DNA from: an uncultured Candidatus Saccharibacteria bacterium
GTDB lineage: Bacteria; Patescibacteriota; Minisyncoccia; Phycocordibacterales; UBA1006
Direction: 5' to 3'
Length of the DNA stretch: 64,000 nucleotides
Assembly: GCA_964592365.1 (NCBI GenBank)
Contig: CAZQDL010000002.1
Span: 86,139 to 150,138, forward strand
Shown: one piece after another, positions 1 to 64,000 of the stretch
How positions within the stretch are numbered: position 1 is the stretch's first letter
How the letters are laid out: the number at the start of each line of letters is the position of its first letter
Translations under genes and position numbers: made by a program
The notes under the pieces: model-generated
What the model was told of the DNA's origin: nothing
The model's database searches: none
Seen by the model: the letters and a program-made list of their open reading frames with translations, nothing else

Positions 1-9
1 TTGTATAAC

Positions 10-372
10 ATGACTACTAAGACAGAAAAAAAAGAATATGTGTATGATGCTGATGGGCAAAGTCTAGGACGTCTATGTACAAAGATTGCTATGGATCTAC
101 GTGGAAAAAGTGAAGCATCATTTGCTCCAAACGTTGCTCCTGATGTTACTGTTATTGTAAATAATGCATCTAAGGTTAAGTTATCTGATACTCAGCTAAA
201 AGCTGAATACAAGCGATACAGTGGATATCCTGGAGGTTTAAAGCACGAAACACGAGGACACTTAGTTGATCGAAAAGGATACCGTGAGGTATTTGAGAAG
301 GCTGTGTTTGGTATGCTTCCAAACAATAGATTACGAGCAGTTATGATGAATAATCTCATCATTAACGAATAA
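10..372 (+). CDS. rplM: 50S ribosomal protein L13 (uL13)
   Basis: Translation MTTKTEKKEYVYDADGQSLGRLCTKIAMDLRGK...FGMLPNNRLR matches the uL13 family pattern (W/YxVxDAxGQxLGRLA...KG MLP). ORF track starts at 1 with TTG; first ATG is at 10. Classic rplM-rpsI pairing with the next gene. Confidence 0.85.
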   Translation: MTTKTEKKEYVYDADGQSLGRLCTKIAMDLRGKSEASFAPNVAPDVTVIVNNASKVKLSDTQLKAEYKRYSGYPGGLKHETRGHLVDRKGYREVFEKAVFGMLPNNRLRAVMMNNLIINE

Positions 373-385
373 CCCAATACTATAT

Positions 386-787
386 ATGGCAACCGAAAAA
401 AAATACATTTCTGCTATTGGGCGACGTAAATCAGCTTCTGCACAGGTTCGAATTGTTCCTGCGTCTAAGATGACTTATGTGGTTAACGATAAAAACCTTG
501 ATGAATACTTTACCGTAGGAGAACTACGAAAAGTTGTTCAAGCTCCATTTATGGAAACTGAAAGAAAAGATGATTTTACTGTTTCAGTAGTAGTAAAAGG
601 AGGAGGAATTTCTGCACAGGCAGATGCAATACGTCACGGTATCTCTCGAGCACTAATCAAGTACAACGAGGAATTACGTGGAGGATTGAAGTCAGCCGGA
701 TATCTAAAGAGAGATCCACGCTCAAAAGAACGAAAGAAACCAGGACTACGAAAGGCACGAAAGAGCCCAGCTTGGTCAAAACGATAA
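386..787 (+). CDS. rpsI: 30S ribosomal protein S9 (uS9)
   Basis: GRRKSASAQVRIVP...GGGISAQADAIRHGISRAL...RDPRSKERKKPGLRKARKSPAWSKR is the canonical uS9 C-terminal signature. Immediately follows rplM. Confidence 0.92.
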   Translation: MATEKKYISAIGRRKSASAQVRIVPASKMTYVVNDKNLDEYFTVGELRKVVQAPFMETERKDDFTVSVVVKGGGISAQADAIRHGISRALIKYNEELRGGLKSAGYLKRDPRSKERKKPGLRKARKSPAWSKR

Positions 788-812
788 AAACACCATATGG
801 TGTTTTTTTGTG
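788..812 (+). terminator. Rho-independent terminator after rpsI (perfect palindrome aacaccatatggtgtt + T-run)
   Basis: Sequence aaaaacaccatatggtgtttttttg read directly. Confidence 0.7.
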
Positions 813-827
813 GTATATTTACAGAGT

Positions 828-1487
828 ATGAAAAACATTATTATTATTTTCTTATTCGCAGCATTATCATTTACAACGTATCAACTTATCACTTTAGATA
901 ATACAATCCCATCAGGTATTGACCCGGTAGTCGAAGAGGTAGTTTCAACTGATGTTGAAAAAAAGAGGGTGCCAAATGAAAAAATATGTGTTGGAGAGGG
1001 TTGTGATGGTAGTATGAGCGGTGATAGTGAATCATATACCGTAGTATCAGTTCCACTTGTAACCAGTACTGGTAACATTGGTTGTGGTGAAGGAATAGTT
1101 TTCAGTCCACATGCGGTAAACAAGACAAGCGCAGTGCTTGATGCAACATACAAAAAGTTATTTAGTTTAGAACATGAACCTAATGTTGAATCAGATGATG
1201 TTCGAAATGTTGTTGCTTTGGAAAAAGATCTGTTCTACAAAGGAGTGTCTATTGATAATTCAAAAACAGCACGACTACTTCTTGAAGGAAAATCAACCTA
1301 CATATATAACTGTACGATTCCAACGTTTAGAGCTCAAATTGAGCAAGCTGCTCTTCAATTTAGTACGGTAGATTCTCTTGAAGTGTATATTAATAATAAA
1401 CTATGGGATTGGTGTGATTTTTCTCAAGCTGACCCAGAAGAAGATGGTTGTGATATTAATCCAAAACATTGGATTGCAACTAAGTAA
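828..1487 (+). CDS. hypothetical secreted/membrane-anchored protein (N-terminal hydrophobic segment)
   Basis: ORF track 810..1487; internal ATG at 828 (MKNIIIIFLFAALSF...) lies 8 nt downstream of TGGTATATT, so 828 preferred. No recognisable catalytic motif. Confidence 0.5.
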   Translation: MKNIIIIFLFAALSFTTYQLITLDNTIPSGIDPVVEEVVSTDVEKKRVPNEKICVGEGCDGSMSGDSESYTVVSVPLVTSTGNIGCGEGIVFSPHAVNKTSAVLDATYKKLFSLEHEPNVESDDVRNVVALEKDLFYKGVSIDNSKTARLLLEGKSTYIYNCTIPTFRAQIEQAALQFSTVDSLEVYINNKLWDWCDFSQADPEEDGCDINPKHWIATK

Positions 1488-1518
1488 AAAAAAGAAGATT
1501 TAATCTTCTTTTTTTGTA
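1488..1518. terminator. bidirectional hairpin terminator (aaaagaagatt/aatcttctttt)
   Basis: Inverted repeat flanked by A-run and T-run between convergent genes. Confidence 0.65.
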
Positions 1519-2066
1519 AACCTTCTTTCAAGAAGTGCTTCTGTTCCTGAATCAAGCTTATCCGTTACAATTACCATGAGTTCATCCTCAAGACCCAAGT
1601 CTTCTTTCATGTTGATCATCATGTGTTCAAGGGGAAAAGGGGATATCCAAATTGAACTTTTTAGTTGAACAAATTGTGCTTTTTTAAGTATGTATCGAAC
1701 AGCATCTCGTTGGGTTTTTTGGTCTTCTTTGATATCTAAAATGATAATACGCCAATATCCATCCCATGTAGTTGGAACAAGGTGGTTTCTAGCAGATAAT
1801 TTAATGTTCCTTAGTTTATGTCTACCCTCAGAAGAAAGACTTAAAAAAGAAGACTGTTCTGTTTCATGCTCATGTAGCATCTCACCTTCAATCATTTGCT
1901 TAATAGCCCTATTCACAAGATATTTAGGTTTTACCTTTCTTTCCTCATCTTGATCTTCGATAATGGCTTCCACGTATCGTGTCACTTCATCAGAACGAGC
2001 TGCTTTTTTTCCGGAAAGGAAATCAAGAATAAGTTCTTGAATGCTTTTTTTAGACGAATTTTTCAT
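1500..2066 (-). CDS. PaaX-like transcriptional regulator (winged-helix N-terminus + PaaX_C/Cas2-like C-terminal domain)
   Basis: C-terminal WDGYWRIIILDIKEDQKTQRDAVRYILKKAQFVQLKSSIWISP resembles the PaaX C-terminal W.G.W..V.Y......R..R......GFG.L...VWISP pattern; N-terminal part is HTH-like. Shorter than E. coli PaaX. Divergent from the grpE operon. Confidence 0.5.
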   Translation of the reverse strand: MKNSSKKSIQELILDFLSGKKAARSDEVTRYVEAIIEDQDEERKVKPKYLVNRAIKQMIEGEMLHEHETEQSSFLSLSSEGRHKLRNIKLSARNHLVPTTWDGYWRIIILDIKEDQKTQRDAVRYILKKAQFVQLKSSIWISPFPLEHMMINMKEDLGLEDELMVIVTDKLDSGTEALLERRFTKKED

Positions 2067-2149
2067 TAAACTTAAATATACATCAAATTCTTATTTTTTC
2101 AAGTATTTTTACATAAATTTCATTTAAGTGAAAAACTTGTCAAAATATT

Positions 2150-2162
2150 GTGGTTGTGTATA
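2150..2162 (+). promoter_or_regulatory. candidate sigma-70 promoter for grpE operon (TTGTCA-N16-TGtGTATACT)
   Basis: cttgtcaaaatattgtggttgtgtatact read upstream of grpE; no CIRCE/HrcA operator found in this intergenic region. Confidence 0.4.
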
Positions 2163-2185
2163 CTTACTTCGTAACTAAATAGTAT

Positions 2186-2743
2186 ATGAGTAAAAAAAAT
2201 AATCATGAAGAAGTAGAAATTGAATATGAAGATGAAATTGTTGAAGAACATGGAATGAAGGATAAACTAAAACAATTAAGAGAAGAGCTTAAGGAAGCAA
2301 AACTTCAATCCCAGGAATATTTAACAGGTTGGCAAAAAGAGAGAGCTTCATTTGCGAATTATAAGACTGAAGAAGAAAAAAAGAGACAAGAACGTATTGC
2401 TCTTTTGAAGACAAATCTTGTTTCTGATTTTTTTCCGGTACTTGATAGTTTTGATATGGCGTTTGGAAACAAAGATGCTTGGGAAAAAGTAGATCAAAAT
2501 TGGCGTATTGGAGTTGAATATATCTATACCCAATTTATGAATACACTTGAAGGATATGGAATTTCAGTTATCGATACAACCCATGTCCCTTTTGACCCTG
2601 TTATACATGATCCTGTTGAAAATGTCCCTGTTGATGAAAAGGATGATGGACACATCATTTCAGTTATTCAAAAGGGATATAGAACCAAGGATATGGTATT
2701 ACGACCAGCAAAGGTTCGTGTAGGAAAGTATGAAAACAAATAG
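2186..2743 (+). CDS. grpE: nucleotide exchange factor GrpE
   Basis: GWQKERASFANYK...FFPVLDSFDMAF...ISVIDTTHVPFDPVIHD matches the GrpE family; position directly upstream of dnaK. Confidence 0.9.
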   Translation: MSKKNNHEEVEIEYEDEIVEEHGMKDKLKQLREELKEAKLQSQEYLTGWQKERASFANYKTEEEKKRQERIALLKTNLVSDFFPVLDSFDMAFGNKDAWEKVDQNWRIGVEYIYTQFMNTLEGYGISVIDTTHVPFDPVIHDPVENVPVDEKDDGHIISVIQKGYRTKDMVLRPAKVRVGKYENK

Positions 2744-3104
2744 GCTTGAAGTAATGATAGACGCTCCTATTTCATCAGTATTTGAATTCACCTTAGATCC
2801 TAAGTACAGAAAATCATGGATTCCAAATCTAGGTGAAGAAACCGTTGATAGTTCTGTAATTGGCTTGGGTACAAAATATCAAAATGATGTCGGTACCTAT
2901 CTGGTTACTGATTATGAAAAAAATGTCTTTATGGAGCTTTCCTCTACAAAATCAAGTTATATTTGTTCGTATTCATTTCGTGAACATGAAAAGCAAACAA
3001 AGATTACCTATTTTGAATATATGGAAGATGGATCAGAACTTGATTCACCAATTTTAGAATCATCATTTACTACATTAAAAGAATTAATAGAAACTAATAA
3101 CTAA
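2730..3104 (+). CDS. hypothetical small protein, possibly SRPBCC/Bet v1-like fold, inserted between grpE and dnaK
   Basis: 124 aa ORF whose start overlaps the grpE stop by 14 nt (translational coupling). Weak resemblance to polyketide-cyclase/START-like small proteins; not firm. Confidence 0.4.
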
Positions 3105-3111
3105 TATTACT

Positions 3112-4986
3112 ATGTCAAAAATTATTGGAATTGATCTTGGTACCACAAACTCAGCAGTTGCTATTGTTGAGGGAGGACAACCAAAAATTATCGAAAACAG
3201 CGAAGGAAATAGAACAACTCCTTCAATTGCTGCAATGGGGAAGAATAAGGATCGTTTAGTTGGTTTACTTGCAAAACGTCAGGCGGTAACAAATCCAGAA
3301 AACACAATCTTTGGAGTGAAGCGTTACATGGGTCACAAGTATGACGATGAAGCTATCCAGTCTGATATGAAAGCATCACCTTTTAAAATATCAAAAGGTG
3401 AAAACAACGGAGTTGCTATTACTATGCAAGATAAGGAATATCGACCAGAAGAAATTTCTGCAATGATATTGAAAAAGATAAAAGCAGACGTTGAAGAAAA
3501 GCTTGGTGAAAAAGTTACTGAAGCAGTTATCACAGTACCTGCATATTTTGATGATGCACAGAGACAAGCAACAAAAGATGCTGGAAAAATTGCAGGTCTT
3601 GAAGTAAAAAGAATCATCAATGAACCAACAGCTGCAGCACTTGCATATGGTTTCAACAAAAAGAAAGATGAGAAAATCGTTGTGTATGACTTTGGTGGTG
3701 GAACGTTTGATGTTTCAGTTCTTGAAGTTGGAGATGATGTAGTTGAAGTTAAATCAACTGATGGTGATGCACATATGGGTGGAGAAGACATTGATAGAGC
3801 TATCATCAATTGGATTGGATCTGAATTCAAAAAGGAATCAGGAATTGATGTAACTGGAGATGTGCTTGCTTTGCAACGTTTGAAAGAAGCTGCAGAAAAG
3901 GCAAAGCATGAACTTTCTAATACCTCAGAAAGTGAAATCAATATTCCTTTCATTACCTCAGATGAATCAGGGCCAAAACATCTTCTTCTTAAACTTTCAC
4001 GAGCTAAATTAGAAGAATTAGCAGCACCATTTCTTGAAAAATCAATTGAGATTACCAAACGAGCTGTTGAAGCTTCAGGATTTAAAACATCAGAGATTGA
4101 TGAAATTATCCTCGTAGGAGGTCAAACAAGAATGCCTAAAATTACTGAAATGGTAAAAGGAGTGTTTGGAAAAGAACCAAATAAGTCTATCAATCCAGAT
4201 GAGGTAGTTGCTTTAGGAGCAGCATTACAAGGAGGAGTGATGCAAGGAGATGTAAAAGACGTATTACTTCTTGATGTAATCCCTCTTTCACTTTCAATTG
4301 AAACTATGGGAGGAGTTGCTACAAAACTTGTAGAAAGAAATACTACCATCCCAGCAGAAGCATCACAGGTATTTTCTACCGCAGCAGATAATCAACCTTC
4401 AGTTGAAATTCATGTGGTTCAAGGAGAACGTCCTTTAGCTTCTGACAACAAGTCTCTTGGAAAATTCATTCTTGATGGAATTCCACCAGCACCTCGAGGT
4501 GTACCGCAAGTTGAAGTAACCTTCAATGTTGATGCTAACGGAATTCTTGAGGTGAAGGCAAAAGATAAAACTTCAGGAAAAGAAAATTCAATTAGAATCG
4601 AAGGTGGTTCAAAACTTTCAGATGAAGAAATCAAGCGAATGCAACAAGAAGCAGAAGAACATGCAGATGAGGATAAGAAAAAGAAGGAATTAATTGATAC
4701 TCGTAATCTCGCAGAAACAATGATCTTCTCAGCTGAAAAAGCACTTAAAGAATATGGAGAGAAGGTTGATGAAGAAACAAGAACTTCAGTTCAAACAGCT
4801 ATCACTGAACTTAAGGAAGCAAAAGATAAAGATGATAAGGCTGATATTGAATCAAAAACTCAAAAACTTTCAGAATCAATGCAAAAAATTGGTGAAGTTA
4901 TGCAAAAAGAAGCTGAAACAAAAAACGAAGAATCTTCAGATACTGAAACCGTTGACGTAGAAGCAGAAGAGAAAAAAGAAGAATAA
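3112..4986 (+). CDS. dnaK: molecular chaperone DnaK (Hsp70)
   Basis: N-terminus [35 protein letters not shown] and [10 protein letters not shown] / [16 protein letters not shown] motifs are unmistakable Hsp70 signatures; 624 aa. Confidence 0.97.
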
Positions 4987-4998
4987 TTGATATTCATG

Positions 4999-5024
4999 GA
5001 TGCTAAGGAATATTCCTTAGCATC
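4999..5024 (+). promoter_or_regulatory. perfect 13-bp-stem palindromic hairpin between dnaK and dnaJ (gatgctaaggaatattccttagcatc) without U-tract
   Basis: Read directly. No T-run follows, so more likely an attenuator, processing or stability element than a full terminator. Confidence 0.5.
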
Positions 5025-5046
5025 AATGAGCAGCAATACATTACAT

Positions 5047-6099
5047 ATGAGCAAAGACTATTACAAAATTTTAGGAGTAGAAAAAGGAGCATCACAAGAT
5101 GAAATTAAGAAGGCTTTTAGAAAAGTCGCGCATCAATATCATCCTGATAAGAAAGATGGTGATGAAGTTAAGTTTAAAGAGGCAAATGAGGCGTATCAAG
5201 TGCTCTCAGACGAAAAAAAACGTGCCTCATATGATAGATTTGGTTCTTCAGGATCAAATCCATTTGGTGGACAACAACATGCAGGATTCGGAGGTTTTGG
5301 ACAGGGTGGTGCTTCATTTGATTTTGGTGATATTGATCTAGGAGATATTTTTGGATCTGGATTCGGAGGTGGAAGACGTGCACAGAGAAAAGGGGAAGAT
5401 CTTCAAACAAGGATAACTTTAAGTTTCAAAGAGTCTGTGTTTGGTGTAACAAAGAGTATTAATTTAGAACACATGGTTATGTGTGACACCTGTGAGGGTT
5501 CTGGGGCTAAAGATAAGACTAAGGTAAAAACATGTTCTCATTGTGAGGGAAGAGGAAAAGTTCAATCCCAAATGATGGGTATCTTCACTACGGTAACTGA
5601 GTGTCCTCGTTGTCTAGGAAGAGGAAATGTTCCTCAGGAATCTTGTTCACGATGTAATGGATCTGGGGTAATGAGAAAAAAGGAAACCGTTGAGGTAACT
5701 ATTCCATCTGGAATTCAACACGGTGATACTCTCCGTGTAAAAGGAAAGGGAAATGCTATTGAAAATGGAATTGCAGGAGACCTGTTTATTCAAATAATGG
5801 TAGAACCTGACAAGGTCTTCAAGAGAAGAGGTCTTGACCTCATTGTTGAAAGAACATTGAAAATCTCAGAAGCTGTTTTGGGGACACAACAACACCTTAC
5901 TTTGCTTGATGGAAAGGATATTGAATTTTCAGTTCCTGAGGGGACAAGAGATGGTACCACCTTACGTATTCGTAACAAGGGAATTGAAGCTGGTTCAACA
6001 AAAGGAGATATTCTCGTACTTGTTTCAATTGAGGTACCTAAAAAGCTAAGTAAAAAGCAACGAGAATTGTTTGAGAATATGCAGAAAGAAGGCCTCTAG
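5047..6099 (+). CDS. dnaJ: molecular chaperone DnaJ
   Basis: J-domain [34 protein letters not shown]-rich linker, four CxxCxGxG zinc-finger repeats ([32 protein letters not shown]). ORF track begins upstream at 4987; ATG at 5047 (MSKDYY) is the likely start. Confidence 0.93.
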
Positions 6100-6170
6100 A
6101 CCCTTTTACATTTAACTATAATAGTATATACTTTATGTACATTATTCGATTAAGAAAATACATAACAGAT

Positions 6171-6386
6171 ATGAAGAAGTTTTTATACCTTGTTGCTCTT
6201 ATCGCTATTGTAGTTATCGCAATTTCAGCAATGAATAACAACGAAACTGCTACAGTAGAAGTTGAGAACGATCCTATTGTTGAAGAAACTACAACGGAAG
6301 ATGCTGCTACTGAACCAGTAACGGAAGAAGTAGTTGTAGAAGAAGCAATGAATGCTGAAACTACCGTTGAAGTTGAAGCACTATAA
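6171..6386 (+). CDS. small single-pass membrane protein with acidic E/T/V-rich tail
   Basis: MKKFLYLVALIAIVVIAISAMNNNETATVEVEND...; ORF track start 6135, hydrophobic start at 6171 preferred. Paralogous architecture to 10092..10352. Confidence 0.4.
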   Translation: MKKFLYLVALIAIVVIAISAMNNNETATVEVENDPIVEETTTEDAATEPVTEEVVVEEAMNAETTVEVEAL

Positions 6387-6387
6387 T

Positions 6388-6414
6388 AAAAAAAACCGTT
6401 ATCGGTTTTTTTTA
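6388..6414. terminator. bidirectional terminator (aaaaaaaaccgttatcggtttttttt)
   Basis: Hairpin with A-run/T-run between convergent genes. Confidence 0.7.
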
Positions 6415-6594
6415 TTTAACTCCAACGAGAAGAGAAAGTTTCTCAATAATTTCTTGTTTTTGTTTTTTTAGTTCTTCAAAAACTAAACGTTCTTCATCGG
6501 TTTGTGATTCTTGAATATAGTGATGTTCAATTCTCCAAAGAGATTTTTGTTCTTGAACAAGCTGATTTAAGATATTAAAAGTATTATTATTCAT
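6412..6594 (-). CDS. small hypothetical protein, possibly DUF465/YdcH-like
   Basis: 60 aa; ...DEERLVFEELKKQKQEIIEKLSLL resembles the YdcH LKKqKL.LKDEI motif. Weak. Confidence 0.3.
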   Translation of the reverse strand: MNNNTFNILNQLVQEQKSLWRIEHHYIQESQTDEERLVFEELKKQKQEIIEKLSLLVGVK

Positions 6595-6659
6595 ATAATG
6601 TTTTGTTATGTTACTAATATATCTATTATATCACCTATCATGTGCTAGGATGTTACTGT

Positions 6660-7088
6660 ATGAGAGAAATCGTTATTATCTTCCCATTTAACACTCGTGA
6701 ACAAAAAATCTTAGTCATTGAAGAATATATACATCACTATAACAGATCCTTTTGGAAGTATGTAAGTGGTGGAGTAGACAAAGAAGAAAAAGATTTCATC
6801 ACCCATGCAAAAGAAGAACTTGCTGAAGAAGTTGGTATGAGTTCTGAGGGTTGGCACCATTTTCATCAATTAGAAAAAATTTTTGGTAATAGAGAAATTC
6901 ATTTTTTCATTGCTGAAGATCCAATTGAAATGGAAAACCCACAAGAGAATCCAGACGCTGATATCATCCTACAATCTGTTTGGGTAAACTATGAAGAATT
7001 TATGCATATGCTTGATACCAAACAATTAATGTGGGATCAAGCGAGTATGGCAGCATTGATGGTATTTAGAAAATACCAAATAAAATAA
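6660..7088 (+). CDS. NUDIX-family hydrolase (degenerate Nudix box)
   Basis: GGVDKEEKDFITHAKEELAEEVG approximates the Nudix box Gx5Ex7REUxEExGU; ATG at 6660 (MREIVIIF) sits 9 nt after TGcTAGGAT. Confidence 0.5.
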   Translation: MREIVIIFPFNTREQKILVIEEYIHHYNRSFWKYVSGGVDKEEKDFITHAKEELAEEVGMSSEGWHHFHQLEKIFGNREIHFFIAEDPIEMENPQENPDADIILQSVWVNYEEFMHMLDTKQLMWDQASMAALMVFRKYQIK

Positions 7089-7110
7089 CCGAATATTTCG
7101 GTTATTTTAT
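7087..7110 (+). terminator. terminator hairpin aaccgaaatattcggtt + T-rich tail
   Basis: Read directly after the Nudix gene stop. Confidence 0.6.
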
Positions 7111-7244
7111 TTACCTGTGTAGTGACGGCTGTTTCTTCGAGTCTTTGCTACTCCAAGCATATCCTTCTTTACTTCTAATCGTTTTACTGTTTTGTGAGAT
7201 GAAGTTGTCTTCATGTTTCCCACGCTATTTGTTCTTTTTCCCAT
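7107..7244 (-). CDS. unlisted small basic ORF (45 aa, MGKRTNSVGNMKTTSSHKTVKRLEVKKDMLGVAKTRRNSRHYTGK); possible tiny ribosomal-like protein
   Basis: Below the 60-aa ORF-track cutoff. On the minus strand TGTATACT lies 8 nt upstream of its ATG, the same leaderless promoter geometry as annotated genes. Lys/Arg-rich with faint similarity to the bL35 N-terminus (MKTxSSxKxRxK); unresolved. Confidence 0.3.
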   Translation of the reverse strand: MGKRTNSVGNMKTTSSHKTVKRLEVKKDMLGVAKTRRNSRHYTGK

Positions 7245-7337
7245 ATGTGATGAGTATACATGTTATTAATAATATGAATAGTGTTTGACAAATACGTATT
7301 TTGTACTATTTTACGTTAAACCTTAAATTATATAAAA

Positions 7338-7844
7338 ATGAATATTAGAACAATTATGTACTGCCTAGGCATCTTCCTTTTCACTTCATGTGACTTCTCA
7401 CCGAGTTCAAATGAATTAACAAATCAAACCTTCAAACAGGTCTTGATGGTCGAAAATCAGGTTTTAGTTAAAGAACTAAATGTTCCTGATGAGTTTAGTA
7501 TGCAAAAAGTATTTGAAGAAAGTGCTTTAAAGATAAAAAAGCTTATAGAGCAAAAAGCAAATGGCAACATTCAGGGTGTGAAAAGCTACTCATTTATCCT
7601 AGATGGCGAAAAAATTTACAAAATTGTAACGTTGTATCAACGTAGCGAAAATGCGATTGTGATAAAAAAAACAGCGTTTAACAATCCTGAAAATTATTAC
7701 ATCACCTCGTACTACCTAAGTGAAAATGGAAAGTTAGTTGATGTTATCCAAATGGATAGTGACAAAAAAATTCATTTTTCAAGATTCGTTGAGATTAAAC
7801 AGTTTAGCGATTCTTTAGAAAAAGAATTAGGTTTTGAAATTTAA
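7338..7844 (+). CDS. hypothetical lipoprotein (signal peptide ending ...LFTSC)
   Basis: MNIRTIMYCLGIFLFTSC: hydrophobic signal with Cys in lipobox-like position; no known domain recognised. Confidence 0.45.
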   Translation: MNIRTIMYCLGIFLFTSCDFSPSSNELTNQTFKQVLMVENQVLVKELNVPDEFSMQKVFEESALKIKKLIEQKANGNIQGVKSYSFILDGEKIYKIVTLYQRSENAIVIKKTAFNNPENYYITSYYLSENGKLVDVIQMDSDKKIHFSRFVEIKQFSDSLEKELGFEI

Positions 7845-7851
7845 TAGACAT

Positions 7852-7882
7852 AAAAAACACTGAGTTACCCTCAGTGTTTTTA
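7852..7882. terminator. bidirectional terminator (aaaaaacactgagttaccctcagtgttttt)
   Basis: 7-bp stem cactgag/ctcagtg flanked by A- and T-runs between convergent genes. Confidence 0.7.
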
Positions 7883-9646
7883 TAATTGATTCTTTATCTG
7901 ATTGATAAAATCATCAATTGATATTCCTTTCTGTTGGCCATCTTTTGATTCAATAGTTAGTGTTTGTGTACTTACTTCTTCGTCTCCTATGATAATCCAG
8001 AAGGGAAGTTTTGAAGTCTTAGCTTTCCTTACTTTCTTCCCGAATCCCTCATGGTCATCGTTCCATAATTCAACTCTCATACCAACTGATGCAAGTGATG
8101 TATATACTTCAGTTGCATATGTTGAGTGAACGTCTGACTTGATTGGAATAATGGCTAGTTGAAGTGGTGCAAGCCAAACAGGAAAATAACCTTCGAAATG
8201 TTCAATTGCAAGTGACATGAATCTTTCAAGGGATCCTGCAATCGCTCTATGAATCATCACCGGAGTTTTCTTGTTTCCTTCTTGATCAGTATACGTTAAT
8301 TCAAATCGTGTCGGCTGAACAAAATCAAGCTGTGCAGTACCCAATTGCCATTCTCGTCCAATGGCATCTTTGAATTGAAAATCCAACTTTGGTCCGTAGA
8401 ATGCAGCTTCACCTTCTACTCGCATATAGTTTAGGTTATTTTCTTTGGCAATATCCTCAAGAATAGATTCTGCTTTATCCCATAGATGATTGTCGCCAAT
8501 ATACTTATCTAAGTTTTGTGGATCTCGAACAGAAAGTGAAACCCAATAGTTTCCTTCGTGGAACATATCCATCGTGGTGTAGAATTTTTTTATGATGGCT
8601 ACAATATTATTTACCTCTTCTTTTATTTGCTCTTCGGTACAGAAAATATGACCATCATCTTGTGAAATAGATCGAACACGTGAGAGTCCCATGAGTTCTC
8701 CTGCTTGTTCATCACGGTATACCATTGTCGTTTCAGCATACCGTAATGGGAGATCTCTGTATGAACGTGGTTCAGCATCATATATTTGTGTATGGTGCGG
8801 ACAATTCATAGGTTTCATAACAAATTCTACATTTGATTTTCCGGTAACATGGAATAGATCATCTTTATACTTATCCCAGTGACCTGATGTTTTATATAAA
8901 TCAGATTTAGTGATATGTGGAATACATACCTGTTGGTATCCGTATGGAGATTGTATTTCATCAATCTTTTTGATTACCAAGTTTCGAATCATCGTTCCTT
9001 TTGGAGTGAATAAAGGAAGACCGGAACCTACTTTTTCAGAGAAGGTGAATAGACCTAGTTCCTTCCCAATTTTTCTATGATCTCGTTTCTTCGCCTCTTC
9101 TTGCTTTGTTATGTATTCATCTAAATCTTCTTTTGTATCAAAAGCAAGACCATATATACGAGTAAGCATCGGATTGTTTTCATTACCTCTCCAGTATGCA
9201 CCTGCAACCCTGTCTAATTTCCAGGCATCCATATTGATACTTGAAAAATCGTCAACATGTCCTCCTCTACATAGGTCGGTAAAAGATCCAGAAGTATAGA
9301 AGGTAATTTCCTCACCCTTTTCTGCGATTTCTCGAATAAGTTCTTCTTTGTATGGATTTCCTGAAAAGAATGAAAGTGCTTCATCTTTTGTTACCACTTT
9401 GTGATCAAAATGCTTCCAGGTATTAGCAATCTTCTTCATTCTTTTTTGAATATCCTTTAAATCACCATCTGAAAGAGGGTGCTTAAGATCAATATCGTAA
9501 TAGAAACCATTATCGATTGCTGGACCTAGGCTTAAATATGCATCAGGATAGCTTTCAAGTACTGCTGCAGCAAGAAGGTGTGCAAGTGAATGTCTTTTCT
9601 TTTCTAATTCGTTCATATGCATATTGTAGCTGGCAATGGCATGCAT
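7880..9646 (-). CDS. thrS: threonyl-tRNA synthetase (short N-terminus, no TGS domain)
   Basis: HSLAHLLAAAV (editing-domain HxxxH), DHRKIGKELGLF, RDEQAGELMGLSRVRSISQDDGHIF (class II motif 2). ORF track start 9697; internal ATG at 9646 sits 7 nt after TGATATAAG; ATG at 9616 also possible. Confidence 0.9.
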   Translation of the reverse strand: MHAIASYNMHMNELEKKRHSLAHLLAAAVLESYPDAYLSLGPAIDNGFYYDIDLKHPLSDGDLKDIQKRMKKIANTWKHFDHKVVTKDEALSFFSGNPYKEELIREIAEKGEEITFYTSGSFTDLCRGGHVDDFSSINMDAWKLDRVAGAYWRGNENNPMLTRIYGLAFDTKEDLDEYITKQEEAKKRDHRKIGKELGLFTFSEKVGSGLPLFTPKGTMIRNLVIKKIDEIQSPYGYQQVCIPHITKSDLYKTSGHWDKYKDDLFHVTGKSNVEFVMKPMNCPHHTQIYDAEPRSYRDLPLRYAETTMVYRDEQAGELMGLSRVRSISQDDGHIFCTEEQIKEEVNNIVAIIKKFYTTMDMFHEGNYWVSLSVRDPQNLDKYIGDNHLWDKAESILEDIAKENNLNYMRVEGEAAFYGPKLDFQFKDAIGREWQLGTAQLDFVQPTRFELTYTDQEGNKKTPVMIHRAIAGSLERFMSLAIEHFEGYFPVWLAPLQLAIIPIKSDVHSTYATEVYTSLASVGMRVELWNDDHEGFGKKVRKAKTSKLPFWIIIGDEEVSTQTLTIESKDGQQKGISIDDFINQIKNQL

Positions 9647-9682
9647 GCAAGGGCTTATATCATAGTGTATGCTGTATGTATG

Positions 9683-10063
9683 AACGAAATGAAACACTAT
9701 CCAGATTCAATATCAATTAAAGGGCTCATACGAAGTTTTCAGAGTGCCTTTCGTGGAGTTAGAGTCTTGTTAAAAAGTGAATATAACTTATATATTCAAA
9801 TTGGTTTTGCTGTAATAGCGATCGTTGCTGGTTTTTACTACCAAATAAGTTCTGTGCAATGGATGTTTCAAATCATTGCAATTGGTTTAGTAATATATTC
9901 AGAATTAGTAAATACCGCGATAGAAAAAATTCTTGATGTTCTCCACCCAGATTATCGAAGGGAAGTAGGGGAAATAAAAGAACTGGCATCAGCTTCAGTT
10001 CTATTCATGGTTCTTATCTCAGTTTGTATTGCTTTCATTATTTATATTCCTTATATTTTTTAG
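9683..10063 (+). CDS. dgkA: diacylglycerol/undecaprenol kinase DgkA family
   Basis: C-terminal NTAIEKILDVLHPDYRREVGEIKELASASVL matches the DgkA conserved region; three TM helices. Start approximate (9683 or 9692). Confidence 0.75.
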   Translation, partial: NEMKHYPDSISIKGLIRSFQSAFRGVRVLLKSEYNLYIQIGFAVIAIVAGFYYQISSVQWMFQIIAIGLVIYSELVNTAIEKILDVLHPDYRREVGEIKELASASVLFMVLISVCIAFIIYIPYIF

Positions 10064-10069
10064 TCAAAA

Positions 10070-10094
10070 ATAAAACAACCGAAAGGTTGTTTTA
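10070..10094. terminator. bidirectional terminator (aaaacaaccgaaaggttgtttt)
   Basis: Read directly. Confidence 0.7.
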
Positions 10095-10352
10095 TTCTAG
10101 TTCTAGTGATGATAGTGATGCATCAAGATCGAAATCTAAATCAGATTCAATAGCTTCAATATCTGTTTCAGGTGAAGTTTCAGAGATTTCTTCAATCACT
10201 TCAGCTTCTTGTTCTTCCATAAGGATAACTTGTTCTTCCTCAGGGGTGATCATTTCACCTTCCATCATTTGCCCTGCATTATTATTAGCAAGCAAGATTA
10301 ATCCACCAGCTACAATAACGATAAGTAGAGCAATAGTTAAATTTTTATTCAT
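10092..10352 (-). CDS. small single-pass membrane protein with acidic tail (paralog-like of 6171..6386)
   Basis: MNKNLTIALLIVIVAGGLILLANNNAGQMMEGEMITPEEEQ...: TM helix, Asn triplet, D/E-rich tail. Confidence 0.4.
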   Translation of the reverse strand: MNKNLTIALLIVIVAGGLILLANNNAGQMMEGEMITPEEEQVILMEEQEAEVIEEISETSPETDIEAIESDLDFDLDASLSSLELE

Positions 10353-10353
10353 A

Positions 10354-11061
10354 TTATGCAGTGTTAGTTATTCCTTTTAATGATGATACTAATGTCTTTG
10401 CTTGCTCCCATGCTTGAGCAATCTGTACTTTTGATTTTTCAAAAAGAGACTTTGCATCGTTAAGTTTCGCCTTTACTTCTTCTTCTGTCATGTTTTCACG
10501 ATCAACTGATTCAACTACAAGGGTAGCTTGGTCAATTAGTGATTCTGCTTCAGCTACTGATGATGATACTGCATCAAGACTTGATTGGTATGATGAAATA
10601 TCAACACCACGTCCTTCTAGGTCAACAAGCCGAGCCTGAATCTTATCAACAATTCCATATGATCGAGCGATCACAGCTTGGAATCTTTTTGCAATCATCT
10701 CATTACGTTGATTACGGATATCTTTCCCAGCTTCTTTAAGTTCAGCTCGTTTCACTTCAGCATCTGCTTTCATGTTTTCACGATGTGCTTTTGCTTCATC
10801 GAGCACTGCTTTTCGTTCTTCTTCAGAACTTGCGCTACTCAAAGCTTCTTTTACTTCAACTCGTTTTAATTCACGCTCTTGTTTCCGTTCTTCAATGTAT
10901 GCGTTACGTTCTTCTGTTAGTTGTGTACGTGCTTGTTGTAACTGTGCACGCATTTCAGTTGCTTCAGTAGAAACTTCAGGTCGTTCTTGTCGTTGCGCAT
11001 GGACAATAGCTGTCGTTGCAAACAAGGCAAGGGTGGTAAAAATAGTAAGTAATGTTTTCAT
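10354..11061 (-). CDS. secreted coiled-coil protein (signal peptide, Q/E/R/K-rich heptad-like region)
   Basis: MKTLLTIFTTLALFATTAIVHA signal then long charged helical region; co-oriented directly downstream of dnaE. Confidence 0.45.
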   Translation of the reverse strand: MKTLLTIFTTLALFATTAIVHAQRQERPEVSTEATEMRAQLQQARTQLTEERNAYIEERKQERELKRVEVKEALSSASSEEERKAVLDEAKAHRENMKADAEVKRAELKEAGKDIRNQRNEMIAKRFQAVIARSYGIVDKIQARLVDLEGRGVDISSYQSSLDAVSSSVAEAESLIDQATLVVESVDRENMTEEEVKAKLNDAKSLFEKSKVQIAQAWEQAKTLVSSLKGITNTA

Positions 11062-11135
11062 ATATATATTGCATGAGAATAAATCTCACTTCTGTATTAT
11101 ATTATCTGCTAGTAAAAATAACAATGAGTGATTAA

Positions 11136-14100
11136 TTATTGCAATGGCTTAACCCCTTGCATAAGTAAACTTTTCTTTCCATCTTTGTCAGACATTTTTC
11201 CTTGAATTGCTATGATGGCATCTTCAACAAGTAGTTCTGCGTGTTCTTTGTAGAGTTTTGGAAAAACTACTACTTCTGCTGATCCTGTAAAATCAGAAAG
11301 TGTGATGAATGCCATTTTGTCACCCTTCTTGGTGTTAATTACCTTAACAGTTTCAATGATTCCACCAACAACTACCGTCTGCTCATTTCTAATTTCACCT
11401 GTTGATATCATTCCTAAATGATAGCTACTTTTTTTAAACCTATCTCGCATATGATCAAGTGGATGACCAGATACATAGACACCTAGAATTTCTTTCTCCA
11501 TAGCTAAGCAATCTTCCTTTGAAAGCGGTTCTGTTTCTTTGAGACTTATGTGAGATTGCCCAATGTTTCCAAATAGGGAGGCCTGATCAGAGTGCATACT
11601 CTTTACCTCTTTGTTGTACTGAAGAAGTGCTTCAAGATTTCCAAGTAATGATCCTCGTTCTCCAAATTGATCAAGAGCTCCTGCCATGATGAGTGCTTCA
11701 AGTGATTTCTTGTTGAAATTCTTGTGACGAACTCTGTTTAAGAGATCTTCAAGTGAGTTAAATTTTCCTGCTCGTTTTCGTTCTTGGATAATTGCATCTG
11801 CAATTCCTTCACCAAAATTCTTGATGGTGTAGAAACCGAATCTGATTGCATTCTTCTCATCATTTTGAATTATGGTAAATGAACCAAAGCATTCATTAAT
11901 ATCAGGAGGAAGTACTTCAATGTTCATTGAGGCACATTCATGAATAATTATTGCAATCTTATCAGTATCTCCAGACTCAGCTGATAGCATTGCTGTCATA
12001 TATTCAACGGGGTAGTTTGCCTTCATGTACGCTGTTTCATAGCTGATACGTCCATAGCTTGCCGCATGTGACTTGTTGAATCCATACGCAGCAAAGGTTT
12101 CTATTTGATCCCATAGTTCTTCTACAGCCTGTGGTTTCATTCCGTAATCTAAACACCCTTGCATAAGTTTTTCTTTTTGCTCTGCCATCAGCTCAGGAAT
12201 CTTTTTTCCAATAGCTTTTCGTAACTTATCAGCATCACCCCAAGTGAAACCAGCAAGGTCAACAGAGATTTGCATTACGTCTTCTTGATATACCAAAATT
12301 CCATATGTCGGAGCAAGAATTTCCTTCATTCGAGGATCAAGATATCTAACCAAAGATGGATTTCTCTTTCTTTGAATATATTCAGGTATGAATTCCATAG
12401 GTCCTGGTCGGTACAGGGCAATCATCGCATTGATTTCATAAATATTACTTGGTTTCAAGTCAATAATATACTTAGTCATACCGGCACTACCCATCTGAAA
12501 GACTCCCATGGTTGAACCTGCTCCAAGAAGATCATATGTTTTCTTGTCATTAAGACTGATGGTATTCAAATCGATATCAATATTCTGTATTTGCTTTACT
12601 AAACGAACTGCATCAGCAAGTATTGAGAGGTTTCTAATTCCAAGAAGGTCAAATTTTGGCATATTCACAACACCATCACGATCACCAGTATACATATCGT
12701 ATTGAGTGATAAGTTTTCCTCCTTTCGGATCAAACTGAACAGGAGAAAAATCATCAACGCGTGTTGGTGAAATAACAACACCAGCAGCATGAACTGAAAC
12801 GTGACGAGCACATCCTTCAATTTTTTGTGCAAGATCAATAATTTTTTTGACATCAGCTTCTGACTTATACAAAGCACGAAGATCTTCCTCTTCTTCGAGT
12901 GCTCTTGCAATAGTCATCGGAAAACCCTGTGACCCCATTGGGATAAGTTTTGCGATCTTGTCACCAAGTTCATACGGATAGTCTAAGGCTCGAGCAACAT
13001 CACGAACAGATCCTCGTGCCGCCATAGTTCCAAAGGTACCAATTTGTGCCACAGATTTTGAACCATATTTTTCACGTATGTAATCAATCACTTTGTCCCT
13101 ATGAATATCAGAAATATCAAGATCAATATCAGGGATACCTTTTCTTCCAGGGTTCATAAATCGTTCAAAGGGAAGATCCATTTCAAGAGGATTTACCTTG
13201 GTAATGAAATTAAGATATGACACAAGAGAACCTGCTGCAGAACCTCTTGTATTTGTATAGATACCCATTTTCAAAGCAGCTTCTACAAGATCAGCCATAA
13301 TTAAAAAGTATGAAGAATATCCTTTCGAAGAGATAATACCAAGTTCATATTCTATTCGTTCAACAACTTCCTTTGTCTCTTCCATATTACGATCAGGAAT
13401 ACGACGATATGTTTGTTCTCTTAGAGCTCTGTCATAATCATATCCTTCTGGAATAGGGAAGTCAGGGAAATACCAACTATCAATATCAATCTCAACATTA
13501 CACCTATCTGCTATTCTTCGTGTTTCTTCAATTGCTTCAGGATAGTCTTTGAAGCGCTCAGCAATATCTTCAGGAGATGCAAAATGAAATTCTCCTCGCA
13601 TAAATCCACTAGACACTCTGTTTCCTGTGGTTGAAACACCAAGCAGGGTATCAAATGCTTCACGATCATCTGGATGTATATAATGACTATTATGTGTTGC
13701 TACTAAAGGAGCTCCTGTTTCTTTTGATATCCTTGCAAGATCTGCATTGATCTCTTTCAGACCATCAATATGATCATTGAACATGATTTCAATGTAATAG
13801 TTTTCTTTTCCAAAAATCTCTTGATATTGCAATACTAATTCCTTTGCATGATCATAGTTTTTGGTAAGGATTGCTTGTCCTACTTCACCATATATTGAAC
13901 CAGAAAGACAGATAAGACCTTCTTTGTATTCCCTTAGAAGTTCTTTGTCCATTCTTGGTCGATAATAGAATCCTTTAATAAAGGATTGAGTAACTAACTT
14001 CATAAGGTTCTTGTACCCCTGGTTATCCTTTGCCAAAAGAGTGAAAGGATATCGTTTAGTATCAATACCATGATCCTTCTGTTCCATGCTTCTGAAAGCC

Positions 14101-14306
14101 ATATATGCATCAACACCGATTATTGGTTTGATGTCATACTTCTTGCATGTTTTGTAGAACTCGATAGTTCCGTACATTGATCCATAGTCGGTTAAAGCAA
14201 GGGCACTCATGTTGAATTCTTTTGCTTTTGTGACAAGTTCAGGGATTTTCGAAAGACCCTGTAAAAGTGAAAAATGGCTATGGGTATGTAGATGAATAAA
14301 TGACAT
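11136..14306 (-). CDS. dnaE: DNA polymerase III alpha subunit
   Basis: PHP domain (IHLHTHSHFSLLQGLSKI...ALALTDYGSMYG), palm/fingers motifs; ~1056 aa from ATG at 14306. ORF track start 14324. Confidence 0.95.
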   Translation of the reverse strand: MSFIHLHTHSHFSLLQGLSKIPELVTKAKEFNMSALALTDYGSMYGTIEFYKTCKKYDIKPIIGVDAYMAFRSMEQKDHGIDTKRYPFTLLAKDNQGYKNLMKLVTQSFIKGFYYRPRMDKELLREYKEGLICLSGSIYGEVGQAILTKNYDHAKELVLQYQEIFGKENYYIEIMFNDHIDGLKEINADLARISKETGAPLVATHNSHYIHPDDREAFDTLLGVSTTGNRVSSGFMRGEFHFASPEDIAERFKDYPEAIEETRRIADRCNVEIDIDSWYFPDFPIPEGYDYDRALREQTYRRIPDRNMEETKEVVERIEYELGIISSKGYSSYFLIMADLVEAALKMGIYTNTRGSAAGSLVSYLNFITKVNPLEMDLPFERFMNPGRKGIPDIDLDISDIHRDKVIDYIREKYGSKSVAQIGTFGTMAARGSVRDVARALDYPYELGDKIAKLIPMGSQGFPMTIARALEEEEDLRALYKSEADVKKIIDLAQKIEGCARHVSVHAAGVVISPTRVDDFSPVQFDPKGGKLITQYDMYTGDRDGVVNMPKFDLLGIRNLSILADAVRLVKQIQNIDIDLNTISLNDKKTYDLLGAGSTMGVFQMGSAGMTKYIIDLKPSNIYEINAMIALYRPGPMEFIPEYIQRKRNPSLVRYLDPRMKEILAPTYGILVYQEDVMQISVDLAGFTWGDADKLRKAIGKKIPELMAEQKEKLMQGCLDYGMKPQAVEELWDQIETFAAYGFNKSHAASYGRISYETAYMKANYPVEYMTAMLSAESGDTDKIAIIIHECASMNIEVLPPDINECFGSFTIIQNDEKNAIRFGFYTIKNFGEGIADAIIQERKRAGKFNSLEDLLNRVRHKNFNKKSLEALIMAGALDQFGERGSLLGNLEALLQYNKEVKSMHSDQASLFGNIGQSHISLKETEPLSKEDCLAMEKEILGVYVSGHPLDHMRDRFKKSSYHLGMISTGEIRNEQTVVVGGIIETVKVINTKKGDKMAFITLSDFTGSAEVVVFPKLYKEHAELLVEDAIIAIQGKMSDKDGKKSLLMQGVKPLQ

Positions 14307-14453
14307 ATATCTGTAGTATACCAAAAAGCAGGTGTGGTGATATACTTGAACATATGAAGTACGGAAAAATAGTTTTGTACATACTCACCCTTCTTCTTGG
14401 TACCTTCTACATATTTTCTTTCAGTGGAGAACCAGAAGGCCTCCAATCTCAAT

Positions 14454-15053
14454 ATGAAGTATCCAAAGGGAACTAAATATGTAATAGGTATAGATGAGGT
14501 AGGAAGGGGTCCTCTTGCGGGTCCTGTTACCCTATGTGCTTTTTTGGTTCCTGTTTCGAAATTAGCAAAGGTTAATAGAAAACTCTCGGGTATTACTGAT
14601 TCAAAAAAACTAACAAGGAAAAAAAGAGAGATGTTTGAAAAACTCATAAAAGAAGTAGCTAGCCAAGAAGATATAAAATATGCAATTGCAAGTGTTTCAG
14701 CCCAAGTGATCGATTCAAAAGGAATTTCTTTTGGAATACGAAATGCAATATCTCGAACTCTTAAAAAACTGTCTGTTGATCCATTAACAAGTTATGTATA
14801 TCTTGATGGTAGTTTACATGCTCCAATTTCATTTGCTCAAGAGACAATAATAAAAGGTGATGTTCATAATTGGCTGATATCATCTGCATCCGTTCTTGCA
14901 AAAACACATCGTGATATGAAGATGAGGAGATATTCAAAAACATATCCAGAATATGGATTCGATACTCATATGGGATACGGGACAAAGATGCATAGGGAAA
15001 ACATTAGAAAATATGGGCCTTGCGATATACACAGGAAGACTTGGATACACTAA
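14454..15053 (+). CDS. rnhB: ribonuclease HII
   Basis: IGIDEVGRGPLAGPV and LDGS...AKTHRD motifs of RNase HII. ORF track start 14397; ATG at 14454 (MKYPKG) likely. Confidence 0.85.
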   Translation: MKYPKGTKYVIGIDEVGRGPLAGPVTLCAFLVPVSKLAKVNRKLSGITDSKKLTRKKREMFEKLIKEVASQEDIKYAIASVSAQVIDSKGISFGIRNAISRTLKKLSVDPLTSYVYLDGSLHAPISFAQETIIKGDVHNWLISSASVLAKTHRDMKMRRYSKTYPEYGFDTHMGYGTKMHRENIRKYGPCDIHRKTWIH

Positions 15054-15107
15054 CATTTTTTTAAAATACATATATAATAAAGTCAAGAATTATAAAAATT
15101 AAAAAAA

Positions 15108-15686
15108 ATGGATTTTGAAAACAAAGAGCATTCAGTAGGTTTTTTCACCGAAAGCGCTCATGAAAGAAAATCTCCCGATATAGGACATCCATATACCTTA
15201 CTCATTCAAAGAAAAGATGTCTGGAAGGGAGTAGGTACAACCCAAATGTCACCAAAGCTTGGTGAAAATAAGGTATACCGAATGATCTTGAAACAACATA
15301 TTGAACATCTTCCTTTGATGTTTCGATATCTTGTATTGTGGTGTGAATTATTCATATCAAGAACTATTTCTGAAAAACTGCTTGTGTTGGCTTTCTTGAA
15401 AAAAGCTAATCTATATCCAATTTCTTTTTATTTGGCATACCAAAGGGATGAACAAATAATGAGAAATGTATTTCATGTAACGAGGGTTGTAACTGCTGAT
15501 TATCGACGAATCAATTCACCACTTGAGTTAACCATGGAAAATCTCTTAGAGATGAAAAAAGAAGAAATAATTTCTGGTAATATTTTTACAGCAGTCATTG
15601 CAGAAGAAAATTTATACCAAAGAAGAAACCCAAATGCTGTGCCATATATTGGTTTCAAAAAAATTATGCAAATGAATAAAAGTTGA
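15108..15686 (+). CDS. hypothetical protein
   Basis: 192-aa ORF, no recognisable motif; followed by a terminator. Confidence 0.35.
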   Translation: MDFENKEHSVGFFTESAHERKSPDIGHPYTLLIQRKDVWKGVGTTQMSPKLGENKVYRMILKQHIEHLPLMFRYLVLWCELFISRTISEKLLVLAFLKKANLYPISFYLAYQRDEQIMRNVFHVTRVVTADYRRINSPLELTMENLLEMKKEEIISGNIFTAVIAEENLYQRRNPNAVPYIGFKKIMQMNKS

Positions 15687-15707
15687 TACTTCGGTATCAA
15701 CTTTTTA
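15681..15707 (+). terminator. terminator (agttgatac ttcg gtatcaact + ttttt)
   Basis: Read directly. Confidence 0.7.
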
Positions 15708-15746
15708 CTTGCCAAAATATTGAATGTACGTATACTCTAGTGCATT

Positions 15747-15950
15747 ATGGTAATTCGAATGAGACATACACGTGCACACACAGGGAACAGACGTTCTCAT
15801 CATGCACTAAAAGCTAATACTATCGTTACTGATGCTGAAACTAAAGTTCCTCATCTACGTCATCGAGCTTCTCTTGAAACAGGAATGTATCGAGGTCGAC
15901 AGGTAATTGATGTTGTAAAACAAGTAACGAAAAAAGCTAAAAAAGCCTAA
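15747..15950 (+). CDS. rpmF: 50S ribosomal protein L32 (bL32), zinc-ribbon cysteines absent
   Basis: MRHTRAHTGNRRSHHALKANTIV...PHLRH matches the bL32 N-terminal K/RRRSHxAL signature; Cys-less form. Confidence 0.7.
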   Translation: MVIRMRHTRAHTGNRRSHHALKANTIVTDAETKVPHLRHRASLETGMYRGRQVIDVVKQVTKKAKKA

Positions 15951-15998
15951 TATAGGTTTTTTATTTTTATTTACCATTAATTTTGGTACAATCTCCAT

Positions 15999-17063
15999 AT
16001 GGCAAACCGACAACTGCACCGAACCGTACTATTACAAACACTTTTTGAATGGGATATACGTGGAAAGAATAGTCTTGAAATTCCTCTGTACCTTTCATAC
16101 ATATCAACTGCATTTAATGAAATTCATGATGCTGATCAAAAGGAACTTTCAATGTTCCTTCAAGAGCTCATGAAAAAACAGGTAGTTATTGATGACATTA
16201 TTGAAAAAGCAGCCCCATCATGGCCACTTGAAAAAATTTCCATTACTGATCGTAATGTACTTCGACTTGGATTATATGAACTGTTGTTTGGAGACAGGGA
16301 ACAGGTACCACCTAAGGTTGCAATAAATGAATCTATTGAATTAGCAAAACGCTTTGGAGGTCCAAAGAGTGGAAGATTCGTAAATGGAATTATCGGTGCT
16401 GTGTATAAAGAAATTGGTGAACCTGGAAAAGAAGATTTCGTAAATCAAAAAGTTCAATCTGTTTCATATGAAGATATGCCTATCGAACAAAAAGGTGCTG
16501 CTGTTGTGTACAGTATTGATGCACAGGGAGTTATTAGAATTGGAATGGTGCATGATGTTTTTGGGTATTGGACCCTATCAAAAGGGAGTATCGGAGAACA
16601 AGAAGCTGTAACTGATGGTGTTATTCGAAAGATAAAAGAAGAAACAAATTGGGATATAGAAATCATTGCTGATTTAGGTGATAACGAGTACATCGCATAT
16701 CCACCTGAAAAAGGACCAACACGAAAACATGTTCATTATTTTCTTGCGAAATCACCATACGTTAATCCTACCTTAGGATCACAATCAGGTGGATTAAATG
16801 ATGTTCGTTGGTTTGAACTATCAGAGATCACTGACCTAACCATCTATGATGATGTTTCTCAAATGCTTATCAAATCAATTGGACTCATTAGTGAAAAAGA
16901 AGGAAGAATAGAAAAATTAGGAGCAACAGCACCAAACCTTTCACAGCCTGATATTGATAGTATGAATAGAGATCAACTCGAAGTTCTTGCGCGATCAAGA
17001 GGAGTTGAGGAAACTGAAACTATGGATGATATAACCTTAAAAACTAAGTTACGAGAATCATAA
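15999..17063 (+). CDS. nusB: NusB-domain / Nudix-like-domain fusion protein with Rho_N/SAP-like C-terminal tail
   Basis: N-terminal ~135 aa: R..LLQTLFEWD...PPKVAINESIELAKRFGGPKSGRFVNGIIGAV = NusB fold motifs. Central region YWTLSKGSIGEQEAVTDGVIRKIKEETNW fits the Nudix box Gx5Ex7REUxEExGU (RK..EE present). C-terminal SMNRDQLEVLARSRGVEETETMDDITLKTKL resembles a Rho-N/SAP-like helix-extended-helix. TGgTACAAT 6 nt upstream of ATG. Confidence 0.7.
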   Translation: MANRQLHRTVLLQTLFEWDIRGKNSLEIPLYLSYISTAFNEIHDADQKELSMFLQELMKKQVVIDDIIEKAAPSWPLEKISITDRNVLRLGLYELLFGDREQVPPKVAINESIELAKRFGGPKSGRFVNGIIGAVYKEIGEPGKEDFVNQKVQSVSYEDMPIEQKGAAVVYSIDAQGVIRIGMVHDVFGYWTLSKGSIGEQEAVTDGVIRKIKEETNWDIEIIADLGDNEYIAYPPEKGPTRKHVHYFLAKSPYVNPTLGSQSGGLNDVRWFELSEITDLTIYDDVSQMLIKSIGLISEKEGRIEKLGATAPNLSQPDIDSMNRDQLEVLARSRGVEETETMDDITLKTKLRES

Positions 17064-17064
17064 T

Positions 17065-17751
17065 ATGGAAGCATATCTAACATTTGAATCTTCATTGGGA
17101 ATTTCTTTTGAAAACAAGCGTTTGCTACAACAAGCCTTTATCCATCGATCGTATATCAATGAAAATAAAGGTCTTGGTCTTGAGCATAATGAACGACTTG
17201 AGTTTTTAGGTGATGCCGTACTTGAACTTGTCGTAACTGATTTCTTGTACAAGCAGTATCCAGACATTGATGAGGGAATTCTAACAGCATATCGTTCATC
17301 ATTGGTACGCACAGAATCAATTTCAGAAGCAGCACGAACAATGGGAATGAATGAGTTACTTCTTCTTTCTAAGGGGGAATCAAAAGATCAGGGAAAAGCT
17401 CGTGATTATATTCTCGCTAACACTTTTGAATCTTTTGTTGGTGCTGTTTATTTAGATCAAGGGTATGACGTTGCACGTAAGGTAATTGCTGATGCATTAT
17501 TTGATAATATTCTACATGTTATTGATAATGGGACATGGAAAGATGCTAAGTCTCGCTTTCAAGAACTTGCCCAAGAGAAATATTCTGAAACTCCACGCTA
17601 CGAACTAATTTCTGCAGTTGGTCCAGACCATCAAAAGAAATTTATCATCGCCGTATATGTTGGAGAAAAAGAATGTGCACGAGGAACAGGAAAAAGTAAA
17701 CAAGAGGCACAGCAAGATGCAGCTGCACAAGCATTAGAAAAAGAAGCCTAG
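17065..17751 (+). CDS. rnc: ribonuclease III
   Basis: ERLEFLGDAVLELVVTDFLY RNase III signature plus C-terminal dsRBD; 2-nt gap from the previous gene. Confidence 0.93.
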   Translation: MEAYLTFESSLGISFENKRLLQQAFIHRSYINENKGLGLEHNERLEFLGDAVLELVVTDFLYKQYPDIDEGILTAYRSSLVRTESISEAARTMGMNELLLLSKGESKDQGKARDYILANTFESFVGAVYLDQGYDVARKVIADALFDNILHVIDNGTWKDAKSRFQELAQEKYSETPRYELISAVGPDHQKKFIIAVYVGEKECARGTGKSKQEAQQDAAAQALEKEA

Positions 17752-17809
17752 TTATTATGGCTTTTTTCTATATATCAACTCATGATTGTGATATACTAGA
17801 ATATTATAT

Positions 17810-20017
17810 ATGCATCTTAAACGATTAGAACTTAACGGTTTTAAGTCATTCGCTCATACTAGTGAATTTGTTTTTGATGTCCCTATCATTGCTATTGTAG
17901 GACCAAATGGATCTGGAAAATCAAATGTGGTTGAAGCTATTCGATTTGTGTTAGGAGAACAGTCAGTGAAATCAATGAGAGGGAAGACTGGATCGGATTT
18001 GATTTTCAAGGGATCAAAAGACATATCAAAAATGTCTCGTGCACGAGTGTCAATTACTTTTGATAACAAAAATCGAGTTTTCTATATCAATCAAGGTGAC
18101 ACCAAAGAAATTAGTGTAGACTTCGATGAGGTGACCATCGGAAGAGAAGTTTTTTCAGATGGAAGTAGTGTATATCGAATTAATGGTACTGAAGTGAGAA
18201 TGAAAGATATCCATGAACTTATCGCTTCTATTAACATTGGTTCTTCAGGGCACCATATTATCTCTCAAGGAGAAGCTGATCGATATTTAAATGCAAATGC
18301 AAGAGATCGTCGTACATTAATCGAAGAAGCACTTGGTTTAAAGGTGTATCAATATCGATTAAAAGAATCATTACGAAAGTTAAAGAAAGCAGAAGAAAAT
18401 CTAAGAGAAACTGAATTGTTAAGAAGAGAGATTGCCCCACACATTCGTTTCCTTAAAAAACAGGTTGAAAAAATACAACGAGCTAAAGAGCTACGAGTTA
18501 TTCTTGAAGAACAGTACCTTGATTATCTCAAACGAGAAGATTTTTATATAAAACATCTTCAAAAAACTTTGCAGCAACAAGAGGAAATTCTTCTTGAAGA
18601 AAAGAGAGAGGTTGATATTTATCTTGCTTCTCATCAGCAACAAACAGTAGAGCAGATTTCAGAGGAAAAAGATTTAATGGATGTTGAAAGAAAACTTTCA
18701 GGTATTAGACAGCAAAAACAAGAATACCTAAGAGAGATTGGCCGACTTGAAGGAATGATTTCAGTGTTGCAAAAACCAAAGCAAACTTCGGTGAATAAGC
18801 AGTTTTCGTACCAAAGAATTGTAACATTCAAAGAAGAGATTCAGGGTATTATAAATACTCTTAACCGTACTGATATCAGTTCACTTACTCATTTCCTCTC
18901 TATTCTTTCTGAAAAATTAGATCATCTCATCGGAGAGCATACAGAAGAAACTATCCATGAAGATACCTCGCTTCAGGAATTCCTAGCAAAGGAGAGTCTT
19001 TTGAGAGAATCACTTTCTGATATTTCTCTTCAAGAAGATGGCTTGATAAAAGAAATTGTAGGAATTCAAGAAGTAATTTCTAAAAAAAGAATCAAGCAAC
19101 AAGAAGAACAGAGAGAATTCTTCATCATGCAATCAAGGAAAAAGGAACTTGATGGAAAACAAGAACTTCTCCATTCGAAAAAACAATCACTTCTTCATCG
19201 TATTGCTGATCGTGATTTAGAATATCAAGAAGCTCTTGTTTTATTAGGATTAAATCAACTTGAAATACAAGAAACTGATTTCAATGAGGTAACTACAGAA
19301 TCTCAAACACAGTTAAGAAGAGAACTTGAACGTAACAAGATTCGTCTTGAAGACATGGGTGGAGGAACTGGAATAGAAACAGTTAAAGAATATGAGGAAA
19401 CAGTACAGCGGGATGAATTTTTGTCGAAAGAAATTGATGATGTACAAACCACTATTACTTCCTTAAATCAGATCATTAATGAATTAAAGGGAACCTTAAA
19501 TATTGAATTCAATGCTGGAGTAGAAAAAATTAATATTCAATTCAATAACTTCTTTACCCTTATGTTTGGTGGAGGAAAGGCTGTGCTAAAAGAGGTTATT
19601 ATGAAAAAGAAAAAGTCACCAGAAGAAGAATTTGATACTTCTGAAGACGAAAACCAAGAAGAGTATGGTATTGATATTGCTGTAGAGCTACCTCGAAAGA
19701 AAGTATCTGATCTTGATATGCTCTCAGGAGGAGAACGATCATTAACATCAATTGCTTTGCTTTTTGCACTGTCTCAAGTAAATCCACCACCTTTTTTGGT
19801 ACTTGATGAAACTGATGCTGCCTTAGATGAAGCAAATAGTCAAAAGTATGGTGATATGATTGAATCACTATCAGCATATTCACAACTTATTTTAGTTACG
19901 CATAACAGAGAAACCATGAGTAGAGCACAGACACTATTTGGAGTTACGCTTGGTCGGGATGATGCATCAACAATGCTTTCGCTTCGATTAGAGGATGCAG
20001 AAAAGTATGCGAAATAA
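17810..20017 (+). CDS. smc: SMC-family chromosome-segregation ATPase, unusually short (735 aa), no recognisable hinge
   Basis: N-terminus MHLKRLELNGFKSFAHTSEFVF...IVGPNGSGKSNVVEAIRFVLGEQS is a textbook SMC head; C-terminus LSGGERSLTSIALLFAL...LVLDETDAALD carries the signature motif and Walker B. Middle ~400 aa are coiled-coil-like with no glycine-rich hinge. rnc-smc synteny as in B. subtilis. Confidence 0.75.
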   Translation: MHLKRLELNGFKSFAHTSEFVFDVPIIAIVGPNGSGKSNVVEAIRFVLGEQSVKSMRGKTGSDLIFKGSKDISKMSRARVSITFDNKNRVFYINQGDTKEISVDFDEVTIGREVFSDGSSVYRINGTEVRMKDIHELIASINIGSSGHHIISQGEADRYLNANARDRRTLIEEALGLKVYQYRLKESLRKLKKAEENLRETELLRREIAPHIRFLKKQVEKIQRAKELRVILEEQYLDYLKREDFYIKHLQKTLQQQEEILLEEKREVDIYLASHQQQTVEQISEEKDLMDVERKLSGIRQQKQEYLREIGRLEGMISVLQKPKQTSVNKQFSYQRIVTFKEEIQGIINTLNRTDISSLTHFLSILSEKLDHLIGEHTEETIHEDTSLQEFLAKESLLRESLSDISLQEDGLIKEIVGIQEVISKKRIKQQEEQREFFIMQSRKKELDGKQELLHSKKQSLLHRIADRDLEYQEALVLLGLNQLEIQETDFNEVTTESQTQLRRELERNKIRLEDMGGGTGIETVKEYEETVQRDEFLSKEIDDVQTTITSLNQIINELKGTLNIEFNAGVEKINIQFNNFFTLMFGGGKAVLKEVIMKKKKSPEEEFDTSEDENQEEYGIDIAVELPRKKVSDLDMLSGGERSLTSIALLFALSQVNPPPFLVLDETDAALDEANSQKYGDMIESLSAYSQLILVTHNRETMSRAQTLFGVTLGRDDASTMLSLRLEDAEKYAK

Positions 20018-20021
20018 AAAC

Positions 20022-21170
20022 CTAGTTTCCTAGGTTTTTATCATACACCACATGTTCTTTAAGGTAATCAAGAATGTTACGAGTATCCTGCTGGCGTGTA
20101 TTTGATTGAAGAATCACTACCCCAATATTTTTTATTTCACCATTTGAAAGAGCAATTTCGTAATATCCAATACTTGTTTGTTGAGCAGCATTAGTAAATC
20201 CAGTTTTACCTCCTCTAAATTCAGGAAATCCTGATGCTTTGTTAATATTTCTCCAAGTATATTCGTTGATACTTTTTTCAGATAGCTGAGAAATTCCGAC
20301 TATCTGTGGATAGGTGTTACGAGTAATCTGCATGAAAGAAAAGAGGTCTCTTGCTGTTGAAACATTTTGGATAGAGAGTCCTGTAGGATCTCCAAACCCT
20401 GTATCTAATAGCTCGTATGATTCAACTATCTCATTCATACTTGCGATAAAATTAGCCCTATCTCTCTGTTGAGCAATAACTTCACCTGCATCATTTGATG
20501 ATACTAGCAAAAGAGGGTAAATGAGTTCCCGAATGGTAAGGGTATCTCCGGGTATAAATCTACCTCTGTTTCCTAATACCTCAAGTTCTTTGGGATCAAT
20601 AGTAGCAATTTCGTTTGGTGGAAATTTTTCTGCTGCAGTAAACGCTGTAAAGTATTTGGTAATTGATGCGATAGGGTATATTTCCTTTGCTTTTCGTTCA
20701 AAAATTATCTCTCCTGTATCAAGATCACCTACCAAGAAACTTCGAGCATTAACTGATCCAAGTCTTTCAAGAGACTGTAAATAATATTTTCCCTGAACCT
20801 CATCTTCAATATCAAGTGCTGCAAGAAGTTCTTTCTTTTGTCGTTCATATTCTTGAAAAAGTCGGAGATCTTCTTTTGCTTGTTCTAGGGTTATAGGGCT
20901 AAGATTTTGTAGATTAAATACTCGTTGAGCAGGGTAGATACGCTGATCTTTAGGAAGAGGAGCTGGATCATAGTCAAGAACAATTTCTTCTTCGTTACCT
21001 ACTAGATTTGCTGCAAGTTGGTCTTGTATTGGGTCAGATACTTTTTCTTTGGTATTTGTTATTCCGTTATCAAAACCAAAAATAACTGAAAACACAAAAA
21101 AGGCTCCAATGAGGAGCAATATTGCCATAAATAATTCACCTATTATTTCTGAACCACTTTGTTTAGCCAT
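20022..21170 (-). CDS. D-alanyl-D-alanine carboxypeptidase (S11/PBP5-like), N-terminal membrane anchor
   Basis: SxxK (ASITK), SxN (SSND) and KTG (KTGFT) motifs in canonical order. TATACT 9 nt upstream of ATG on minus strand. Confidence 0.8.
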   Translation of the reverse strand: MAKQSGSEIIGELFMAILLLIGAFFVFSVIFGFDNGITNTKEKVSDPIQDQLAANLVGNEEEIVLDYDPAPLPKDQRIYPAQRVFNLQNLSPITLEQAKEDLRLFQEYERQKKELLAALDIEDEVQGKYYLQSLERLGSVNARSFLVGDLDTGEIIFERKAKEIYPIASITKYFTAFTAAEKFPPNEIATIDPKELEVLGNRGRFIPGDTLTIRELIYPLLLVSSNDAGEVIAQQRDRANFIASMNEIVESYELLDTGFGDPTGLSIQNVSTARDLFSFMQITRNTYPQIVGISQLSEKSINEYTWRNINKASGFPEFRGGKTGFTNAAQQTSIGYYEIALSNGEIKNIGVVILQSNTRQQDTRNILDYLKEHVVYDKNLGN

Positions 21171-21198
21171 ATTATTATTAGTATACGATATACAATGG

Positions 21199-23106
21199 CT
21201 ATTTACTACTTTCTACTTTAGGAATATCTAATTGATAATCAATTAAGGTACGTTCAAGATCAACTTTTTTGATTCTCATTTTTACTTTGTCACCAATCTT
21301 AAATCTCTTATTACTCTTTTTTCCCACAATTGTTGCGGTTTTTTCTTTAAATTCCCAAAAATCATTACCTAAATCTTGGAGTCTAATCATTCCTTCTGAA
21401 CGTGAGTGTTCCTCTGCAACAAAGACACCAAATTTTGATGCTCCAGTAACTATTCCATCAAACACATCGTGTTGATTTCTTGCTGACATGTATTCAACTT
21501 GTTTGAGTTTAATTGAATTACGTTCAGCTGTTACCGCTGACTGTTCTTGTTGTGAACAATGGTTGCACATTTTTTCATGCCATGGCTGATCATATTCTGG
21601 TGCTGTTCCATTTAGAGCGTGTTCAAGAAGCCGGTGTGCAAGTACGTCAGGATATCGTCTAATCGGAGAAGTAAAATGACTATATGCATCAAAAGCTAGT
21701 CCAAAGTGACCAATATTATTCGTTGTATAGATAGCTTTTTGCATTGAACGAACAATAACTGATTGTAGGGTTTCATAAATTTCAGAACCTTCTGCTTCTT
21801 TGATAATTCTCTGAAGAGTTTCAGCAGGGATAATATTATCCTTAAGGGTTACTTGGTATCCTAATAGTGAAAGAAAATCTTTTAGTTTTTGTGCCTTCTC
21901 AGGATCAGGAGTATCGTGAACACGGTATACGAAGAAGGGAAGTTCTGTCTTTTTTACCGCAAGCGCAACTTCATTGTTTGCTAAAAGCATAAACTCTTCG
22001 ATAAGTTTATTAGTATCAATACGTTCTTTTATTTTTACATCAACAGGTTTTCCTTTCTCGTCTAAGATGAATTTAACTTCATATGTTTCAAAGTTAAGAG
22101 CTCCTTTTGCATACCGCTGTTCTGTATATATCTTTGAAAGCCTATTAAGCTCTAATAGTTCATGAGCATACAGACCTTCTTGTGCATCAAGAATATCTTG
22201 TGCTTCTTCATAGGTGAATCGCTTATTTGAATTAATTAGTGTTCTTCCAAACCATCTATCAAGAACATTTCCATTTTCAGGGTTGATGGTAAATACGGCA
22301 GAGTAAGCAAGTTTTTCTTCATCTTGTCGTAGAGAACATAATCCGTTTGAAAGTTCCTCAGGAAGCATAGGAATCGTCCTATCAACAAGATATACCGAAG
22401 TAGTTCTTTTCTGTGCTTCTTGATCTAAAGCGGTTCCTGGCCGCACATAATGAGAAACATCTGCAATATGAATACCAATTTCATAATTACCGTTATCATC
22501 TTTCTTGAATGAAAGCGCATCATCAAAATCCTTTGCGTCTGCTGGATCTATCGTAAAGGTTAAGGTATCTCTCATATCACGTCTTCCTTCTCGATCAGTG
22601 TCAGTAATTCCACGTCGTTCAAGTTCTTGTGCTTCATGCTCAACTGCTTCAGGAAAAGCAAAGTCAAATCCTTGTTCAAGAGCAATTCCATTCATGTGAG
22701 CATCGTTGCTTTCAGGGTGCCCAAGATCTTTTTGAATAGTTCCAACTAAAGGATTTCCATATTGCTCTACGACTGCAAATACCTTATTTCCTAGTTTGAT
22801 AGAAACGCTATCACCATTAGGAATTACAATATCCGGAATCTTAAAATTATCAGTATCAACAATATAGTGATCTCCTTGTTTTTTGAAGATTCCTCCGAAA
22901 CCAACTTGTGATCGGTTAATTACAGAAACTACTTTTCCTTCAGATTTCTTTTCATCAGTCATTACAACTTCTACCTCATCTTTGTGAAGTGCTGTGTTAC
23001 TTTCATGTTTAGGTATTTCAATTACCGTATCTTTTTCCTGGGTTTTTACGAAACCAATACCATTTTTCCCAAGAGAATAGATACCTTTAAATGTTGTTTG
23101 TATGTT
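21199..23106 (-). CDS. rnr: ribonuclease R (RNB family exoribonuclease with cold-shock and S1 domains)
   Basis: CSD-like GIGFVKTQEK, RNB-domain DRTIPMLPEELSNGLCSL...SPIRRYPD, C-terminal S1. ORF track start 23169; internal ATG at 23106 (MNIQTT) is 7 nt downstream of TGGTATACT and preferred. Confidence 0.88.
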   Translation of the reverse strand, partial: NIQTTFKGIYSLGKNGIGFVKTQEKDTVIEIPKHESNTALHKDEVEVVMTDEKKSEGKVVSVINRSQVGFGGIFKKQGDHYIVDTDNFKIPDIVIPNGDSVSIKLGNKVFAVVEQYGNPLVGTIQKDLGHPESNDAHMNGIALEQGFDFAFPEAVEHEAQELERRGITDTDREGRRDMRDTLTFTIDPADAKDFDDALSFKKDDNGNYEIGIHIADVSHYVRPGTALDQEAQKRTTSVYLVDRTIPMLPEELSNGLCSLRQDEEKLAYSAVFTINPENGNVLDRWFGRTLINSNKRFTYEEAQDILDAQEGLYAHELLELNRLSKIYTEQRYAKGALNFETYEVKFILDEKGKPVDVKIKERIDTNKLIEEFMLLANNEVALAVKKTELPFFVYRVHDTPDPEKAQKLKDFLSLLGYQVTLKDNIIPAETLQRIIKEAEGSEIYETLQSVIVRSMQKAIYTTNNIGHFGLAFDAYSHFTSPIRRYPDVLAHRLLEHALNGTAPEYDQPWHEKMCNHCSQQEQSAVTAERNSIKLKQVEYMSARNQHDVFDGIVTGASKFGVFVAEEHSRSEGMIRLQDLGNDFWEFKEKTATIVGKKSNKRFKIGDKVKMRIKKVDLERTLIDYQLDIPKVESSK

Positions 23107-23169
23107 CATACCTGAAAGTATACCACATGTACTTGCTAAATAAGGACGATTTGATAGGATAGCGGTCAT

Positions 23170-23739
23170 ATGTTAATGATGAGATTACAAAGAATTGGTC
23201 GTCGAAACGAAGCACACTTTAAAGTTGTGGTTATTGAAAAGACCAAAGGACCAAAGTCACAAAAGTATGTTGATATTATTGGTTCATACAATCCAAAGCT
23301 AGGGAATGTAACTATTAATGCTGAAAAGGCAAATAAGTGGTTATCAGAGGGAGTACAACCTTCAGATACCGTACGTAACTTCCTAATTAGCCAAGGAATC
23401 CTTGAAGGAAGAAAGGTAAATGCATTACCAAAGAAATCTCCTACAAAGAAGAAAAATGCCCCTGAGGTAGAAGAAAAACCAGAACCAAAGGTAGTTGTAG
23501 AAGAAGTTAAGGCTCCAGAAGTTGTTGAAGAAGTAACTGAAGCACCAGCTGAAGTTGTTGAAGAAACTCCAGAAGCAAGTGAAGAAGTATCTGAAGTTGT
23601 TGAAACACCAGAAGTTGCAGAAGAAGTTTCAGAACCTGGTGCTGAAGAGGTAGAAACACCAGCTGAAGTAGTTGAAGAAGCACCTGAAATAGTTACAGAA
23701 GAGTCTTCAGAAGAAGAAAAAGAAGAAACCACCGTATAG
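23170..23739 (+). CDS. rpsP: 30S ribosomal protein S16 (bS16) with ~110-aa acidic PEV-repeat C-terminal extension
   Basis: N-terminal ~80 aa MRLQRIGRRNEAHFKVVVIEKTKGPKSQKYVDIIGSYNP... = bS16; remainder is low-complexity PEVVEE(V/T)... repeats. Confidence 0.85.
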   Translation: MLMMRLQRIGRRNEAHFKVVVIEKTKGPKSQKYVDIIGSYNPKLGNVTINAEKANKWLSEGVQPSDTVRNFLISQGILEGRKVNALPKKSPTKKKNAPEVEEKPEPKVVVEEVKAPEVVEEVTEAPAEVVEETPEASEEVSEVVETPEVAEEVSEPGAEEVETPAEVVEEAPEIVTEESSEEEKEETTV

Positions 23740-23771
23740 TGTGGTTTCTTTTTATTTGGTATAATTTGTGG

Positions 23772-23889
23772 GTCACATTGTCTTCAGTGTAAGTCAGTGG
23801 CGGCACTCACATAGGATGTTCAATGGAGCTCGCACCCACTGGCTTACATTGGAGATAAATAAAAAAATATCTGAAAAGATATTTTTTTT
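23772..23889 (+). ncRNA. candidate structured small RNA of unknown class, own promoter and terminator
   Basis: Extended -10 TGGTATAAT at 23757..23765. A 20-bp helix (23781..23800 pairs with 23836..23855) whose three mismatches are all G-U wobbles on the plus strand but A/C clashes on the minus strand. Ends with hairpin aaaaaaatatc-tgaaaa-gatattttttt. No match to SRP RNA domain IV, tRNA or RNase P motifs. Confidence 0.4.
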
Positions 23890-23896
23890 ATTTTGA

Positions 23897-23905
23897 TGAT
23901 ATAAT
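23897..23905 (+). promoter_or_regulatory. extended -10 TGATATAAT 7 nt upstream of pilin-1 ATG (leaderless)
   Basis: Identical TGATATAATTC element precedes three of four pilin paralogs at 7-9 nt from the ATG. Confidence 0.55.
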
Positions 23906-23912
23906 TCGTTGT

Positions 23913-24416
23913 ATGAAATCTAAAGGATTTACATTAATTGAACTGCTGGTCGTGGTAGCCATTATTGGGATATTGGCAACGGTAGTGTTGGCATCACTAG
24001 GAAGTGCCCGAGTGAGAGCTCGAGATGCTTCAATTAGAGCATCACTTACAGGAATGCGGGCTCAAGCAGAGTTGCAATACCTTGTTGATGGTAATTACAA
24101 TAATATTTGTGATCCTGAAAGTCAGTCAGGAAAGATGTTTGCAGCAGCACATGCTTTATCTTCCGTCTCTTCAACAACAATGAATCTTTGTGCAGATCAA
24201 GATGGATATTTTGGAGTAGTTCCTGGAGGTACTTTACCAACAGGAGATCTAGGAGCTTATATGGGAACGGATTCAAATGGAACTGTTTGGCTTGCTGAAA
24301 TTCAGTTAAATAGCGGAGGATGGTTTTGTGTTGATTCAAATGGAGCAGCGAATAATGTGAGTACGATATCTCGTGTAGGAAGCCCAATGGATAAGACGTG
24401 TAATCCAGCTTCTTAA
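23913..24416 (+). CDS. type IV pilin-like protein (prepilin N-terminal cleavage/methylation motif), paralog 1
   Basis: [39 protein letters not shown]: class III signal (G|FTLIEL), hydrophobic alpha1-N helix; two C-terminal Cys (D-region). Confidence 0.85.
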
Positions 24417-24425
24417 TTGTTATAT

Positions 24426-24452
24426 AAAAAATAAACCATTACGGTTTATTTT
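24426..24452. terminator. bidirectional terminator (ataaacc attac ggtttat + T-run)
   Basis: Read directly between convergent genes. Confidence 0.6.
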
Positions 24453-24455
24453 TTA

Positions 24456-25133
24456 TTATTTCAAAATATATCTGAGTGTTGAAACAACTCGTACATTCTT
24501 ATATTCAGGAGAGGCTTGATCCTTGTTGGTGATAGAGAATACTCCTTGATTTGCTCTCGCAAGATCACCTAAAGATGCATCTGAATCTTCAGCAAATTTT
24601 TCAGCAGCTTCCTTTCCGTTTGCTATAGCTTCAGCTAACATATCAGATTTAATGCTGTTAAGATCAGTGAATTCGAATTCTATATAGCTGTTGTTGAAGA
24701 TAACACCATTTTGGATAAGGGATGCAGTATTTTCTGAGCTTGTTCGAAGTAGATCAACTTTGTCAGTATATACTGACATTTGAACACTAGCGTTGTATCG
24801 AAATACTGAATCACGATAGGTGTCTTGATATACATTGATAGGTGCTACGTTGAATTCTTCCTCTTGGAATCCTTGTTTGATAAGGAATGATTTAATAGTA
24901 CTTGTGTTGGTATCAATCTGCTTATACAAATCATCAATATCATTTGATTTTACATCAATTCCAATTGACCAAATACCTCTATCAGCTTTTACGATTCTTT
25001 CAGAAAGACCTTTTACTTCAACATATTTTCCTTGATCTGAAAAATTACGAGAGGCACTTAGGAAGAATATTCCTGCAATGATGACCGTTGTGATAATAAC
25101 AATGTCTTGTGTTCTGATGGTTATGTTTTTCAT
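24456..25133 (-). CDS. SIMPL/YggE-like (DUF541) membrane-anchored protein
   Basis: N-terminal TM then a domain resembling SIMPL family proteins; TGGTATACT 6 nt upstream of ATG (MKNITIR). ORF track start 25151 is TTG. Confidence 0.45.
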   Translation of the reverse strand: MKNITIRTQDIVIITTVIIAGIFFLSASRNFSDQGKYVEVKGLSERIVKADRGIWSIGIDVKSNDIDDLYKQIDTNTSTIKSFLIKQGFQEEEFNVAPINVYQDTYRDSVFRYNASVQMSVYTDKVDLLRTSSENTASLIQNGVIFNNSYIEFEFTDLNSIKSDMLAEAIANGKEAAEKFAEDSDASLGDLARANQGVFSITNKDQASPEYKNVRVVSTLRYILK

Positions 25134-25216
25134 ATACATAGTATACCACAAATAGCATCATCTGACTTGTAAAAAAAAATAACCAGGTTGTGGTTATTTT
25201 AAGGGGGATGTTCTCT

Positions 25217-25304
25217 TGGCGGAGGCGACAGGATTCGAACCTGCGAAGGTATTACCCTTACTTCGTTAGCAGTGAAGCGCTTTCGACCACTCAGCCACGC
25301 CTCC
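25217..25304 (-). tRNA. tRNA-Ser (anticodon GCU), class II with long variable arm
   Basis: Minus-strand read ggaggcg-t-ggctgagtggtcgaaagc-g-cttca-CUGCUAA-cgaag-taagggtaataccttc-gcagg-TTCGAAT-cctgt-cgcctcc-g + CCA: 7-bp acceptor, 3-bp D stem, GCU anticodon, long extra arm, canonical T-loop, CCA encoded. Confidence 0.85.
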
Positions 25305-25383
25305 GTTGACTATTAAAGCAGAAAATTAGGATTCTGCAAAAGACTTTATGTTTATTTTATTTTTACTGGGGTAGAATAATTTT

Positions 25384-26049
25384 ATGAGGCTTTTAATTAT
25401 TGAAGATCAGAAAAAAATCAGAGATTATTTAAAAAAACATCTACAGACTGATTTCTTTGAAGTAGATACTGTTGGTGACGGAAAAAAGGGTTTAGAAATG
25501 ATTCGTCTTCATGATTATGACCTAGTTATTTTAGATAATTTACTTCCAGAAAAGAATGGTGTTGAAGTATGTAGAGAAGCGCGTTCATTTGGAATTCAAA
25601 CACCAATCCTTATCCTTTCTGTACTCAGCAGTGCAAAGGAAAAAACTGAACTTCTAAATGCTGGTGCTGATGATTATCTTTCTAAACCCTTTTCTTTTGA
25701 AGAATTGCAGGCTCGTATGCAAGCATTGCTACGAAGACCCAAAATTATCAAACAAGAAGTATTACAAGTAGGAAATATACAACTCAATGATACTACCAAC
25801 GTAGTGAGTGTTGGTGATGTTCGAGTAAAACTTACCAGAAAAGAATTTATGCTACTTCGTTATTTTATGACCAATGTAAACATTGTGCTGTCACGATCAA
25901 TGATCATTGATCATGTATGGGATATGAATGCTGATCCATTTTCAAATACCATAGAGGCTCATATCGTAAGTTTAAGAAAAAAGATATTTGATAAAAAGCA
26001 TATGGTTATTACCACTATTTCAGGAAGAGGATACAAAATGATTGGCTAG
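25384..26049 (+). CDS. OmpR/PhoB-family response regulator (receiver + winged-helix), orphan (no kinase adjacent)
   Basis: MRLLIIEDQKKIRDYL...DLVILDNLLPEKNG...DDYLSKPFSFEELQARMQALLRR and C-terminal wHTH. Confidence 0.8.
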   Translation: MRLLIIEDQKKIRDYLKKHLQTDFFEVDTVGDGKKGLEMIRLHDYDLVILDNLLPEKNGVEVCREARSFGIQTPILILSVLSSAKEKTELLNAGADDYLSKPFSFEELQARMQALLRRPKIIKQEVLQVGNIQLNDTTNVVSVGDVRVKLTRKEFMLLRYFMTNVNIVLSRSMIIDHVWDMNADPFSNTIEAHIVSLRKKIFDKKHMVITTISGRGYKMIG

Positions 26050-27416
26050 ATACTTCTAATATCTTGATCTCCATTAATATCACGAACTTCAAAACCTAAA
26101 TCTAAAAGTTCTTTCCTTATCGCATCTGAACTATCCCAGTTCTTTTCTTCCCGAGCGATTTTTCGTTCTTCAAGAAGTTTTATAACTGAAGCAGGAAGAG
26201 CATCTTCCTGTGTTTTATGTACTGATGATAATCGTAGTCCAAGTACCACATCCATTTTGAAAATGGTTGCAAGCATTTGAGATTGATCCTCAAGCTTTAG
26301 TACTTCATGAAATACTGCCAAGGCTTGAGGAACATTCATGTCATCTAAGATAGCTGAAGTGAAGGTGTTCAAAAGATCTGTATGAGGTTCAGAAGGAGAT
26401 ATTGAAGCTAGATCTTTTACTCTATTTACTATTTTCTTGTAACCTTCTTGGGCTTGACTAAGAATTTCAAAACTAAAATTCATAGGAGAACGATAGTGAC
26501 TTTGAAGACAAAGATATCGATATGCCAAAGGATCAATACCTTGTTCATTCAATGTAGCAAGAGTTATATTTCCACCAGTTGATTTTGAAAGTTTAGCTCC
26601 TTTCATATTTAACATACCTCCATGAAGCCAATATGATACATATGGACTACATCCTGTTGCACATTCACTTTGTGCAATTTCATTATTATGGTGAATACTC
26701 ATTAAATCACTTCCCCCTGTATGAATATCAAATTGTTCTCCTAGATATTTCATTCCCATTCCAGAACATTCAATATGCCAACCTGGAAATCCTTGTCCCC
26801 AAGGACTAGCCCAACCATGCTTTTCATCAAACTTCCATAGTGCAAAGTCACTAGGATGCTCTTTTTCAGAATTTACATGAATACGTGATGTTCCTTGATC
26901 TCCTATACCACCTAAGGCACCATATGAGGGCATATGTGAGGTTCTGAAATATATTCCATCACTTGTTTGGTAGGTAAATCCACGTACTTCTAACTTTTGG
27001 ATGATATCAATATCTTCTTGGATATGATCTGATGCTTTTGGAAGATAATGCGGGATATGGATATTTAAGGTATGGAGGTCTTGTATAAATGATTGGGTAT
27101 ATTTTTCAGCTACTGAAAGCATATTTTCAAGAGTGATTTCCATTCCTTCTCGTTTCAATGCCTTTGTCATTTTGTCATCACCTTCATCGCCATCTGAGAC
27201 AAGATGACCAACATCAGTAATGTTCATTACCTGTTTAGTTGTATATCCAAGAAATTCAAAAATTCTTCGGGTAATATCACCCAAAAGAAATGAACGAAGG
27301 TTTCCAATATGAATATGATCATATACCGTTGGTCCACAGTGATACATTGAAATTTCATTATCACGAAGAGGAATAACCTCTTCTTTTTGCTTACTTAGAC
27401 TGTTGTAAAGTTTCAT
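26046..27416 (-). CDS. cysS: cysteinyl-tRNA synthetase
   Basis: MYHCGPTVYDHIHIGNLRSF (HIGH region), KLSKSTGGN (KMSKS). ORF track begins at GTG 27422; ATG at 27416 (MKLYNSL) lies 6 nt after TGATACAAT. Confidence 0.93.
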   Translation of the reverse strand: MKLYNSLSKQKEEVIPLRDNEISMYHCGPTVYDHIHIGNLRSFLLGDITRRIFEFLGYTTKQVMNITDVGHLVSDGDEGDDKMTKALKREGMEITLENMLSVAEKYTQSFIQDLHTLNIHIPHYLPKASDHIQEDIDIIQKLEVRGFTYQTSDGIYFRTSHMPSYGALGGIGDQGTSRIHVNSEKEHPSDFALWKFDEKHGWASPWGQGFPGWHIECSGMGMKYLGEQFDIHTGGSDLMSIHHNNEIAQSECATGCSPYVSYWLHGGMLNMKGAKLSKSTGGNITLATLNEQGIDPLAYRYLCLQSHYRSPMNFSFEILSQAQEGYKKIVNRVKDLASISPSEPHTDLLNTFTSAILDDMNVPQALAVFHEVLKLEDQSQMLATIFKMDVVLGLRLSSVHKTQEDALPASVIKLLEERKIAREEKNWDSSDAIRKELLDLGFEVRDINGDQDIRSI

Positions 27417-27471
27417 ATTCACATTGTATCATGAGCTTTATTGTATCAGTACTTGTGATACACTCAGACTT

Positions 27472-29916
27472 ATGAGTTTTTTACAAAAAATATTTGGAGA
27501 TGAAGGATCAAAAATCCTCAAAAGATTAGAAAAGAGAGTACATGAAATTAATGCTCTTGAATCACGAATCGAAGCATTGACTGACGAAGAACTTGCTCTT
27601 CAGACTTTAGTGTTTAAAGATCAACTAAAGCAGGGGAGTACTCTTGATGATATTCTTCCTGAAGCATTTGCAACGGTACGTGAAGTTGCAAAAAGAACCT
27701 TAGGTCAACGTCACTATGACGTACAACTTATCGGTGGAATGGTACTTCACGAAGGACTGATTGCTGAAATGAGAACTGGAGAAGGAAAAACTCTGGTTTC
27801 AACACTTCCGGTATATCTTAATGCTCTTGAAGGAAAAGGTGTTCATGTTGTTACCGTAAATGACTATCTTTCACGACGTGATGCTCAGTGGATGGGGCAA
27901 ATTTTTGCCTTTCTTGGTCTTTCTGTTGGAGTGGTGAATGACCAGAACAAGTCATATTTATATGATTCAGGTCACCAAGAAGTTGATGAAGAACGTGATG
28001 AAATAGGTTCATATCATATCTTCTATGAATTCCTTAAACCATCGACACGAAAACAGGCATATGATGCAGATATTACCTATGGAACTAATAACCAGTTTGG
28101 TTTTGATTACCTACGAGATCACACAACACAACGAGTTGATCAGGTAGTTCAACGTGGGCATCACTATGTTGTAATTGATGAGGTGGATTCAATCCTTATC
28201 GACGAAGCAAGAGTTCCTTTAATTCTCTCAACAGCAAGTGACAATCCTGCATCGCTATATACAACTATGGATACCATTGCAAGAACCTTGCAAGAGGGTA
28301 GTGACTATGAGCTTGATGAAAAATTGAAAGCAGTTTCACTTACCGACATGGGTATATCAAAAGCTGAAAAGGCATTGAATATTGATAATATGTATACCCA
28401 AGAACATATTAACTTAGTGCATCATCTTGAAACAGCTGTTCGTGCTCATGCTGTATTTCAACGTGACCGTGATTATGTAATTCAGAAAAATGAAGTACTT
28501 ATCGTTGATCAGTTCACTGGACGTTTACAAGAAGGACGACGATATAGTGATGGTCTTCATCAGGCACTTGAAGCAAAGGAACGAGTACCGATTCAACAAG
28601 AATCTAAGACTCTTGCTTCAATTACCTATCAAAACTATTTTAAATTCTATACCAAGATTTCTGGAATGACCGGAACAGGAAAGACTTCAGAAGAAGAATT
28701 TCAAAAGGTATATGGTCTTGACGTTGTAGTTATCCCAACAAACCGTCCAATTGCTCGTATTGATCAGGTTGATTTAATCTATCAAAATGAAAAAGCAAAA
28801 TTCAAGGCGATTGCAAGAAAAATTAAAGAGAAACAAAAAGAAGGTCAACCAGTACTTGTAGGTACTGTATCTGTTGAAAAGAATGAATTGCTTTCAGCAT
28901 ATCTAAAACAGGAAGGAGTTCCTCATAAAATGTTGAACGCAAAGAACCATGAGCAGGAAGGAGAAATTATCGCTCAAGCTGGAAAACCAGGATCTGTAGT
29001 AATTGCAACAAACATGGCAGGACGAGGAGTTGATATAAAGCTTGGAGGAAATCCATGTACCAAAGAAGAACAACAGGTAAAGGATTTAGGAGGATTGTTT
29101 GTATTAGGTACTGAACGTCATGATGCTCGAAGAATTGATGATCAGCTAAGAGGTCGTGCTGGACGACAAGGAGATCCAGGAGAAACTCAGTTCTTTGTTT
29201 CTATGGATGATCCAATTATGAAAATATTTGGAGGTGACAAGATAAAGACAATAGTTTCTGCATTAGGGCTAGCTGATGATGAAGCTATTCAAAACAAAAC
29301 TATTTCAAAGCAACTACAAGGAGCTCAGGAAAAAGTAGAAGGATTCCATTTTGATGGAAGAAAGTCTACTCTTGATTATGATAACGTGTTGTCATACCAA
29401 AGAAACACCGTGTATGAACGACGACAAAAGATTCTTTTTGGTGATGAAGCATACTTGAAAACTATTGAAGATCGAATTGCAAATTCAGGCACTGAACTAC
29501 AAGAATTAATTGAAAAGAAACGTGCATCAGCAAATAGGGAAGACTATGTGGAAGCTCTAAGACGTATTTCACTATATGTAAATGATATGCTTTGGATGCA
29601 ACATCTTCAGGTGATGGACTACACTCGATCATCAGTAACTCTTCGAGCATATGGTCAGCGTGAACCACTCGTTGAATACAAAAAAGAAGGTTTACGACTA
29701 TTCAATGAAATGCAACAGGCTTTCGATATAAAGGTTGCTGAAATGATGTCCCGAGTTGATATACAAGCGATGCTTGGTGAACCAAAACAAGAGACGGCTA
29801 CTCCTGAATTATTTAAAGATGAGGATAGTGTAGAGATAATAAAAAATGGAGAAGTAAGAAAGGTAAAGAAAAAGAAACTTTCAAACTATATTGATGCAGG
29901 ATGGAAAGAGAGATAA
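27472..29916 (+). CDS. secA: preprotein translocase ATPase SecA
   Basis: MSFLQKIFGDEGSKILKRLEK..., DEAD-like motor domains. Start at ATG 27472, 7 nt after TGTGATACACT. Confidence 0.95.
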   Translation: MSFLQKIFGDEGSKILKRLEKRVHEINALESRIEALTDEELALQTLVFKDQLKQGSTLDDILPEAFATVREVAKRTLGQRHYDVQLIGGMVLHEGLIAEMRTGEGKTLVSTLPVYLNALEGKGVHVVTVNDYLSRRDAQWMGQIFAFLGLSVGVVNDQNKSYLYDSGHQEVDEERDEIGSYHIFYEFLKPSTRKQAYDADITYGTNNQFGFDYLRDHTTQRVDQVVQRGHHYVVIDEVDSILIDEARVPLILSTASDNPASLYTTMDTIARTLQEGSDYELDEKLKAVSLTDMGISKAEKALNIDNMYTQEHINLVHHLETAVRAHAVFQRDRDYVIQKNEVLIVDQFTGRLQEGRRYSDGLHQALEAKERVPIQQESKTLASITYQNYFKFYTKISGMTGTGKTSEEEFQKVYGLDVVVIPTNRPIARIDQVDLIYQNEKAKFKAIARKIKEKQKEGQPVLVGTVSVEKNELLSAYLKQEGVPHKMLNAKNHEQEGEIIAQAGKPGSVVIATNMAGRGVDIKLGGNPCTKEEQQVKDLGGLFVLGTERHDARRIDDQLRGRAGRQGDPGETQFFVSMDDPIMKIFGGDKIKTIVSALGLADDEAIQNKTISKQLQGAQEKVEGFHFDGRKSTLDYDNVLSYQRNTVYERRQKILFGDEAYLKTIEDRIANSGTELQELIEKKRASANREDYVEALRRISLYVNDMLWMQHLQVMDYTRSSVTLRAYGQREPLVEYKKEGLRLFNEMQQAFDIKVAEMMSRVDIQAMLGEPKQETATPELFKDEDSVEIIKNGEVRKVKKKKLSNYIDAGWKER

Positions 29917-29938
29917 AAAACACCACACGGTGTTTTTT
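29915..29938 (+). terminator. terminator after secA (aaaaaacacc acac ggtgtttttt)
   Basis: Read directly. Confidence 0.7.
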
Positions 29939-29941
29939 ATA

Positions 29942-29950
29942 TGATATAAT
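29942..29950 (+). promoter_or_regulatory. extended -10 TGATATAAT 9 nt upstream of pilin-2 ATG
   Basis: Same element as at 23897 and 41816. Confidence 0.55.
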
Positions 29951-29959
29951 TCATTGTAT

Positions 29960-30430
29960 ATGAAGAATAAAGGATTCACCTTAATTGAATTACTTGTAGT
30001 TGTTGCCATTATCGGAATACTCGCAACGGTGGTATTAGCATCACTTGGAAGTGCAAGAACAAGAGCTCGAGATGCAGCAATCAAATCATCACTATCAAGT
30101 ATGAGAACTCAAGCTGAGTTACAGTATCTTGTAGCAAATAACTATAATGATATTTGTGATTTAGAATCACAAACTGGAAAAATATTTAGAGATGCTTTTT
30201 CAAAAGCAGGAGTTGGTTCTTCAAGTAATGCTTGTAGAGATAGTAACGGGACCTTTAGTGGAAACACTGGAGGAACACTTATCTCAAGCGCACCGGTGTT
30301 TCCAGATGCATGGAAAGTTCGAATTAAGCTAAATGCAGGAGATTGGATCTGTTTAGATAGTACAGGTTCATTGGTTGAAGTTACGACAGCCCCATCATAC
30401 GATACGGGAAATTCTGACTGTACTACATAA
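29960..30430 (+). CDS. type IV pilin-like protein, paralog 2
   Basis: [39 protein letters not shown]; closest to paralog 1 (…[25 protein letters not shown]…). ORF track start 29954 is TTG; ATG at 29960. Confidence 0.85.
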   Translation: MKNKGFTLIELLVVVAIIGILATVVLASLGSARTRARDAAIKSSLSSMRTQAELQYLVANNYNDICDLESQTGKIFRDAFSKAGVGSSSNACRDSNGTFSGNTGGTLISSAPVFPDAWKVRIKLNAGDWICLDSTGSLVEVTTAPSYDTGNSDCTT

Positions 30431-30458
30431 AGAAAACGAGCATACGCTCGTTTTCTTT
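30431..30458. terminator. bidirectional terminator (gaaaacgagc atac gctcgttttc)
   Basis: Read directly. Confidence 0.7.
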
Positions 30459-30828
30459 ATTTCCCAAAACAACAATTTTTACAAGACTTAGAATCACAAA
30501 CTCCTTCACATGAACGTAAGTAAATTACGAGAGAAAGAATTGCAACAATAAGTGCTAAGATGTTAAATCCAACAAGAATGAGTGCCCCAATCATATTTGC
30601 AAGAAGTAGTGCTGATGCAATCTTTTCTGTTTTTTTACAAAACAGCATGGTTACAAGGAGCACTTGAGCAATACCTAAAACCATTCTACTTTCATCAGGC
30701 ATACCAAACATATTAAGTTGATTAAAAAGTTCTACTGACATGTCTGCCCCTGATATTTTTCCAAAAGCTGACATAAGTACAATAACTGCTACCACAACAT
30801 GTGGTAAATAACATAGGTATTTTTTCAT
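30457..30828 (-). CDS. DoxX-like small multi-pass membrane protein with Cys-rich C-terminus (CEGVCDSKSCKNCC)
   Basis: Four hydrophobic helices typical of DoxX/SURF4-like proteins; likely ATG at 30828 (MKKYLCYL). Confidence 0.4.
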   Translation of the reverse strand: MKKYLCYLPHVVVAVIVLMSAFGKISGADMSVELFNQLNMFGMPDESRMVLGIAQVLLVTMLFCKKTEKIASALLLANMIGALILVGFNILALIVAILSLVIYLRSCEGVCDSKSCKNCCFGK

Positions 30829-30942
30829 GATATTAAATATAAATTTGATTAATATAAATATCATATCATTGAATAATTATTTTCAATTATTGCTCTTTGT
30901 ATTTTATATTGTATTGTTTGATAAAACATTAAAAAAATATAT

Positions 30943-31890
30943 ATGGTACAGATAATAGTTATACTCGTTATCATTTGGTTTCTTCAAATGTTAAGAGATC
31001 TAAGAAAGATGTGGATACGATTAGATTCTCACGCTCGCATTGAAAAAAAATTTGAAATTCTTGTTAATCAGAAATTACTGACCCGTAAGAGAAATTCAAT
31101 TTTCAATTTCTATGGTGAGATTGGATCAAAAAATCCACAAAAGGTAGTACTTCTTCAATCTGGAGTTCATGGTGGACTTGAACTTTTTGCTATTGAAGTG
31201 TTGCTCGATAAGATTGCTAAATTAGATTTAGAAATGTTAGAAGAAAAAAGAATTAAGGTGATTGTTATCCCAATTGTTAATCAATATGGGTTTGATAATT
31301 CAAAACGAACTAATGAGAATGGGGTAGATTTGGCTCGTAATAGTGGATATATAACCACACACCTTAATAAAATTCCTTTTGTGGTTGGCTGGTCCTTCTA
31401 CAATATCTTCATGATTATTCCTGTTTTGTTAACAGGGAAGACTTGGTACAACAAAGGTTTCAATCTACAAAGAGAAACTGATACCTTAATGAGATTGTAT
31501 AGAAAGAATCTAAGGAAGTATAAAGATAATTTCTTTTGCTTTGATTTCCATACAGGAAATACTTCAGGAGAAAGTAGATTGTTCTTTCAAGAATTGTACA
31601 AGCAACCACATGTTTCATTCATCAATACCTTATGCTCAGAAACATCTATGCATATAGAAATGATTGATTATGGAACTGATGGTGGTTTCTTTGAAAAAGT
31701 TGCGCTTGATACGGGTATAAATTTTAATGCCTTTACTGTGGAATTAGCAGTAATTGCAAAATATACTCATAAAAAGTATGTCATGAGATACTTTTTCCAT
31801 ACAGTTTTTGAACCTACTGAAAAAGAGTATGAACAACAGAAAAAAGAAGCTGATAAAGAGATAGATAATATCTTTTCATCAGTTATATAA
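30943..31890 (+). CDS. M14-like zinc carboxypeptidase / AstE-AspA (succinylglutamate desuccinylase) superfamily protein
   Basis: VHGGLE (HxxE zinc site), ...GVDLARN (DLNR-like arginine motif), FDFHTG (second His) in the order expected for this fold. Confidence 0.5.
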   Translation: MVQIIVILVIIWFLQMLRDLRKMWIRLDSHARIEKKFEILVNQKLLTRKRNSIFNFYGEIGSKNPQKVVLLQSGVHGGLELFAIEVLLDKIAKLDLEMLEEKRIKVIVIPIVNQYGFDNSKRTNENGVDLARNSGYITTHLNKIPFVVGWSFYNIFMIIPVLLTGKTWYNKGFNLQRETDTLMRLYRKNLRKYKDNFFCFDFHTGNTSGESRLFFQELYKQPHVSFINTLCSETSMHIEMIDYGTDGGFFEKVALDTGINFNAFTVELAVIAKYTHKKYVMRYFFHTVFEPTEKEYEQQKKEADKEIDNIFSSVI

Positions 31891-31918
31891 AATACAGAAA
31901 TATTTCTGTATTTTTTGT
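31891..31918 (+). terminator. terminator (atacagaaa tat ttctgtat + T-run)
   Basis: Read directly. Confidence 0.65.
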
Positions 31919-31945
31919 TTACAGCATAGTAATTTAAGCTATGAT
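31918..31945 (+). promoter_or_regulatory. promoter for tmRNA (TTTACA-N16-TATGAT)
   Basis: -10 ends ~9 nt before the mature GGGG 5' end. Confidence 0.5.
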
Positions 31946-31954
31946 ACAAGGTAT

Positions 31955-32330
31955 GGGGATGATCGGCTTCGAAAGAAAGCATCATAACCCTGTTGCATAC
32001 CTGGTTGGTAGTGAACCAGTCAAAAGACTACGGCTCATAGATGCAGAAAATTCTATTGCTTCTCCTTACTTTAAGGGAAGCCTTGCATACGCATAACAAA
32101 CCTTGCAGCAAGTGCACCTCAGTACATTGTTCAGTAGTATTGCCGGTGTATCATAATCATTGAACTAGGGAAGAGAAATTGTTTCGATCTTTTCTTGAAT
32201 TAAAGAAACTCGAGGGTAGTACGCTTATGCTTATTTTTTAGTACTATTCTTTAACAACATAAGATAAGCTAAGTATGTAGATATAGGCTTGTGACCTTAC
32301 TTCACGCGGGTTCGATTCCCGCCATCTCCA
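31955..32330 (+). ncRNA. ssrA: tmRNA (transfer-messenger RNA)
   Basis: 5' end GGGGAUGAUCGGCUUCGAAAG (acceptor 5' strand + D-analogue UUCGA). 3' end GCGGG-UUCGAUU-CCCGC-CAUCUCC-A (T-arm + acceptor pairing to 5' GGGGAUG with one G-U); CCA not encoded. Internal candidate tag frame gca gaa aat tct att gct tct cct tac ttt aag gga agc ctt gca tac gca TAA (…SPYFKGSLAYA*). ~376 nt. Confidence 0.8.
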
Positions 32331-32336
32331 CATAGT

Positions 32337-32358
32337 CGGAACCACTTTCGAGTGGTTT
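32337..32358 (+). terminator. terminator after tmRNA (aaccact ttcg agtggtt + T-run)
   Basis: Read directly. Confidence 0.65.
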
Positions 32359-32490
32359 TTCTATTACGTTGAAAATACTGACGATTTCACTGATTTGAGC
32401 GTTTTTCAACTAAAATCATTTACCTCTAAAGTATTGACTTTAATGTATATTTATAGTATTGTTTTTTAAAACAATTTAAAAACTATAAAT

Positions 32491-32949
32491 ATGATAAAAC
32501 AAGGTCTAAAAGTTTATCCTGCTGAACCCTACGAGTACGGCAGAATGGGAACCTTTGGAAAAGCAAGTAATATGCTAATTAAACAGTATTGTTTTCCAGA
32601 CACTTATGATGAAAAAGATCAAATCCTTAGAGCAGATCATGACAGATGCAAACAATGGGATTATGAACACGCAACTGGATGTATTAAAAAGCATACTGGT
32701 TGGGGTGAAATGGGTATAGGTGGTTGGGTTGAAAAATCAAATCACGAGAAAGTTTTTGCCTTTTTGAAGGATATTCTTAAAGCAGACGAAAAAGTAGTCT
32801 GGACAGGGTATAGAGTAACAGGGTCAGTAAACCGTTCAAATGGTTATCCAGTATTTAGTTTAGAGCTTTTCTCTAAACATCCAGAATCCGATACGAAAGT
32901 ATATTCAAGAGTAACAGCACCAAATGTTTTACCAGGACCAAGAAATTAA
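32491..32949 (+). CDS. hypothetical protein
   Basis: 152 aa, no recognisable motif; first gene of a block of uncharacterised genes between ssrA and smpB. Confidence 0.4.
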   Translation: MIKQGLKVYPAEPYEYGRMGTFGKASNMLIKQYCFPDTYDEKDQILRADHDRCKQWDYEHATGCIKKHTGWGEMGIGGWVEKSNHEKVFAFLKDILKADEKVVWTGYRVTGSVNRSNGYPVFSLELFSKHPESDTKVYSRVTAPNVLPGPRN

Positions 32950-32961
32950 AGAAATCAATAA

Positions 32962-33000
32962 GCCAGATAATATATTAGATATGTTATCTGGTCTTTTTAT
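32962..33000 (+). terminator. terminator (ccagataa...ttatctgg + T-run)
   Basis: 8-bp stem with 13-nt loop then ttttt. Confidence 0.55.
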
Positions 33001-33269
33001 ATACAATTGACTTTATATAATTTTGTTGTATTATAAAAAACAAATAAGGTCGGAATATTTCTGATAAATAATAACAAAAAAATAAAGGAACCTGATGAAA
33101 AAAAATGGAATCATAGGCGTTTTCATTTGCTCTAAGAGAAAATGATGAACCAAACCCATGTAATTTTAGACTAGTTGAAGAGGTTATTCGGATCGCGGAA
33201 GAAGAAAAAGAAAATGGGAATACCGTAGAAATCATCGCACAGTGGGAAATAACCAAGGCTCTTAAAACA

Positions 33270-33578
33270 ATGAACTATCCTGTTTCACTGAGTGTCGAGA
33301 GATTACCAAATGAATATTCGGATAGTGAAGATGTAATGATTGCTGCAAAAGTATTACTTGAGAAACAAGGAATAGGGGAAGTAATACCTGTTGCTCAATC
33401 TTTTCTACATATTATAAAATGTAGAAAGTTGATAAAAAACTCTGGTTTTATTATTTCAAACAAACCTATAAAGAAGATTGGTTTTGATTCCAAATCTGAT
33501 CAGCAATGGACACGAAGTCCTTTAAGACTGGTAGTTTATGCAATCAAACAAGCTCTTCTTGGAAGTAAAGGAAATTAA
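33270..33578 (+). CDS. hypothetical protein
   Basis: 102 aa; preceded by a TTGACT..TATTAT promoter and a ~230-nt leader containing a 16-codon mini-ORF (MKKNGIIGVFICSKRK). Confidence 0.35.
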   Translation: MNYPVSLSVERLPNEYSDSEDVMIAAKVLLEKQGIGEVIPVAQSFLHIIKCRKLIKNSGFIISNKPIKKIGFDSKSDQQWTRSPLRLVVYAIKQALLGSKGN

Positions 33579-33587
33579 TTTCCTTAC

Positions 33588-33621
33588 AAAGACTCTAACG
33601 TTATTGTGTAGAGTCTTTTTA
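33588..33621 (+). terminator. terminator (aagactcta...tagagtctt + T-run)
   Basis: Read directly. Confidence 0.6.
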
Positions 33622-33701
33622 TATATAAAGAGAACATATCTCTCTATCTTTTGTTTCTAAAAATTCATGGTATAGTTTCCTAAACTTAAAACTACATTTG
33701 T

Positions 33702-34205
33702 ATGGGAATAGTAGGAACTTTTAGAATTGAAATACCTAAAAATAATTTGCGCAATATGCAAGGAGGCACTTGTGGATACATATATTGTGAAAATTTTCGC
33801 TTAGGTAAAAATCTTTTATGTATACCTCTTTGTACTGAAGTATTCTATTCATTGGAAGACATGTATGAATTAAATTATGGAACCTACGTATCTGTGTATA
33901 AATTTGATGATGGTTTCAGTTCAGATTCTTTTGAAATTGATTTAACTGAAGATCCAAATTTTGATATCGAAGATTGGGAATTACTTCCAGAAAGTCTGCT
34001 TTTGCAGTATGCAAAGAGCAAAGATTGGATTGTATTTAAGAACCCTCCAATATTCTTAGATGAAATTGATAGTTTAGATGAATTAGATAAAGAAAGTCTT
34101 CAAGAACATGAAAATGCTAATATTGATGAAAACATCAAAGAAAAGTATGCCATGTCAGTTAGCCTTCAGAATTTAAATCAAGCTGAACTTCAAAAACTGC
34201 CTTAG
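33702..34205 (+). CDS. hypothetical protein; a UVR-like motif (EEENYNYAAKIRDALEHQKKKG) is encoded in the +1 frame just past the stop
   Basis: ORF ends ...NQAELQKLP*. Shifting +1 at the A5 run (caaaaac) gives LEEENYNYAAKIRDALEHQKKKG*, a good match to the second half of the UVR domain (..eeeF.eAA.lRDei..L). Confidence 0.4.
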   Translation: MGIVGTFRIEIPKNNLRNMQGGTCGYIYCENFRLGKNLLCIPLCTEVFYSLEDMYELNYGTYVSVYKFDDGFSSDSFEIDLTEDPNFDIEDWELLPESLLLQYAKSKDWIVFKNPPIFLDEIDSLDELDKESLQEHENANIDENIKEKYAMSVSLQNLNQAELQKLP

Positions 34206-34261
34206 AAGAAGAAAACTATAATTACGCGGCAAAAATTAGAGATGCTTTAGAACACCAAAAG

Positions 34262-34296
34262 AAAAAAGGTTGATATATATCAACCTTTTTATTTTT
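34262..34296 (+). terminator. terminator (aggttgatat atatcaacct + T-run)
   Basis: Read directly. Confidence 0.65.
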
Positions 34297-34581
34297 AGTA
34301 ATGTTTCCTTACAATCATCGTATTCACTTCCTTTTTCATGCAACTATATTCAAACCAAGGATTACCTTGATCATCTTCGGGTTCATGTTTTTCACCGCAG
34401 TTTTTGCAGGTTTGCATTTGTTTTTTCTTTCTTTTGAAAGGAGTAAGTACTTTTAATAGATTCATAATGTTGTATATGTTTTAGTTTCATAAAATATGCT
34501 ACCTTCGTATATTGAATTGTCAACATATCTTGTAAAATACAAAAAATGTTGTATAAATATAGAAACTAAAAACTAAATAAC

Positions 34582-35244
34582 ATGAAAGAACTAATAAAAA
34601 CAGTGGATTGGAACCTCAGTAAAACCAACAAAAAAAAGTTTATTGATGAGATCAGAGATGCTTTCCACAACATTGGGTGTGTTGCAATTATCAATCATCC
34701 GGTGAACATGGATAACATGAATGAAAACCAAGAATTTTTAAATGGTTTTTTGAATAATATTCGGGGACACTACACGGAAATCTCGATGCCTGGTAACCAA
34801 ATGCATTCGTTGTTCTTACAATTCCGTAGTATGTACATAGCTTTGTTAAAGCTATTAGCACAAAGCTTAGATTCAAAACCTACACATTTTGTTGAAAAAA
34901 TGAGTGATTATGATTTAACATACAGGTTTAGTGAACAGCCTATATCATGTGCTTCTTTGTTAACAATATTGTCTCCGAAATCTGAATTTCAGATATGGAA
35001 TAGAGAAAAATATGTTGATGTACAGTTAGAACCAAATGCAGTGCTTGTTTGTGTTGGTGAGATTCTTGAATATATAACTTCAGGATTCTATCAATCAGCA
35101 ATATATATAATTGATGATCAATTGGTTCAACAGTTTTCAGGGTTACTCAATCATGGAGCAAGCATCGAAACGTGTCCTAACTACCGCTGGTTAAATCAAA
35201 AATCAGTTGTATACAAAACAGTTGGCGATTTTTTAAAAAAGTGA
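34582..35244 (+). CDS. 2OG-Fe(II)-oxygenase-like fold protein with apparently degenerate iron-binding triad
   Basis: N-terminus FHNIGCVAIINHPVN resembles DIOX_N; C-terminal NAVLVCVGEILEYITSGFYQSAIYII parallels ..vvNiGD.le..TNG.ykS.lHRV, but the HxD and distal His positions are replaced (CAS / IYII). Confidence 0.3.
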   Translation: MKELIKTVDWNLSKTNKKKFIDEIRDAFHNIGCVAIINHPVNMDNMNENQEFLNGFLNNIRGHYTEISMPGNQMHSLFLQFRSMYIALLKLLAQSLDSKPTHFVEKMSDYDLTYRFSEQPISCASLLTILSPKSEFQIWNREKYVDVQLEPNAVLVCVGEILEYITSGFYQSAIYIIDDQLVQQFSGLLNHGASIETCPNYRWLNQKSVVYKTVGDFLKK

Positions 35245-35248
35245 ATAT

Positions 35249-35278
35249 TAAAAACAGTACTTCTTAGTACTGTTTTTC
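35249..35278 (+). terminator. terminator (aacagtact tct tagtactgtt + T-run)
   Basis: Read directly. Confidence 0.65.
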
Positions 35279-35305
35279 ATTTGCAAAATGTAATATAATC
35301 TAAGT

Positions 35306-35647
35306 ATGGAGGAAATAATTAAGGCAGATATATTTTTCTTCATTACTAGTATTAGCGTCATTATTTCAACCATACTTCTTTCAATATTTTCATACTATGG
35401 AATTAAAATTTTGAAAAAGTTTTCACAACTTGTTGACACCGTAGAAGAGGAAGTTGGTGAACTAGTTGAAGACTTCCAAGGAGTACGCAAGGATGCAACC
35501 GAAGAAGTTCATGAAATAATTAGCAGTATTGGAAATGGAAGAAAACATATTGAACAGCATATTGTTCAAACCAGTTGGCAGGAGATATTCGGAGCATTAT
35601 TTATCTCAGCTGCAAAGATTAAAAGATTAACATCAAAAAAGAAATAA
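35306..35647 (+). CDS. small membrane-anchored coiled-coil protein (DUF948-like)
   Basis: N-terminal TM helix then charged helical region; TGTAATATAAT 6 nt upstream of ATG. Confidence 0.4.
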   Translation: MEEIIKADIFFFITSISVIISTILLSIFSYYGIKILKKFSQLVDTVEEEVGELVEDFQGVRKDATEEVHEIISSIGNGRKHIEQHIVQTSWQEIFGALFISAAKIKRLTSKKK

Positions 35648-35648
35648 C

Positions 35649-36056
35649 ATGGAAAATAAAAAAGTATCACCAGCATTAGTAGCAGGAATTATCGCAGCAG
35701 GAGCAGTAGGGTATTTATTATTTGGACCACAGGGAAAAAAGAATCGTAAACAATTACAAGACTGGATGTATGATGCAAAAACTGACATTGTAAAACAAGC
35801 AAAGAAAGTAAAAGCAGCAACGAAAGAGGAATTTGGTTCAGTAATTGATGAGGTAATGAAGAAATATACTGAACTTAAGAAAGTAAGTAAAAAAGAAGTT
35901 CAAGATTTAAAGTCTGAACTTATGGGAAATTGGGATCAGCTTTCTTCACTTCTATCTCATGGAGAATACAAGGAAGTTAAAAAAGTTATCACCGCTAAAC
36001 CAAAAGCTGAAAAGAAAGTTGTAAAAAAGGCAGCGAAAGCAAAGAAGAATAAATAA
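35649..36056 (+). CDS. YtxH-like membrane protein (general-stress family), Lys-rich tail
   Basis: VAGIIAAGAVGYLLFGPQGKKNRKQL matches the YtxH domain (small-residue helix + LFAP.sG...R). Confidence 0.5.
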   Translation: MENKKVSPALVAGIIAAGAVGYLLFGPQGKKNRKQLQDWMYDAKTDIVKQAKKVKAATKEEFGSVIDEVMKKYTELKKVSKKEVQDLKSELMGNWDQLSSLLSHGEYKEVKKVITAKPKAEKKVVKKAAKAKKNK

Positions 36057-36057
36057 A

Positions 36058-36090
36058 AAAATAACAACCCGAAAGGGTTGTTATTTTTCT
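36058..36090. terminator. bidirectional terminator (aacaaccc gaaa gggttgtt + T-run); contains smpB stop codon
   Basis: Read directly. Confidence 0.7.
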
Positions 36091-36527
36091 CTTAACTCTC
36101 GATCAATATCCATATTAATTGACCGTTTTTTCAAGTCTTCTCGCTTATCATATTGATGCTTTCCTTTTGCAATGGCAATTTCTACTTTGATAAATCGTTT
36201 CGTTGCGTAAATACGAACAGGAACTACAGTATGTCCTTTTTGTTTGATTGCCTTACGTATATGTTCTAATTCCCTTGTTGAAAGAAGGAGTGTTCTTTTT
36301 TGATATGGATCATACGTTTCATACATTAGCTGAGTTCCTTGGTATGGTGGAATGTATGCACTCGTAAGATATGCTCCATGATCATCAACCTTTATATATG
36401 CCTCTTTCAGTGATCCATTTTTTGACCTTAATGATTTCACCTCAGCTCCGGTAAGTTTAATTCCTGCTTCATATGATTCAAGAAGGTGATAGTTTAAACC
36501 TACTGTTTTATTTACCACTAAATTCAT
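36081..36527 (-). CDS. smpB: SsrA-binding protein SmpB
   Basis: ...AGIKLTGAEVKSLRSKNGSLKEAYI...VVPVRIYATKRFIKVEIAIAKGKHQYDKREDLKKRS aligns along the whole length with SmpB. Confidence 0.92.
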   Translation of the reverse strand: MNLVVNKTVGLNYHLLESYEAGIKLTGAEVKSLRSKNGSLKEAYIKVDDHGAYLTSAYIPPYQGTQLMYETYDPYQKRTLLLSTRELEHIRKAIKQKGHTVVPVRIYATKRFIKVEIAIAKGKHQYDKREDLKKRSINMDIDRELREK

Positions 36528-36584
36528 GTATCTAGTGTACCTGAAGGCTTGCTTACGGCAATATGCCTAGGTATACTCAACAGC

Positions 36585-38495
36585 ATGAAGTTCAATATAC
36601 CAAAACAACCAAAAGGAAAAATGAAAAAGAAGAATCAAGATAATATAAAGAAATTATGGAGCGTGATTCTTATTATCATGATCTATCTTATTGCATCAGA
36701 TATTATTGCAATGATGAGTACTAATGAAGAGCCACTTCCTGTTTCAGAATTGGTAAACCTTATTCAATTACAAGAGGTACAGGAGATCATCGTAAAGGGG
36801 GATATGCTTGACGTTGCCTTGATTCCTGATGAATCAGGAGTATCAGTAACAAAGGAGGTAAAGAAAGAAGTTGGAACAGCTCTGTCTGAAACTTTGGTGA
36901 ATTATGGAATTACCAGTGAACAGCTTGCAGGTATTTCAATTAAAATCGAAGATCCTTCAGGATTTGCATATTGGCTATCACAGTTACTTCCATTTCTGTT
37001 ACCGTTGATAATGTTAGTTTTCATTATTTGGTTTTTTGCACGACAGATGAAGGGAAATAATATGAAGGCACTTTCATTTGGTGATTCAAAGGCACAGATG
37101 ATTGATCCTAAGAATAAGGATAAAAGAGTAACTTTTGATGACGTAGCTGGTAATCAAGAAGCTAAGCAAGAACTTGTTGAAATGGTTGAGTTTCTTAAAA
37201 ATCCTAAAAAGTTTCTTGATATGGGTGCAACCATTCCAAAAGGAGTTCTGATGACAGGTGAACCAGGAACAGGGAAGACAATGCTTGCTCGAGCGGTAGC
37301 AGGGGAAGCACAAGTACCATTTTTCTATCTTTCAGGTTCAGACTTTGTTGAAATGTTTGTTGGAGTTGGAGCATCTCGAGTACGTGATCTTTTCAGGATT
37401 GCAAAGCGAATGTCACCGTCAATTATCTTTATCGATGAAATTGACGCGGTAGGAAGGTCACGAGGTGTTGGTATTGGAGGTGGAAATGATGAACGAGAAC
37501 AAACACTAAACCAAATTCTTGTTGAAATGGATGGTTTTGAACCAAAAGAAAAGGTTATCGTTATGGCAGCTACCAACCGTGCAGATGTGTTGGATAAGGC
37601 GTTGTTACGACCTGGACGTTTTGATAGGCAGGTTACGTTGGAACTACCTGATCGTGGGGATAGAAAAAAAATTCTTGATGTCCACGCTAAAAAGAAACCG
37701 TTAGCAGAAGATGCTGATTTACAAGTAATTGCAGAACGCACTGCAGGATTTTCTGGTGCTGATCTTGAATCACTCATGAATGAAGGAGCAATTATTGCTA
37801 CACTTCATGATATGAAAGAAATTACTCAGGAACATCTCATTGATGCTTTAGAGAAGGTTATGGTTGGTCCAAAAAGAAAATCACACCTAGCTTCAGAGCA
37901 CGAGAAGAAGGTTACAGCATACCATGAGGCTGGACATGCTATTGTAGCTTCTGTTCTTCCTGATGCTGATCCTGTTCATAAAGTAACAATTATTCCACGA
38001 GGTCGCGCAGGAGGATTTACCATGAAGCTTCCACTAGATGAACGACGACTTCCAACAAGATCAGTATTTAAAGATGATATTGCAATGGGATTAGGTGGTT
38101 ATGTTGCAGAGAAAACTATTTTTGGTGACATTACTACAGGACCTTCAAATGATCTTAAAGTAGTTACAGCTACCGCAAGAAATATGGTTACTAAATATGG
38201 AATGTCAGATGTTATTGGCCCTATCGTAGTTGATGGTGCAGCATCTCAAACGATGTTTGGAGGAAGTGTTCCCGCAAAGAATGTTTCAGGGGAAATAATG
38301 AAAACAATTGATGCTGAGGTGAAAGCTATTATTACTGAAGCTGAACAAAGAGCACAAAAGGTTATTGATGATTACAGAGATGCTTTTGTTGAAATTGCTG
38401 AAACATTACTTGAAGTTGAAACATTGGAACAGGAGGCGTATAACAAGATTATTCAAAAGTATGGAATTCCAATTAAAGAATTACCAAAGGCATAG
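36585..38495 (+). CDS. ftsH: ATP-dependent zinc metalloprotease FtsH
   Basis: Walker [22 protein letters not shown] region, HEAGHA zinc motif, two N-terminal TM helices. ORF track start 36549; ATG at 36585 (MKFNIPKQ) sits 8 nt after GGTATACT. Confidence 0.95.
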
Positions 38496-38497
38496 GT

Positions 38498-38596
38498 ATG
38501 GGAACAATCATTGATATTCTCTTCAGACTTTTAGGACTTATCCTTGTATTCTGGTTGATTAATGAAATGTATCAGTGGTGGGTTTGGTATATATAA
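38498..38596 (+). CDS. unlisted 32-aa hydrophobic peptide immediately downstream of ftsH (MGTIIDILFRLLGLILVFWLINEMYQWWVWYI)
   Basis: ATG 2 nt after the ftsH stop (tagGTATGG); single predicted TM helix with Trp-rich end; followed directly by the operon terminator. Below the ORF-track size cutoff. Confidence 0.35.
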   Translation: MGTIIDILFRLLGLILVFWLINEMYQWWVWYI

Positions 38597-38624
38597 AAAA
38601 CTACTCAATTGAGTAGTTTTTTTC
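38597..38624 (+). terminator. terminator (aactactc aatt gagtagtt + T-run)
   Basis: Read directly. Confidence 0.7.
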
Positions 38625-38627
38625 TTG

Positions 38628-38701
38628 TACGCCCAGAGGGATTCGAACCCCCAACTTCCGAGGAATAAGCTCGGCACTCTAGCCAATTGAGTTATAGGCG
38701 C
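38628..38701 (-). tRNA. tRNA, anticodon apparently UAU (Ile/AUA) with unusual U37 and two G-U pairs in the acceptor stem
   Basis: Minus-strand read gcgccua-u-a-acuc-aauuggcua-gagu-g-ccgag-cuUAUuc-cucgg-aaguu-ggggg-UUCGAAU-cccuc-ugggcgu-a (73 nt; CCA not encoded). Perfect anticodon stem; 7-nt loop c-u-U-A-U-u-c. Confidence 0.55.
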
Positions 38702-38758
38702 ATATCATCCGGTTACCCGAACGATATATAGCATATCGCATTGTAGAATATGCTCAAG

Positions 38759-40936
38759 TTATTCAAAGTGGATATTGTAATTTTCCTTTGAAATGATATC
38801 ACGTAATTCTGGAAAATTATCCAACACTGGATCATGTTTGATGATATCCTGAGCTTCATTTCTTGCAAATTCAACCATTTTGATGTTTTTGATGGCTTCC
38901 ATAGCAAGGTCTGATATACCCCATTGTTTTACTCCTGCAAGATCTCCAATACCTCGTAGCATCATATCCATTTCTGCTAATTCAAATCCATTCTTCGCGT
39001 GCTTAATGGCCTGTAATCGTTCAATTGTTTTTTCACTTTTAGCATCTGCAAATAAGTAGCAATATGCCTGATGATTAGAACGTATTACTCGACCACGAAG
39101 CTGATGTAATTGAGCTAATCCAAAACGTTCAGCTCCTTCGATGATGATAGAGGTAGCATTAGGAACATTTACTCCAACCTCAACTACAGAAGTAGAAACA
39201 AGAATATCAATTTCATGATTATAGAATTTTTCCATGACCTTTTCTTTTTGTATCTTGGTCATTTTGCTATGCATAATATCAATACGAAACTCCTTATAAA
39301 CTGTATTCTTTAATCTTTGTGCCTCTGCCTTTACCGAAGTTAATTGCAAAGATTGTTCTTTACTTTGATCTGCTTCCTCGATTCGTGGGCAGATAACATA
39401 GGCTTGTCTACCTTCTTTAAGTGATGATCGGATTGATTCATATACTTCTGAACGTGAACTGATATCTGGTGATACAATCTCTGTGATAACCTGTTTTCTT
39501 CCTTGAGGCATAGTGTCAATTACAGAAAGATCAAGATCTCCGTATATGGTAAGAGCAAGTGTTCTTGGAATTGGTGTCGCTGTCATGGAAAGAAAGTGAG
39601 GAATTCTCTTTTCTTTGGAACCAAGTTTCATTCTCTGCTTCGTACCAAATCGATGCTGTTCATCTATGATGGCAAGAGCAAGATCTTGAAATACTACTTT
39701 CTTTTGTATTAGCGTATGTGTTCCTATAACAATCGGAATTTCACCATTTGCAATCCATTTAGTTAATTGAGATCGTGAAATATTAGTCCACGCTTCTCCA
39801 GGAACTTTGGAGGGAAATTTCCTACATCCAGATCCTGTTAAGAGTCCAATTTGAATACCAAGACCTTTGAAATATTCAACGAAATTTTCAAAAAGTTGTG
39901 TTGCAAGAACTTCTGTTGGTGCCATATATGCAACCTGTAGTCTTCCATAGCTTTGATTTCCTGGACGGTTTGAAACTGTTGCATATGCAGCTGTTGCTGC
40001 AACGAATGTCTTTCCGGAACCAACATCACCCTCAAGAAGTCGTGACATTGGATGTGACGATGTCATATCATTGATAATCGCATTAACCGCGTCATGTTGT
40101 GCTTTTGTTGGAGTAAAAGGAAAGCGATCGATAAATGATTGAATTGTTTTTTGCTCAACATTGAGTTTGTATGAAAAATGCTTCTGGTATTGCAATCTTC
40201 TCTGTTGATTTTTTAATTGAATGAGGAATATTTCTTCAAAGGCAAATCTTTTCTGTGCTGCTTTTGCGTGATTACTTGATTGTGGTGAATGAATCCAAAC
40301 CAAGGCTGTTTGTAGAGTAGGTAACTTGTATTTTTGAAGAATAAAAGAGGGTAAAGGATCTTCTAATTTATCTAGAATTCCTGATCCAAGAATTTTAATG
40401 ATACTGTGATATATCCATTTTGAAGTAATCCCTTTTGATTCACGATATATAGGGTAACCGAACTCCTTTTCTTCAGGAGATTCGTTGAATAACGAATCTC
40501 CTGTATCAATAGGGAACGATGAAAGTTTTTCAAATTCTGGATTTGTTAAGGTTTTACCATACTTTCCATCAGATATTTTCCCAGTTAATTTAACCATCTG
40601 GCCTTCATTGAGGGTTTTTGCAATAAATGCTTGGTTGAACCAAATAATTTTCACCGTGTTATTTTGAAGATCAGTTAATGTTGCTTGAGCAGTAGGAACG
40701 TTAGTACGATATGTCTTTTTGATACTAATTTTTGAAAGTACTCCATAAATGGTAACTACATCATCACTATTGCTTTGTGCAATGCTACTTACCGTACTCA
40801 TATGACTATATCGAGTCGGGAAATAGTAAAGAAGGTCTTTTATCGTTTCAATGCCTAAACGCGAAAGAGCCCTCTTCTGTGTCTCTTGGGTTCGTAGTGT
40901 CTCAAATATTTTTGTATCAAGATTAATATTCTTCAC
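38759..40936 (-). CDS. recG: ATP-dependent DNA helicase RecG
   Basis: N-terminal LSRLGIETIKDLLYYFPTRY wedge/HhH region, Walker A DVGSGKTFVAATAAYA, DEQH box IDEQHRFG, motif VI QLRGRV. ORF track starts at TTG 40954; GTG at 40936 (MKNINLDTK) is 8 nt after TGATATACT. Confidence 0.9.
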   Translation of the reverse strand: MKNINLDTKIFETLRTQETQKRALSRLGIETIKDLLYYFPTRYSHMSTVSSIAQSNSDDVVTIYGVLSKISIKKTYRTNVPTAQATLTDLQNNTVKIIWFNQAFIAKTLNEGQMVKLTGKISDGKYGKTLTNPEFEKLSSFPIDTGDSLFNESPEEKEFGYPIYRESKGITSKWIYHSIIKILGSGILDKLEDPLPSFILQKYKLPTLQTALVWIHSPQSSNHAKAAQKRFAFEEIFLIQLKNQQRRLQYQKHFSYKLNVEQKTIQSFIDRFPFTPTKAQHDAVNAIINDMTSSHPMSRLLEGDVGSGKTFVAATAAYATVSNRPGNQSYGRLQVAYMAPTEVLATQLFENFVEYFKGLGIQIGLLTGSGCRKFPSKVPGEAWTNISRSQLTKWIANGEIPIVIGTHTLIQKKVVFQDLALAIIDEQHRFGTKQRMKLGSKEKRIPHFLSMTATPIPRTLALTIYGDLDLSVIDTMPQGRKQVITEIVSPDISSRSEVYESIRSSLKEGRQAYVICPRIEEADQSKEQSLQLTSVKAEAQRLKNTVYKEFRIDIMHSKMTKIQKEKVMEKFYNHEIDILVSTSVVEVGVNVPNATSIIIEGAERFGLAQLHQLRGRVIRSNHQAYCYLFADAKSEKTIERLQAIKHAKNGFELAEMDMMLRGIGDLAGVKQWGISDLAMEAIKNIKMVEFARNEAQDIIKHDPVLDNFPELRDIISKENYNIHFE

Positions 40937-40993
40937 TGAAATGTAGTATATCAAATACTCAAAGAAAAATATTAATTTACGCCCTACTTGAAA

Positions 40994-41018
40994 TTAAAAA
41001 GCACAAATGTGCTTTTTA
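40994..41018. terminator. short hairpin terminator (aagcac aaat gtgctt + T-run)
   Basis: Read directly. Confidence 0.5.
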
Positions 41019-41381
41019 TGTGAACGATATTTTTTCTTGATCAGTTATGTAGTTGATAATATTCTGAATTGAAAGCTTATCAATATCAACTTGTGCATGT
41101 TTAGGTAAGTATGAGATATTCTCCTTGCTTTCATTGATGATAAATATATCTGGATTTGAAAAGGAAACATTCAGGAAGTTAATACTTTGTTTCCCTTTAA
41201 ATTCATCACAATTTGTACTCATTATAATATGCTTGATATCCATACCGGAAGCTTGTTTAACTGCATCATTAATACATCGAGCATTAATAATATAATAACC
41301 TTTTTTATGAAGTAGATTTCCAATAATTTCTCTCATGAAATCATCAGCATTAAGGATAAGTATTTTGGGTCTTGTAGGCAT
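41016..41381 (-). CDS. stand-alone receiver-like (CheY-fold) protein, probable pseudo-receiver
   Basis: KILILNADDFMREIIGNLL (beta1 with acidic pair) but the phospho-acceptor position in the beta3 region reads HIIMSTNC (Ser/Thr instead of Asp). Likely start MPTRPK. Confidence 0.4.
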   Translation of the reverse strand: MPTRPKILILNADDFMREIIGNLLHKKGYYIINARCINDAVKQASGMDIKHIIMSTNCDEFKGKQSINFLNVSFSNPDIFIINESKENISYLPKHAQVDIDKLSIQNIINYITDQEKISFT

Positions 41382-41465
41382 AGATACAGTATACAACACT
41401 TTACTATTTTTTTAATGAGCCAGTCTATTGTCAATACCATTTTGCTATGTATAATGGACGCTATT

Positions 41466-41786
41466 ATGAGTACATTTGCAGTTATTGAAACCGGTGGTAA
41501 ACAATACCGAGTTTCAGAAGGTGATATAATCACCATTGAAAAATTGAAAGGAACATACAGCGAAGGAGATAAAATTGTTTTCGACAATGTATTGATGATT
41601 GACGATGGGTCATCATCAACCATTGGGACTCCAACTCTTGCTGATACTACCGTTACCGCTGAATATATTGAAGAAGGTAGAGGTAAAAAGGTTAACGTTA
41701 TCCGTTACAAAGCTAAGTCACGTTACTTTAAGAAGAACGGACATCGACAACCATTCACATTGGTAAAAGTTACAAAGATTGGATAA
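41466..41786 (+). CDS. rplU: 50S ribosomal protein L21 (bL21)
   Basis: FAVIETGGKQYRVSEGDIITIEKL matches the bL21 N-terminus; ATG at 41466 follows TTGTCA-N16-TATAAT by ~10 nt. No rpmA follows; a terminator and a pilin gene do. Confidence 0.85.
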   Translation: MSTFAVIETGGKQYRVSEGDIITIEKLKGTYSEGDKIVFDNVLMIDDGSSSTIGTPTLADTTVTAEYIEEGRGKKVNVIRYKAKSRYFKKNGHRQPFTLVKVTKIG

Positions 41787-41787
41787 T

Positions 41788-41814
41788 TAAAAAACCTCCC
41801 AGGAGGTTTTTTTT
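41788..41814 (+). terminator. terminator (aaaaaacctcc cag gaggtttttttt)
   Basis: Read directly. Confidence 0.65.
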
Positions 41815-41815
41815 C

Positions 41816-41824
41816 TGATATAAT
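41816..41824 (+). promoter_or_regulatory. extended -10 TGATATAAT 8 nt upstream of pilin-3 ATG
   Basis: Same element as before pilins 1 and 2. Confidence 0.55.
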
Positions 41825-41832
41825 TCAGCTAT

Positions 41833-41997
41833 ATGAAATCAAAAGGATTCACCCTCATTGAACTATTGGTAGTAGTTGCCATTATTGGAATACTTGCAAC
41901 TGTGGTATTAGCTAGTCTAAGTTCTGGTCGAGCATCAGCACGAGATGCACGACGTTTAGCTGATATTAAAACCATTCAGACAGCACTTGAGTTATAT
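41833..41997 (+). repeat. ~165-bp near-identical direct repeat (5' end of pilin-3), copy A
   Basis: The first ~165 nt of genes 41833 and 43126 differ at one position (cagaca vs caaaca) by direct comparison. Confidence 0.8.
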
Positions 41998-42354
41998 AAT
42001 ACCGAAAATGGTAAATATCCTACGACAGCTTGGGCTGTAGGAGATCAACCTTCTTGGACTACCTTAGAAAACATTTTAGGAGTTAATTTACCTGATGACC
42101 CACTAAACACGAACACAAACAACGTATCAAATGCAGCTACGGCAGGAGATTACATGTATGCATATTTTGCAAATAATGACACTGGCTTCTGCTTTGGAAG
42201 AGCTTATATGATTGTTGCTAACTTTGAAACTAAAATTGATACTTCTCCAGGGGTAAGATTCTGTAATAATGCTACTTTTGGATACGGTAACTCAATTGTA
42301 GTTGGTGTTAATGACAGAGGAGAATTTATTGGTCCTACTTTAACAAAAAAGTAA
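41833..42354 (+). CDS. type IV pilin-like protein, paralog 3
   Basis: [55 protein letters not shown]...; two C-terminal Cys. Confidence 0.85.
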   Translation: MKSKGFTLIELLVVVAIIGILATVVLASLSSGRASARDARRLADIKTIQTALELYNTENGKYPTTAWAVGDQPSWTTLENILGVNLPDDPLNTNTNNVSNAATAGDYMYAYFANNDTGFCFGRAYMIVANFETKIDTSPGVRFCNNATFGYGNSIVVGVNDRGEFIGPTLTKK

Positions 42355-42382
42355 ATTTATTTTACTCTTGGTATGATATTAA

Positions 42383-42416
42383 AAAACACTAGGGATGCAC
42401 CTTAGTGTTTTTTACT
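42383..42416. terminator. bidirectional terminator (aacactag ggatgcac cttagtgtt + T-run)
   Basis: Read directly. Confidence 0.6.
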
Positions 42417-42433
42417 AATATATGAATTTCTCA

Positions 42434-43042
42434 TTACTGAGTAATACGTGAAGACAGTGCATACTTTAAGGTTTCCACATCAGAGTACTCAAGCTCTGTA
42501 CCTGTAGAAAGACCTCTTCCTAGGGTACTGAATATTAAGTTTGGAAATGAATCCTTAAGCATCGAAAGAAGTCGAAATCGAGTATGTTCAGCTTCAGGCG
42601 AAACTGATAAGCCAAAGATTACTTCCATAAGTATTCCTGCTTCAGTATCTTTCTTGATACGTTCCATAAGTTGTTCTGTTCGTGCATAAGAGCGTTTTTT
42701 CTCGTGACTTGAGATATACCCCCCTAATACGAAATATACTCCTTCATAAAGCTTTGTATTGTTTAGGTTTTCAAGATCAGCATCTTTTTCAATAATAAGA
42801 AGCTGTGAACGATTCGCTTGCATACAAATAGAACAGGTATCGTTAATATCTTTTTTATAGAATCTAAAGCATAAGCGACATTGATTAATTTCTTGTTTTA
42901 ACTGAACAATATTCTCAACTAAACGCTTAATGTATTCGTTATCTTTGTGTAATAATGAATACACAAAACGCTGTGCTTGGCGTCTTCCAATTCCTGGAAA
43001 TTGAAGAAATAGTTCAGTTAGTTGGTCGATGTGTTGTGACAT
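42434..43042 (-). CDS. recR: recombination protein RecR
   Basis: HhH LQFPGIGRRQAQRFVYSLL, C4 zinc finger CRLCFRF...CSIC, Toprim domain; 202 aa. Confidence 0.9.
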   Translation of the reverse strand: MSQHIDQLTELFLQFPGIGRRQAQRFVYSLLHKDNEYIKRLVENIVQLKQEINQCRLCFRFYKKDINDTCSICMQANRSQLLIIEKDADLENLNNTKLYEGVYFVLGGYISSHEKKRSYARTEQLMERIKKDTEAGILMEVIFGLSVSPEAEHTRFRLLSMLKDSFPNLIFSTLGRGLSTGTELEYSDVETLKYALSSRITQ

Positions 43043-43125
43043 GGTAGATATAGTATATCATTTCTTTTCTTGTTTCTTGATCAGCACTTTAAATAGACAG
43101 CCATGTATAGTAATATACTAAGTAT

Positions 43126-43290
43126 ATGAAATCAAAAGGATTCACCCTCATTGAACTATTGGTAGTAGTTGCCATTATTGGAATACTTGCAACTGTGGTA
43201 TTAGCTAGTCTAAGTTCTGGTCGAGCATCAGCACGAGATGCACGACGTTTAGCTGATATTAAAACCATTCAAACAGCACTTGAGTTATAT
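43126..43290 (+). repeat. ~165-bp near-identical direct repeat (5' end of pilin-4), copy B
   Basis: See copy A; the two copies flank recR. Confidence 0.8.
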
Positions 43291-43650
43291 GCTCTTGATA
43301 ACGGAGGACAATATCCTACCCCAGGTTGGGCAAGTAGCAACGTTGCAAGCTCCTGGGCAGCTTTAGAAACTCAATTAGGAACCACCTTACCTAAAGACCC
43401 TACTAATCAAACGAGTACGAGTACCTCTTCTGTCACCACAGGTTTGTATACCTATGGATATTACGCACATGCTCAGGCTGCACAATGCTCAGGAAGAGCA
43501 TATATGCTTGTTGTAAATCTTGAAACTAAAAGAGATACTTCTGCTGGTGTATACTTATGTGATACAACTCGTGGATATGGTGATGCTCTTGTTGTTGGTA
43601 TGGATGGAAATGGAAATTTAATTGGACCAGGTACCTTAACTAACAAGTAA
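43126..43650 (+). CDS. type IV pilin-like protein, paralog 4
   Basis: N-terminal 55 aa identical to paralog 3; C-terminal CSGRAYMLVVNLETKRDTSAGVYLCDTTRGYG parallels paralog 3 CFGRAYMIVANFETKIDTSPGVRFCNNATFGYG. Confidence 0.85.
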   Translation: MKSKGFTLIELLVVVAIIGILATVVLASLSSGRASARDARRLADIKTIQTALELYALDNGGQYPTPGWASSNVASSWAALETQLGTTLPKDPTNQTSTSTSSVTTGLYTYGYYAHAQAAQCSGRAYMLVVNLETKRDTSAGVYLCDTTRGYGDALVVGMDGNGNLIGPGTLTNK

Positions 43651-43686
43651 TTCTAAAAATCACCCTTTGTGGGTGATTTTTAGAAT
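43651..43686. terminator. 16-bp-stem inverted repeat/bidirectional terminator (ttctaaaaatcaccc tttg tgggtgatttttagaa); contains dnaB stop
   Basis: Read directly. Confidence 0.7.
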
Positions 43687-45047
43687 TCAGCATCAAGACT
43701 GTGAGGATCAATCTCTCCATGATTCTTATCCAAATCAAGAAATGTTGTTCGTGCAGTATCGAAGTAAAGTTGAGCATATCCTGTTGCTCCATTTCGATGT
43801 TTTTCAATGAGTACTTCTGTAATTTCAGAACGACCTGTATTTTCCTCGTTACGATCACGATGTAAGAACATAACAACATCAGCATCTTGTTCAATCGAAC
43901 CTGAATCTCTAAGGTCAGAAAGTCGAGGTCTACCCCCACGTTGTTCAACGGCACGTGAAAGCTGAGAAAGAGCAATTACTGGTACCTCAAGTTCTCGAGC
44001 CAGAGATTTAAGTGATCGAGAAATTTCAGTAACTTGATTCACCATAGAATCATAGTTCTTGCTGGTGGTCATAAGTTGCATGTAATCAACAAGGATAAGG
44101 CCAAGTCCGTGTTCAGCCTTAAGTCTTCTTGCTGTTGATCTCATTTGAAGAATTGAGTTTCCTGGCTTGTCATCAATATAGATAGGAGCTTTTGAAAGAG
44201 TCTCCATTCCTTGAGAAATCCTGGTGAAATCATCCTCAGTTAATCCTTTTCCTGTACGCATTCGCCATGCATCAACCTGTGCTTGTGCTGAAAGCATTCT
44301 GTCGGTAAGTTGGTCAGCACTCATCTCAAGAGAGAAGAATCCAACAGGAATATTGTGTTGTACAGCAGCCTTCCTTGCTATATCAAGTGCTAGTGCTGTT
44401 TTTCCTGTAGAAGGCCGAGCTGCAAGAATAATCAAGTCAGATTTTTGGAATCCTGAAAGAATATTATCCAAACCAGCATATCCGGTTGGAACTCCTCGTA
44501 ACTCATTTCCTACCGTTAATCTTTCAAGTTTTTCCCATACCAAAGGAAGAATCTCTTTAATACTTGTAAATTTTTGAGCATTTGTTGGGTTTGAAGTAAT
44601 TTCAAAAATTGTTTTCTCAGCTTGATCAAGAATTGATTCTACATCTTCTTTTTCTTCAAAACCAAGATTACTTACGAAGTCACCAGCAATGATAAGTTTT
44701 CGTAATAATGATTTTGTAGCAACGTTTTTTGCATAATATTCAATGTTTGTAGAGGAGGGAACAATATTTGCAATATCGTTAAGGTAGCTCATACCACCTG
44801 CCTGTTCAAGGAGATTTAGACGTCTGAGGGTATCTGAAACAGATACTATATCAATAGGGTCACCAGTACGTGATAGTTCCATCATGGCTCTGAAGATAAC
44901 CTTGTGTTTCTGCACATAGAAATCATCTTCAGCTATCGTGTCGATAATATCATGAAGGGCAACAGGACGAAGCATAATTGATCCTAAGAGAGCTTTTTCA
45001 GCATCAATGTTCTGAGGAGGTGTTCGTAAGTTCTTGTTCGTTTGCAT
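43680..45047 (-). CDS. dnaB: replicative DNA helicase DnaB
   Basis: N-terminal PPQNIDAEKALLGSIML, Walker A ARPSTGKTALALDIARKAA, H4/RecA-fold motifs; 455 aa, no intein. Confidence 0.93.
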   Translation of the reverse strand: MQTNKNLRTPPQNIDAEKALLGSIMLRPVALHDIIDTIAEDDFYVQKHKVIFRAMMELSRTGDPIDIVSVSDTLRRLNLLEQAGGMSYLNDIANIVPSSTNIEYYAKNVATKSLLRKLIIAGDFVSNLGFEEKEDVESILDQAEKTIFEITSNPTNAQKFTSIKEILPLVWEKLERLTVGNELRGVPTGYAGLDNILSGFQKSDLIILAARPSTGKTALALDIARKAAVQHNIPVGFFSLEMSADQLTDRMLSAQAQVDAWRMRTGKGLTEDDFTRISQGMETLSKAPIYIDDKPGNSILQMRSTARRLKAEHGLGLILVDYMQLMTTSKNYDSMVNQVTEISRSLKSLARELEVPVIALSQLSRAVEQRGGRPRLSDLRDSGSIEQDADVVMFLHRDRNEENTGRSEITEVLIEKHRNGATGYAQLYFDTARTTFLDLDKNHGEIDPHSLDAEF

Positions 45048-45145
45048 GTCTCAAATCTTATCACGATACTCCATGTTATGCTTTTGTTAGGTGTACAACT
45101 TATGTGTATAGTCATGTGGAATACGGTATGTGATATACTAATTAC

Positions 45146-46942
45146 ATGTCATCTGATCAAAAAGTTACCTATTTCGGGGTTACTGATTTTAGGAATAATA
45201 GAACAAAATTTGGAATCAAGAATATTGATCGATCTCGTCATGTCTATGTGATAGGGAAGACAGGTATGGGAAAATCAACTCTCCTTGAAAACATGGCAGC
45301 ACAAGACATTCTCAATGGAGAAGGAATGTGTTTTGTTGATCCTCATGGTTCTGCAATTGATACTTTGCTACAGTATGTTCCTGAACATCGAATCAACGAT
45401 GTAGTATATTTTGCTCCCTTTGATACCGACTTCCCAATTACCTTTAACGTAATGGAAGATGTTGGTGTAGATAAACGGCATTTGGTGGTAAATGGCCTTA
45501 TGGCTTCATTTAAAAAAATATGGCAAGACGCATGGTCTGCGCGAATGGAGTATATCCTTACCAACACCTTACTTGCTTTACTTGAATACCCTGGTTCAAC
45601 CCTTCTTGGGGTAAACAGAATGCTTGCTGAAAAAGAGTATAGAAATGAAGTGGTGAAGCATGTGACTGATGCTTCTGTACGATCTTTTTGGATTGATGAG
45701 TATGGAAAATGGGATCCTCGATATGCAAAAGAGGCAGGGGCTGCAATTCAAAACAAGATTGGACAATTCACAGCAAATCCATTAATTAGGAATATTATCG
45801 GACAAGAACAATCATCGTTTGATATTCGAAAGGTAATGGATGAACGAAAAATATTGTTAGTAAATCTTTCTAAAGGAAGAATTGGAGAACAAAATGCAAA
45901 ACTATTAGGAGGAATGCTTATTACTAAAATATATTTAGCTGCAATGAGTCGCGCTGAAGTTGGAGCTTCTAATCTTTCTCAACTACCTAATTTCTTTTTC
46001 TTTGTGGACGAGTTTCAGAACTTCGCAACAGAGTCTTTCGCAGACATTCTATCAGAAGCAAGAAAGTATAAGTTAAACCTTACTATTGCACACCAATATG
46101 TTGCACAGATGCAAGAAGAGGTAAAAGACGCAGTGGTGGGTAACGTTGGAACGATGATAACTTTCAGGATTGGAGCAGAAGATGCTGAATTATTTGAAAA
46201 ACAATTCGCTCCAGTATTTACCGCAGAAGATATTGTAAATCTTGGGAAGTTTCAAATATATCTTTCACTAATGATTGATGGAATTGGTTCACGACCATTT
46301 TCTGCAGAAACCATGTCTCCTATCGAAAAGCCAAGAGTGAGCTTGGTACGCGAGGTAATAGAGGCATCACGAGCTAAATACGCACAATCAAGAGTTCTTG
46401 TAGAACAGGATATTGCTAAATGGTATGAACCAATAACAAAACCAGAAAAGAGAAGTATTAATGGTACTAATACAGGAACACAGAAGCCACAAGTCTCAGC
46501 TGAACCAGTTGTGAAGAAAACATTCATCGTTGCAAAAGAAAGAGATACTTCAGGTCCTTTTAAAAAGGCATTGAAAGAACTTGATGAAAAAGAAGCGGAG
46601 CTTGAAATGAAAAAAATAGTTTCCCCACGTTTGAATACTCTTCTTGAAAAACTTGATGGAAAAAAGGAGGTGCTTGGAACAACAACAAAGATACCTGAGG
46701 TTATCAAGAATATTAAAAAGAATGATTCATATGCAACTTCTACACAAAAAAGTGATAGAGCAGCTGACAAAAGTACAAAATCATCCTTACAAGACGCATT
46801 AGCTCGAGCATTAGCTGAAAATAAGCAGAAGGTAGAGAAAAATATTCCTAAGGTGAACATCCCTCAAGAAAAAGAGGAAAATGTTAATGTAAATCAAAAA
46901 AAGGAGATTCCTGAAGATGTACTGAGAGATATTTTAAATTAG
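45146..46942 (+). CDS. TraD/TraG/VirD4-family (HerA/FtsK superfamily) P-loop ATPase, soluble, with K/E-rich C-terminal tail
   Basis: Walker A VIGKTGMGKSTLLEN, then CFVDPHGSAID (vfDPkG-like), Walker B FFFFVDEFQNF, and EARKYKLNLTIAHQYVAQM (TraG-D_C-like RkyGi.l.lA.Q..sQl). No N-terminal TM helices. TGTGATATACT 9 nt upstream of ATG. Confidence 0.6.
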   Translation: MSSDQKVTYFGVTDFRNNRTKFGIKNIDRSRHVYVIGKTGMGKSTLLENMAAQDILNGEGMCFVDPHGSAIDTLLQYVPEHRINDVVYFAPFDTDFPITFNVMEDVGVDKRHLVVNGLMASFKKIWQDAWSARMEYILTNTLLALLEYPGSTLLGVNRMLAEKEYRNEVVKHVTDASVRSFWIDEYGKWDPRYAKEAGAAIQNKIGQFTANPLIRNIIGQEQSSFDIRKVMDERKILLVNLSKGRIGEQNAKLLGGMLITKIYLAAMSRAEVGASNLSQLPNFFFFVDEFQNFATESFADILSEARKYKLNLTIAHQYVAQMQEEVKDAVVGNVGTMITFRIGAEDAELFEKQFAPVFTAEDIVNLGKFQIYLSLMIDGIGSRPFSAETMSPIEKPRVSLVREVIEASRAKYAQSRVLVEQDIAKWYEPITKPEKRSINGTNTGTQKPQVSAEPVVKKTFIVAKERDTSGPFKKALKELDEKEAELEMKKIVSPRLNTLLEKLDGKKEVLGTTTKIPEVIKNIKKNDSYATSTQKSDRAADKSTKSSLQDALARALAENKQKVEKNIPKVNIPQEKEENVNVNQKKEIPEDVLRDILN

Positions 46943-46954
46943 CTTAATGCTGTA

Positions 46955-48286
46955 TTGATAAAAACGAATGATATGTATTTCATTCGTTTTTGTTTTCTCT
47001 TAGTTATTTTTCTACCAACACTTGCACATGCACAATTTTCTATTACAGAAATTATGTATGATGCAGAGGGAACAGATACAGGAAATGAATGGGTGGAGGT
47101 GAAAAATACTTCCAATCAGGAACATGATTTTTCAAAGTGGTACTTTAGAGAAAATGAAGTGGATCATAGGTTAACATCATTTGGATCTGAACTTATACAA
47201 CCAGGAGAATATGCCATTATTATCTCAAACCAAGAAAACTTCGAAGCCGCATTTGGTGCAAATCACCAATTATTCAAAAGTTCATTTTCTTTGAATAATA
47301 CAGGAGAGTTAATTGCACTAAGAAATCCAGAGAAAGAATTAGTGACACAATATTTATATTCTTCAGATAGTGGGGCAGCAGGGGATGGAAATAGTCTTCA
47401 ATATAATGGAACAACTTTTGTTTCGAGATCTCCAAGCCCCTCTGAAGATATCAATAATCAACAGGAACAAACAAATACTACAGAATCAGGAACTACATCA
47501 AAAACAACAAGTACACGTTCACAGGAAAAAGAATTCATTCCATACTATGAAGCACATATACAAGTAGACGAAACTATCCTTGCTGGGAATCAGACAACAA
47601 TACGCCCCTTGGTATATCATCATAAAGAAAGAGAAGTATCTCATGTAAAAATAAGAGGTGTGTATTTATTAAATATGGGTGATGGTACCCAACATATATA
47701 TGATGAACGTATGGAGTTTGATCATATATATCAATCTCCTGGAACATATATTCAAAGTCTTGCTTTCTATTCAAGTTCCTTCAGATATGAACAGCAAGAA
47801 CAACCAACATTGATATATACTCAATTGATCACCGTATATCAACCAGATGTATCAATATCAGCTAATGAATTTGGAGGATTGGAAATTGCTAATATGCAAA
47901 ATCATCCACTTGATGTCTCAGGGTGGAAGATTACTCACCCTCTTGGATCCTTTGAATTTCCTTCATATAGCTACATTACTCAAAAGGCTTCCATTTCAAT
48001 TCCATATCATATCCTTGGTGCTTACGTTACAAGTGAAATCATTCATGACATTGATATATGGAACCATGATAATTACTCTGTGGTTGCTAAAGAAGAAGTT
48101 CAAGAACCAATCCAGAAAATTGAAAAAGTCGAAGAAGTAATTGTAAGGGAAGAAGTGACTCTTCCTGAAGCTAAGGATGAAGATACTAATCAATATCCCT
48201 TCATCGTTGGTTTTATTATCTCAACTCTTATCATCGCAGGTGTACGTTACTACAAGAAAAATATTGAAAAAGAACCTATTGGATAG
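46955..48286 (+). CDS. secreted lamin-tail-domain (LTD) protein with C-terminal membrane anchor
   Basis: Signal peptide then FSITEIMYDAEGTDTGNEWVEVKNTSNQEHDFSKWYF...IQPGEYAIII...NNTGELIALRNPEKELVTQY = canonical LTD; a second LTD-like segment (SANEFGGLEIANMQNHPLDVSGWKITH); C-terminal TM FIVGFIISTLIIAGV. 12 nt after the ATPase gene. Confidence 0.8.
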   Translation: MIKTNDMYFIRFCFLLVIFLPTLAHAQFSITEIMYDAEGTDTGNEWVEVKNTSNQEHDFSKWYFRENEVDHRLTSFGSELIQPGEYAIIISNQENFEAAFGANHQLFKSSFSLNNTGELIALRNPEKELVTQYLYSSDSGAAGDGNSLQYNGTTFVSRSPSPSEDINNQQEQTNTTESGTTSKTTSTRSQEKEFIPYYEAHIQVDETILAGNQTTIRPLVYHHKEREVSHVKIRGVYLLNMGDGTQHIYDERMEFDHIYQSPGTYIQSLAFYSSSFRYEQQEQPTLIYTQLITVYQPDVSISANEFGGLEIANMQNHPLDVSGWKITHPLGSFEFPSYSYITQKASISIPYHILGAYVTSEIIHDIDIWNHDNYSVVAKEEVQEPIQKIEKVEEVIVREEVTLPEAKDEDTNQYPFIVGFIISTLIIAGVRYYKKNIEKEPIG

Positions 48287-49388
48287 GTTCTTTTTCAACA
48301 ACTTGTTGTTCTTTTGATTTGTTAACAAGATCTGACTTTCTTTCAAGCATTATTTCAAGAGCTGCCAATGCTTGTGAATATTCTCTAGCTGCGACATGTG
48401 AGCTAATGTTTTTACGAAGGGTAGAGAACTCAAGAGCAAGTTCTTCAGTTATTGATAATTTATTAAACTCAATATTTATCTTCTCAATCTTGTCCTCAAG
48501 AAGAACAATACTTTCAAGAATTCTAATATTCTGTTGGTATCTAAGATCTTCATCAGAAACAATTTCTTTAACGATAGGTTTTTCTTCTGTATTTGAAGCA
48601 GTTTGTTCTTTCGTATCAATATCCTTTTGAACGTTGAGGGAAACAATTTCAGTTTCTTTAATATCTGCTTCGATAGCATCAAGAAGAATATTTTTTTCTT
48701 CAATAACAGCGACAGCTTTAGCTACAGGGATAGCATCACTAGCGGGAACCATAGTAGCACTAAAAGCGCTTACATCAGCAGACACAATCTCTTCTTCAAC
48801 TGATGTAAGGGCTATTGCTAGATGTTCTTCCTTACTAGTTACATCTTTAAGTTTTTGTACATTCTCTTCAAGAGATACCATCAATTGATTATTTAGCTCA
48901 AGTGCCTTTTGAGGATCTTGTATTTTAATTTCTTGAATAGTTTCTTGCGCTTTATCAGTATGCTTTTGAATGTTCTGTGCAATGATTACTTGCTCAGCGT
49001 CATCAAGTTTATCTCTAGAAGAAAGTTCTGCAGCTTCTTGGATTCTCTTTTCTGCTCGTTTTATTTCGTAACTGATTTTCTTTTCAGGACTTTGCTTGGT
49101 AACCGCTCGTATTTCTTCGTGAATTATCTTAACAGGGTAGAGAAATTCTCCAGGAAGTGCTCCTGCTGATGCTGGTTGTGAAATTGATCCCACAACTAAT
49201 ACCGCGATTACCGCAATACTGAAGATTCTATGAAATGAAAACACCAAGGGAGCATATGGGCTTTTTTGTGATGATTGATATGTATGAGTAAAAGCCAACA
49301 GATTTTTCTGTATGGTTTCCTTTTCTGAATCACTCATCTTAATTGACATGAGATTATCTATGAGATTGTTTATTTTAGATTTATCCAT
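48276..49388 (-). CDS. anti-sigma-factor-like membrane protein (DUF5667-type extracytoplasmic helical domain)
   Basis: Short cytoplasmic N-terminus, one TM (IFSIAVIAVLVVGSI), long helical ectodomain; start ATGGATAAA overlaps the stop of the sigma gene. ORF track start 49499; ATG 49388 or 49406. Confidence 0.55.
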   Translation of the reverse strand: MDKSKINNLIDNLMSIKMSDSEKETIQKNLLAFTHTYQSSQKSPYAPLVFSFHRIFSIAVIAVLVVGSISQPASAGALPGEFLYPVKIIHEEIRAVTKQSPEKKISYEIKRAEKRIQEAAELSSRDKLDDAEQVIIAQNIQKHTDKAQETIQEIKIQDPQKALELNNQLMVSLEENVQKLKDVTSKEEHLAIALTSVEEEIVSADVSAFSATMVPASDAIPVAKAVAVIEEKNILLDAIEADIKETEIVSLNVQKDIDTKEQTASNTEEKPIVKEIVSDEDLRYQQNIRILESIVLLEDKIEKINIEFNKLSITEELALEFSTLRKNISSHVAAREYSQALAALEIMLERKSDLVNKSKEQQVVEKEPIQ

Positions 49389-49902
49389 GGTTCGTAATGA
49401 GCTCATTGAGCTTTTTAAGTCCTCGATGAAGGTATACAGAAACAATTTTACTATCACGGTTAACGATTGCAGCAATTTCAGAAACTGAAAAATCTTCAAG
49501 AAATCGAAGAGTTACAATTTCTCTAGTTACCTCAGGTAGCTGTCCAAGAAGTTGCATGGCAAGTTGTCCATCAATGACATCTTCCATCCGCTTTTGAGGG
49601 TTATCTTCTAGATGTTGTTCGATTGGTTCATCAGTATAATTATCAATTTGAATATCTTTTTTCTTACGATACCCATCGATGATAAGGTTATTCGCCATTC
49701 TATATAAGAGTGCACGATGATTTACTATCTCTCTTCCATCAACAAGATACGACCAGAATTTCATAAATGATTCTTGTGTAATATCCAATGAAGTATCCCT
49801 GTTCCTTGTCTTTATCATGCAGAAACGAAAAATATCATCACTGTATTTTTCATAATAATGCATGAATGCTTCGTTATGTGATTGTAAATGGTCATTTCTC
49901 AT
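49381..49902 (-). CDS. ECF (group IV) sigma-70 factor
   Basis: Region 2 (HNEAFMHYYEKYSDDIFRFCMIKTRNRDTSLDITQESFMKFW) and region 4 (REIVTLRFLEDFSVSEIAAIVNRDSKIVSVYLHRGLKKL). ORF track start 49944; ATG MRNDHLQ likely. Confidence 0.8.
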   Translation of the reverse strand: MRNDHLQSHNEAFMHYYEKYSDDIFRFCMIKTRNRDTSLDITQESFMKFWSYLVDGREIVNHRALLYRMANNLIIDGYRKKKDIQIDNYTDEPIEQHLEDNPQKRMEDVIDGQLAMQLLGQLPEVTREIVTLRFLEDFSVSEIAAIVNRDSKIVSVYLHRGLKKLNELITNHG

Positions 49903-49994
49903 AGTATATGACGTTTGATACCTTATATTATTACACTTATCCAAAAGCTTGAACAGGGTGGTAAAGGTATATTTTTTTGATACGATGTATCTAT

Positions 49995-50243
49995 ATGGGA
50001 ATTAAAAACTTTTTAACAAGAAAACTTATTGAATCAAAGTTAAAACATTTACCAAAAGAACAGCAAGATATGATTATTGCATTGGTAACTGAAAACCCTG
50101 AATTCTTTAAGAAGATTCAAGATCAAATTGAAACAAAGAAGAAGCAAGGTCAAAATGAACAGTTGGCGATGATGCAGGTAATGAGAGAAAACCAAGCTGA
50201 AATTCAAAAACTTATGATACAACACGCTTCTAACAAGAAGTAA
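49995..50243 (+). CDS. small hypothetical helical protein
   Basis: ~82 aa, charged/helical, no motif recognised. Confidence 0.3.
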   Translation: MGIKNFLTRKLIESKLKHLPKEQQDMIIALVTENPEFFKKIQDQIETKKKQGQNEQLAMMQVMRENQAEIQKLMIQHASNKK

Positions 50244-50247
50244 TATT

Positions 50248-52095
50248 ATGAAAACACAACAACTCACAACATCACTTTTCTACATACTCTTAGTGATAGG
50301 TGGGTTGTTTTGTTGTCTGTTATTATATTTTTTCATTGATGCTCCTAAATACAGAGAGCGTATTTACAGAAATACTACCTTTCTTGATATTGATGTTGCT
50401 CAAATGAATAGGCAGGAGTTCTCTCAAATAGTTGCTGGTATAGAGAATAATCTACAAGAAAAAAAGGTATATCTTAATGCTGAAGTACCCATTGTAGTTC
50501 GTGCCGTTGATTTAGGTATTGGGTTTGATGAAGAACTTCTTTGGCAGCAACTTTACGAATATGAAAAAAGAGACTCTCTTCTTGAGGAAATGAAATATTG
50601 GTTGGAATCTTTTTCAAGGGATAAACATATTGAACCTAAAGCTTTGGCAAGTTCAAAGAAATTAGAAGAAGCAATTGAAAAATGGAAAATGAATATTAAA
50701 GAGGAAAATCCTTTTGAAGGTGATATTTCCATTGAAGGAGTTTCATCAATAGTTCGTCTACCACAGCCAGGATATATGATTGATAGGGAGGCGTTAAAAA
50801 ATATTGCTACGTATACCCTTATTTATAAAGAAGAGGGCGCTTTTGTAGAAATACCTTTTATCTCAGTTGAACCACTTCGCAGTACTGATGATTTGTATAA
50901 GATGCAAAGAGAGGTTGATCGCATCATAGGATTACCTATACAGCTCTATTCAAAAAAATATGATGAGCATATTTTAGATCTAGGAATTGAAGATATTGTA
51001 TCTATGATCCGCATTTCTCTACCAGAAAATCCAGAAGAATATATCATTATCGATATAGATGAACAGGTACTCATTGAAAAACTCTCACCGTTGTATCCTA
51101 AAGAAGCCAAATTTGAAATCTCAGAAGACGGACTTACAATGAATATTATTCCAAGCCAAAGTGGTTTTGATATTGATGTAGATAAGACAGCAGAGAATAT
51201 TTTAAGAGTGAAGGCTGATATTACCCAAAGAAGGGTGCCTTTTGAATTTACTGAATATATTGTTCCAACATTTACTACCCAGGAAGCAGAATCATTAGGA
51301 ATCAAACATCTTGTTTCCTCGTTCACTACTCATCATAGTTGCTGTGCTCCACGAGTTGATAACATTCATCTTGTTGCTGAGATACTTGATGGAAAGATTT
51401 TGAAACCAGGAGAGACTCTTGCGATGAATGAGTTTTTAGGTGAACGGACTGAAGAGAGAGGATTTAAATCAGCAGGTACCATTATTGAAGGTAGATTAGA
51501 AGATACTATTGGTGGTGGAATCTCACAATTTATCACAACCTTACATAATGCTGTGTATTGGGGTGGATATCAAATTGTTGAACACAAGACACACACAATA
51601 CATTTTTCAAGGTATCCACTTGGGATTGAAGCAACCATTAATTGGCCCTATGTTAATTATGTATTTCGTAATGATACTCCGAATGGAATATATATAGATG
51701 CATCATATACCGATACCTCAATTACTATTCGAATCTATGGTGAAAATGATGGACGTTCGGTGATTGGAGATCATCGTGCTTCTTCAGGAACTGACTTTGA
51801 AATAATTAAAGGAGGGGAATCAGCAAGAATAGTAGAATCAACTGTTTCAAATAAGTATAACTTCAGAAAACCTGTAGTTGAATTTGTTGCAGATGATCAA
51901 CTAGCACGTGGTGATCAAATTATAGAATCACCTGGTGAAGATCAGTTTAATGTACATGTAATTCGTTCAGTTAAGCAAAAAGAAGATTTACTTAGGTACG
52001 ATATTTGGCCAGTTCACTATCAGCAAGATAGTATGATAATTCGTAAACATCCTTGTGATTTTTATGATCCTGAATTTGACTATACTCAGTGTTAA
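50248..52095 (+). CDS. VanW-family protein (N-terminal TM)
   Basis: GERTEERGFKSAGTIIEGRLEDTIGGGISQFITTLHNAVYWGG matches the VanW domain core. Confidence 0.8.
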   Translation: MKTQQLTTSLFYILLVIGGLFCCLLLYFFIDAPKYRERIYRNTTFLDIDVAQMNRQEFSQIVAGIENNLQEKKVYLNAEVPIVVRAVDLGIGFDEELLWQQLYEYEKRDSLLEEMKYWLESFSRDKHIEPKALASSKKLEEAIEKWKMNIKEENPFEGDISIEGVSSIVRLPQPGYMIDREALKNIATYTLIYKEEGAFVEIPFISVEPLRSTDDLYKMQREVDRIIGLPIQLYSKKYDEHILDLGIEDIVSMIRISLPENPEEYIIIDIDEQVLIEKLSPLYPKEAKFEISEDGLTMNIIPSQSGFDIDVDKTAENILRVKADITQRRVPFEFTEYIVPTFTTQEAESLGIKHLVSSFTTHHSCCAPRVDNIHLVAEILDGKILKPGETLAMNEFLGERTEERGFKSAGTIIEGRLEDTIGGGISQFITTLHNAVYWGGYQIVEHKTHTIHFSRYPLGIEATINWPYVNYVFRNDTPNGIYIDASYTDTSITIRIYGENDGRSVIGDHRASSGTDFEIIKGGESARIVESTVSNKYNFRKPVVEFVADDQLARGDQIIESPGEDQFNVHVIRSVKQKEDLLRYDIWPVHYQQDSMIIRKHPCDFYDPEFDYTQC

Positions 52096-52137
52096 AGCAT
52101 TATTCCAAAAGAATATAATTATGATACAGTATCTGAC

Positions 52138-53250
52138 ATGAGCTTATCTATTGGAATTGTAGGTCTTCCTAATGTGGGGAAGTCAACACTTTTTAACGCA
52201 TTAACTAAAAAATCAGTACCAGCTGAAAACTATCCATTTTGTACTATTGATCCTTCAGTGGGCATTGTTGCTGTACCTGATGCACGGCTATGGAAACTAT
52301 CTGAGTTTTCACATTCACAAAAAACCATCCCAGCTGCTATTGAGTTCGTTGATATTGCTGGTCTTGTTGAAGGTGCTTCAACAGGTGAAGGATTGGGTAA
52401 CAAGTTTTTGGCAAATATCCGTGAAGTTGATGCTATTTTACACATGGTTCGTATTTTTGATATTGTTGATAGTACTTCAACAGAACAAACTCATGTATAT
52501 GGTTCAATTGATCCTCTTCGTGATATTAAAGTTATCAATATGGAACTTATTCTTGCTGATATGGAAACCGTATCAAATCGAATTGAAAAACTAATTCGTG
52601 ATGTTAAGCGTGGAGATAAAGATGCAATACAAGAAGATGCTCTTGCAAGAAAAATCCTTTCCGCTCTAGAAGATGAGAAAATGGCAAATCGTATGATTCT
52701 AACTGAGGAAGAAAAGGGAATTGCAAAGGGGTGGCACCTTCTTACCATGAAACCAGTTCTTTATGGATTTAATAAAAAAACAGGCGGAAGAAACTTAGAT
52801 GTTACTCAGCCTGATGAATTTAAAAAAGTTGTAGAAGAGGTTCTTGAAACAGGTTCTTCATATGTGGTACTTGATGCAAAAACAGAACATGAGCTTTCAG
52901 CTTTTGAGGGTGAAGAGAAACTTATGATGAAAGAAGAGATTGAACACACTGACGACGGTGTTGACGAACTTATCGTTCAATCATACAAGCTTTTGGGTCT
53001 TATGACCTATTTCACAACAGGGGAAACTGAAAGTAGAGCATGGACAGTGAAGGTAGGTTCTACTGCACCTCAGGCTGGAAGGGCAATCCATTCTGATTTT
53101 CAGGATAGGTTTATCCGAGCTGATGTTGTTAGCTACACAGACCTTATCGATAGTGGTTCATATGCAGAAGCTCGATCACGAGGGTTATTACGACTTGAAG
53201 GAAAAGAGTACATAGTGAAAGATGGTGATATCATTGAATTCAAAATATAG
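52138..53250 (+). CDS. ychF: ribosome-binding ATPase YchF (Obg-family)
   Basis: [20 protein letters not shown]1 motif, [11 protein letters not shown]3, C-terminal TGS-like domain; 370 aa. Confidence 0.93.
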
Positions 53251-53335
53251 TTGACTATTTTTTAAATAAGTTGTAGTATCCAATAAAAGATTAGTTCGTA
53301 ATATTTATTTTTGGTTGTTAGATTTTTTTTGACAT

Positions 53336-53370
53336 GGCGCTGTTGTATTCATTGCTTCAGCGCTTTTTTT
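53336..53370 (+). terminator. terminator after ychF (gcgctg-15nt loop-cagcgc + T7)
   Basis: Read directly. Confidence 0.55.
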
Positions 53371-53375
53371 ATTTG

Positions 53376-53403
53376 TTGACCAAATCCTAGCTAGTTGTAT
53401 AAT
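53376..53403 (+). promoter_or_regulatory. near-consensus sigma-70 promoter TTGACC-N16-TGTATAAT
   Basis: ttgaccaaatcctagctagttgtataat read directly; ~29-nt leader to the small ORF at 53433. Confidence 0.6.
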
Positions 53404-53432
53404 TCTAAAGAACCATAAATTAAATAAATATC

Positions 53433-53642
53433 ATGAGCGACCAAGAAAAAAAACTAGCAAAAAAATTAACTGATTTGGTAATGGTATGCCTTTGTTTATC
53501 AGAAGAAGATAACAAAAAAGATCCCATAAAAAATGCAGTATCGTTAGAGGAAGCAGGCTTACTAGACCAAGTCGACTATTCAATTTCTGGCAATGAAAGT
53601 AATGAAGAGTATGGAGAAAAGCTATCTGTAGGTATCCGATAA
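53433..53642 (+). CDS. small hypothetical acidic protein
   Basis: 69 aa; driven by the strongest consensus promoter in the window. Confidence 0.35.
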   Translation: MSDQEKKLAKKLTDLVMVCLCLSEEDNKKDPIKNAVSLEEAGLLDQVDYSISGNESNEEYGEKLSVGIR

Positions 53643-53654
53643 CTATTCTTACTT

Positions 53655-53690
53655 AAAAAAAATGACCAAGCTTTTGCTTAGGTCATTTTC
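53655..53690. terminator. bidirectional terminator (aatgacc-13nt-ggtcatt + T-run)
   Basis: Read directly. Confidence 0.55.
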
Positions 53691-55520
53691 TTATACTCCA
53701 AGTATTACTGGAATAACAATAGGTCTTTTTCCTGTATTTTGAACTAGGTACCGTGATACATCATCAGTAACCTTCTTTTTGAGGATATCAAAATCAATTG
53801 GATTTTTACCAGCTGATGCTTGAGTAACTGTTTTCCTTACGAGCATTCGAGTGTTTTGAATGAGTTCTCGTGAATCTCTTAAATATACAAAACCTCGAGA
53901 AATAATATCTGGAGACTTTCGCATTTTTCCAGTTCGAGGATCGATAGTTGCAATAATTACAAAGATTCCTTCATTTGTTAATGTCTTTCGGTCTCTAATT
54001 ACAACATCTTGAATATCTCCAACTCGGAATCCTTCAACAGTTGTTATATTATTCGGAGCCTTAGCCTTGTGAACAATGTATTCCTTGTCATTAAGGTCAA
54101 CAATTGAACCATTGTCAGGAATGATAATATTTTCTTTAGGGAAATTATTTCTTTCAATAACCGCAAGGGCATGTGCTCGTAGCATTGAATGGTATCCATG
54201 AACCGGCATAAAGTACTGTGCATTGATGGTTTTCTGAATCCAAAGAAGTTCATCTTGGTTTCCATGACCTGAGGCGTGAATTTCATTTGTTTGATATTCA
54301 ACCAGACGTAGTCCATGGCGTGATAAGTTATCTTTAAGTTTTCTCACTGAACCATCATTTCCAGGAATTACTGAAGAAGAAAGTATTACGGTATCTCGTT
54401 CTGTAAATCTAATTTTTGGATGCTTACGAGCAGAGATTCGCATAAGTGCAGCAAACTCTTCTCCTTGTGAACCTGTTAATAGATATATTAACTTATCAGG
54501 TGGAACATTAACTGCTTCATCAGCATTGATGATAACTCCTTTAGGAGCAATGTATCTGCCTGATTTAATACAGATATCAATATTTGTTTTAATTGATCTT
54601 CCTTCAAGAACTACTTTCTTTCCTTGTTTATGAGCACCATCAATGATAGCGGTAAGTCGAGTAATTTGAGAAGCAAAGGTTCCAATAAAAACACGTGAAT
54701 TTGCTTCTGCAATCATTTCGATAATGTTATCAATAATTTCAGGTTCATTTTTTGACCAACCTGGTTTTTCAGCACTTGTAGAATCAGAAAGGAACAGAAG
54801 ATTTTTTTGTCCCTCTGTAGTCAATCCACCATATGCATCTTGCTCAATTTGATCAACTACTCCATTGTTGTGACTTAATTTTGTATCACCTGCAAAAATG
54901 ATATTTCCATATTTAGTTTCAAATGAAAATCCGATAGCATCTGGAATAGAGTGGGTAACATGAAAGATTTTAACTTTCATGGTTCCAACGGTAATTCGTT
55001 CTCCTGGTTCTACTACGATGTATTCAAGTGGTTTTAGGTGAGGAAATTCAGAATTTCTCTTATCAACCATCCACTTAGTGAGAAGTCCACAGTATACTGG
55101 TGGGTATCCTAATTGATCGATGATGTATGGAAAAGCTCCAATGTGGTCCAAGTGACCGTGCGTCACAAAAACTCCTCTAATCTTATGCTTTTTATCAAGA
55201 AGGTATTTGAAGTTAGGGATAATATAGTCTACTCCTGGAGTATCAACCTCAGAAGAAAATTGAATTCCAATATCGATAACAAAGATGTCATCCTTAGTTT
55301 CAACAATAGTCATATTCTGACCAATTTGTTCAACTCCACCAATTGGTATTACTCGCACATGAGTATCACTCAGTTCAGGTAGAGGGTTTCTTTTATGAGC
55401 ATTTGGCTCATGATTTATTTTATTTGTTCCTTTGCGATTATCGAAGTTTCTTTTTCTGTTTCGATTTGGTGATCGCTTTGGTCCTGTCTTTTGTATAGCA
55501 GGTGTTGTTTCGTTATTCAT
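53691..55520 (-). CDS. rnj: ribonuclease J (beta-CASP metallo-beta-lactamase) with ~50-aa basic N-terminal extension
   Basis: HGHLDHIGAFPYII (HxHxDH), beta-CASP and C-terminal domain; N-terminal R/N/K-rich leader MNNETTPAIQKTGPKRSPNRNRKRNFDNRKG. Confidence 0.9.
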   Translation of the reverse strand: MNNETTPAIQKTGPKRSPNRNRKRNFDNRKGTNKINHEPNAHKRNPLPELSDTHVRVIPIGGVEQIGQNMTIVETKDDIFVIDIGIQFSSEVDTPGVDYIIPNFKYLLDKKHKIRGVFVTHGHLDHIGAFPYIIDQLGYPPVYCGLLTKWMVDKRNSEFPHLKPLEYIVVEPGERITVGTMKVKIFHVTHSIPDAIGFSFETKYGNIIFAGDTKLSHNNGVVDQIEQDAYGGLTTEGQKNLLFLSDSTSAEKPGWSKNEPEIIDNIIEMIAEANSRVFIGTFASQITRLTAIIDGAHKQGKKVVLEGRSIKTNIDICIKSGRYIAPKGVIINADEAVNVPPDKLIYLLTGSQGEEFAALMRISARKHPKIRFTERDTVILSSSVIPGNDGSVRKLKDNLSRHGLRLVEYQTNEIHASGHGNQDELLWIQKTINAQYFMPVHGYHSMLRAHALAVIERNNFPKENIIIPDNGSIVDLNDKEYIVHKAKAPNNITTVEGFRVGDIQDVVIRDRKTLTNEGIFVIIATIDPRTGKMRKSPDIISRGFVYLRDSRELIQNTRMLVRKTVTQASAGKNPIDFDILKKKVTDDVSRYLVQNTGKRPIVIPVILGV

Positions 55521-55745
55521 AGTTTTTTTGTCCCTTATATATAAATGATAAGGTGGCTAGAATGGGTCAGCATAAGCTGATATACCCGTGATTAAATAAT
55601 AATGTATATTACGATCCTTCTTTAATCATTAACGTAAGAAAGAGATTGCTCCAAAGAAAAGCAATAAAAGGAGGTGTAATAGATACCAATAGTATAAATC
55701 AAGATAGGTGAAATGCAAGTAAAAAACCTCTTTGTAGAGAGGTCT

Positions 55746-58184
55746 TTACGGTAGCAATTTAATTGCATCTTCAAGAGTGAATGCTTGTATATCTACTTTA
55801 TCAGGAAGATATATACGTCTTAATCCTTTTTGGATATAGTATCCAGATTTTGATTTAAGAACTCTAATATCCTTTTTAGTTTGCGGATGTTTTCCTAAGT
55901 CTTTCGCTAGTTCAACTCCTTTAGGGAGAGCTTTTGCTTCATTGAGTAACGCAAGAGCTTCTTGAAAGGTGATGGTATATGGATCATAACCTGAACTTTT
56001 TTTAACTGATCTGAACTCTCTTCCATGTCCAACATATGGTCCGAATCTACCAACATTAGCTATAATCATTTCTCCTGATTCGGGATGTATTCCTAATTCA
56101 CGAGGAAGAATCAAGAGATGAATTGCTTGTTCTAATGTAATGTTTTCAGGAAGTATGTTTTTAGGCAGACTTGCGCGTTTTGGTTTGGGTAATTCTTTTG
56201 CCAAACGTATCATTTCTTTTTCTTTCTTGAGAAATTCTTTTTCTTCTGCTGTCTTTTTGTGGTCCTTTGGGAAAGATGTTTTTTTAGGTATCTTTGGAGT
56301 TTCTCCTAGTTGTACATAGGGACCAAATTTTCCATCCAAAATATAAATATTCTTTTTTGTCTCAGGATGAATTCCAAGTGGTGCTTCTTCCCCTAAGGCT
56401 TTTCCATCAATGGTAAGGGCTCCTTCACAGCTTGGATACTGTGAACATGACATGAATTTTCCAGCACGTCCGAGTTTATATACCATTTGAGCTTTACATT
56501 CAGGACAAGTAAAGTCCGAAGGAGCATCTCCAAGATTTGTTAATTTTGGAATATTTTCTTTTGATGCAACTACCTTCAAGAATGGAAAGTAAAAATCCTT
56601 GAGGGTTTCAACATAGGCTCGAGAACCTAGAGCAATTTCATCAAGTTGATTTTCCATGGTTGCGGTAAAATCATCTCCAATATATTGATCAAAATGTTCT
56701 TCAAGGAAACTTGAAACTACATCTCCAGTATCAGTTGGGATAAGAGTACGTCCTTCTTTTTCAACATATCCTCGATCAACAATGGTTTTAATAATTGATG
56801 CATAGGTTGAGGGTCTTCCTATTCCACGTTTTTCTAATTCCTTGATAAGGCCTGCTTCTGAATATCGATTAGGTGCAGTGGTATATTTTTCTGTACTTGT
56901 AATCTTATGAACTTTAAGAATATCTCCCTTGTTTACAGAAGGAAGTTCTACATCATCTCCTTTGCTTTGAGGGTCTGCTTTCAACCATCCTTCAAAGGTT
57001 ATCCTTACTCCATTACTTACAAAAGAAGGAATACTTCCGTCTTCAATATTTGCAAAGAGTTTTGTTCGTATCATTAACGCTGGCTTCATTTGAGAACTAA
57101 TAGTTCTCCTTCGTATCAGTTGATATAACTTACGTTCATCCTCAGTTGATCCTGCTTCTTCTAACATAATATTTGTTGGACGAATTGCCTCATGCGCTTC
57201 TTGTGCATTCTTGCTCGTAGTTTGATATTGAGTAACTTTTAAGTATTCGCTACCATATCGTTTTTCTACAAAACTGGCTGTTTGGGCTAGCGCTTGCTTT
57301 GATAGGGTGAATGAATCAGTACGCATGTAAGTAATGTATCCTGCTTCATATAACTTTTGAGCTGCTCTCATGCTTCGTGAAGGTGAAAAACCAAGTCGTG
57401 ATGATGCAGTTTGTTGTAGAGTTGAAGTTCTAAATGGTGGTTTAGGACTTCTTGATGTTTCTGATTCTTTAATATCAATAACAGACCATGTTTGAGATTC
57501 TGCCTTCTTTAGTATTTCATCAGCATCTTCTTTGTTGGTAAGTTCTTTACTACAGGTTAAAGGAAATGTTTCTTCCTTTGAACTAAAGATACCTTCAAGT
57601 ACCCAATATGCTTCAGGAACAAAAGCTCTAATTTCACGTTCCTTCTCCATGAGAATCCTTAAGGCTGGTGATTGTACTCGTCCAGCTGAAAGCCCATAAC
57701 GAACCTTTTTCCAGATAAGTCCAGATAGTTCATATCCAACCAATCTATCAAGAACTCTTCGTGCTTCTTGAGCTTGCTTTAGATTCATATCGATATCCCT
57801 TGGATGTTCAATAGCAAGAATAACGGCATCTTTTGTTACTTCGTTGAAAGTAACCCGTTTAATACGGGGAAGAGAGTTTTTCAGTTTTTGCTTGAGGGTA
57901 TCCTCTAGGTGCCAAGCAATTGCTTCTCCTTCACGGTCAGGATCGGGAGCAAGAATTATTTCATCTGCTTTTGAGGCTAGTTCAACGAGTTCATTGATAA
58001 CTTTTTGTTTTCCAGGTGATACAACATATCGTGGTACAAAACCTGCATTGATATCAATGGCATCATTGTTTGATTTAGGAAGATCACGTATATGTCCAAC
58101 AGATGAACGTACTATATATTCACTCCCAAGATATTTTTCAATGGTCTTTGCCTTTGAAGGGGACTCTACGATAACTAGTTTCAT
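55746..58184 (-). CDS. topA: DNA topoisomerase I
   Basis: Toprim MKLVIVESPSKAKTIEKYLG...VGHIRDLP, catalytic Tyr region, C-terminal C4 zinc ribbons (CPECKAQMVYKLGRAGKFMSCSQYPSC). ORF track start 58202. Confidence 0.93.
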   Translation of the reverse strand: MKLVIVESPSKAKTIEKYLGSEYIVRSSVGHIRDLPKSNNDAIDINAGFVPRYVVSPGKQKVINELVELASKADEIILAPDPDREGEAIAWHLEDTLKQKLKNSLPRIKRVTFNEVTKDAVILAIEHPRDIDMNLKQAQEARRVLDRLVGYELSGLIWKKVRYGLSAGRVQSPALRILMEKEREIRAFVPEAYWVLEGIFSSKEETFPLTCSKELTNKEDADEILKKAESQTWSVIDIKESETSRSPKPPFRTSTLQQTASSRLGFSPSRSMRAAQKLYEAGYITYMRTDSFTLSKQALAQTASFVEKRYGSEYLKVTQYQTTSKNAQEAHEAIRPTNIMLEEAGSTEDERKLYQLIRRRTISSQMKPALMIRTKLFANIEDGSIPSFVSNGVRITFEGWLKADPQSKGDDVELPSVNKGDILKVHKITSTEKYTTAPNRYSEAGLIKELEKRGIGRPSTYASIIKTIVDRGYVEKEGRTLIPTDTGDVVSSFLEEHFDQYIGDDFTATMENQLDEIALGSRAYVETLKDFYFPFLKVVASKENIPKLTNLGDAPSDFTCPECKAQMVYKLGRAGKFMSCSQYPSCEGALTIDGKALGEEAPLGIHPETKKNIYILDGKFGPYVQLGETPKIPKKTSFPKDHKKTAEEKEFLKKEKEMIRLAKELPKPKRASLPKNILPENITLEQAIHLLILPRELGIHPESGEMIIANVGRFGPYVGHGREFRSVKKSSGYDPYTITFQEALALLNEAKALPKGVELAKDLGKHPQTKKDIRVLKSKSGYYIQKGLRRIYLPDKVDIQAFTLEDAIKLLP

Positions 58185-58281
58185 TGTCATCATTATTCTC
58201 ACAAAACATATTTTTATGCAAATGATGAATGAAGAATAAATAAAAAAAGAAGTAACAAAGGTGCTACTTCTTTTGGCCCAA

Positions 58282-58776
58282 TTAGGCTGCTTGTTTTTCT
58301 AAGAGGATCAATACCTCATCAAGAAATTTTTCTTCACTTGAATTATTTTCAGTGGCAGCAAGTTTTTCAATAACAATCTCTCCTAATGTTTTAGAAGGCA
58401 TTGATTTGATATAACTATAAATAGTTCTCAGCTTCTCATCGTTGAACATTCGTTCTTTGATTTCTGCTTTTAGGAATTTCCCAAATTTAATTGGATCGTT
58501 GAAATTATGACTAACTCTTTTTAAAAAGGGAATGATCATATTTTCTGCTTGAAAGATTTTTATCTTTTTTACAAAATCTTCAGGAGATATATCTTGAAAG
58601 TTTGTAGTGCTTCTAATAACTCCAACAACAGTTTCAACCTTAAGAACTTTTACTAATTCTTTTATTTCTTTTGGTTGTTCAATATTATTAAACAAAGCTT
58701 CAAAATTTTCTTTTGTGCCATATCGTGAATAAATTCTTTTTATCTCACGAATAAATAATTCTAGATGTATATTCAT
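58282..58776 (-). CDS. hypothetical protein between dprA and topA
   Basis: 164 aa, helical, no motif; occupies the slot held by smg in the enterobacterial smf-smg-topA arrangement, but no sequence similarity to Smg is evident. Confidence 0.4.
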   Translation of the reverse strand: MNIHLELFIREIKRIYSRYGTKENFEALFNNIEQPKEIKELVKVLKVETVVGVIRSTTNFQDISPEDFVKKIKIFQAENMIIPFLKRVSHNFNDPIKFGKFLKAEIKERMFNDEKLRTIYSYIKSMPSKTLGEIVIEKLAATENNSSEEKFLDEVLILLEKQAA

Positions 58777-58825
58777 TTTTTTTGGTTTTAAATTTAAATG
58801 AATAGTAAAATAAAATAGGAATATG

Positions 58826-59467
58826 TCAATTTAAATTGAAGTAGTTGATAATGTCCTTGCCTGAACATATTGCAACAGCACCTTCTGTGATAAGTTTGTT
58901 ACAACCTGCTGAATATTTGCTGAAGATGGATCCAGGAACAGCAAGTACTTCGCGATTGTAGTCATAGGCAAGATCTGCTGTAATTTTTGATCCTGATTTA
59001 TCTTCTGCTTCTATCACGAGTACTGCATGTGATATACCTGCCATGATTCTGTTTCGTTTTGGAAAACTCCAACGTTTAGGTGTAAACATATAATCATATT
59101 CGGAAATAAGGCATCCGCCTTTCTTTACAATATTTTGAGCAAGCATCCTGTTTGAAGGAGGGTACAGTACTTCTTCTGAAAGTCCTGATCCTAAAACAGC
59201 TATCGTTGGAAGACCATATTCAAGTGCATAGGTGTGTGCATAGGTGTCAATTCCTACAGCTAAACCAGAGACAATAACAACAGGATAATCCTTTAATTCT
59301 TTGATAATAGTACGGCATACCTCTTTGCCATAATTTGTTGCATTTCTTGACCCAACAATAGTAAGAAAAAGATGATGTTCTTGATCAGGATAGGTACCAT
59401 TTATATATATCTTTTTAGGTAAATCAGGTATTTCCTGAAGTAATTTTGGTATATGAATTTGCTGCAT
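58826..59467 (-). CDS. dprA: DNA processing protein DprA/Smf (Rossmann-fold core only, 213 aa)
   Basis: TIVGSRNATNYGKEVCRTIIKEL...VIVSGLAVGIDTYAHTYAL matches the DprA core GSR.....G...A......G..vvSGlA.GID..AH. Confidence 0.85.
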   Translation of the reverse strand: MQQIHIPKLLQEIPDLPKKIYINGTYPDQEHHLFLTIVGSRNATNYGKEVCRTIIKELKDYPVVIVSGLAVGIDTYAHTYALEYGLPTIAVLGSGLSEEVLYPPSNRMLAQNIVKKGGCLISEYDYMFTPKRWSFPKRNRIMAGISHAVLVIEAEDKSGSKITADLAYDYNREVLAVPGSIFSKYSAGCNKLITEGAVAICSGKDIINYFNLN

Positions 59468-59548
59468 ATATTAGGTATATATCTGAGTTTCTTTAAAACA
59501 ATATAAAGCTTGCACAAGGTTTCATACAAGGCTACACTTACGAGTATG

Positions 59549-60820
59549 TTAGATATTAAATTTATCAAAGAACACCCACAGCTTGTTAAAGATGCTGCAA
59601 GAAAAAAGCATTTGAATGTTGATGTTGATTTACTGCTTAGCTTAGATGAACAACGACTTTCTCTTCTTCGGGAGATTGAATCACTAAGAAGTGAACAAAA
59701 CAAAGAATCAAATCTTATCGCATCAGCTCAAAGTGAAGTAGAAAAAGTTCAAAGGATTGAAGAGGTTTCTAAAATAAAAGAAGAGTTGAAGAAAAAAGAA
59801 GATGCCTATAAAGATATTGTTGTTCCTTGGCAGAAACTTATGTATGCCATTCCTAATATCCCTGATATGTCTGTCCCTGAAGGTTTTTCAGACGAAGACA
59901 ATGTAGTGATAAAAACATGGGGAAACATGCCAACACTAGATTTCGAAGCAAAAAGCCATATTGATATTATGGAAGCACTTGATTTAGTTGATTTCAAACG
60001 TGGTTCAAAAGTTCATGGTTTCAGAGGGTATTATTTGAAGAATGATGCCGTACTTCTTTCTTTCGCTATATGGCAATATGCTCTTAATTTTTTCGCTCAA
60101 AAAGGGTTTAACCCAATGATAGCTCCAGCTATTGTAAAAGAAGAATATCTATATGGAACAGGACACCTTCCAAATGATGCAGAAGATGTTTATATAACTC
60201 AAGATCAAGATTACCTAGCTGGTACCGCTGAAGTTCCTGTAATGGGATATCATGCTGATGAAGTATTGGAAATATCACAATTTCCTATCAAATATCTTGC
60301 ATACACTCCTTGCTATCGTCGAGAAGCAGGATCACATGGAAAAGATACCAAAGGGTTGATTCGTGTGCATGAATTCCAAAAGTGGGAACAGGTAGTTTTG
60401 TGTGAAGCGTCTCATCAGCAATCAGTTGATTTCCATGAAGAGTTAAACAGAAACACAGAAGAATTTATCGAATCACTGAATATTCCATATCAAACCGTAT
60501 TGAATTGTGGTGGTGATCTAGGGCAAGGTCAGGTAAAGAAATACGACATTGAACTATGGGTTCCTGGAGAACAGAAATATAGGGAAATATCATCTGCATC
60601 ATACTTTAATGATTTTCAGACACGCCGATTAAATATTCGTTATAAAGATAACGATGGTGTTATGAGATTTGCTCACTCATTGAATTGTACGGCAATTCCT
60701 ACTCCACGTATTTTAGTTTCACTTATTGAGAATTTTCAACAAGCAGATGGAAGTATCGCTATCCCTGAGGTACTGCAACCATATATGCAAGGGAAAAAAT
60801 ATATCAAAAGCCTGACATAA
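59549..60820 (+). CDS. serS: seryl-tRNA synthetase
   Basis: N-terminal coiled-coil MLDIKFIKEHPQLV..., class II motifs (FRGYYLK..., TPCYRREAGSHGKDTKGLIRVHEFQKWEQV, GSIAIPEVL). ORF track start 59510. Confidence 0.92.
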   Translation, partial: LDIKFIKEHPQLVKDAARKKHLNVDVDLLLSLDEQRLSLLREIESLRSEQNKESNLIASAQSEVEKVQRIEEVSKIKEELKKKEDAYKDIVVPWQKLMYAIPNIPDMSVPEGFSDEDNVVIKTWGNMPTLDFEAKSHIDIMEALDLVDFKRGSKVHGFRGYYLKNDAVLLSFAIWQYALNFFAQKGFNPMIAPAIVKEEYLYGTGHLPNDAEDVYITQDQDYLAGTAEVPVMGYHADEVLEISQFPIKYLAYTPCYRREAGSHGKDTKGLIRVHEFQKWEQVVLCEASHQQSVDFHEELNRNTEEFIESLNIPYQTVLNCGGDLGQGQVKKYDIELWVPGEQKYREISSASYFNDFQTRRLNIRYKDNDGVMRFAHSLNCTAIPTPRILVSLIENFQQADGSIAIPEVLQPYMQGKKYIKSLT

Positions 60821-60852
60821 TTTGCAGGCTTTTGATATGATAGATAACAGAT

Positions 60853-61692
60853 ATGTCACGAAAGAATTTTAACACTCCTGAATACACTAAAAGAAAAAGA
60901 ATGCGAAACATTCTTTCTGTTAGTATTTTCATAGTGCTTTTTTCTGCTTTGATCTATCTTGTAAATATTCCATATTTCAAAGTTAAAAGTATTGCTGTTG
61001 TTGGACAGCAAACTATTACTACCCGACATCTTGAAGAAAGTATTAATGAATATCTAGATGAATATTGGTTTTGGGTAATACCAAAAAGAAATATACTCTT
61101 CGTTATCCCTCGTAAATTAGATGAACGGTTAAAAAAAGAATTCTCTAAAATATATAAAGTAGATATTGATGTTGATGTTGATACATTACGAGTTGGTATA
61201 GAAGAGAGGACACCGCATTCTTTGTGGTGTACGAATAAAGAATATACCTCTAAGTTTAACCAAGATTGTATGTTTTCTGATCAGCGAGGTCTCCTGTATG
61301 CTCGTGCTCCATATTTTTCTGATAATGTGTTTCTAAAGATATTTGTTCCAAAACGAGTAAAACAAGGTGAACGATATCTTAAGCCAAAAGCTTTTGAATC
61401 ACTGTTTTCTTTTTTAGATGAACTTGAAAAAGAAAAAAATATTTCATTACAATCAGTGGTTTTCCTTGAACACAGTGATCTTGAGCTATATATCAATCGA
61501 ATTGGAGATACTGTATTTCAAGAGAAACCAAGTATACGAATGAATATGGATACTTCATATGTACAGTTAAAGAGAAACATCAATGTTGTTTTGGAGCAAC
61601 CTGATTTTATTGAAAAGTTTAGTGTGAATCCTCAAGGTTTAGTTTCCATTGATTTACGATTTGATGATAGGGCATTTTACCAATACCGATAA
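60853..61692 (+). CDS. FtsQ/DivIB-like cell-division protein (TM + POTRA-like)
   Basis: Cytoplasmic basic N-terminus, TM (ILSVSIFIVLFSALIYLV), then YFKVKSIAVVGQQTITTRHLEESINEY resembling the POTRA start of FtsQ. Confidence 0.45.
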   Translation: MSRKNFNTPEYTKRKRMRNILSVSIFIVLFSALIYLVNIPYFKVKSIAVVGQQTITTRHLEESINEYLDEYWFWVIPKRNILFVIPRKLDERLKKEFSKIYKVDIDVDVDTLRVGIEERTPHSLWCTNKEYTSKFNQDCMFSDQRGLLYARAPYFSDNVFLKIFVPKRVKQGERYLKPKAFESLFSFLDELEKEKNISLQSVVFLEHSDLELYINRIGDTVFQEKPSIRMNMDTSYVQLKRNINVVLEQPDFIEKFSVNPQGLVSIDLRFDDRAFYQYR

Positions 61693-61693
61693 T

Positions 61694-62737
61694 ATGAATA
61701 CTAAAGAAGATAACAAAATAGTAATGGGATTTTGGGATACCTTACCAAAAGATGGATCTATCATTATGGCCCCTATGGCTGATGTTACTGATTCAGCTTT
61801 TAGGAAAATAATTGCAAAATACTCACGATGCGGACAAGAGGGTGGTGGTCCCGATGCTTTTTATACTGAATTCGTTTCAGCAGATGGATTAGCCTCACAG
61901 CAAGGAAGACCAAAGTTATTACATAACTTTGTATTCAGTGAACAAGAGCGACCTATCATGGCTCAAATTTTTTCTAATAATCCAAAAAATATGGAACAAG
62001 CAGCGGCACTATGTGTTGATCTTGGTTTTGACGGTATTGATATAAACATGGGGTGTCCTGAGAAAAATATATGTAAACAAGGAGCAGGTTCTGCCCTTAT
62101 TCAAACCAAGGAGCTTGCAAAAGAGGTCATTAGAGCAACGATAAAGGGTGCAAATGGAAAGATACCAGTTTCAGTAAAAACACGCGTTGGATGGACCCAG
62201 AATGAGATTGAAACATGGATACCAGCAATTTTGGAATGTAATGTTGCTGCTATTATCCTTCACGGAAGGACCCGTAAAGTCATGAGCAAAATACCTGCAA
62301 ATTGGGATTGGATACAACGTGCTTCTGAAATAGTTAAAGCCTCTGGAAAACCAACAAAAATAATTGGAAATGGAGATATTGTATCTTTGGAGCAGGGACG
62401 AGAATATATTAAACGATATCATGTTGATGGGGTATTGGTTGCTCGTGGAATCTTTGGAAATCCTTGGTTCTTTGATGCAGAAAAAACTCAAGTGACTGTT
62501 GAAGAGAAATTGCAAGTAATGCTTGAGCATACAGAAATTTTCTTAGAAGAGCTCAAGGACCACAAGAATTTTGCAGTAATGAAAAAACACTACAAAGCCT
62601 ACGTAAATGGTTTTGATGGTGCTAAAGAACTTCGTGTGAAGTTAATGGAATCAGATACTTATGAAGAAATAGTAGAACATGTACATGCTTTCTTGGAAGA
62701 ACATGAAGAAGTAAAAAAGGTAATGATTCCTTGTTAA
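61694..62737 (+). CDS. dus: tRNA-dihydrouridine synthase
   Basis: IMAPMADVTDSAFRKI, FDGIDINMGCPEKNICKQGAGSALI (catalytic Cys), PVSVKTRVGW. ORF track start 61649; ATG at 61694 abuts the previous stop. Confidence 0.88.
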   Translation: MNTKEDNKIVMGFWDTLPKDGSIIMAPMADVTDSAFRKIIAKYSRCGQEGGGPDAFYTEFVSADGLASQQGRPKLLHNFVFSEQERPIMAQIFSNNPKNMEQAAALCVDLGFDGIDINMGCPEKNICKQGAGSALIQTKELAKEVIRATIKGANGKIPVSVKTRVGWTQNEIETWIPAILECNVAAIILHGRTRKVMSKIPANWDWIQRASEIVKASGKPTKIIGNGDIVSLEQGREYIKRYHVDGVLVARGIFGNPWFFDAEKTQVTVEEKLQVMLEHTEIFLEELKDHKNFAVMKKHYKAYVNGFDGAKELRVKLMESDTYEEIVEHVHAFLEEHEEVKKVMIPC

Positions 62738-62768
62738 AGAAAGCTCTATTAGAATAGAGCTTTTCCTT
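62738..62768. terminator. terminator (gaaagctcta ttagaa tagagctttc)
   Basis: Read directly. Confidence 0.65.
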
Positions 62769-62973
62769 TTTGATTCTCATTAACAAGAAATGTATACACT
62801 TCATGTAAGGTTCGATGTATGGTTAGTTTAACCCTCTTTTTTCCTTGAGTGTTGATTATCGTGGAAGAAGAATGTGATTTTATTGATATTTTCGTACCGC
62901 TTTCAAGTACATACTCTTCGGGGTGTACAAGTGGTGATATATCAATAGTAACTAATGTAGTAATGGTAATCAT
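62749..62973 (-). CDS. small hypothetical protein (74 aa), doubtful
   Basis: Only ORF in a ~290-nt gap; its stop lies inside the dus terminator hairpin; no motif. Confidence 0.2.
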   Translation of the reverse strand: MITITTLVTIDISPLVHPEEYVLESGTKISIKSHSSSTIINTQGKKRVKLTIHRTLHEVYTFLVNENQKGKALF

Positions 62974-63026
62974 AGTATTTAATTTGTATTCCTTACAAGT
63001 ATACCGTAGTTTGATATACTAGGTCT

Positions 63027-64000
63027 ATGTCAGAACAACATCACGTATTATATAGAAAATATCGACCTGAAAAATTTAGCGAAGTTTTTGGACAGGAACA
63101 TATTGTGAAGGTACTTAAAGGTTCACTTGAGTTAGGAAATATTGGTCATGCATATCTCTTTTCTGGTCCACGTGGAACAGGGAAGACTACCATGGCACGT
63201 ATCATGGCACGTGAACTGCAATGTAGTGATACCGATATTATTGAAATCGATGCTGCTTCTAATCGTGGAATTGATGATATCCGTCAATTGAGAGAGGGAA
63301 TACATTCACTACCATTTTCTTCACCGTACAAGATGTATATTATCGATGAAGTACATATGCTTACCAAAGAAGCATTCAATGCACTTTTAAAGACACTTGA
63401 GGAGCCACCTTCACATGTTATCTTTATCCTTGCTACTACAGAACTACACAAAGTATTACCAACGGTGGTTTCTCGATGCATGAGTTTTGTTTTCAGAGCT
63501 CCAAGTAAGAATGTACTAAAAGAAATGATCAAGGGGGTGGTAGAAAAGGAAGGTTGTACCATTGATGCTCCTTCACTTGAACTCATTGCCTTGTTAGGAA
63601 ATGGATCATTTCGAGATACTCAGGGAGTATTACAAAAACTTATCTCATATACCAAAGATACAGCTATTACCAAAGAAGAAGTCGAACTAGTAACTGGAGC
63701 TCCTTCTTCTTTGCTAATTTCTAATCTTCTTTCCGCAATCAATGAAAAAGATATTTCAACATCACTTGATATCTTATCTGAGGCTCATGAACAAAATATT
63801 GATTCATTTATTTTTCTTCAGATGCTTACCGATGCTGTACGAAAAATACTATTCATGAGATTTTCAGAACAAGAGAAGGGAAGACTGAAAGATGAAATGG
63901 ATCCAAGTGAATATATTTTCTATACTGATCTTGCATCACAAGCAAAATATATTAACTCAAAACTTCTTGAAGAACTCCTGAATTCATATCAACATATGAA
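63027..64000 (+). CDS. dnaX: DNA polymerase III gamma/tau subunit, 5' partial (continues beyond window)
   Basis: LYRKYRPEKFSEVFGQEHIVKVLKGSLELGNIGHAYLFSGPRGTGKTTMARIMAREL... (AAA+ clamp-loader Walker A, SRC-like region). Not in the ORF track because no stop is reached. TTGATATACT 7 nt upstream of ATG. Confidence 0.9.
   Translation, partial: MSEQHHVLYRKYRPEKFSEVFGQEHIVKVLKGSLELGNIGHAYLFSGPRGTGKTTMARIMARELQCSDTDIIEIDAASNRGIDDIRQLREGIHSLPFSSPYKMYIIDEVHMLTKEAFNALLKTLEEPPSHVIFILATTELHKVLPTVVSRCMSFVFRAPSKNVLKEMIKGVVEKEGCTIDAPSLELIALLGNGSFRDTQGVLQKLISYTKDTAITKEEVELVTGAPSSLLISNLLSAINEKDISTSLDILSEAHEQNIDSFIFLQMLTDAVRKILFMRFSEQEKGRLKDEMDPSEYIFYTDLASQAKYINSKLLEELLNSYQHM

Follow-up and report, generated by a model that had tools for sequence, protein, structure and literature searches.

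The 64,000-nt stretch of DNA analysed here (the window) raises the question of what the short TA-rich element recurring just before its start codons does, and how translation of its genes begins. An earlier, sequence-only reading had proposed a genome-wide architecture in which an extended -10 element stands a few nucleotides upstream of the start codon, Shine-Dalgarno (SD) sequences are generally absent and most mRNAs are leaderless. Our analysis confirmed that the geometry recurs across the genes of the window. The basis for the term genome-wide is these 64 kb and about 18 kb of flanks.

The first in-frame ATG was taken as the start of 64 long ORFs, a rule blind to promoters, and the spacer was defined as the nucleotides separating the hexamer from the A of the ATG. 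At spacers of 5-10 nt, TANNNT preceded 29/64 starts (45%) vs 353/2468 control ATGs (14%, p=5e-9), and the loose motif TGnTAnnnT (TGNTANNNT) preceded 15/64 (23%) vs 32/2468 (1.3%, p=8e-14). The distance to the start codon peaked at 6-9 nt: the upstream regions of these starts held 15 loose motifs at spacers 6-9 and 7 over 37 other offsets. The strict motif TGNTA[TC]A[AC]T has 22 sites on the two strands of the window. An ATG follows at 5-9 nt in 15 of them, and at 13 of these 15 it directly opens an ORF of >=80 codons; control distances of 15-34 from the same sites gave about 0.8. The loose motif was followed by an ATG at 5-9 nt for 41 ATGs, vs 21.5 +/- 5.0 in 100 Markov-1 simulations, and by both controls and simulations the motif at start codons differs from the AT-rich background. 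Among curated starts, 34/61 possess a proximal TANNNT box, and ATG is used at 31/32 promoter-proximal starts. Because 19 low-GC non-CPR loci (GC<0.45) stood at background for TANNNT (12%, background 13%; extended -10, 2%), the enrichment is not an artefact of AT-richness. A chance meeting of TA-rich hexamers and ATGs, or a choice of starts biased by the motif, might be suggested by the 35% GC content and the 2931 TANNNT occurrences in the window, but this explanation has practically no chance of being right and is already refuted by the p value under the promoter-blind rule, by offsets of 11-40 nt in the same upstream regions as an internal control, by background levels only in the low-GC non-CPR loci and by the motif position kept among orthologues.

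The claim that SD sequences are generally absent was borne out. SD-like motifs at -18..-4 were found in 4/62 window genes (6%, background 9%) and 3% of genes in relatives (background 8-9%), compared with 51% in the same 19 low-GC loci as a positive control, showing statistically that SD is not used at all in the lineage. Neither the window nor its 10-kb flanks contain a 16S gene. The CCUCC anti-SD is gone from the 16S rRNA of at least one relative: in L009, the relative in which the loss was shown and which has 61% SecA identity to the window organism, the 3' tail is GGAAUAAUUCAAUU, without CCUCC, vs the consensus GGAUCACCUCCUUU (Rfam RF00177, 200.6 bits, aligned to the model end). SD-like motifs occurred at 0/18 L009 starts and a proximal -10 at 8/18. 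The anti-SD motif has been detected in only 48% of Parcubacteria, and those lacking it overlap the group without uL1, with bS21 often absent as well (PMC9297842).

The recurring motif is predicted to be a housekeeping (sigma-70-type) extended -10 promoter and not a ribosome-binding site. Its consensus is T-TGr-TAtA(a/c)T without a recognisable -35 element; the sequence logo carries information at T-17, TG-15/-14 and TAnnnT and none at -35, and at curated promoter-proximal starts G occupies -14 in 22/34 and T occupies -15 in 24/34. Classical -35/-10 two-hexamer promoters showed no enrichment (55 vs 77 expected), terminators were enriched (24 vs 8.8 expected), and the motif often lies directly 3' of a terminator. 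The motif precedes 25/46 first genes of transcription units in the window vs 0/9 operon-internal genes; in relatives, the TANNNT box precedes 48/87 first genes vs 4/19 internal ones and the extended -10 precedes 22/87 vs 0/19, with the internal genes of the r-protein operon of L081 lacking the motif. Aligned across 10 CPR genomes, the region leading into secA keeps just T-17, TG, TA, T-7 and ATG as invariant columns; rpsP orthologues show the same pattern plus a TTGC -35, and at other orthologues the motif position is conserved while the flanking sequence diverges.

We also considered whether the motif could be a non-SD ribosome-binding site on mRNAs starting farther upstream, recognised there through pairing with an altered 16S 3' tail or by a ribosomal protein. 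It fills the same -6 to -15 window that an SD would, and the lineage does have an altered tail; however, neither TATAAT nor TATACT is complementary to the L009 tail AAUAAUUCAAUU, the operon-internal genes counted above, those for r-proteins included, do without the motif, and its bases stand at exactly the positions contacted by sigma-70 at an extended -10. Moreover, it occurs 5' of the non-coding tmRNA gene, and it often directly follows a terminator or lies in a divergent gap of 52-60 bp, too short to hold another promoter. A binding site for the ribosome is thus very unlikely.

The individual modules are collected in Table 1. All of the examples listed in the sequence-only reading exist, including the small ORF at 7244 with its promoter box, but some spacers needed correction: 8 instead of 9 nt at 6660, 7 instead of 8 at ftsH (36585), 6 instead of 9 at 45146 and 6 instead of 7 at dnaX (ATG 63027). 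The thrS hexamer, TATAAG, is without the usual final T.

Table 1. Predicted promoter-start modules of the window and representatives of the other start classes
Coordinates	Strand	Box	Spacer (nt)	Start	Gene	Remark
811..830	+	tggTATATT	8	ATG	hypothetical	terminator hairpin immediately 5'; JGI gene call has same ATG
2064..2083	-	TGTATATT	8	ATG	PaaX_M-like	
2150..2188	+	GTGTATACT	21	ATG	grpE	example of minority class with SD-less leader ~15-30 nt
6643..6662	+	tgcTAGGAT	8	ATG	NUDIX	
7242..7261	-	TGTATACT	8	ATG	unannotated 45-aa basic ORF (7244-7107)	
9644..9662	-	tgaTATAAG	7	ATG	thrS	hexamer last base non-canonical
14304..14323	-	tggTATACT	8	ATG	dnaE	
15984..16001	+	tggTACAAT	6	ATG	nusB-NUDIX fusion	
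17061..17067	+			ATG	rnc, after nusB-NUDIX	TAAtATG stop-start junction; operon-internal; no SD, no -10
17789..17812	+	tgaTATACT	12	ATG	smc	predicted short leader ~5 nt; relatives' spacers 14-19 nt
21168..21188	-	tcgTATACT	9	ATG	D-Ala-D-Ala carboxypeptidase	
23107..23125	-	tggTATACT	7	ATG	rnr	divergent from rpsP, ATG-ATG 60 bp
23152..23172	+	tgaTAGGAT	9	ATG	rpsP	TTGC -35 and CATATG conserved
23897..23915	+	tgaTATAAT	7	ATG	pilin	terminator directly 5'
25131..25148	-	tggTATACT	6	ATG	SIMPL	
25369..25386	+	gggTAGAAT	6	ATG	response regulator	
27414..27431	-	tgaTACAAT	6	ATG	cysS	divergent from secA, ATG-ATG 55 bp
27456..27474	+	tgaTACACT	7	ATG	secA	geometry invariant in 10 CPR genomes
29942..29962	+	tgaTATAAT	9	ATG	pilin	terminator directly 5'
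31940..31957	+	TATGAT	9	mature 5' end (31955)	tmRNA	after terminator; non-coding control for promoter function
35291..35308	+	taaTATAAT	6	ATG	hypothetical	
36525..36542	-	aggTACACT	6	ATG	smpB	divergent from ftsH, ATG-ATG 57 bp
36569..36587	+	aggTATACT	7	ATG	ftsH	
40934..40953	-	tgaTATACT	8	GTG	recG	GTG and spacing kept in L001
41379..41396	-	ttgTATACT	6	ATG	hypothetical	
41447..41468	+	TGTATAAT	10	ATG	rplU	
41816..41835	+	tgaTATAAT	8	ATG	pilin	terminator directly 5'
43040..43060	-	tgaTATACT	9	ATG	recR	
43111..43128	+	taaTATACT	6	ATG	pilin	
45045..45063	-	tgaTAAGAT	7	ATG	dnaB	
45131..45148	+	tgaTATACT	6	ATG	hypothetical, 598 aa	
49978..49997	+	tgaTACGAT	8	ATG	small ORF heading VanW gene	
52122..52140	+	tgaTACAGT	7	ATG	ychF	
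59530..59548	+	ggcTACACT	7	ATG	serS	preferred over TTG 59510
60833..60855	+	tgaTATGAT	11	ATG	hypothetical, 279 aa	predicted near-leaderless
63012..63029	+	tgaTATACT	6	ATG	dnaX	
11061-, 15108, 32491, 33702, 34582, 53433, 55520-, 62973-					other leadered genes	minority class

RNA polymerase initiates 7-8 bp downstream of the -10 under the guidance of a Y-R-Y start element, of which 'tATg' is an example (PMC12641261). In M. tuberculosis, predicted leaderless genes are marked by a Pribnow box that lies 6-8 nt from the gene start (PMC6028130). We put at about 80% the probability that in the window the extended -10 is fused to the start codon, with mRNAs beginning at or near the AUG and initiation direct and SD-independent; this leaderless reading is supported in that it agrees with every computational test run. 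Counted from the hexamer, the A of the start codon is base 7-10, the usual point of initiation for bacterial RNA polymerase, and because of this position mRNAs are expected to begin at or near the AUG, about half of the genes and the majority of transcription units giving mRNAs that start ~0-3 nt from it. Their translation would start from the 5'-terminal AUG, recognised directly and with no SD/anti-SD pairing. Where the spacer is 8-10 nt (~40% of modules), there may be leaders of 1-3 nt instead of a strict 5'-AUG.

A different scenario, which we regard as improbable, accepts the promoters and supposes that most transcripts have very short leaders (3-10 nt) and are initiated other than through a 5'-terminal AUG, for example by S1 binding an unstructured A/U-rich context. 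In its favour, spacers of 8-12 nt do occur (828, 14306, 23170, 29960, 41466, 60853 and smc), the invariant CAT before the rpsP ATG could be a start element leaving a 2-nt leader, and SD-less A-rich leaders are clearly translated in genes without a proximal promoter. Against it, the modal spacers of 6-7 nt make the A of the ATG coincide with the preferred start position, and 5' leaders of <=5 nt count by convention as leaderless. The leaderless reading also fits the layout of the window, with its many single-gene units and near-random gene orientation; terminator-promoter-ATG modules measure ~45 nt, and divergent start codons lie 52-60 bp apart.

That most mRNAs are leaderless, as had been claimed, would hold for ~54-56% of transcription units, but ~45% lie outside the leaderless geometry, and about a dozen leadered genes and 7-9 operon-internal genes do not share it. 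The operon-internal genes start 1-13 nt past the preceding stop or overlap it, and would be translated by termination-reinitiation coupling; junctions similar to that before rnc occur at 386, 2730, 3112, 4996, 35649 and 50248, with gaps of -14 to +13 nt. The leadered genes have SD-less, A-rich, G-poor leaders of ~15-30 nt. When both groups were pooled, a generic A-rich, G-poor tract was the only common feature. A pyrimidine at -1 is found in ~86-91% of genes both with and without a proximal promoter and, because it is equally common in the latter, is unusable as TSS-specific evidence.

The predicted arrangement belongs to an already known type of bacterial leaderless architecture (GeneMarkS-2 group C), here in a low-GC Patescibacteria (CPR) lineage near Ca. 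Campbellbacteria and without an SD fallback; we found no description in the literature of a promoter-fused leaderless layout for this lineage, although it is known from other bacteria. In group C (Actinobacteria and Deinococcus-Thermus, e.g. Mycobacterium tuberculosis), leaderless transcription is prevalent and, in a further similarity to the window, leaderless mRNAs are predicted to make up 25-50% of transcripts (PMC6028130). Both have a TANNNT box near first-gene starts (6-8 nt in group C) that is absent before internal genes. However, group C uses SD sites for its remaining genes, whereas SD stands at background in the window; under code 11, group C is almost entirely high-GC, in contrast to the 35% of the window; and the dominance of the TG extension and the near-random orientation of genes set the window apart. 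In M. pneumoniae, the -10 is strong, the -35 is weak and many transcripts begin at or near the AUG. For low-GC Mycoplasma, placed in group C, the predicted leaderless share is 30-60% of transcripts (MetaGeneMark-2 preprint, 10.1101/2022.07.25.500264); a reduced AT-rich genome and -10-dominated promoters are shared with the window, but Mycoplasma belongs to another phylum and uses code 4 instead of code 11, and its models still include SD-type RBS motifs. Bacteroidetes-type group B (PMC6028130) resembles the window in SD-independent translation and in the A-rich, G-poor sequence before leadered and internal starts; however, one non-promoter motif precedes all group B genes, internal ones included, whereas the dominant motif of the window is a predicted promoter at first genes only. 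By this test the window does not come from a group B-type non-SD RBS genome, since its internal genes do without the dominant motif.

The anti-SD-lacking subgroup of Parcubacteria (Tsurumaki et al. 2022, RNA 28:1041; PMC9297842) belongs to the same broad lineage as the window. A tail without CCUCC is seen in the relative L009, and SD goes unused in the window. That study describes the rRNA feature and considers its functional significance unclear; promoter-proximal starts and leaderless initiation are not described there. We lean slightly towards the view that the whole branch (Campbellbacteria and relatives to ~55% SecA identity) has abandoned SD/anti-SD, with TGnTAtAaT-N6-9-AUG as the default and termination-reinitiation and A-rich leaders as the only back-ups. 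If true, this would account both for the loss of the anti-SD described in 2022 and for a gene order in these genomes that is fragmented and random in orientation, and it offers a concrete answer to how anti-SD-lacking Parcubacteria start translation, a question left open in PMC9297842. Leaderless-dominant expression, which under the standard genetic code had been seen mainly as a feature of high-GC genomes, would extend to a low-GC, ultra-small CPR lineage, and the 45-nt modules and 52-60 bp divergent promoter pairs show the limits of regulatory DNA compaction.

In such genomes, standard gene callers settle on TTG, GTG or an upstream ATG as the start, and a -10-anchored start model would fix N-termini across thousands of metagenome-assembled CPR genomes. 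The preference of the sequence-only reading for promoter-anchored internal starts over ORF-track starts was backed by three kinds of evidence. First, orthologue N-termini agree with the promoter-anchored starts of secA (27472), rnr (23109), recG (GTG 40936), smpB and ftsH. Second, in the shortened proteins the Pfam domains start at residues 2-10. Third, independent gene calls made on other assemblies of this organism have the same starts at 828, dnaJ (4996) and thrS (9646). Such assemblies disagree on the starts of topA and serS, and the serS start at 59546 is matched by the gene call in one other assembly.

The window has a GC content of 35% and carries a large set of housekeeping genes (grpE-dnaK-dnaJ, thrS, dnaE, a nusB-NUDIX fusion, rnc, smc, rnr, rpsP, cysS, secA, smpB, ftsH, recG, rplU, recR, dnaB, ychF, rnj, topA, serS and dnaX), together with four pilin-like genes, a tmRNA and two tRNAs. 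The same organism is present in many public metagenome assemblies, and the closest SecA (76% identity) comes from a Candidatus Campbellbacteria MAG. Nine loci (L001-L009) with SecA 57-76% identical to that of the window were used as relatives. Their records are mostly labelled Patescibacteria or CPR, and the one labelled Crocinitomicaceae (L003) is probably a mis-binned contig. Loci L010-L080, from other phyla, were used as controls.

The sequence-only reading had placed an extended -10 element 6-10 nt upstream of many start codons. All of the examples that it cited are present in the window, with counted spacers (the nucleotides between the -10 hexamer and the A of ATG) differing slightly for some of them. 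In an annotation-free test, the strict motif TGNTA[TC]A[AC]T occurred at 22 sites on the two strands; an ATG lay 5-9 nt downstream of 15 of these, and 13 of the 15 opened an ORF of 80 codons or more (about 0.8 at control distances). In a promoter-blind test, 64 long ORFs were each assigned their first in-frame ATG as the start, and 2468 other ATGs served as the control. The box TANNNT was found at a spacer of 5-10 nt before 29 of the 64 starts (45%) vs. 14% of the other ATGs (p=5e-9), while TGNTANNNT was found at 15 of 64 (23%) vs. 1.3% (p=8e-14). The extended -10 was sharply peaked at 6-9 nt, with 7 sites spread over the 37 other offsets in the same upstream regions. The observation was thereby confirmed. 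With curated starts, 34 of 61 genes showed this geometry.

An AT-rich genome might be expected to produce such boxes by chance. However, nineteen non-CPR loci with GC<0.45 stayed at background for TANNNT (12%, background 13%) and showed an extended -10 at 2% of starts, whereas the values in the nine CPR relatives were 50% and 21%. Of the strict motifs, 23 of 55 in these relatives stood at the proximal distance 5' of a long ORF, vs. 1 of 68 in the low-GC controls tallied. AT-richness was therefore rejected as the cause of the pattern.

Five results indicated that the recurring motif is a promoter and not a ribosome-binding site. The motif logo is that of a sigma-70 extended -10 (T-17, TG-15/-14, TAnnnT) with no informative -35 column; classical -35/-10 matches were not enriched (55 vs. 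77 expected), and the two-hexamer promoter type was rejected, whereas terminators were enriched (24 vs. 8.8 expected). The motif is also confined to first genes. In the window, 46 of 60 genes are first genes of their own unit, and the motif heads 25 of these 46 but 0 of 9 internal genes, counted as such if they start no more than 20 nt from a stop on the same strand. The relatives showed it at 48 of 87 first genes vs. 4 of 19 internal genes (extended -10, 22 of 87 vs. 0 of 19), and in the rpsM-rpsK-rpsD-rpoA-rplQ-rplM-rpsI operon just upstream of the window the internal genes had neither the motif nor a Shine-Dalgarno (SD) sequence. In addition, upstream of the tmRNA gene, whose product is not translated from the 5' end, a terminator is followed by TATGAT with a 9-nt spacer to the mature 5' end; because the box lies so close, this transcript may need little or no 5' processing. 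At starts 828, 23913, 29960 and 41833 the motif begins right after a terminator T-run, and the divergent starts 23109/23170, 27416/27472, 36527/36585 and 62973/63027 are only 52-60 bp apart; in both arrangements there is no room for another promoter. Finally, when the 40 nt upstream of secA were aligned from ten CPR genomes, the only invariant positions were T-17, the T and G of the extension, T-12, A-11, T-7 and the ATG. In the rpsP orthologues these positions were kept as well, together with a TTGC -35 and CATATG, and the orthologues of rnr, smpB, ftsH and recG behaved in the same way, including conservation of the recG GTG.

That SD sequences are generally absent was borne out by counting. 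SD-like motifs (GGAG, GAGG or AGGA at -18 to -4) were seen before 6% of genes in the window and 3% of those in the relatives, against a background of 8-9%; the identical analysis of low-GC non-CPR loci gave 51%. SD is therefore not in use here. Neither the window, nor its 10-kb flanks taken from other assemblies, nor L001-L008 contained rRNA genes, and a pattern scan of 168 sequences recovered a 16S 3' end in L009 only. In this relative (SecA 61% identical; SD-like starts 0 of 18, proximal -10 at 8 of 18), positions 1-234 are the 3' end of the 16S rRNA gene, and the match to the bacterial SSU model of Rfam (200.6 bits) runs to the model end. The tail reads GGAAUAAUUCAAUU in place of the consensus GGAUCACCUCCUUU and lacks CCUCC, so the anti-SD core is gone in L009. 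This matches a report that the anti-SD motif was detected in only 48% of Parcubacteria, with significance unknown (PMC9297842). The motif showed no complementarity to the L009 tail, and pairing with it as an alternative anti-SD was rejected. Protein-coding genes follow the 16S 3' end in L009, with no 23S within 20 kb, and the rRNA genes are thus unlinked.

In published promoter work, transcription starts 7-8 bp past the -10, at a site chosen with the help of a pyrimidine-purine-pyrimidine 'start' element (PMC12641261). GeneMarkS-2 predicts leaderless genes in M. tuberculosis by the same geometry, a Pribnow box lying 6-8 nt ahead of the start codon, and in that species dRNA-seq has mapped the leaderless transcriptome (PMC6028130). 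Because the -10-to-ATG spacing matches the published distance from the -10 to the transcription start, the mRNAs of genes with 6-10 nt spacers are predicted to be leaderless. With a spacer of 6-7 nt, the A of 'tATg' would be exactly the expected transcription-start base; with 8-10 nt, that A or a base 1-3 nt upstream of it would be the first of the transcript. Where a strong -10 lay within 60 nt of the start, spacer lengths were bimodal: 28 genes had one of 6-12 nt and 9 genes one of 21-34 nt, with no gene at 13-20 nt. The start codon was ATG in 31 of 32 promoter-proximal starts. About 90% of the start codons in the window have a pyrimidine, mostly T, just before them; this bias is the same in genes without a proximal promoter, and T/C at -1 was therefore discarded as a sign of transcription starting at the A.

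As a class, genes without a proximal -10 have about 50% A and 5-14% G at -13 to -2 before the ATG. Seven to nine of the window genes are operon-internal, with starts that lie 1-13 nt past the upstream stop or 14 nt ahead of it (e.g., TAAtATG at 17065 and TAAcATG at 35649), an arrangement that would be compatible with termination-reinitiation. For about a dozen first genes, a good -10 lies 21-34 nt upstream (e.g., grpE, 33702, 53433 and 62973). Within a block of hypothetical genes of lower GC (0.32) at 30400-35300, starts 32491, 33702 and 34582 have A-rich leaders of about 20-35 nt with an AAAACTA-like motif in common.

The leaderless-type trait is a property of the lineage that fades with distance, because the pooled share of -10 boxes falls and that of SD rises at lower SecA identity. 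In the metagenome scan, the matches listed included no very close relatives, and only pooled values were used because values per locus were noisy. Among the matches listed, 27 loci (294 genes) with SecA 51-59% identical showed SD at 14% (background 9%), TANNNT at 28% (background 10%) and the extended -10 at 9.5% (background 0.5%), while those with SecA of at most 50% identity showed SD at 33% and the extended -10 at 2.5%. Co-directional adjacent gene pairs made up 52% in the window, 53% in the relatives and 77% in non-CPR low-GC controls. thrS starts at 9646 on the minus strand and a diacylglycerol-kinase gene at 9641 on the plus strand; the 5' ends of this divergent pair overlap by 6 nt (9641-9646), so that each promoter lies inside the other gene.

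The architecture is of a known bacterial leaderless type, group C of GeneMarkS-2, the class of genomes with prevalent leaderless transcription. However, the lineage of the window differs from group C in having no SD fallback, in its low GC (among code-11 genomes, group C is almost entirely high-GC) and in the dominance of the extended -10 among its promoters. Literature outside subscription journals on leaderless mRNA, SD or anti-SD in CPR, Patescibacteria or Parcubacteria, or on leaderless mRNA in metagenome-assembled genomes, yielded no description of this architecture in the lineage, although an earlier one may exist. Leaderless initiation would supply a plausible mechanism for translation in Parcubacteria without an anti-SD, and the geometry provides a practical rule for annotating gene starts in CPR.

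The preference of the sequence-only reading for promoter-anchored starts was backed by three kinds of evidence. Orthologue N-termini align to residue 1 of these starts; Pfam domains begin at residues 2-10 of the corrected proteins (pilin N_methyl motif 2, SMC_N 2, PHP 5); and independent gene calls on other assemblies chose the same starts. Corrected starts include secA 27472, rnr 23109, recG GTG 40936, serS 59546 and that of the small ORF at 7244.

Individual genes and RNAs of the window
Feature	Coordinates	Strand	Remarks
Unannotated very basic 45-aa ORF, MGKRTNSVGNMKTTSSHKTVKRLEVKKDMLGVAKTRRNSRHYTGK	7107-7244	-	own TGTATACT promoter; hairpin downstream
NusB-NUDIX hydrolase fusion	15999-17063	+	one 354-aa protein
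Ribosomal protein S16, 189 aa	23170-23739	+	Pfam S16 domain at residues 8-65 only
Type-IV-pilin-like genes, four	41833-42354, 43126-43650; also 23913, 29960	+	
tmRNA	31955-32331	+	tag peptide AENSIASPYFKGSLAYA
tRNA-Ile	38627-38701	-	anticodon UAU

An NCBIfam search with the 45-aa ORF gave no match. The S16 protein has a long C-terminal extension beyond its Pfam domain. The UAU anticodon is an unusual bacterial reading of AUA, a codon that a lysidine-modified CAU tRNA serves in most bacteria. The pilin-like genes starting at 41833 and 43126 are identical over the stretch compared, the first ~75 nt of their coding sequence.

Follow-up and report, generated by a model that had tools for sequence, protein, structure and literature searches.

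Can a bacterial Smc protein do without its hinge? The hinge is usually counted among the defining domains of SMC proteins and given a part in dimerization, DNA binding and loading, and several models of loop extrusion depend on communication between hinge and heads along an arm of ~50 nm. In the window studied here, meaning the whole stretch of 64,000 nucleotides that was analysed, a gene next to rnc encodes a much smaller protein that the original prediction suggested may be a hinge-less or very short-armed, condensin-like ATPase. The locus raises the question of whether this protein is a true Smc and, if so, what stands at the end of its arm. The features of the gene and its product are collected in Table 1.

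Table 1. Features of the smc locus, with residue numbers of the product and nucleotide positions in the window
Feature	Residues	Position	Strand	Basis or remark
rnc (RNase III), directly upstream of smc, conserved synteny partner		17065..17751	+	ERLEFLGD signature in translation
smc gene, 735-aa hinge-less Smc orthologue		17810..20017	+	Complete, stop codon included
N-terminal half of ATPase head	1-170	17810..18319	+	Near-invariant in 118 homologues; aligns to 3ZGX over residues 1-219
Walker A GPNGSGKS	31-38	17900-17923	+	N-terminal head half
Q-loop IISQGE		18257-18274	+	N-terminal head half
Neck N-strand (head-proximal coiled coil)	171-235	18320..18514	+	Partner 522-574; DCA register i+j≈744
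Distal arm N-strand	236-320	18515..18769	+	Partner 391-475; DCA register i+j≈711, Y236-A475 to Q321-L392
Arm-tip motif I310-G-R-L-E-G-M-I317	310-317	18737..18760	+	Conservation; candidate protein-protein (dimerization) face
Variable-length loop in N-strand	321-333	18770..18808	+	Faces loop 375-386; pLDDT <50 over 322-331; gaps in <=46% of sequences
Terminal helical hairpin in place of hinge	334-349 (helix), 350-355 (tip loop), 356-374 (helix)	18809..18931	+	DCA and AlphaFold
Six-residue tip loop	350-355	18857-18874	+	DCA strand reversal
Variable acidic loop in C-strand	375-386	18932..18967	+	pLDDT <50 over 375-385; gaps in <=79% of sequences
Distal arm C-strand	387-479	18968..19246	+	Continuous helix 387-479 (AlphaFold); on-register DCA pairs
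Joint (C-strand excursion)	480-495 (loop), 496-516 (helix), G517-G-G-T-G521 (turn)	19247..19372	+	DCA, alignment, fold match 5XEI
Neck C-strand	522-586	19373..19567	+	DCA register i+j≈744; conserved
C-terminal half of head	587-735	19568..20014	+	Alignments and motif positions
Variable charged insertion in C-terminal head half		19604-19663	+	pLDDT low over residues 606-614 (AlphaFold)
Signature LSGGE	638-642	19721-19735	+	C-terminal head half
Walker B and D-loop FLVLDETDAALD	662-673	19793-19828	+	C-terminal head half
H-loop THN		19898-19906	+	C-terminal head half

The head, neck and joint are those of a bacterial Smc

The open reading frame is intact, starts with ATG and opens with MHLKRLEL, an N-terminus that the alignment shows to be common to the query and its homologues. 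Its product has 62% of the length of B. subtilis Smc (1186 aa; PMC5344682), in agreement with the rough 60% of canonical length estimated at the outset. The head motifs had been called textbook SMC, and all those quoted were found where they had been placed, including GFKSF at residues 10-14. The Walker A, Q-loop, LSGGE, Walker B/D-loop and H-loop motifs are all present and are invariant or nearly so (>=90%) in 118 homologues, and the C-terminal tail contains the invariant residues A730, A734 and K735.

Assignment to Smc was supported by profile and structure searches. A Pfam scan returned SMC_N as the sole family at E<=1, with an E-value of 1.2e-65 over residues 2-719. Among the NCBIfam models, TIGR02168 gave 460.2 bits, which is under its equivalog cut-off of 567.35, likely because the hinge and arm portions are missing; other models of the SMC superfamily gave 263 bits (TIGR02169, archaeal-type), 55 (Rad50), 53 (RecN), 38 (RecF) and 38 (ASRP). 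The MukB N-terminal domain of Pfam matched 5 of 38 family members with a best E-value of 0.03, the PADLOC model for JetC scored 31.5 bits, and the protein does not have the type of head and hinge that marks MukB, MksB and JetC. The closest PDB match by sequence was the B. subtilis Smc head 3ZGX (1.8e-75), the closest by fold was 5XEI, entitled 'Smc head with coiled coil and joint' (E 2.7e-30), and the top matches in both searches were all Smc.

This identity extends beyond the head. Covariation (DCA) pairs the two neck strands on a register of i+j≈744, with contacts that include I171-I574, Y180-E566, T201-I542 and I212-V532, and the column entropy of the N-strand is just 0.5-0.9 bits. Above the neck, an excursion of 33 residues in the C-strand forms a joint that DCA resolves as three-helix, packing back onto residues 236-246 of the N-strand and 455-479 of the C-strand (DCA pairs E474-K510, L470-T500, D469-T496 and E243/Y246-Q499). 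In an alignment to B. subtilis Smc, the joint stretch KIRLEDMGGGTG...EYEE lines up with KLAIEELGTVNLGSIDEFER, the pattern ...LEDxGGGxG...EYEE of the query falling on ...IEELGTVNLGSIDEFER of the B. subtilis protein. The neck and three-helix joint are thus conserved as in bacterial Smc, and head, neck and joint together are those of a true bacterial Smc, neither RecN nor SbcC. The suggestion that the protein is closer in architecture to RecN or SbcC stands for its overall RecN-like layout but fails for the head, neck and joint, which are Smc (460 versus 53 bits; 5XEI).

The arm closes in a helical hairpin in place of a hinge

To the covariation analysis, which used 332 sequences, the distal arm appeared as a single antiparallel register of i+j≈711. 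Of the top 20 long-range DCA pairs, 17 lie on this register, and the band holds 47 of the top 300 pairs compared to 7.4 expected (P ~1e-23). The strand reverses within the six-residue loop 350-355, leaving no space for a hinge of ~170 aa. The two helices that flank this loop pair on the same register (F340-L373, I348-L363 and N349-S367), a hairpin with which an AlphaFold model of the apex alone (pLDDT 88) agrees, and the AlphaFold models are all-helical across the apex. The hairpin has a hydrophobic fraction of 0.40-0.41 versus 0.28-0.31 in the distal two-stranded arm segments; counted by positions, 38-42% are hydrophobic in its helices versus 24-30% in those segments. Below the hairpin, the N-strand has a short non-helical bulge at 276-283 in the AlphaFold model, and the C-strand is of constant length in the family, with no indels there in our alignment (A1). 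Measured along the N-strand from residue 171 to the tip at 352, the arm has ~182 residues and spans ~27 nm, versus 344 residues and ~49 nm in B. subtilis Smc (PMC5344682) and about 340 residues per strand (~47-49 nm) for bacterial Smc in general, so that the protein is indeed short-armed.

Searches for a divergent hinge agreed with this picture. Pfam SMC_hinge (PF06470) had no match in the query at E<=1 and was absent from the 25 families listed at E<=10 for 38 family members, a list that extends down to families with a match in just 2 of these members. Run against the PDB, the apex profile matched no hinge chain at E<=10, and a fold comparison returned generic helical bundles only. The hinge fold is absent, as had been claimed: Pfam, the apex profile, AlphaFold and DCA concur, and the cryptic hinge that would have overturned the claim was ruled out by the Pfam searches of the 38 members and by the apex profile. 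A zinc hook was excluded as well, since the query has no cysteine; no CxxC was found in 12 sampled family members. We also considered a tip at loop 375-386, with the break at 276-283 paired with that at 480-495, as the secondary structure of the full-length AlphaFold model had suggested. DCA refuted this arrangement by assigning the break at 480-495 to the C-strand excursion at the joint.

The only conserved patch of the distal arm is the motif I310-I317, in which G311 is kept in 299, R312 in 247, E314 in 300 and G315 in 304 of 332 sequences. Both glycines occupy outward-facing heptad positions (b and f). Outside this GRxEG motif, the tip shows lower conservation than any other region of the protein, with an entropy of ~2.5-3 bits.

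The gene is intact, widespread and in the canonical smc locus

One might read the gene as an assembly or annotation artefact, in which misassembly or a frameshift removed the middle of a canonical smc. Nothing spoke for this reading, which has practically no chance of being the explanation and is already refuted by these data: 24 contigs that were assembled independently, in NCBI, JGI, Logan and ENA, carry exactly this protein, and the coiled-coil register under selection runs unbroken through the supposed deletion point in DCA. Full-length homologues keep to a narrow size range of 734-795 aa, and the best 120 homologues overall measure 692-795 aa. When homologues are clustered at 50% identity, the best 150 clusters span 584-782 aa and reach down to 40% identity. 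Among GTDB species genomes, a relative is encoded at 549 or more of 599 pattern matches. The typical architecture of 690-790 aa is found in more than 150 such clusters and in no fewer than 549 GTDB species, and truncation by assembly, the second outcome named as able to overturn the original prediction, did not occur. Carrier taxa include Paceibacteria, Nomurabacteria and Lloydbacteria. Family members are often labelled just 'AAA family ATPase'.

The genomic context is equally regular. Directly downstream of rnc is the classical position of bacterial smc, and the predicted rnc-smc synteny is genuine: the ERLEFLGD signature is present in ORF 17065-17751, and the counterparts of this ORF in two related loci (L001 and L002) carry the Pfam domains Ribonuclease_3 and dsrm. 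The window, L001 and L002 share the order dnaE - rnhB - rpmF - nusB/Nudix - rnc - smc - S11 peptidase - RNase R - rpsP. The neighbours of smc are housekeeping genes only and are syntenic across species. This context bears on the reading of the protein as an anti-phage defence ATPase such as LmuB of Lamassu or mad3 of MADS, a highly improbable one that we rejected. The PADLOC models mad3 and LmuB do match, with 170.7 and 86.8 bits, but they are 374 and 611 positions long and these scores are well under those of the Smc models; no defence partner gene adjacent to smc, and no LmuA/LmuC-like gene or MADS operon, was seen at the loci examined, where the neighbourhood is strictly housekeeping.

Another reading is that of a neo-functionalized paralogue of Smc, such as a repair factor of the RecN kind, working beside a canonical hinge-bearing Smc encoded elsewhere in the genome. 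The overall architecture of head and short coiled coil with no hinge is RecN-like, and the visible portion of the genome is only ~84 kb. However, in every locus examined (the window, L001 and L002) the gene has the canonical position of smc next to rnc, the head is far nearer to Smc than to RecN (460 versus 53 bits), and the best 150 representative clusters are all short. Moreover, SMC duplications in prokaryotes are said to be undescribed (PMC12153180). We consider a paralogue very unlikely.

The kleisin partners of Smc were sought in the same sequences. None of 30 window ORFs matched ScpA (PF02616) or ScpB (PF04079) in Pfam, none of 10 window ORFs did so in NCBIfam (8 shared with the Pfam scan; 32 ORFs together), and neither family appeared in the Pfam annotation of ~10 kb past each window end, which brings the genome covered overall to ~84 kb. 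Neither was found in the L001 and L002 loci. The lack of an adjacent scpA or scpB noted at the outset thus held for the window and its ~10-kb flanks. It tells little, since in B. subtilis, too, scpA and scpB are not known to be neighbours of smc. A regular expression for F-x-GPLDLLL, the N-terminal motif of ScpA, had no match in 1.47 Mb of related loci, which is a weak negative.

The arm tip as a candidate dimerization module

Taken together, the data make it likely that an ultra-small bacterium of the Paceibacteria/Parcubacteria (CPR) has in this protein its Smc (condensin) orthologue, one of a very large family in which both the hinge and roughly 50% of either arm strand have been lost. Its members would dimerize at the tip. 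The condensin-like, hinge-less interpretation gains support in that neither a cryptic hinge nor a truncation was found. On this model the protein would keep the ATP-driven, DNA-organizing role of SMC proteins. With ATP, Walker A and the signature motif would bring two heads into engagement, and these would clamp DNA, while kleisin binding may be retained through the strongly conserved neck and the tail residues A730, A734 and K735. Stable dimerization, normally the task of the hinge, would pass to the arm tip, where the outward face of G311-x3-G315 and the hydrophobic-rich hairpin 334-374 could pack with their counterparts as a small helical bundle. We infer from conservation and composition that this face and hairpin form the replacement dimerization module, with the flexible loops 321-333 and 375-386 perhaps serving as a pivot. 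The outcome would be a rod or ring of ~27 nm, sufficient for a very small cell with a chromosome of <= ~1 Mb.

The same orthologue might instead lack stable dimerization at its apex, being a monomer that pairs only via ATP-engaged heads and perhaps a kleisin bridge, so that the short arm would be a lever, a spacer or a rod to which partners bind, and no ring would be closed at the tip. Sequence conservation is poor in the tip loop and hairpin, and covariation gave no significant off-register signal for a homodimer contact: the best such band (i+j≈671) held 14 pairs compared to 6.1 expected, which is not significant after ~160 tests. We counted both results against tip dimerization. Conservation as low as that of the tip is unusual for an obligate interface. 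The AlphaFold models of the protein are of the monomer. However, the GxxxG face, exposed and conserved as it is, and the hairpin with its widened hydrophobic stripes both call for some partner surface, and to our knowledge every characterized long-armed protein of the SMC superfamily dimerizes at its apex, by a hinge, a zinc hook or the coiled-coil tip of RecN. We consider pairing through the heads alone unlikely, and tip dimerization remains our preferred reading.

Comparison with known SMC-like proteins

The query shares the ATPase-motif head, neck, joint and position downstream of rnc with canonical bacterial Smc (B. subtilis; TIGR02168, SMC_prok_B; 3ZGX, 5XG3 and 5XEI), from which it differs in having no PF06470 hinge, an arm of ~182 rather than 344 residues and a length of 735 rather than 1186 aa. 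It resembles RecN in general layout alone: the RecN head belongs to another family (TIGR00634, with which the query scored 52.9 bits; cut-off 407.85), and the genomic context differs too. Rad50/SbcC and the archaeal ASRPs (ClsN, Sph) share with the query an SMC-superfamily head, a coiled coil and the absence of an SMC hinge, but they dimerize by a CXXC zinc hook (PMC9389158), whereas the query is cysteine-free and scored 37.5 bits with the ASRP model against a cut-off of 300.

The concept of a hinge-less SMC has a precedent from 2025. A marine 'hinge-less SMC' cluster from ocean metagenomes, assigned to Actinomycetes, was read as hinge loss within bacterial SMC and not as Rad50/SbcC (Sussfeld et al. 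2025, PMC12153180). By Pfam, cysteine count, AlphaFold and DCA, the query fits the definition given there in its architecture, with a head of SMC type on an antiparallel coiled coil and neither a hinge nor a CXXC zinc hook. The family of the query belongs to Paceibacteria/Parcubacteria and the marine cluster to Actinomycetes, and the arm register, tip anatomy and synteny given here for the query family are absent from that report. Literature searches for a description of a hinge-less Smc clade in Paceibacteria found none.

Engineered proteins provide a proof of principle for this architecture. In B. subtilis, the Mini-Smc and Smc(zinc-hook) chimeras, with arms shortened to certain permitted lengths or a zinc hook in place of the hinge, were functional in vivo, the shortest functional engineered arms having ~253-267 residues together with a hinge (Burmann et al. 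2017, PMC5344682). Those chimeras are artificial and keep a hinge or a zinc hook, whereas the query is natural, has an arm of ~182 residues and carries neither. The survey of natural arm lengths in the same study placed the hinge by alignment, so hinge-less proteins could not be counted.

Implications

We tentatively propose, as a possibility short of an expectation, that the chromosomes of Paceibacteria are run by a natural minimal SMC, its tips joined by the GxxxG face and the ~40-residue hairpin between flexible loops, or left unjoined, possibly with no ScpAB, and that in either case SMC function in nature can dispense with the hinge and with roughly half the arm. The clade reveals the conserved core of the machine as the Smc head, neck and joint with an arm of ~27 nm closing in a simple helical hairpin. 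For annotation, the family scores under the NCBIfam SMC cut-off, and pipelines that place the hinge by alignment would miss its members. If true, the reading would, together with the marine actinobacterial case, point to repeated loss of the hinge in genome-streamlined lineages. The clade also provides a naturally pared-down form of a motor believed to require a hinge and a full arm, in a small, cysteine-free protein that is probably tractable for structural and single-molecule tests of what DNA translocation requires.

An Smc orthologue without a hinge

The only Pfam match of the 735-aa protein was SMC_N (1.2e-65, residues 2-719), which takes in both head halves and handles everything in between as an insertion. 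Against NCBIfam models, it scored 460 bits with TIGR02168 (bacterial Smc), below the curated cut-off of 567, compared to 263 for TIGR02169, 55 for Rad50, 53 for RecN and 38 for ASRP; scores with PADLOC defence models were far lower than with TIGR02168 (mad3, 171 bits; LmuB, 87 bits). The top PDB sequence match was the B. subtilis Smc head (3ZGX, 1.8e-75, residues 1-219 and 513-733), with the second stretch of the alignment crossing the joint motif (query KIRLEDMGGGTGIETVKEYEE vs B. subtilis KLAIEELGTVNLGSIDEFER). The best fold match of a whole-protein AlphaFold model (pLDDT 80) was 5XEI, "Smc head domain with a coiled coil and joint" (E 2.7e-30). The head motifs quoted in the original prediction were found in the protein where it had placed them. 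The C-terminal half of the head also contains KKKKSPEEEFDTSEDENQEE, a highly charged insertion of low pLDDT that varies in length across the hinge-less Smc family and is missing from B. subtilis Smc.

The predicted rnc-smc synteny also held, with the RNase III gene directly upstream and the order dnaE - rnhB - rpmF - nusB/Nudix - rnc - smc - S11 peptidase - RNase R - rpsP common to the window and two related loci in other genomes, L001 (a 611-kb contig) and L002. The rnc orthologues in related loci carry Ribonuclease_3 and dsrm domains (Pfam). Because the gene occupies the smc position in this conserved order, we treated its product as an Smc orthologue, and it is a genuine one that lacks both a hinge and a long arm, which are defining features of Smc. 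The window's G+C content (~35%), compact housekeeping genes and several proteins resembling type IV pilins are as expected for a Patescibacteria/CPR genome. In the AT-rich, 58-bp spacer ahead of the smc ATG, no obvious Shine-Dalgarno sequence was found; the stretch TGTGATATACT in it is a putative extended -10 element.

Features of the smc gene, its product and the window
Feature	Position	Strand	Details
smc ORF	17810-20017	+	ATG start, 735 aa
GFKSF motif	residues 10-14		Smc protein sequence
Walker A GPNGSGKS	residues 31-38		Smc protein sequence
Signature LSGGE	residues 638-642		Smc protein sequence
Walker B and D-loop FLVLDETDAALD	residues 662-673		Smc protein sequence
Charged insertion	19604-19663	+	inside smc
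rnc	17065-17751		ERLEFLGD signature
rnc-smc spacer	17752-17809
NusB-NUDIX fusion	15999-17063	+	354 aa
ORF between rnhB and rpmF	15108-15686	+	192 aa
PaaX_M (Cas2-like) domain protein	1500-2066	-	188 aa
rpsP (S16)	23170-23739	+	189 aa
ORF antisense to rpsP	23166-23732		188 aa
Type IV pilin-like genes (at least four, scattered)	23913-24416, 29954-30430, 41833-42354, 43126-43650	+	first judged by N-terminal sequence only; N-terminal methylation motif by Pfam in the other three
tRNA-Ile	38627-38701	-	anticodon TAT
VirD4/TraG-like type IV coupling ATPase	45146-46942	+	598 aa
Lamin-tail-domain protein	46955-48286	+

Arm anatomy

Searches for a hinge came back empty, with no SMC_hinge (PF06470) match to the protein at E<=1 in Pfam, and a profile of the apex retrieved no hinge chain from the PDB at E<=10. 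The protein is without cysteine and therefore has no zinc hook. Column entropy was 0.04-0.9 bits in the head, neck (the head-proximal coiled coil) and joint, an extreme conservation, and 2.5-3 bits in the distal arm, the least conserved part. Covariation was analyzed by mean-field DCA of a 332-sequence alignment (Neff 285). For the distal arm, one antiparallel register, i+j≈711, accounted for 17 of the top 20 long-range couplings, and 47 of the top 300 pairs lay inside the band 710±3, compared to 7.4 expected (binomial P ~1e-23). This register runs from Y236-A475 through E293-Q420, I310-L398 and Q321-L392 into F340-L373, I348-L363 and N349-S367. The strands therefore reverse in loop 350-355, confirming the predicted absence of a hinge; there is no physical room for a ~170-residue hinge between them. 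A tip at 375-386, taken from AlphaFold secondary structure, was ruled out by the register, which fits an apex-only AlphaFold model (residues 296-412, pLDDT 88; helices 297-321, 334-350 and 356-411).

Nearer the head, the register is i+j≈744 (I171-I574 to A225-L513). The 33-residue offset between the registers reflects an excursion of the C-strand (loop 480-495, helix 496-516, GGGTG turn) that packs onto N-strand residues 236-246 and C-strand residues 455-479 (DCA pairs E474-K510, L470-T500 and E243/Y246-Q499), giving a three-helix joint like that of canonical Smc. The arm comprises ~182 residues per strand (171 to 352), or ~27 nm if coiled throughout (computed at 0.148 nm per residue), compared to 344 residues and ~47-49 nm in B. 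subtilis Smc (PMC5344682). Combined with the Smc head, neck and joint, this length supports the short-armed SMC originally proposed.

The hinge is replaced at the arm's end by a helical hairpin (helices 334-349 and 356-374 around the reversal loop), set off from the remaining arm by two variable-length, low-confidence loops at equal height, 321-333 on the N-strand and 375-386 on the C-strand. Conserved hydrophobic residues occupy 38-42% of positions in the hairpin helices vs 24-30% in the distal two-stranded arm segments, an excess suggesting that these helices pack against more than each other. Strong conservation in the distal region is confined to one motif immediately beneath the hairpin, L/I310-G-R-[IL]-E-G-M-I317 (G311 in 299, E314 in 300 and G315 in 304 of the 332 sequences). 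With core positions 306, 310, 313 and 317, assigned from hydrophobicity and DCA, G311 and G315 take heptad positions b and f and face outward from the coiled coil, forming a candidate flat, GxxxG-type face fit for docking another helix.

Spread of the family

The short length could in principle have been an assembly artefact, which was ruled out by the identical 735-aa protein on 24 contigs (NCBI, JGI, Logan, ENA) and the wide spread of same-size relatives. The best 120 homologues are 47-67% identical and 692-795 aa long, and none of them carries a hinge Pfam annotation. When 1.84 billion representatives were searched exhaustively with HMMER, the best 150 clusters at 50% identity spanned 584-782 aa, with identity down to 40% still at E ~1e-135. 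The family-specific peptides HHIISQGE and DETDAALD, searched in one genome per GTDB species, matched at least 599 stretches, at least 549 of which encode a relative. Each of the best 80 loci is a gene of 2.1-2.3 kb, and their MAGs go by the names Paceibacteria/Paceibacterota, Nomurabacteria, Yonathbacteria, Lloydbacteria, Taylorbacteria and Parcubacteria. The hinge-less Smc is a large, conserved variant, so far under-annotated.

Many GTDB genomes with Parcubacteria-type smc (loci L005, L006, L015-L017 and others) are titled "uncultured Candidatus Saccharibacteria bacterium" (TPA assemblies), and odd labels occur among carriers (Flavobacteriaceae for the L073 genome, Crocinitomicaceae for homologous protein P0076). 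These labels are probably default or mis-binned taxonomy rather than true hosts.

Other features of the window

The NusB fusion to a C-terminal NUDIX hydrolase also lies just upstream of rnc in two relatives (L001, 8288-9211; L002, 6611-7519). The ORF between rnhB and rpmF, a position held by yceD in many bacteria, had no Pfam or NCBIfam match; a position-matched ORF is present in L001 (7293-8015, 240 aa). Roughly the last half of S16 is a Glu/Val/Pro-rich acidic C-terminal tail following the S16 core (orthologues, 187 aa in L001 and 152 aa in L002). The tail is repeat-like, and the antisense ORF is probably its shadow. The tRNA-Ile(TAT) is uncommon, as AUA is decoded in most bacteria by a lysidine-modified CAU tRNA. 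The coupling ATPase matched TrwB_AAD_bind and TraG-D_C weakly; the Lamin-tail-domain gene comes next, and both genes adjoin dnaB. The PaaX_M gene lies between a ribosomal protein cluster and grpE-dnaK-dnaJ.

Discussion

In this protein, the ATPase head, neck and joint of Smc are intact, and the short antiparallel arm ends in a hairpin. The protein would engage its heads in an ATP-dependent manner and clamp DNA as Smc does. Conservation of the neck surface and of the C-terminal tail, where A730, A734 and K735 are invariant, goes well past coiled-coil needs, and both would still bind a kleisin. As predicted, no scpA or scpB is adjacent: none was found in the window or ~10 kb past each end (~84 kb in all), nor near smc in L001 or L002; in B. 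subtilis, too, scpAB is presumably not adjacent to smc. We give an even chance to a model in which the protein dimerises via the GxxxG face and the terminal hairpin and the loops flanking the hairpin serve as a pivot. No off-register DCA bands, the would-be homodimer contacts, were significant in the 332-sequence alignment, and the AlphaFold models are monomers.

Natural prokaryotic Smc arm lengths cluster at 238, 341 and 515 residues and may have lesser modes at 163 and 423 (Burmann et al. 2017, PMC5344682). That survey relied on alignment to find the hinge, so it could not see proteins that lack one. In B. subtilis, shorter arms and a Rad50 zinc hook in place of the hinge can work (Burmann et al. 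2017, PMC5344682). Archaeal ASRPs (ClsN, Sph) and Rad50/SbcC also lack a hinge but have a zinc hook (PMC9389158). An abundant marine "hinge-less" SMC cluster without CXXC, assigned to Actinomycetes (Sussfeld et al. 2025, PMC12153180), is a direct conceptual precedent. In the literature searched, which took in few subscription-journal papers, no account of a hinge-less Smc from Patescibacteria/CPR/Parcubacteria was found. The family is of interest to the SMC field chiefly as a natural minimal system, and hints that genome-streamlined lineages lose the hinge repeatedly.

Follow-up and report, generated by a model that had tools for sequence, protein, structure and literature searches.

A previously unclassified family of structured small RNA encoded downstream of rpsP in a clade of Candidatus Paceibacteria

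We describe here a hairpin RNA encoded between rpsP and a pilin-like gene in a 64,000-nucleotide stretch of genomic DNA (the whole of which we call the window), which represents a genuine new family, previously unclassified, of structured small RNAs with a gene of their own. At gathering thresholds the element has no match in Rfam 15, as anticipated by an earlier reading of the sequence alone (the sequence-only reading), which had placed it outside the known families, and no description of this RNA was found in searches of the literature on SRP RNA or on structured RNAs in the CPR. To our knowledge, the CPR or Patescibacteria combine tiny genomes and few regulators with hardly any characterised non-coding RNAs other than those that are universal. 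As we understand it, the locus would be a stand-alone, single-copy and vertically inherited gene for a plus-strand small RNA. In this line, the RNA offers a defined entry point for metatranscriptomics, structure probing and pull-downs in bacteria that are difficult to culture, and the covariance model built for it (R1) can be used for its annotation in metagenomes.

Organisation of the RNA gene

The window is A/T-rich and encodes the ribosomal protein S16 at 23170-23739, so that a gap of 173 nt is left between the end of rpsP (23739) and the start of the pilin-like (N_methyl) ORF at 23913. All the features described next are on the plus strand. A predicted intrinsic terminator of rpsP (23720-23756), made of a 13-pair stem at 23720-23753 that overlaps the stop codon and of a T-run, would separate the rpsP transcript from the RNA gene, and counterpart terminators also occur 3′ of rpsP in relatives. 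With the terminator stem at 23720-23753, the order of elements becomes terminator, -10 box, hairpin and terminator. The extended -10 promoter box TGGTATAAT can be read directly in the sequence at 23757-23765, and its position would set the start of transcription near 23772. In the RNAfold minimum-energy structure, a small 5′ leader hairpin (UGUG GGU CACA) is found at 23767-23777, the sequence of which is not conserved, as the small hairpins found at this position in three relatives (L077, L092 and L093) are unrelated to it. There follow the 5′ arm of the long helix (23778-23800), which pairs with 23836-23858, the invariant apical domain CGGCACUCACAUAGGAUGUUCAAUGGAGCUCGCAC of 35 nt (23801-23835), delimited by the alignments of 11 lineages, and the 3′ arm (23836-23858), supported by a base-by-base check, RNAfold and covariation. 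Directly 3′ of the long hairpin we find AUAAAUAAAAAAA, and after that a separate intrinsic terminator of the RNA gene (23861-23895), recognised in the sequence and by RNAfold, with an A-tract, an AUAUCU/AGAUAU hairpin and a T-run. A consensus terminator scanner that needs at least three G-C pairs did not call the terminator at 23861-23889 because its hairpin is A/U-rich, although RNAfold does fold it. The predicted primary transcript, with ends taken from the -10 box and the terminator, covers 23772-23890 (~120 nt), transcription probably running from the extended -10 at 23757-23765 to the terminator at 23861-23889. Within it, the structured part of the family is 81-87 nt long and forms a single long helix (a hairpin gene of ~85 nt), and the R1 model matches the window at 23773-23859 with 99.2 bits. 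The coordinates previously given for the -10 box, a 20-bp helix, the terminator and the 173-nt gap were all correct base by base.

Some features of the adjacent genes deserve a separate mention. The S16 protein carries a C-terminal extension (23450-23736, plus strand) of ~95 residues, acidic, repetitive and rich in E, V and P, a tail that is variable in both length and sequence among relatives (proteins of 130-214 aa). On the other side of rpsP, the listed RNase R ORF (21199-23169, minus strand) abuts the rpsP ATG with zero intergenic bases. Most relatives align from residue 21 of RNase R (a few from residues 4-17), so its true start is probably the Met at ~23109, which would leave a divergent promoter region of ~60 nt. 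As for the pilin gene, an extended -10 (TGATATAAT, TGGTACACT and similar) ends 7 nt before its ATG (window 23897-23915), and the same spacing is found upstream of secA in L078, L092, L093, L097 and L101; with a promoter so close to the start codon, both the pilin and the secA mRNAs look leaderless.

The gene boundaries are kept throughout the family. In agreement with the promoter and terminator of its own predicted from the window alone, each of the 11 members has a terminator upstream, belonging either to rpsP or to a different gene, then a -10-like box and, 3′ of the hairpin, a second terminator. The -10-like hexamer (TAnnnT) lies 11-40 nt 5′ of the hairpin, and in eight members it has the full extended form TGnTAnnnT, the TGn spacing being missing in L077, L093 and L101; the secA genes of relatives carry their own extended -10 box of the same type. 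An unrelated small 5′ hairpin is often present between the -10 box and the long hairpin. Downstream, the A-tract, hairpin and T-run begin 1-15 nt after the long helix in every member, with stem sequences that are unrelated between lineages. This comparative evidence leads us to infer an independent transcription unit of ~120-160 nt. The features that generally define a stand-alone sRNA gene, namely a one-strand covarying structure, a predicted promoter and terminator, and a non-coding sequence, are all found at this locus.

The position of the RNA, always within ~100 nt of rpsP or secA, may also suggest a cis-acting element, such as a hairpin for 3′ processing or stability of rpsP, a tandem terminator, or an attenuator leader of secA, and RNase III might act on the perfect 23-bp duplex. 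We consider such a role quite improbable. A complete terminator occurs on either side of the RNA in every member, the RNA stays with rpsP when secA is displaced (window, L076 and L077) and with secA when rpsP is separated (L097), and an invariant tip of 35 nt is unnecessary for a terminator or a cleavage site. A plain terminator or attenuator was likewise rejected for the hairpin itself: no U-run comes directly after it, a separate terminator follows, and its 35-nt tip is invariant.

Fold, strand and covariation

Twenty base pairs join 23781-23800 to 23836-23855, with three non-Watson-Crick positions (23784/23852, 23787/23849 and 23794/23842), all of which are G-U on the plus strand. The pairing continues outwards as far as 23778-23858, reaching 23-24 uninterrupted base pairs from the innermost pair G23800-C23836, with a fourth G-U at 23780/23856. 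The plus strand folds with an energy of -54.1 kcal/mol, compared with -25.2 ± 3.5 for shuffled sequences (z = -8.3; none of 200 as good), whereas the minus strand reaches only -38.1 kcal/mol. A chance origin of the hairpin is excluded. The helix arm is single-copy within the window.

Comparison among lineages reveals a helix maintained by compensatory change. With eight sequences, RNAalifold recovered the long helix and found compensatory changes in 16 of 28 pairs. In the model-guided alignment of the 11 lineages, 17 of the 23 helix pairs show double compensatory changes, and 96.4% of the cells in the helix are paired, in contrast with 82% in shuffles (0 of 500 as high) and 33-43% in slid controls, where the partners were moved by 1-3 columns. 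This 11-sequence alignment was fitted to the covariance model and therefore favours the structure; an independent MAFFT alignment gives the same picture. The conservation and covariation in related genomes that the sequence-only reading had proposed as a check are found across the 11 lineages. That reading had also taken the three mismatches, G-U on one strand, as the mark of a functional plus-strand RNA. The observation extends to the whole family, in which G-U cells of the helix outnumber C-A cells by 30 to 4, indicating that the plus strand is the RNA, and R1 scores the plus strands at 88-99 bits versus 28-37 bits for the minus strands. The base of the helix is semi-conserved (UCGUCUC / GAGRUGA), and the G-U close to it (alignment columns 8/84, window 23780/23856) is retained in 10 of the 11 members.

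These data bear directly on the idea of a palindrome arising by chance or acting at the DNA level, either as a repeat of a mobile element or as an inverted repeat bound by a protein, with no RNA function. The inverted-repeat form, alone, would speak for it. The element, however, is single-copy, which also led us to reject a repeat or mobile element, it is syntenic in 11 lineages and absent from viral contigs, its G-U pairs are strand-specific, and compensatory changes keep the pairing, so that a DNA palindrome is effectively refuted.

Synteny and distribution

The rpsP loci of S16 homologues were obtained via exact-protein look-ups. The identical S16 protein is present on 28 metagenomic contigs, and the source labels of its relatives read Candidatus Paceibacteria, Minisyncoccia or Campbellbacteria. 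A homologue of the hairpin lies 3′ of rpsP in all 11 lineages whose S16 N-terminal domain is ~70-86% identical (window, L076, L077, L078, L090, L091, L092, L093, L097, L101 and L102). Judging from these loci, the ancestral order would be RNase R (minus strand), rpsP, the RNA and secA, with homologues lying between rpsP and secA and with inserted genes that differ. The gene 3′ of the RNA is a pilin gene in the window, an NYN gene in L076 (where a ParB-methylase is also found downstream), a convergent PDEase gene in L077 and secA elsewhere, and in L097 the RNA and rpsP have an ORF between them. Such arrangements show that the RNA gene is independent of either neighbour, rpsP or secA. In the window, secA (27424-29916) is 3.5 kb away from the RNA, and the interval 23913-27423 contains the pilin gene, a SIMPL protein gene, tRNA-Ser(GCU), a response regulator gene and cysS; the insert of L076 at the same point is a different one (NYN, AAA and ParB-methyltransferase), which indicates that the spot 3′ of the RNA gene is prone to rearrangement. 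Directly after secA, the window has a second N-methyl (type IV pilin-like) ORF (29954-30430, plus strand), and further downstream a VirD4/TraG-like coupling protein is followed by a lamin-tail-domain protein (45146-46942 and 46955-48286, both on the plus strand).

The usual neighbour of rpsP is ffh, not ffs. The sequence-only reading had invoked an rpsP neighbourhood where ffh/ffs-type genes often sit, which stands in general for ffh but not for ffs; at this locus ffh is not adjacent, and the conserved neighbour is secA instead.

Outside this group the RNA was not found. The outgroup locus L105 (S16 56% and RNase R 41% identical) keeps the upstream synteny and continues as rpsP-khpA-trmD, with no RNA at its rpsP locus and a best R1 match of 14 bits with filters off. 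The RNA is likewise missing from the rpsP loci of 49 Patescibacteria more distantly related. Most of these distant loci (L002-L050) have a KhpA-type KH-domain gene after rpsP, as does L105 (3641-4000, plus trmD), so the RNA and secA occupy in the RNA-bearing clade the position held elsewhere by the KhpA-type gene; no KhpA-like gene was detected in the 64-kb window or in the clade loci examined. A scan of a genome collection with S16 returned distant genomes only (at most 53% identity), none with the RNA, and the RNA was not found either in a scan of viral contigs. A metagenome scan with the pattern GGATGTTCN{0,6}GGAGCTCGCACC yielded L083, a single true member from the contig that also carries L078; the other eight matches fell by chance in G+C-rich coding DNA. 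This pattern was too strict because the loop varies. As far as sampled, the RNA family is restricted to one Paceibacteria clade, and for this reason it is not obviously a universal housekeeping RNA.

A frozen tip on a covarying arm

The apical domain follows the opposite regime to the helix. The segments CGGCACUCAC, AGGAUG and GAGCUCGCACC are identical across the 11 lineages, the core is essentially invariant, and variation is limited to the 5′ side of AGG (0-2 nt), to the 3′ side of AUG (3-6 nt) and to a G-to-A change in L102. The core is identical where, within the clade, RNase R and SecA keep 65-69% and 74-81% protein identity, respectively. A tip of 35 nt is thus more conserved than the essential proteins encoded alongside, and the RNA probably does something central in these cells. 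The predicted fold of this domain comprises a 2x2 internal loop, a 2-bp G-C helix, a 1x3 asymmetric loop and a CUC/GAG helix, with the invariant AGGAUG carried in a loop predicted at 15-17 nt. Covariation is silent on the small apical helices (GC/GC and CUC/GAG) because they never vary, and alternative registers are possible for them. The apical loop of 3-5 nt is variable (UUCAA, UACAA, AUAA, UUAG or UUC), with no GNRA among its versions. As indels of 1-2 nt occur inside the invariant core, and these are not multiples of three, the region is non-coding; the frames opened by the AUG of the loop diverge immediately. A small protein, either from a 42-aa ORF starting with GTG (23768-23896) or from the loop AUG, was considered and rejected, as both are broken by 2-nt indels in relatives.

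Altogether, a covarying helix, a tip frozen on both strands of its internal loops and a frozen basal G-U point to recognition by a conserved macromolecular partner, and it is this pattern of frozen tip and free helix that makes us propose a docking or scaffold RNA rather than a regulator working through seed pairing. The RNA would be a rigid, uninterrupted helix of 23-24 bp capped by the 35-nt apical domain, where helix base pairs would be free to change as long as pairing is kept, and the apical domain and basal G-U would not. The invariant tip, i.e., both internal-loop strands and the AGGAUG loop, would provide the specific binding site, and the long helix a spacer or arm. From these sequence comparisons, we give an even chance to a docking or scaffold RNA of a ribonucleoprotein, with Ffh as the most concrete candidate partner. 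The perfect 23-bp duplex argues against a docking role, since RNase III could potentially cleave it, which would be uncommon in a stable RNP RNA, and it could instead point to a processed RNA. Should the partner be Ffh, the most conserved features of SRP RNA would be dispensable; should it be another one, the RNA would define a new RNP or regulator peculiar to an environmental lineage that is widespread.

The same tip can be looked at as a source of seeds. A trans-acting sRNA would use the single-stranded CACUCACA, AGGAUG and GCUCGCACC to pair with mRNAs, and both the architecture of promoter, hairpin and U-tailed terminator, typical of bacterial sRNAs, and the predicted loops with C/A-rich and SD-like (AGGA and GGAG) motifs are in keeping with it. 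Nevertheless, 35 contiguous invariant nucleotides on both internal-loop strands go far beyond the needs of a seed, and several genes look leaderless, leaving little 5′ UTR to target. Moreover, the genes next to the RNA in 10 members, as well as the rest of the window, have no complementary site at a conserved position, indicating that the RNA is not a base-pairing regulator of its neighbours. We regard base pairing in trans as an unlikely function.

A second regulatory reading would be a CsrA/Rsm-type sponge that titrates a CsrA-like translational repressor. The repeat of CsrB is CAGGAUG, and the SELEX consensus of CsrA is RUACARGGAUGU. In this regard, the (C)AGGAUG of the loop corresponds to the CsrB repeat consensus, as an invariant AGGAUG in the apical loop of all members and as CAGGAUG in the L078 group. 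Known sponges, however, have many sites, and here a single GGA is invariant, the second (GGAG) being AGAG in L102. CsrA usually accompanies flagellar genes, and Paceibacteria of this kind are not known to carry any. A tblastn search with the E. coli and B. subtilis CsrA gave no match in the window or in the clade loci examined, and neither Ffh, CsrA nor Hfq genes were found in the 64-kb window. A sponge of this type is, in our opinion, very improbable.

Searches for known families

With thresholds relaxed to E<=10 and near-open filters, searches of Rfam 15 with three members (window, L097 and L077) gave no SRP family; the matches obtained were animal and plant miRNA-precursor models and terminator-like sRNA tails, i.e., generic hairpin matches. 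Other identities were examined and rejected as well. The 6S RNA has ~180 nt and a large central bubble between two long helices, versus 81-87 nt and one helix in our element, which has no Rfam 6S match. ARAGORN and Rfam find the tRNAs and the tmRNA of the window and nothing at 23740-23912 that would indicate a tRNA, tmRNA or tRNA-like structure. A K-turn, a T-loop or tRNA-like fold and a mimicry of the 23S GTPase centre (shared AGGAUGUU and AGCUC) were judged by eye and dropped, the matching bases being few or located in the variable loop. The SD/anti-SD mimicry at the base of the helix (GGAGGUGAU in three members) is not conserved in the others.

In the whole window, Rfam matches with E<=0.5 were only the tmRNA, two tRNAs and two spurious sub-threshold matches. 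One sub-threshold match is to the Yersinia sRNA Ysr141 (39823-40095, plus strand; 34 bits against a gathering threshold of 196), which falls inside the recG ORF and is almost certainly spurious. The tmRNA is canonical (31955-32333, plus strand; 103 bits), with the tag peptide AENSIASPYFKGSLAYA; it is ~2 kb 3′ of secA and shares the neighbourhood with the RNase R gene. A tRNA-Ile with anticodon UAU was found by ARAGORN and by the Rfam tRNA model (60 bits) at 38627-38701 on the minus strand. Most bacteria read AUA with a lysidine-modified CAU tRNA, an isoleucine tRNA with UAU being an uncommon solution.

A remodelled SRP RNA

An atypical SRP-like RNA was among the possibilities contemplated by the sequence-only reading. 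This idea finds an echo in the AGG...AGC arrangement of the tip, and none in the Rfam SRP models or in a GNRA tetraloop. In its full form, the RNA would be the SRP (4.5S-type) RNA of the clade, remodelled beyond recognition, with the AGG/AGC loop of the tip bound by Ffh and the long helix providing an arm for the movement of the Ffh-FtsY GTPase complex. The size and shape, those of an 85-nt hairpin whose tip is invariant, whose arm covaries and whose distal end has a conserved element with a G-U pair, would fit a small SRP RNA. Domain IV of the E. coli 4.5S RNA reads CAGG-(10 nt)-AGCA, and the tip of our RNA NAGG-(9-11 nt)-AGCU; a centred AGG-N9-11-AGC occurs in only 0.7% of shuffles of the apical domain, in a test made post hoc. 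The excess of unpaired nucleotides on the 5′ strand, A/C-rich, resembles the ACCA asymmetric loop, the RNA is located between rpsP, which usually neighbours ffh, and secA, and a canonical SRP RNA was not found in the 64-kb window. Nor was one detected (Rfam gathering thresholds) at the equivalent position of 20 rpsP loci, 16 from distant Patescibacteria and four from the clade.

Inspection of the putative symmetric loop shows both sides of the question: AGG and AGC are invariant and 9-11 nt apart, but the fourth base is U, giving AGCU where 4.5S RNA has AGCA, there is no lower helix, and the candidate apical stem is made of A-G, U-G and G-U pairs. No Watson-Crick helix occurs between the two loops, a GNRA tetraloop is missing (the loop varies as GUUCA, GUACA, GAUA or GUUA), the arm is devoid of the internal loops typical of 4.5S RNA, and no Rfam 15 SRP family was recovered even at E<=10 in the three members already mentioned. 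The RNA is also missing at the same locus of the outgroup L105 despite the shared upstream synteny, and hence a remodelled SRP RNA would need a sudden remodelling followed by complete stasis. We therefore judge that this RNA is rather unlikely to be the SRP RNA of the clade, and slightly more doubtful still is that it represents a functional SRP RNA which lacks the GNRA tetraloop, has its two protein-binding loops fused and is invisible to standard models. If true, Ffh and FtsY would have co-evolved with the RNA, with a different coupling of cargo binding to GTPase activation.

Comparison with known systems

The docking or scaffold RNA that we propose can be set against three kinds of known RNAs. 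The first are the orphan structured ncRNA motifs that have come from comparative genomics, e.g., the surveys of intergenic regions by the Breaker lab (PMC6429828, PMC11109978). Our element shares with such motifs a conserved intergenic hairpin, covariation and a narrow phylogenetic range; it matches none of those included in Rfam 15, and a term search of the 2024 survey (PMC11109978) gave no mention of rpsP, SRP or Patescibacteria. As to CsrB/RsmZ, the likeness lies in a GGA motif of the CAGGAUG type in a hairpin loop and in a stand-alone sRNA gene with an intrinsic terminator. The differences are a single invariant GGA site instead of 4-22, a long perfect helix with an invariant internal-loop domain that is missing from CsrB/RsmZ, and no csrA gene found in the window or in the clade loci examined.

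The closest parallel in design would be the 4.5S RNA (RF00169). Our RNA departs from it in that a GNRA tetraloop and a helix joining the symmetric and asymmetric loops are missing and AGCU takes the place of AGCA, in an arm that is a perfect duplex without conserved internal loops, in the absence of Rfam SRP models at E<=10 and in being known from one Paceibacteria clade only. Yet both are single hairpins of ~80-115 nt with a stand-alone gene, both have at the end of a covarying arm an apical domain that is highly conserved and contains internal loops, an AGG...AGC arrangement around a short apical stem-loop (predicted in our RNA) with a spacing of ~10 nt and a surplus of unpaired A/C-rich nucleotides on the 5′ strand, and the gene sits among translation and secretion genes (rpsP and secA). 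By analogy, the design of a docking RNA would be the same as that of hairpin RNPs of the 4.5S/SRP type.
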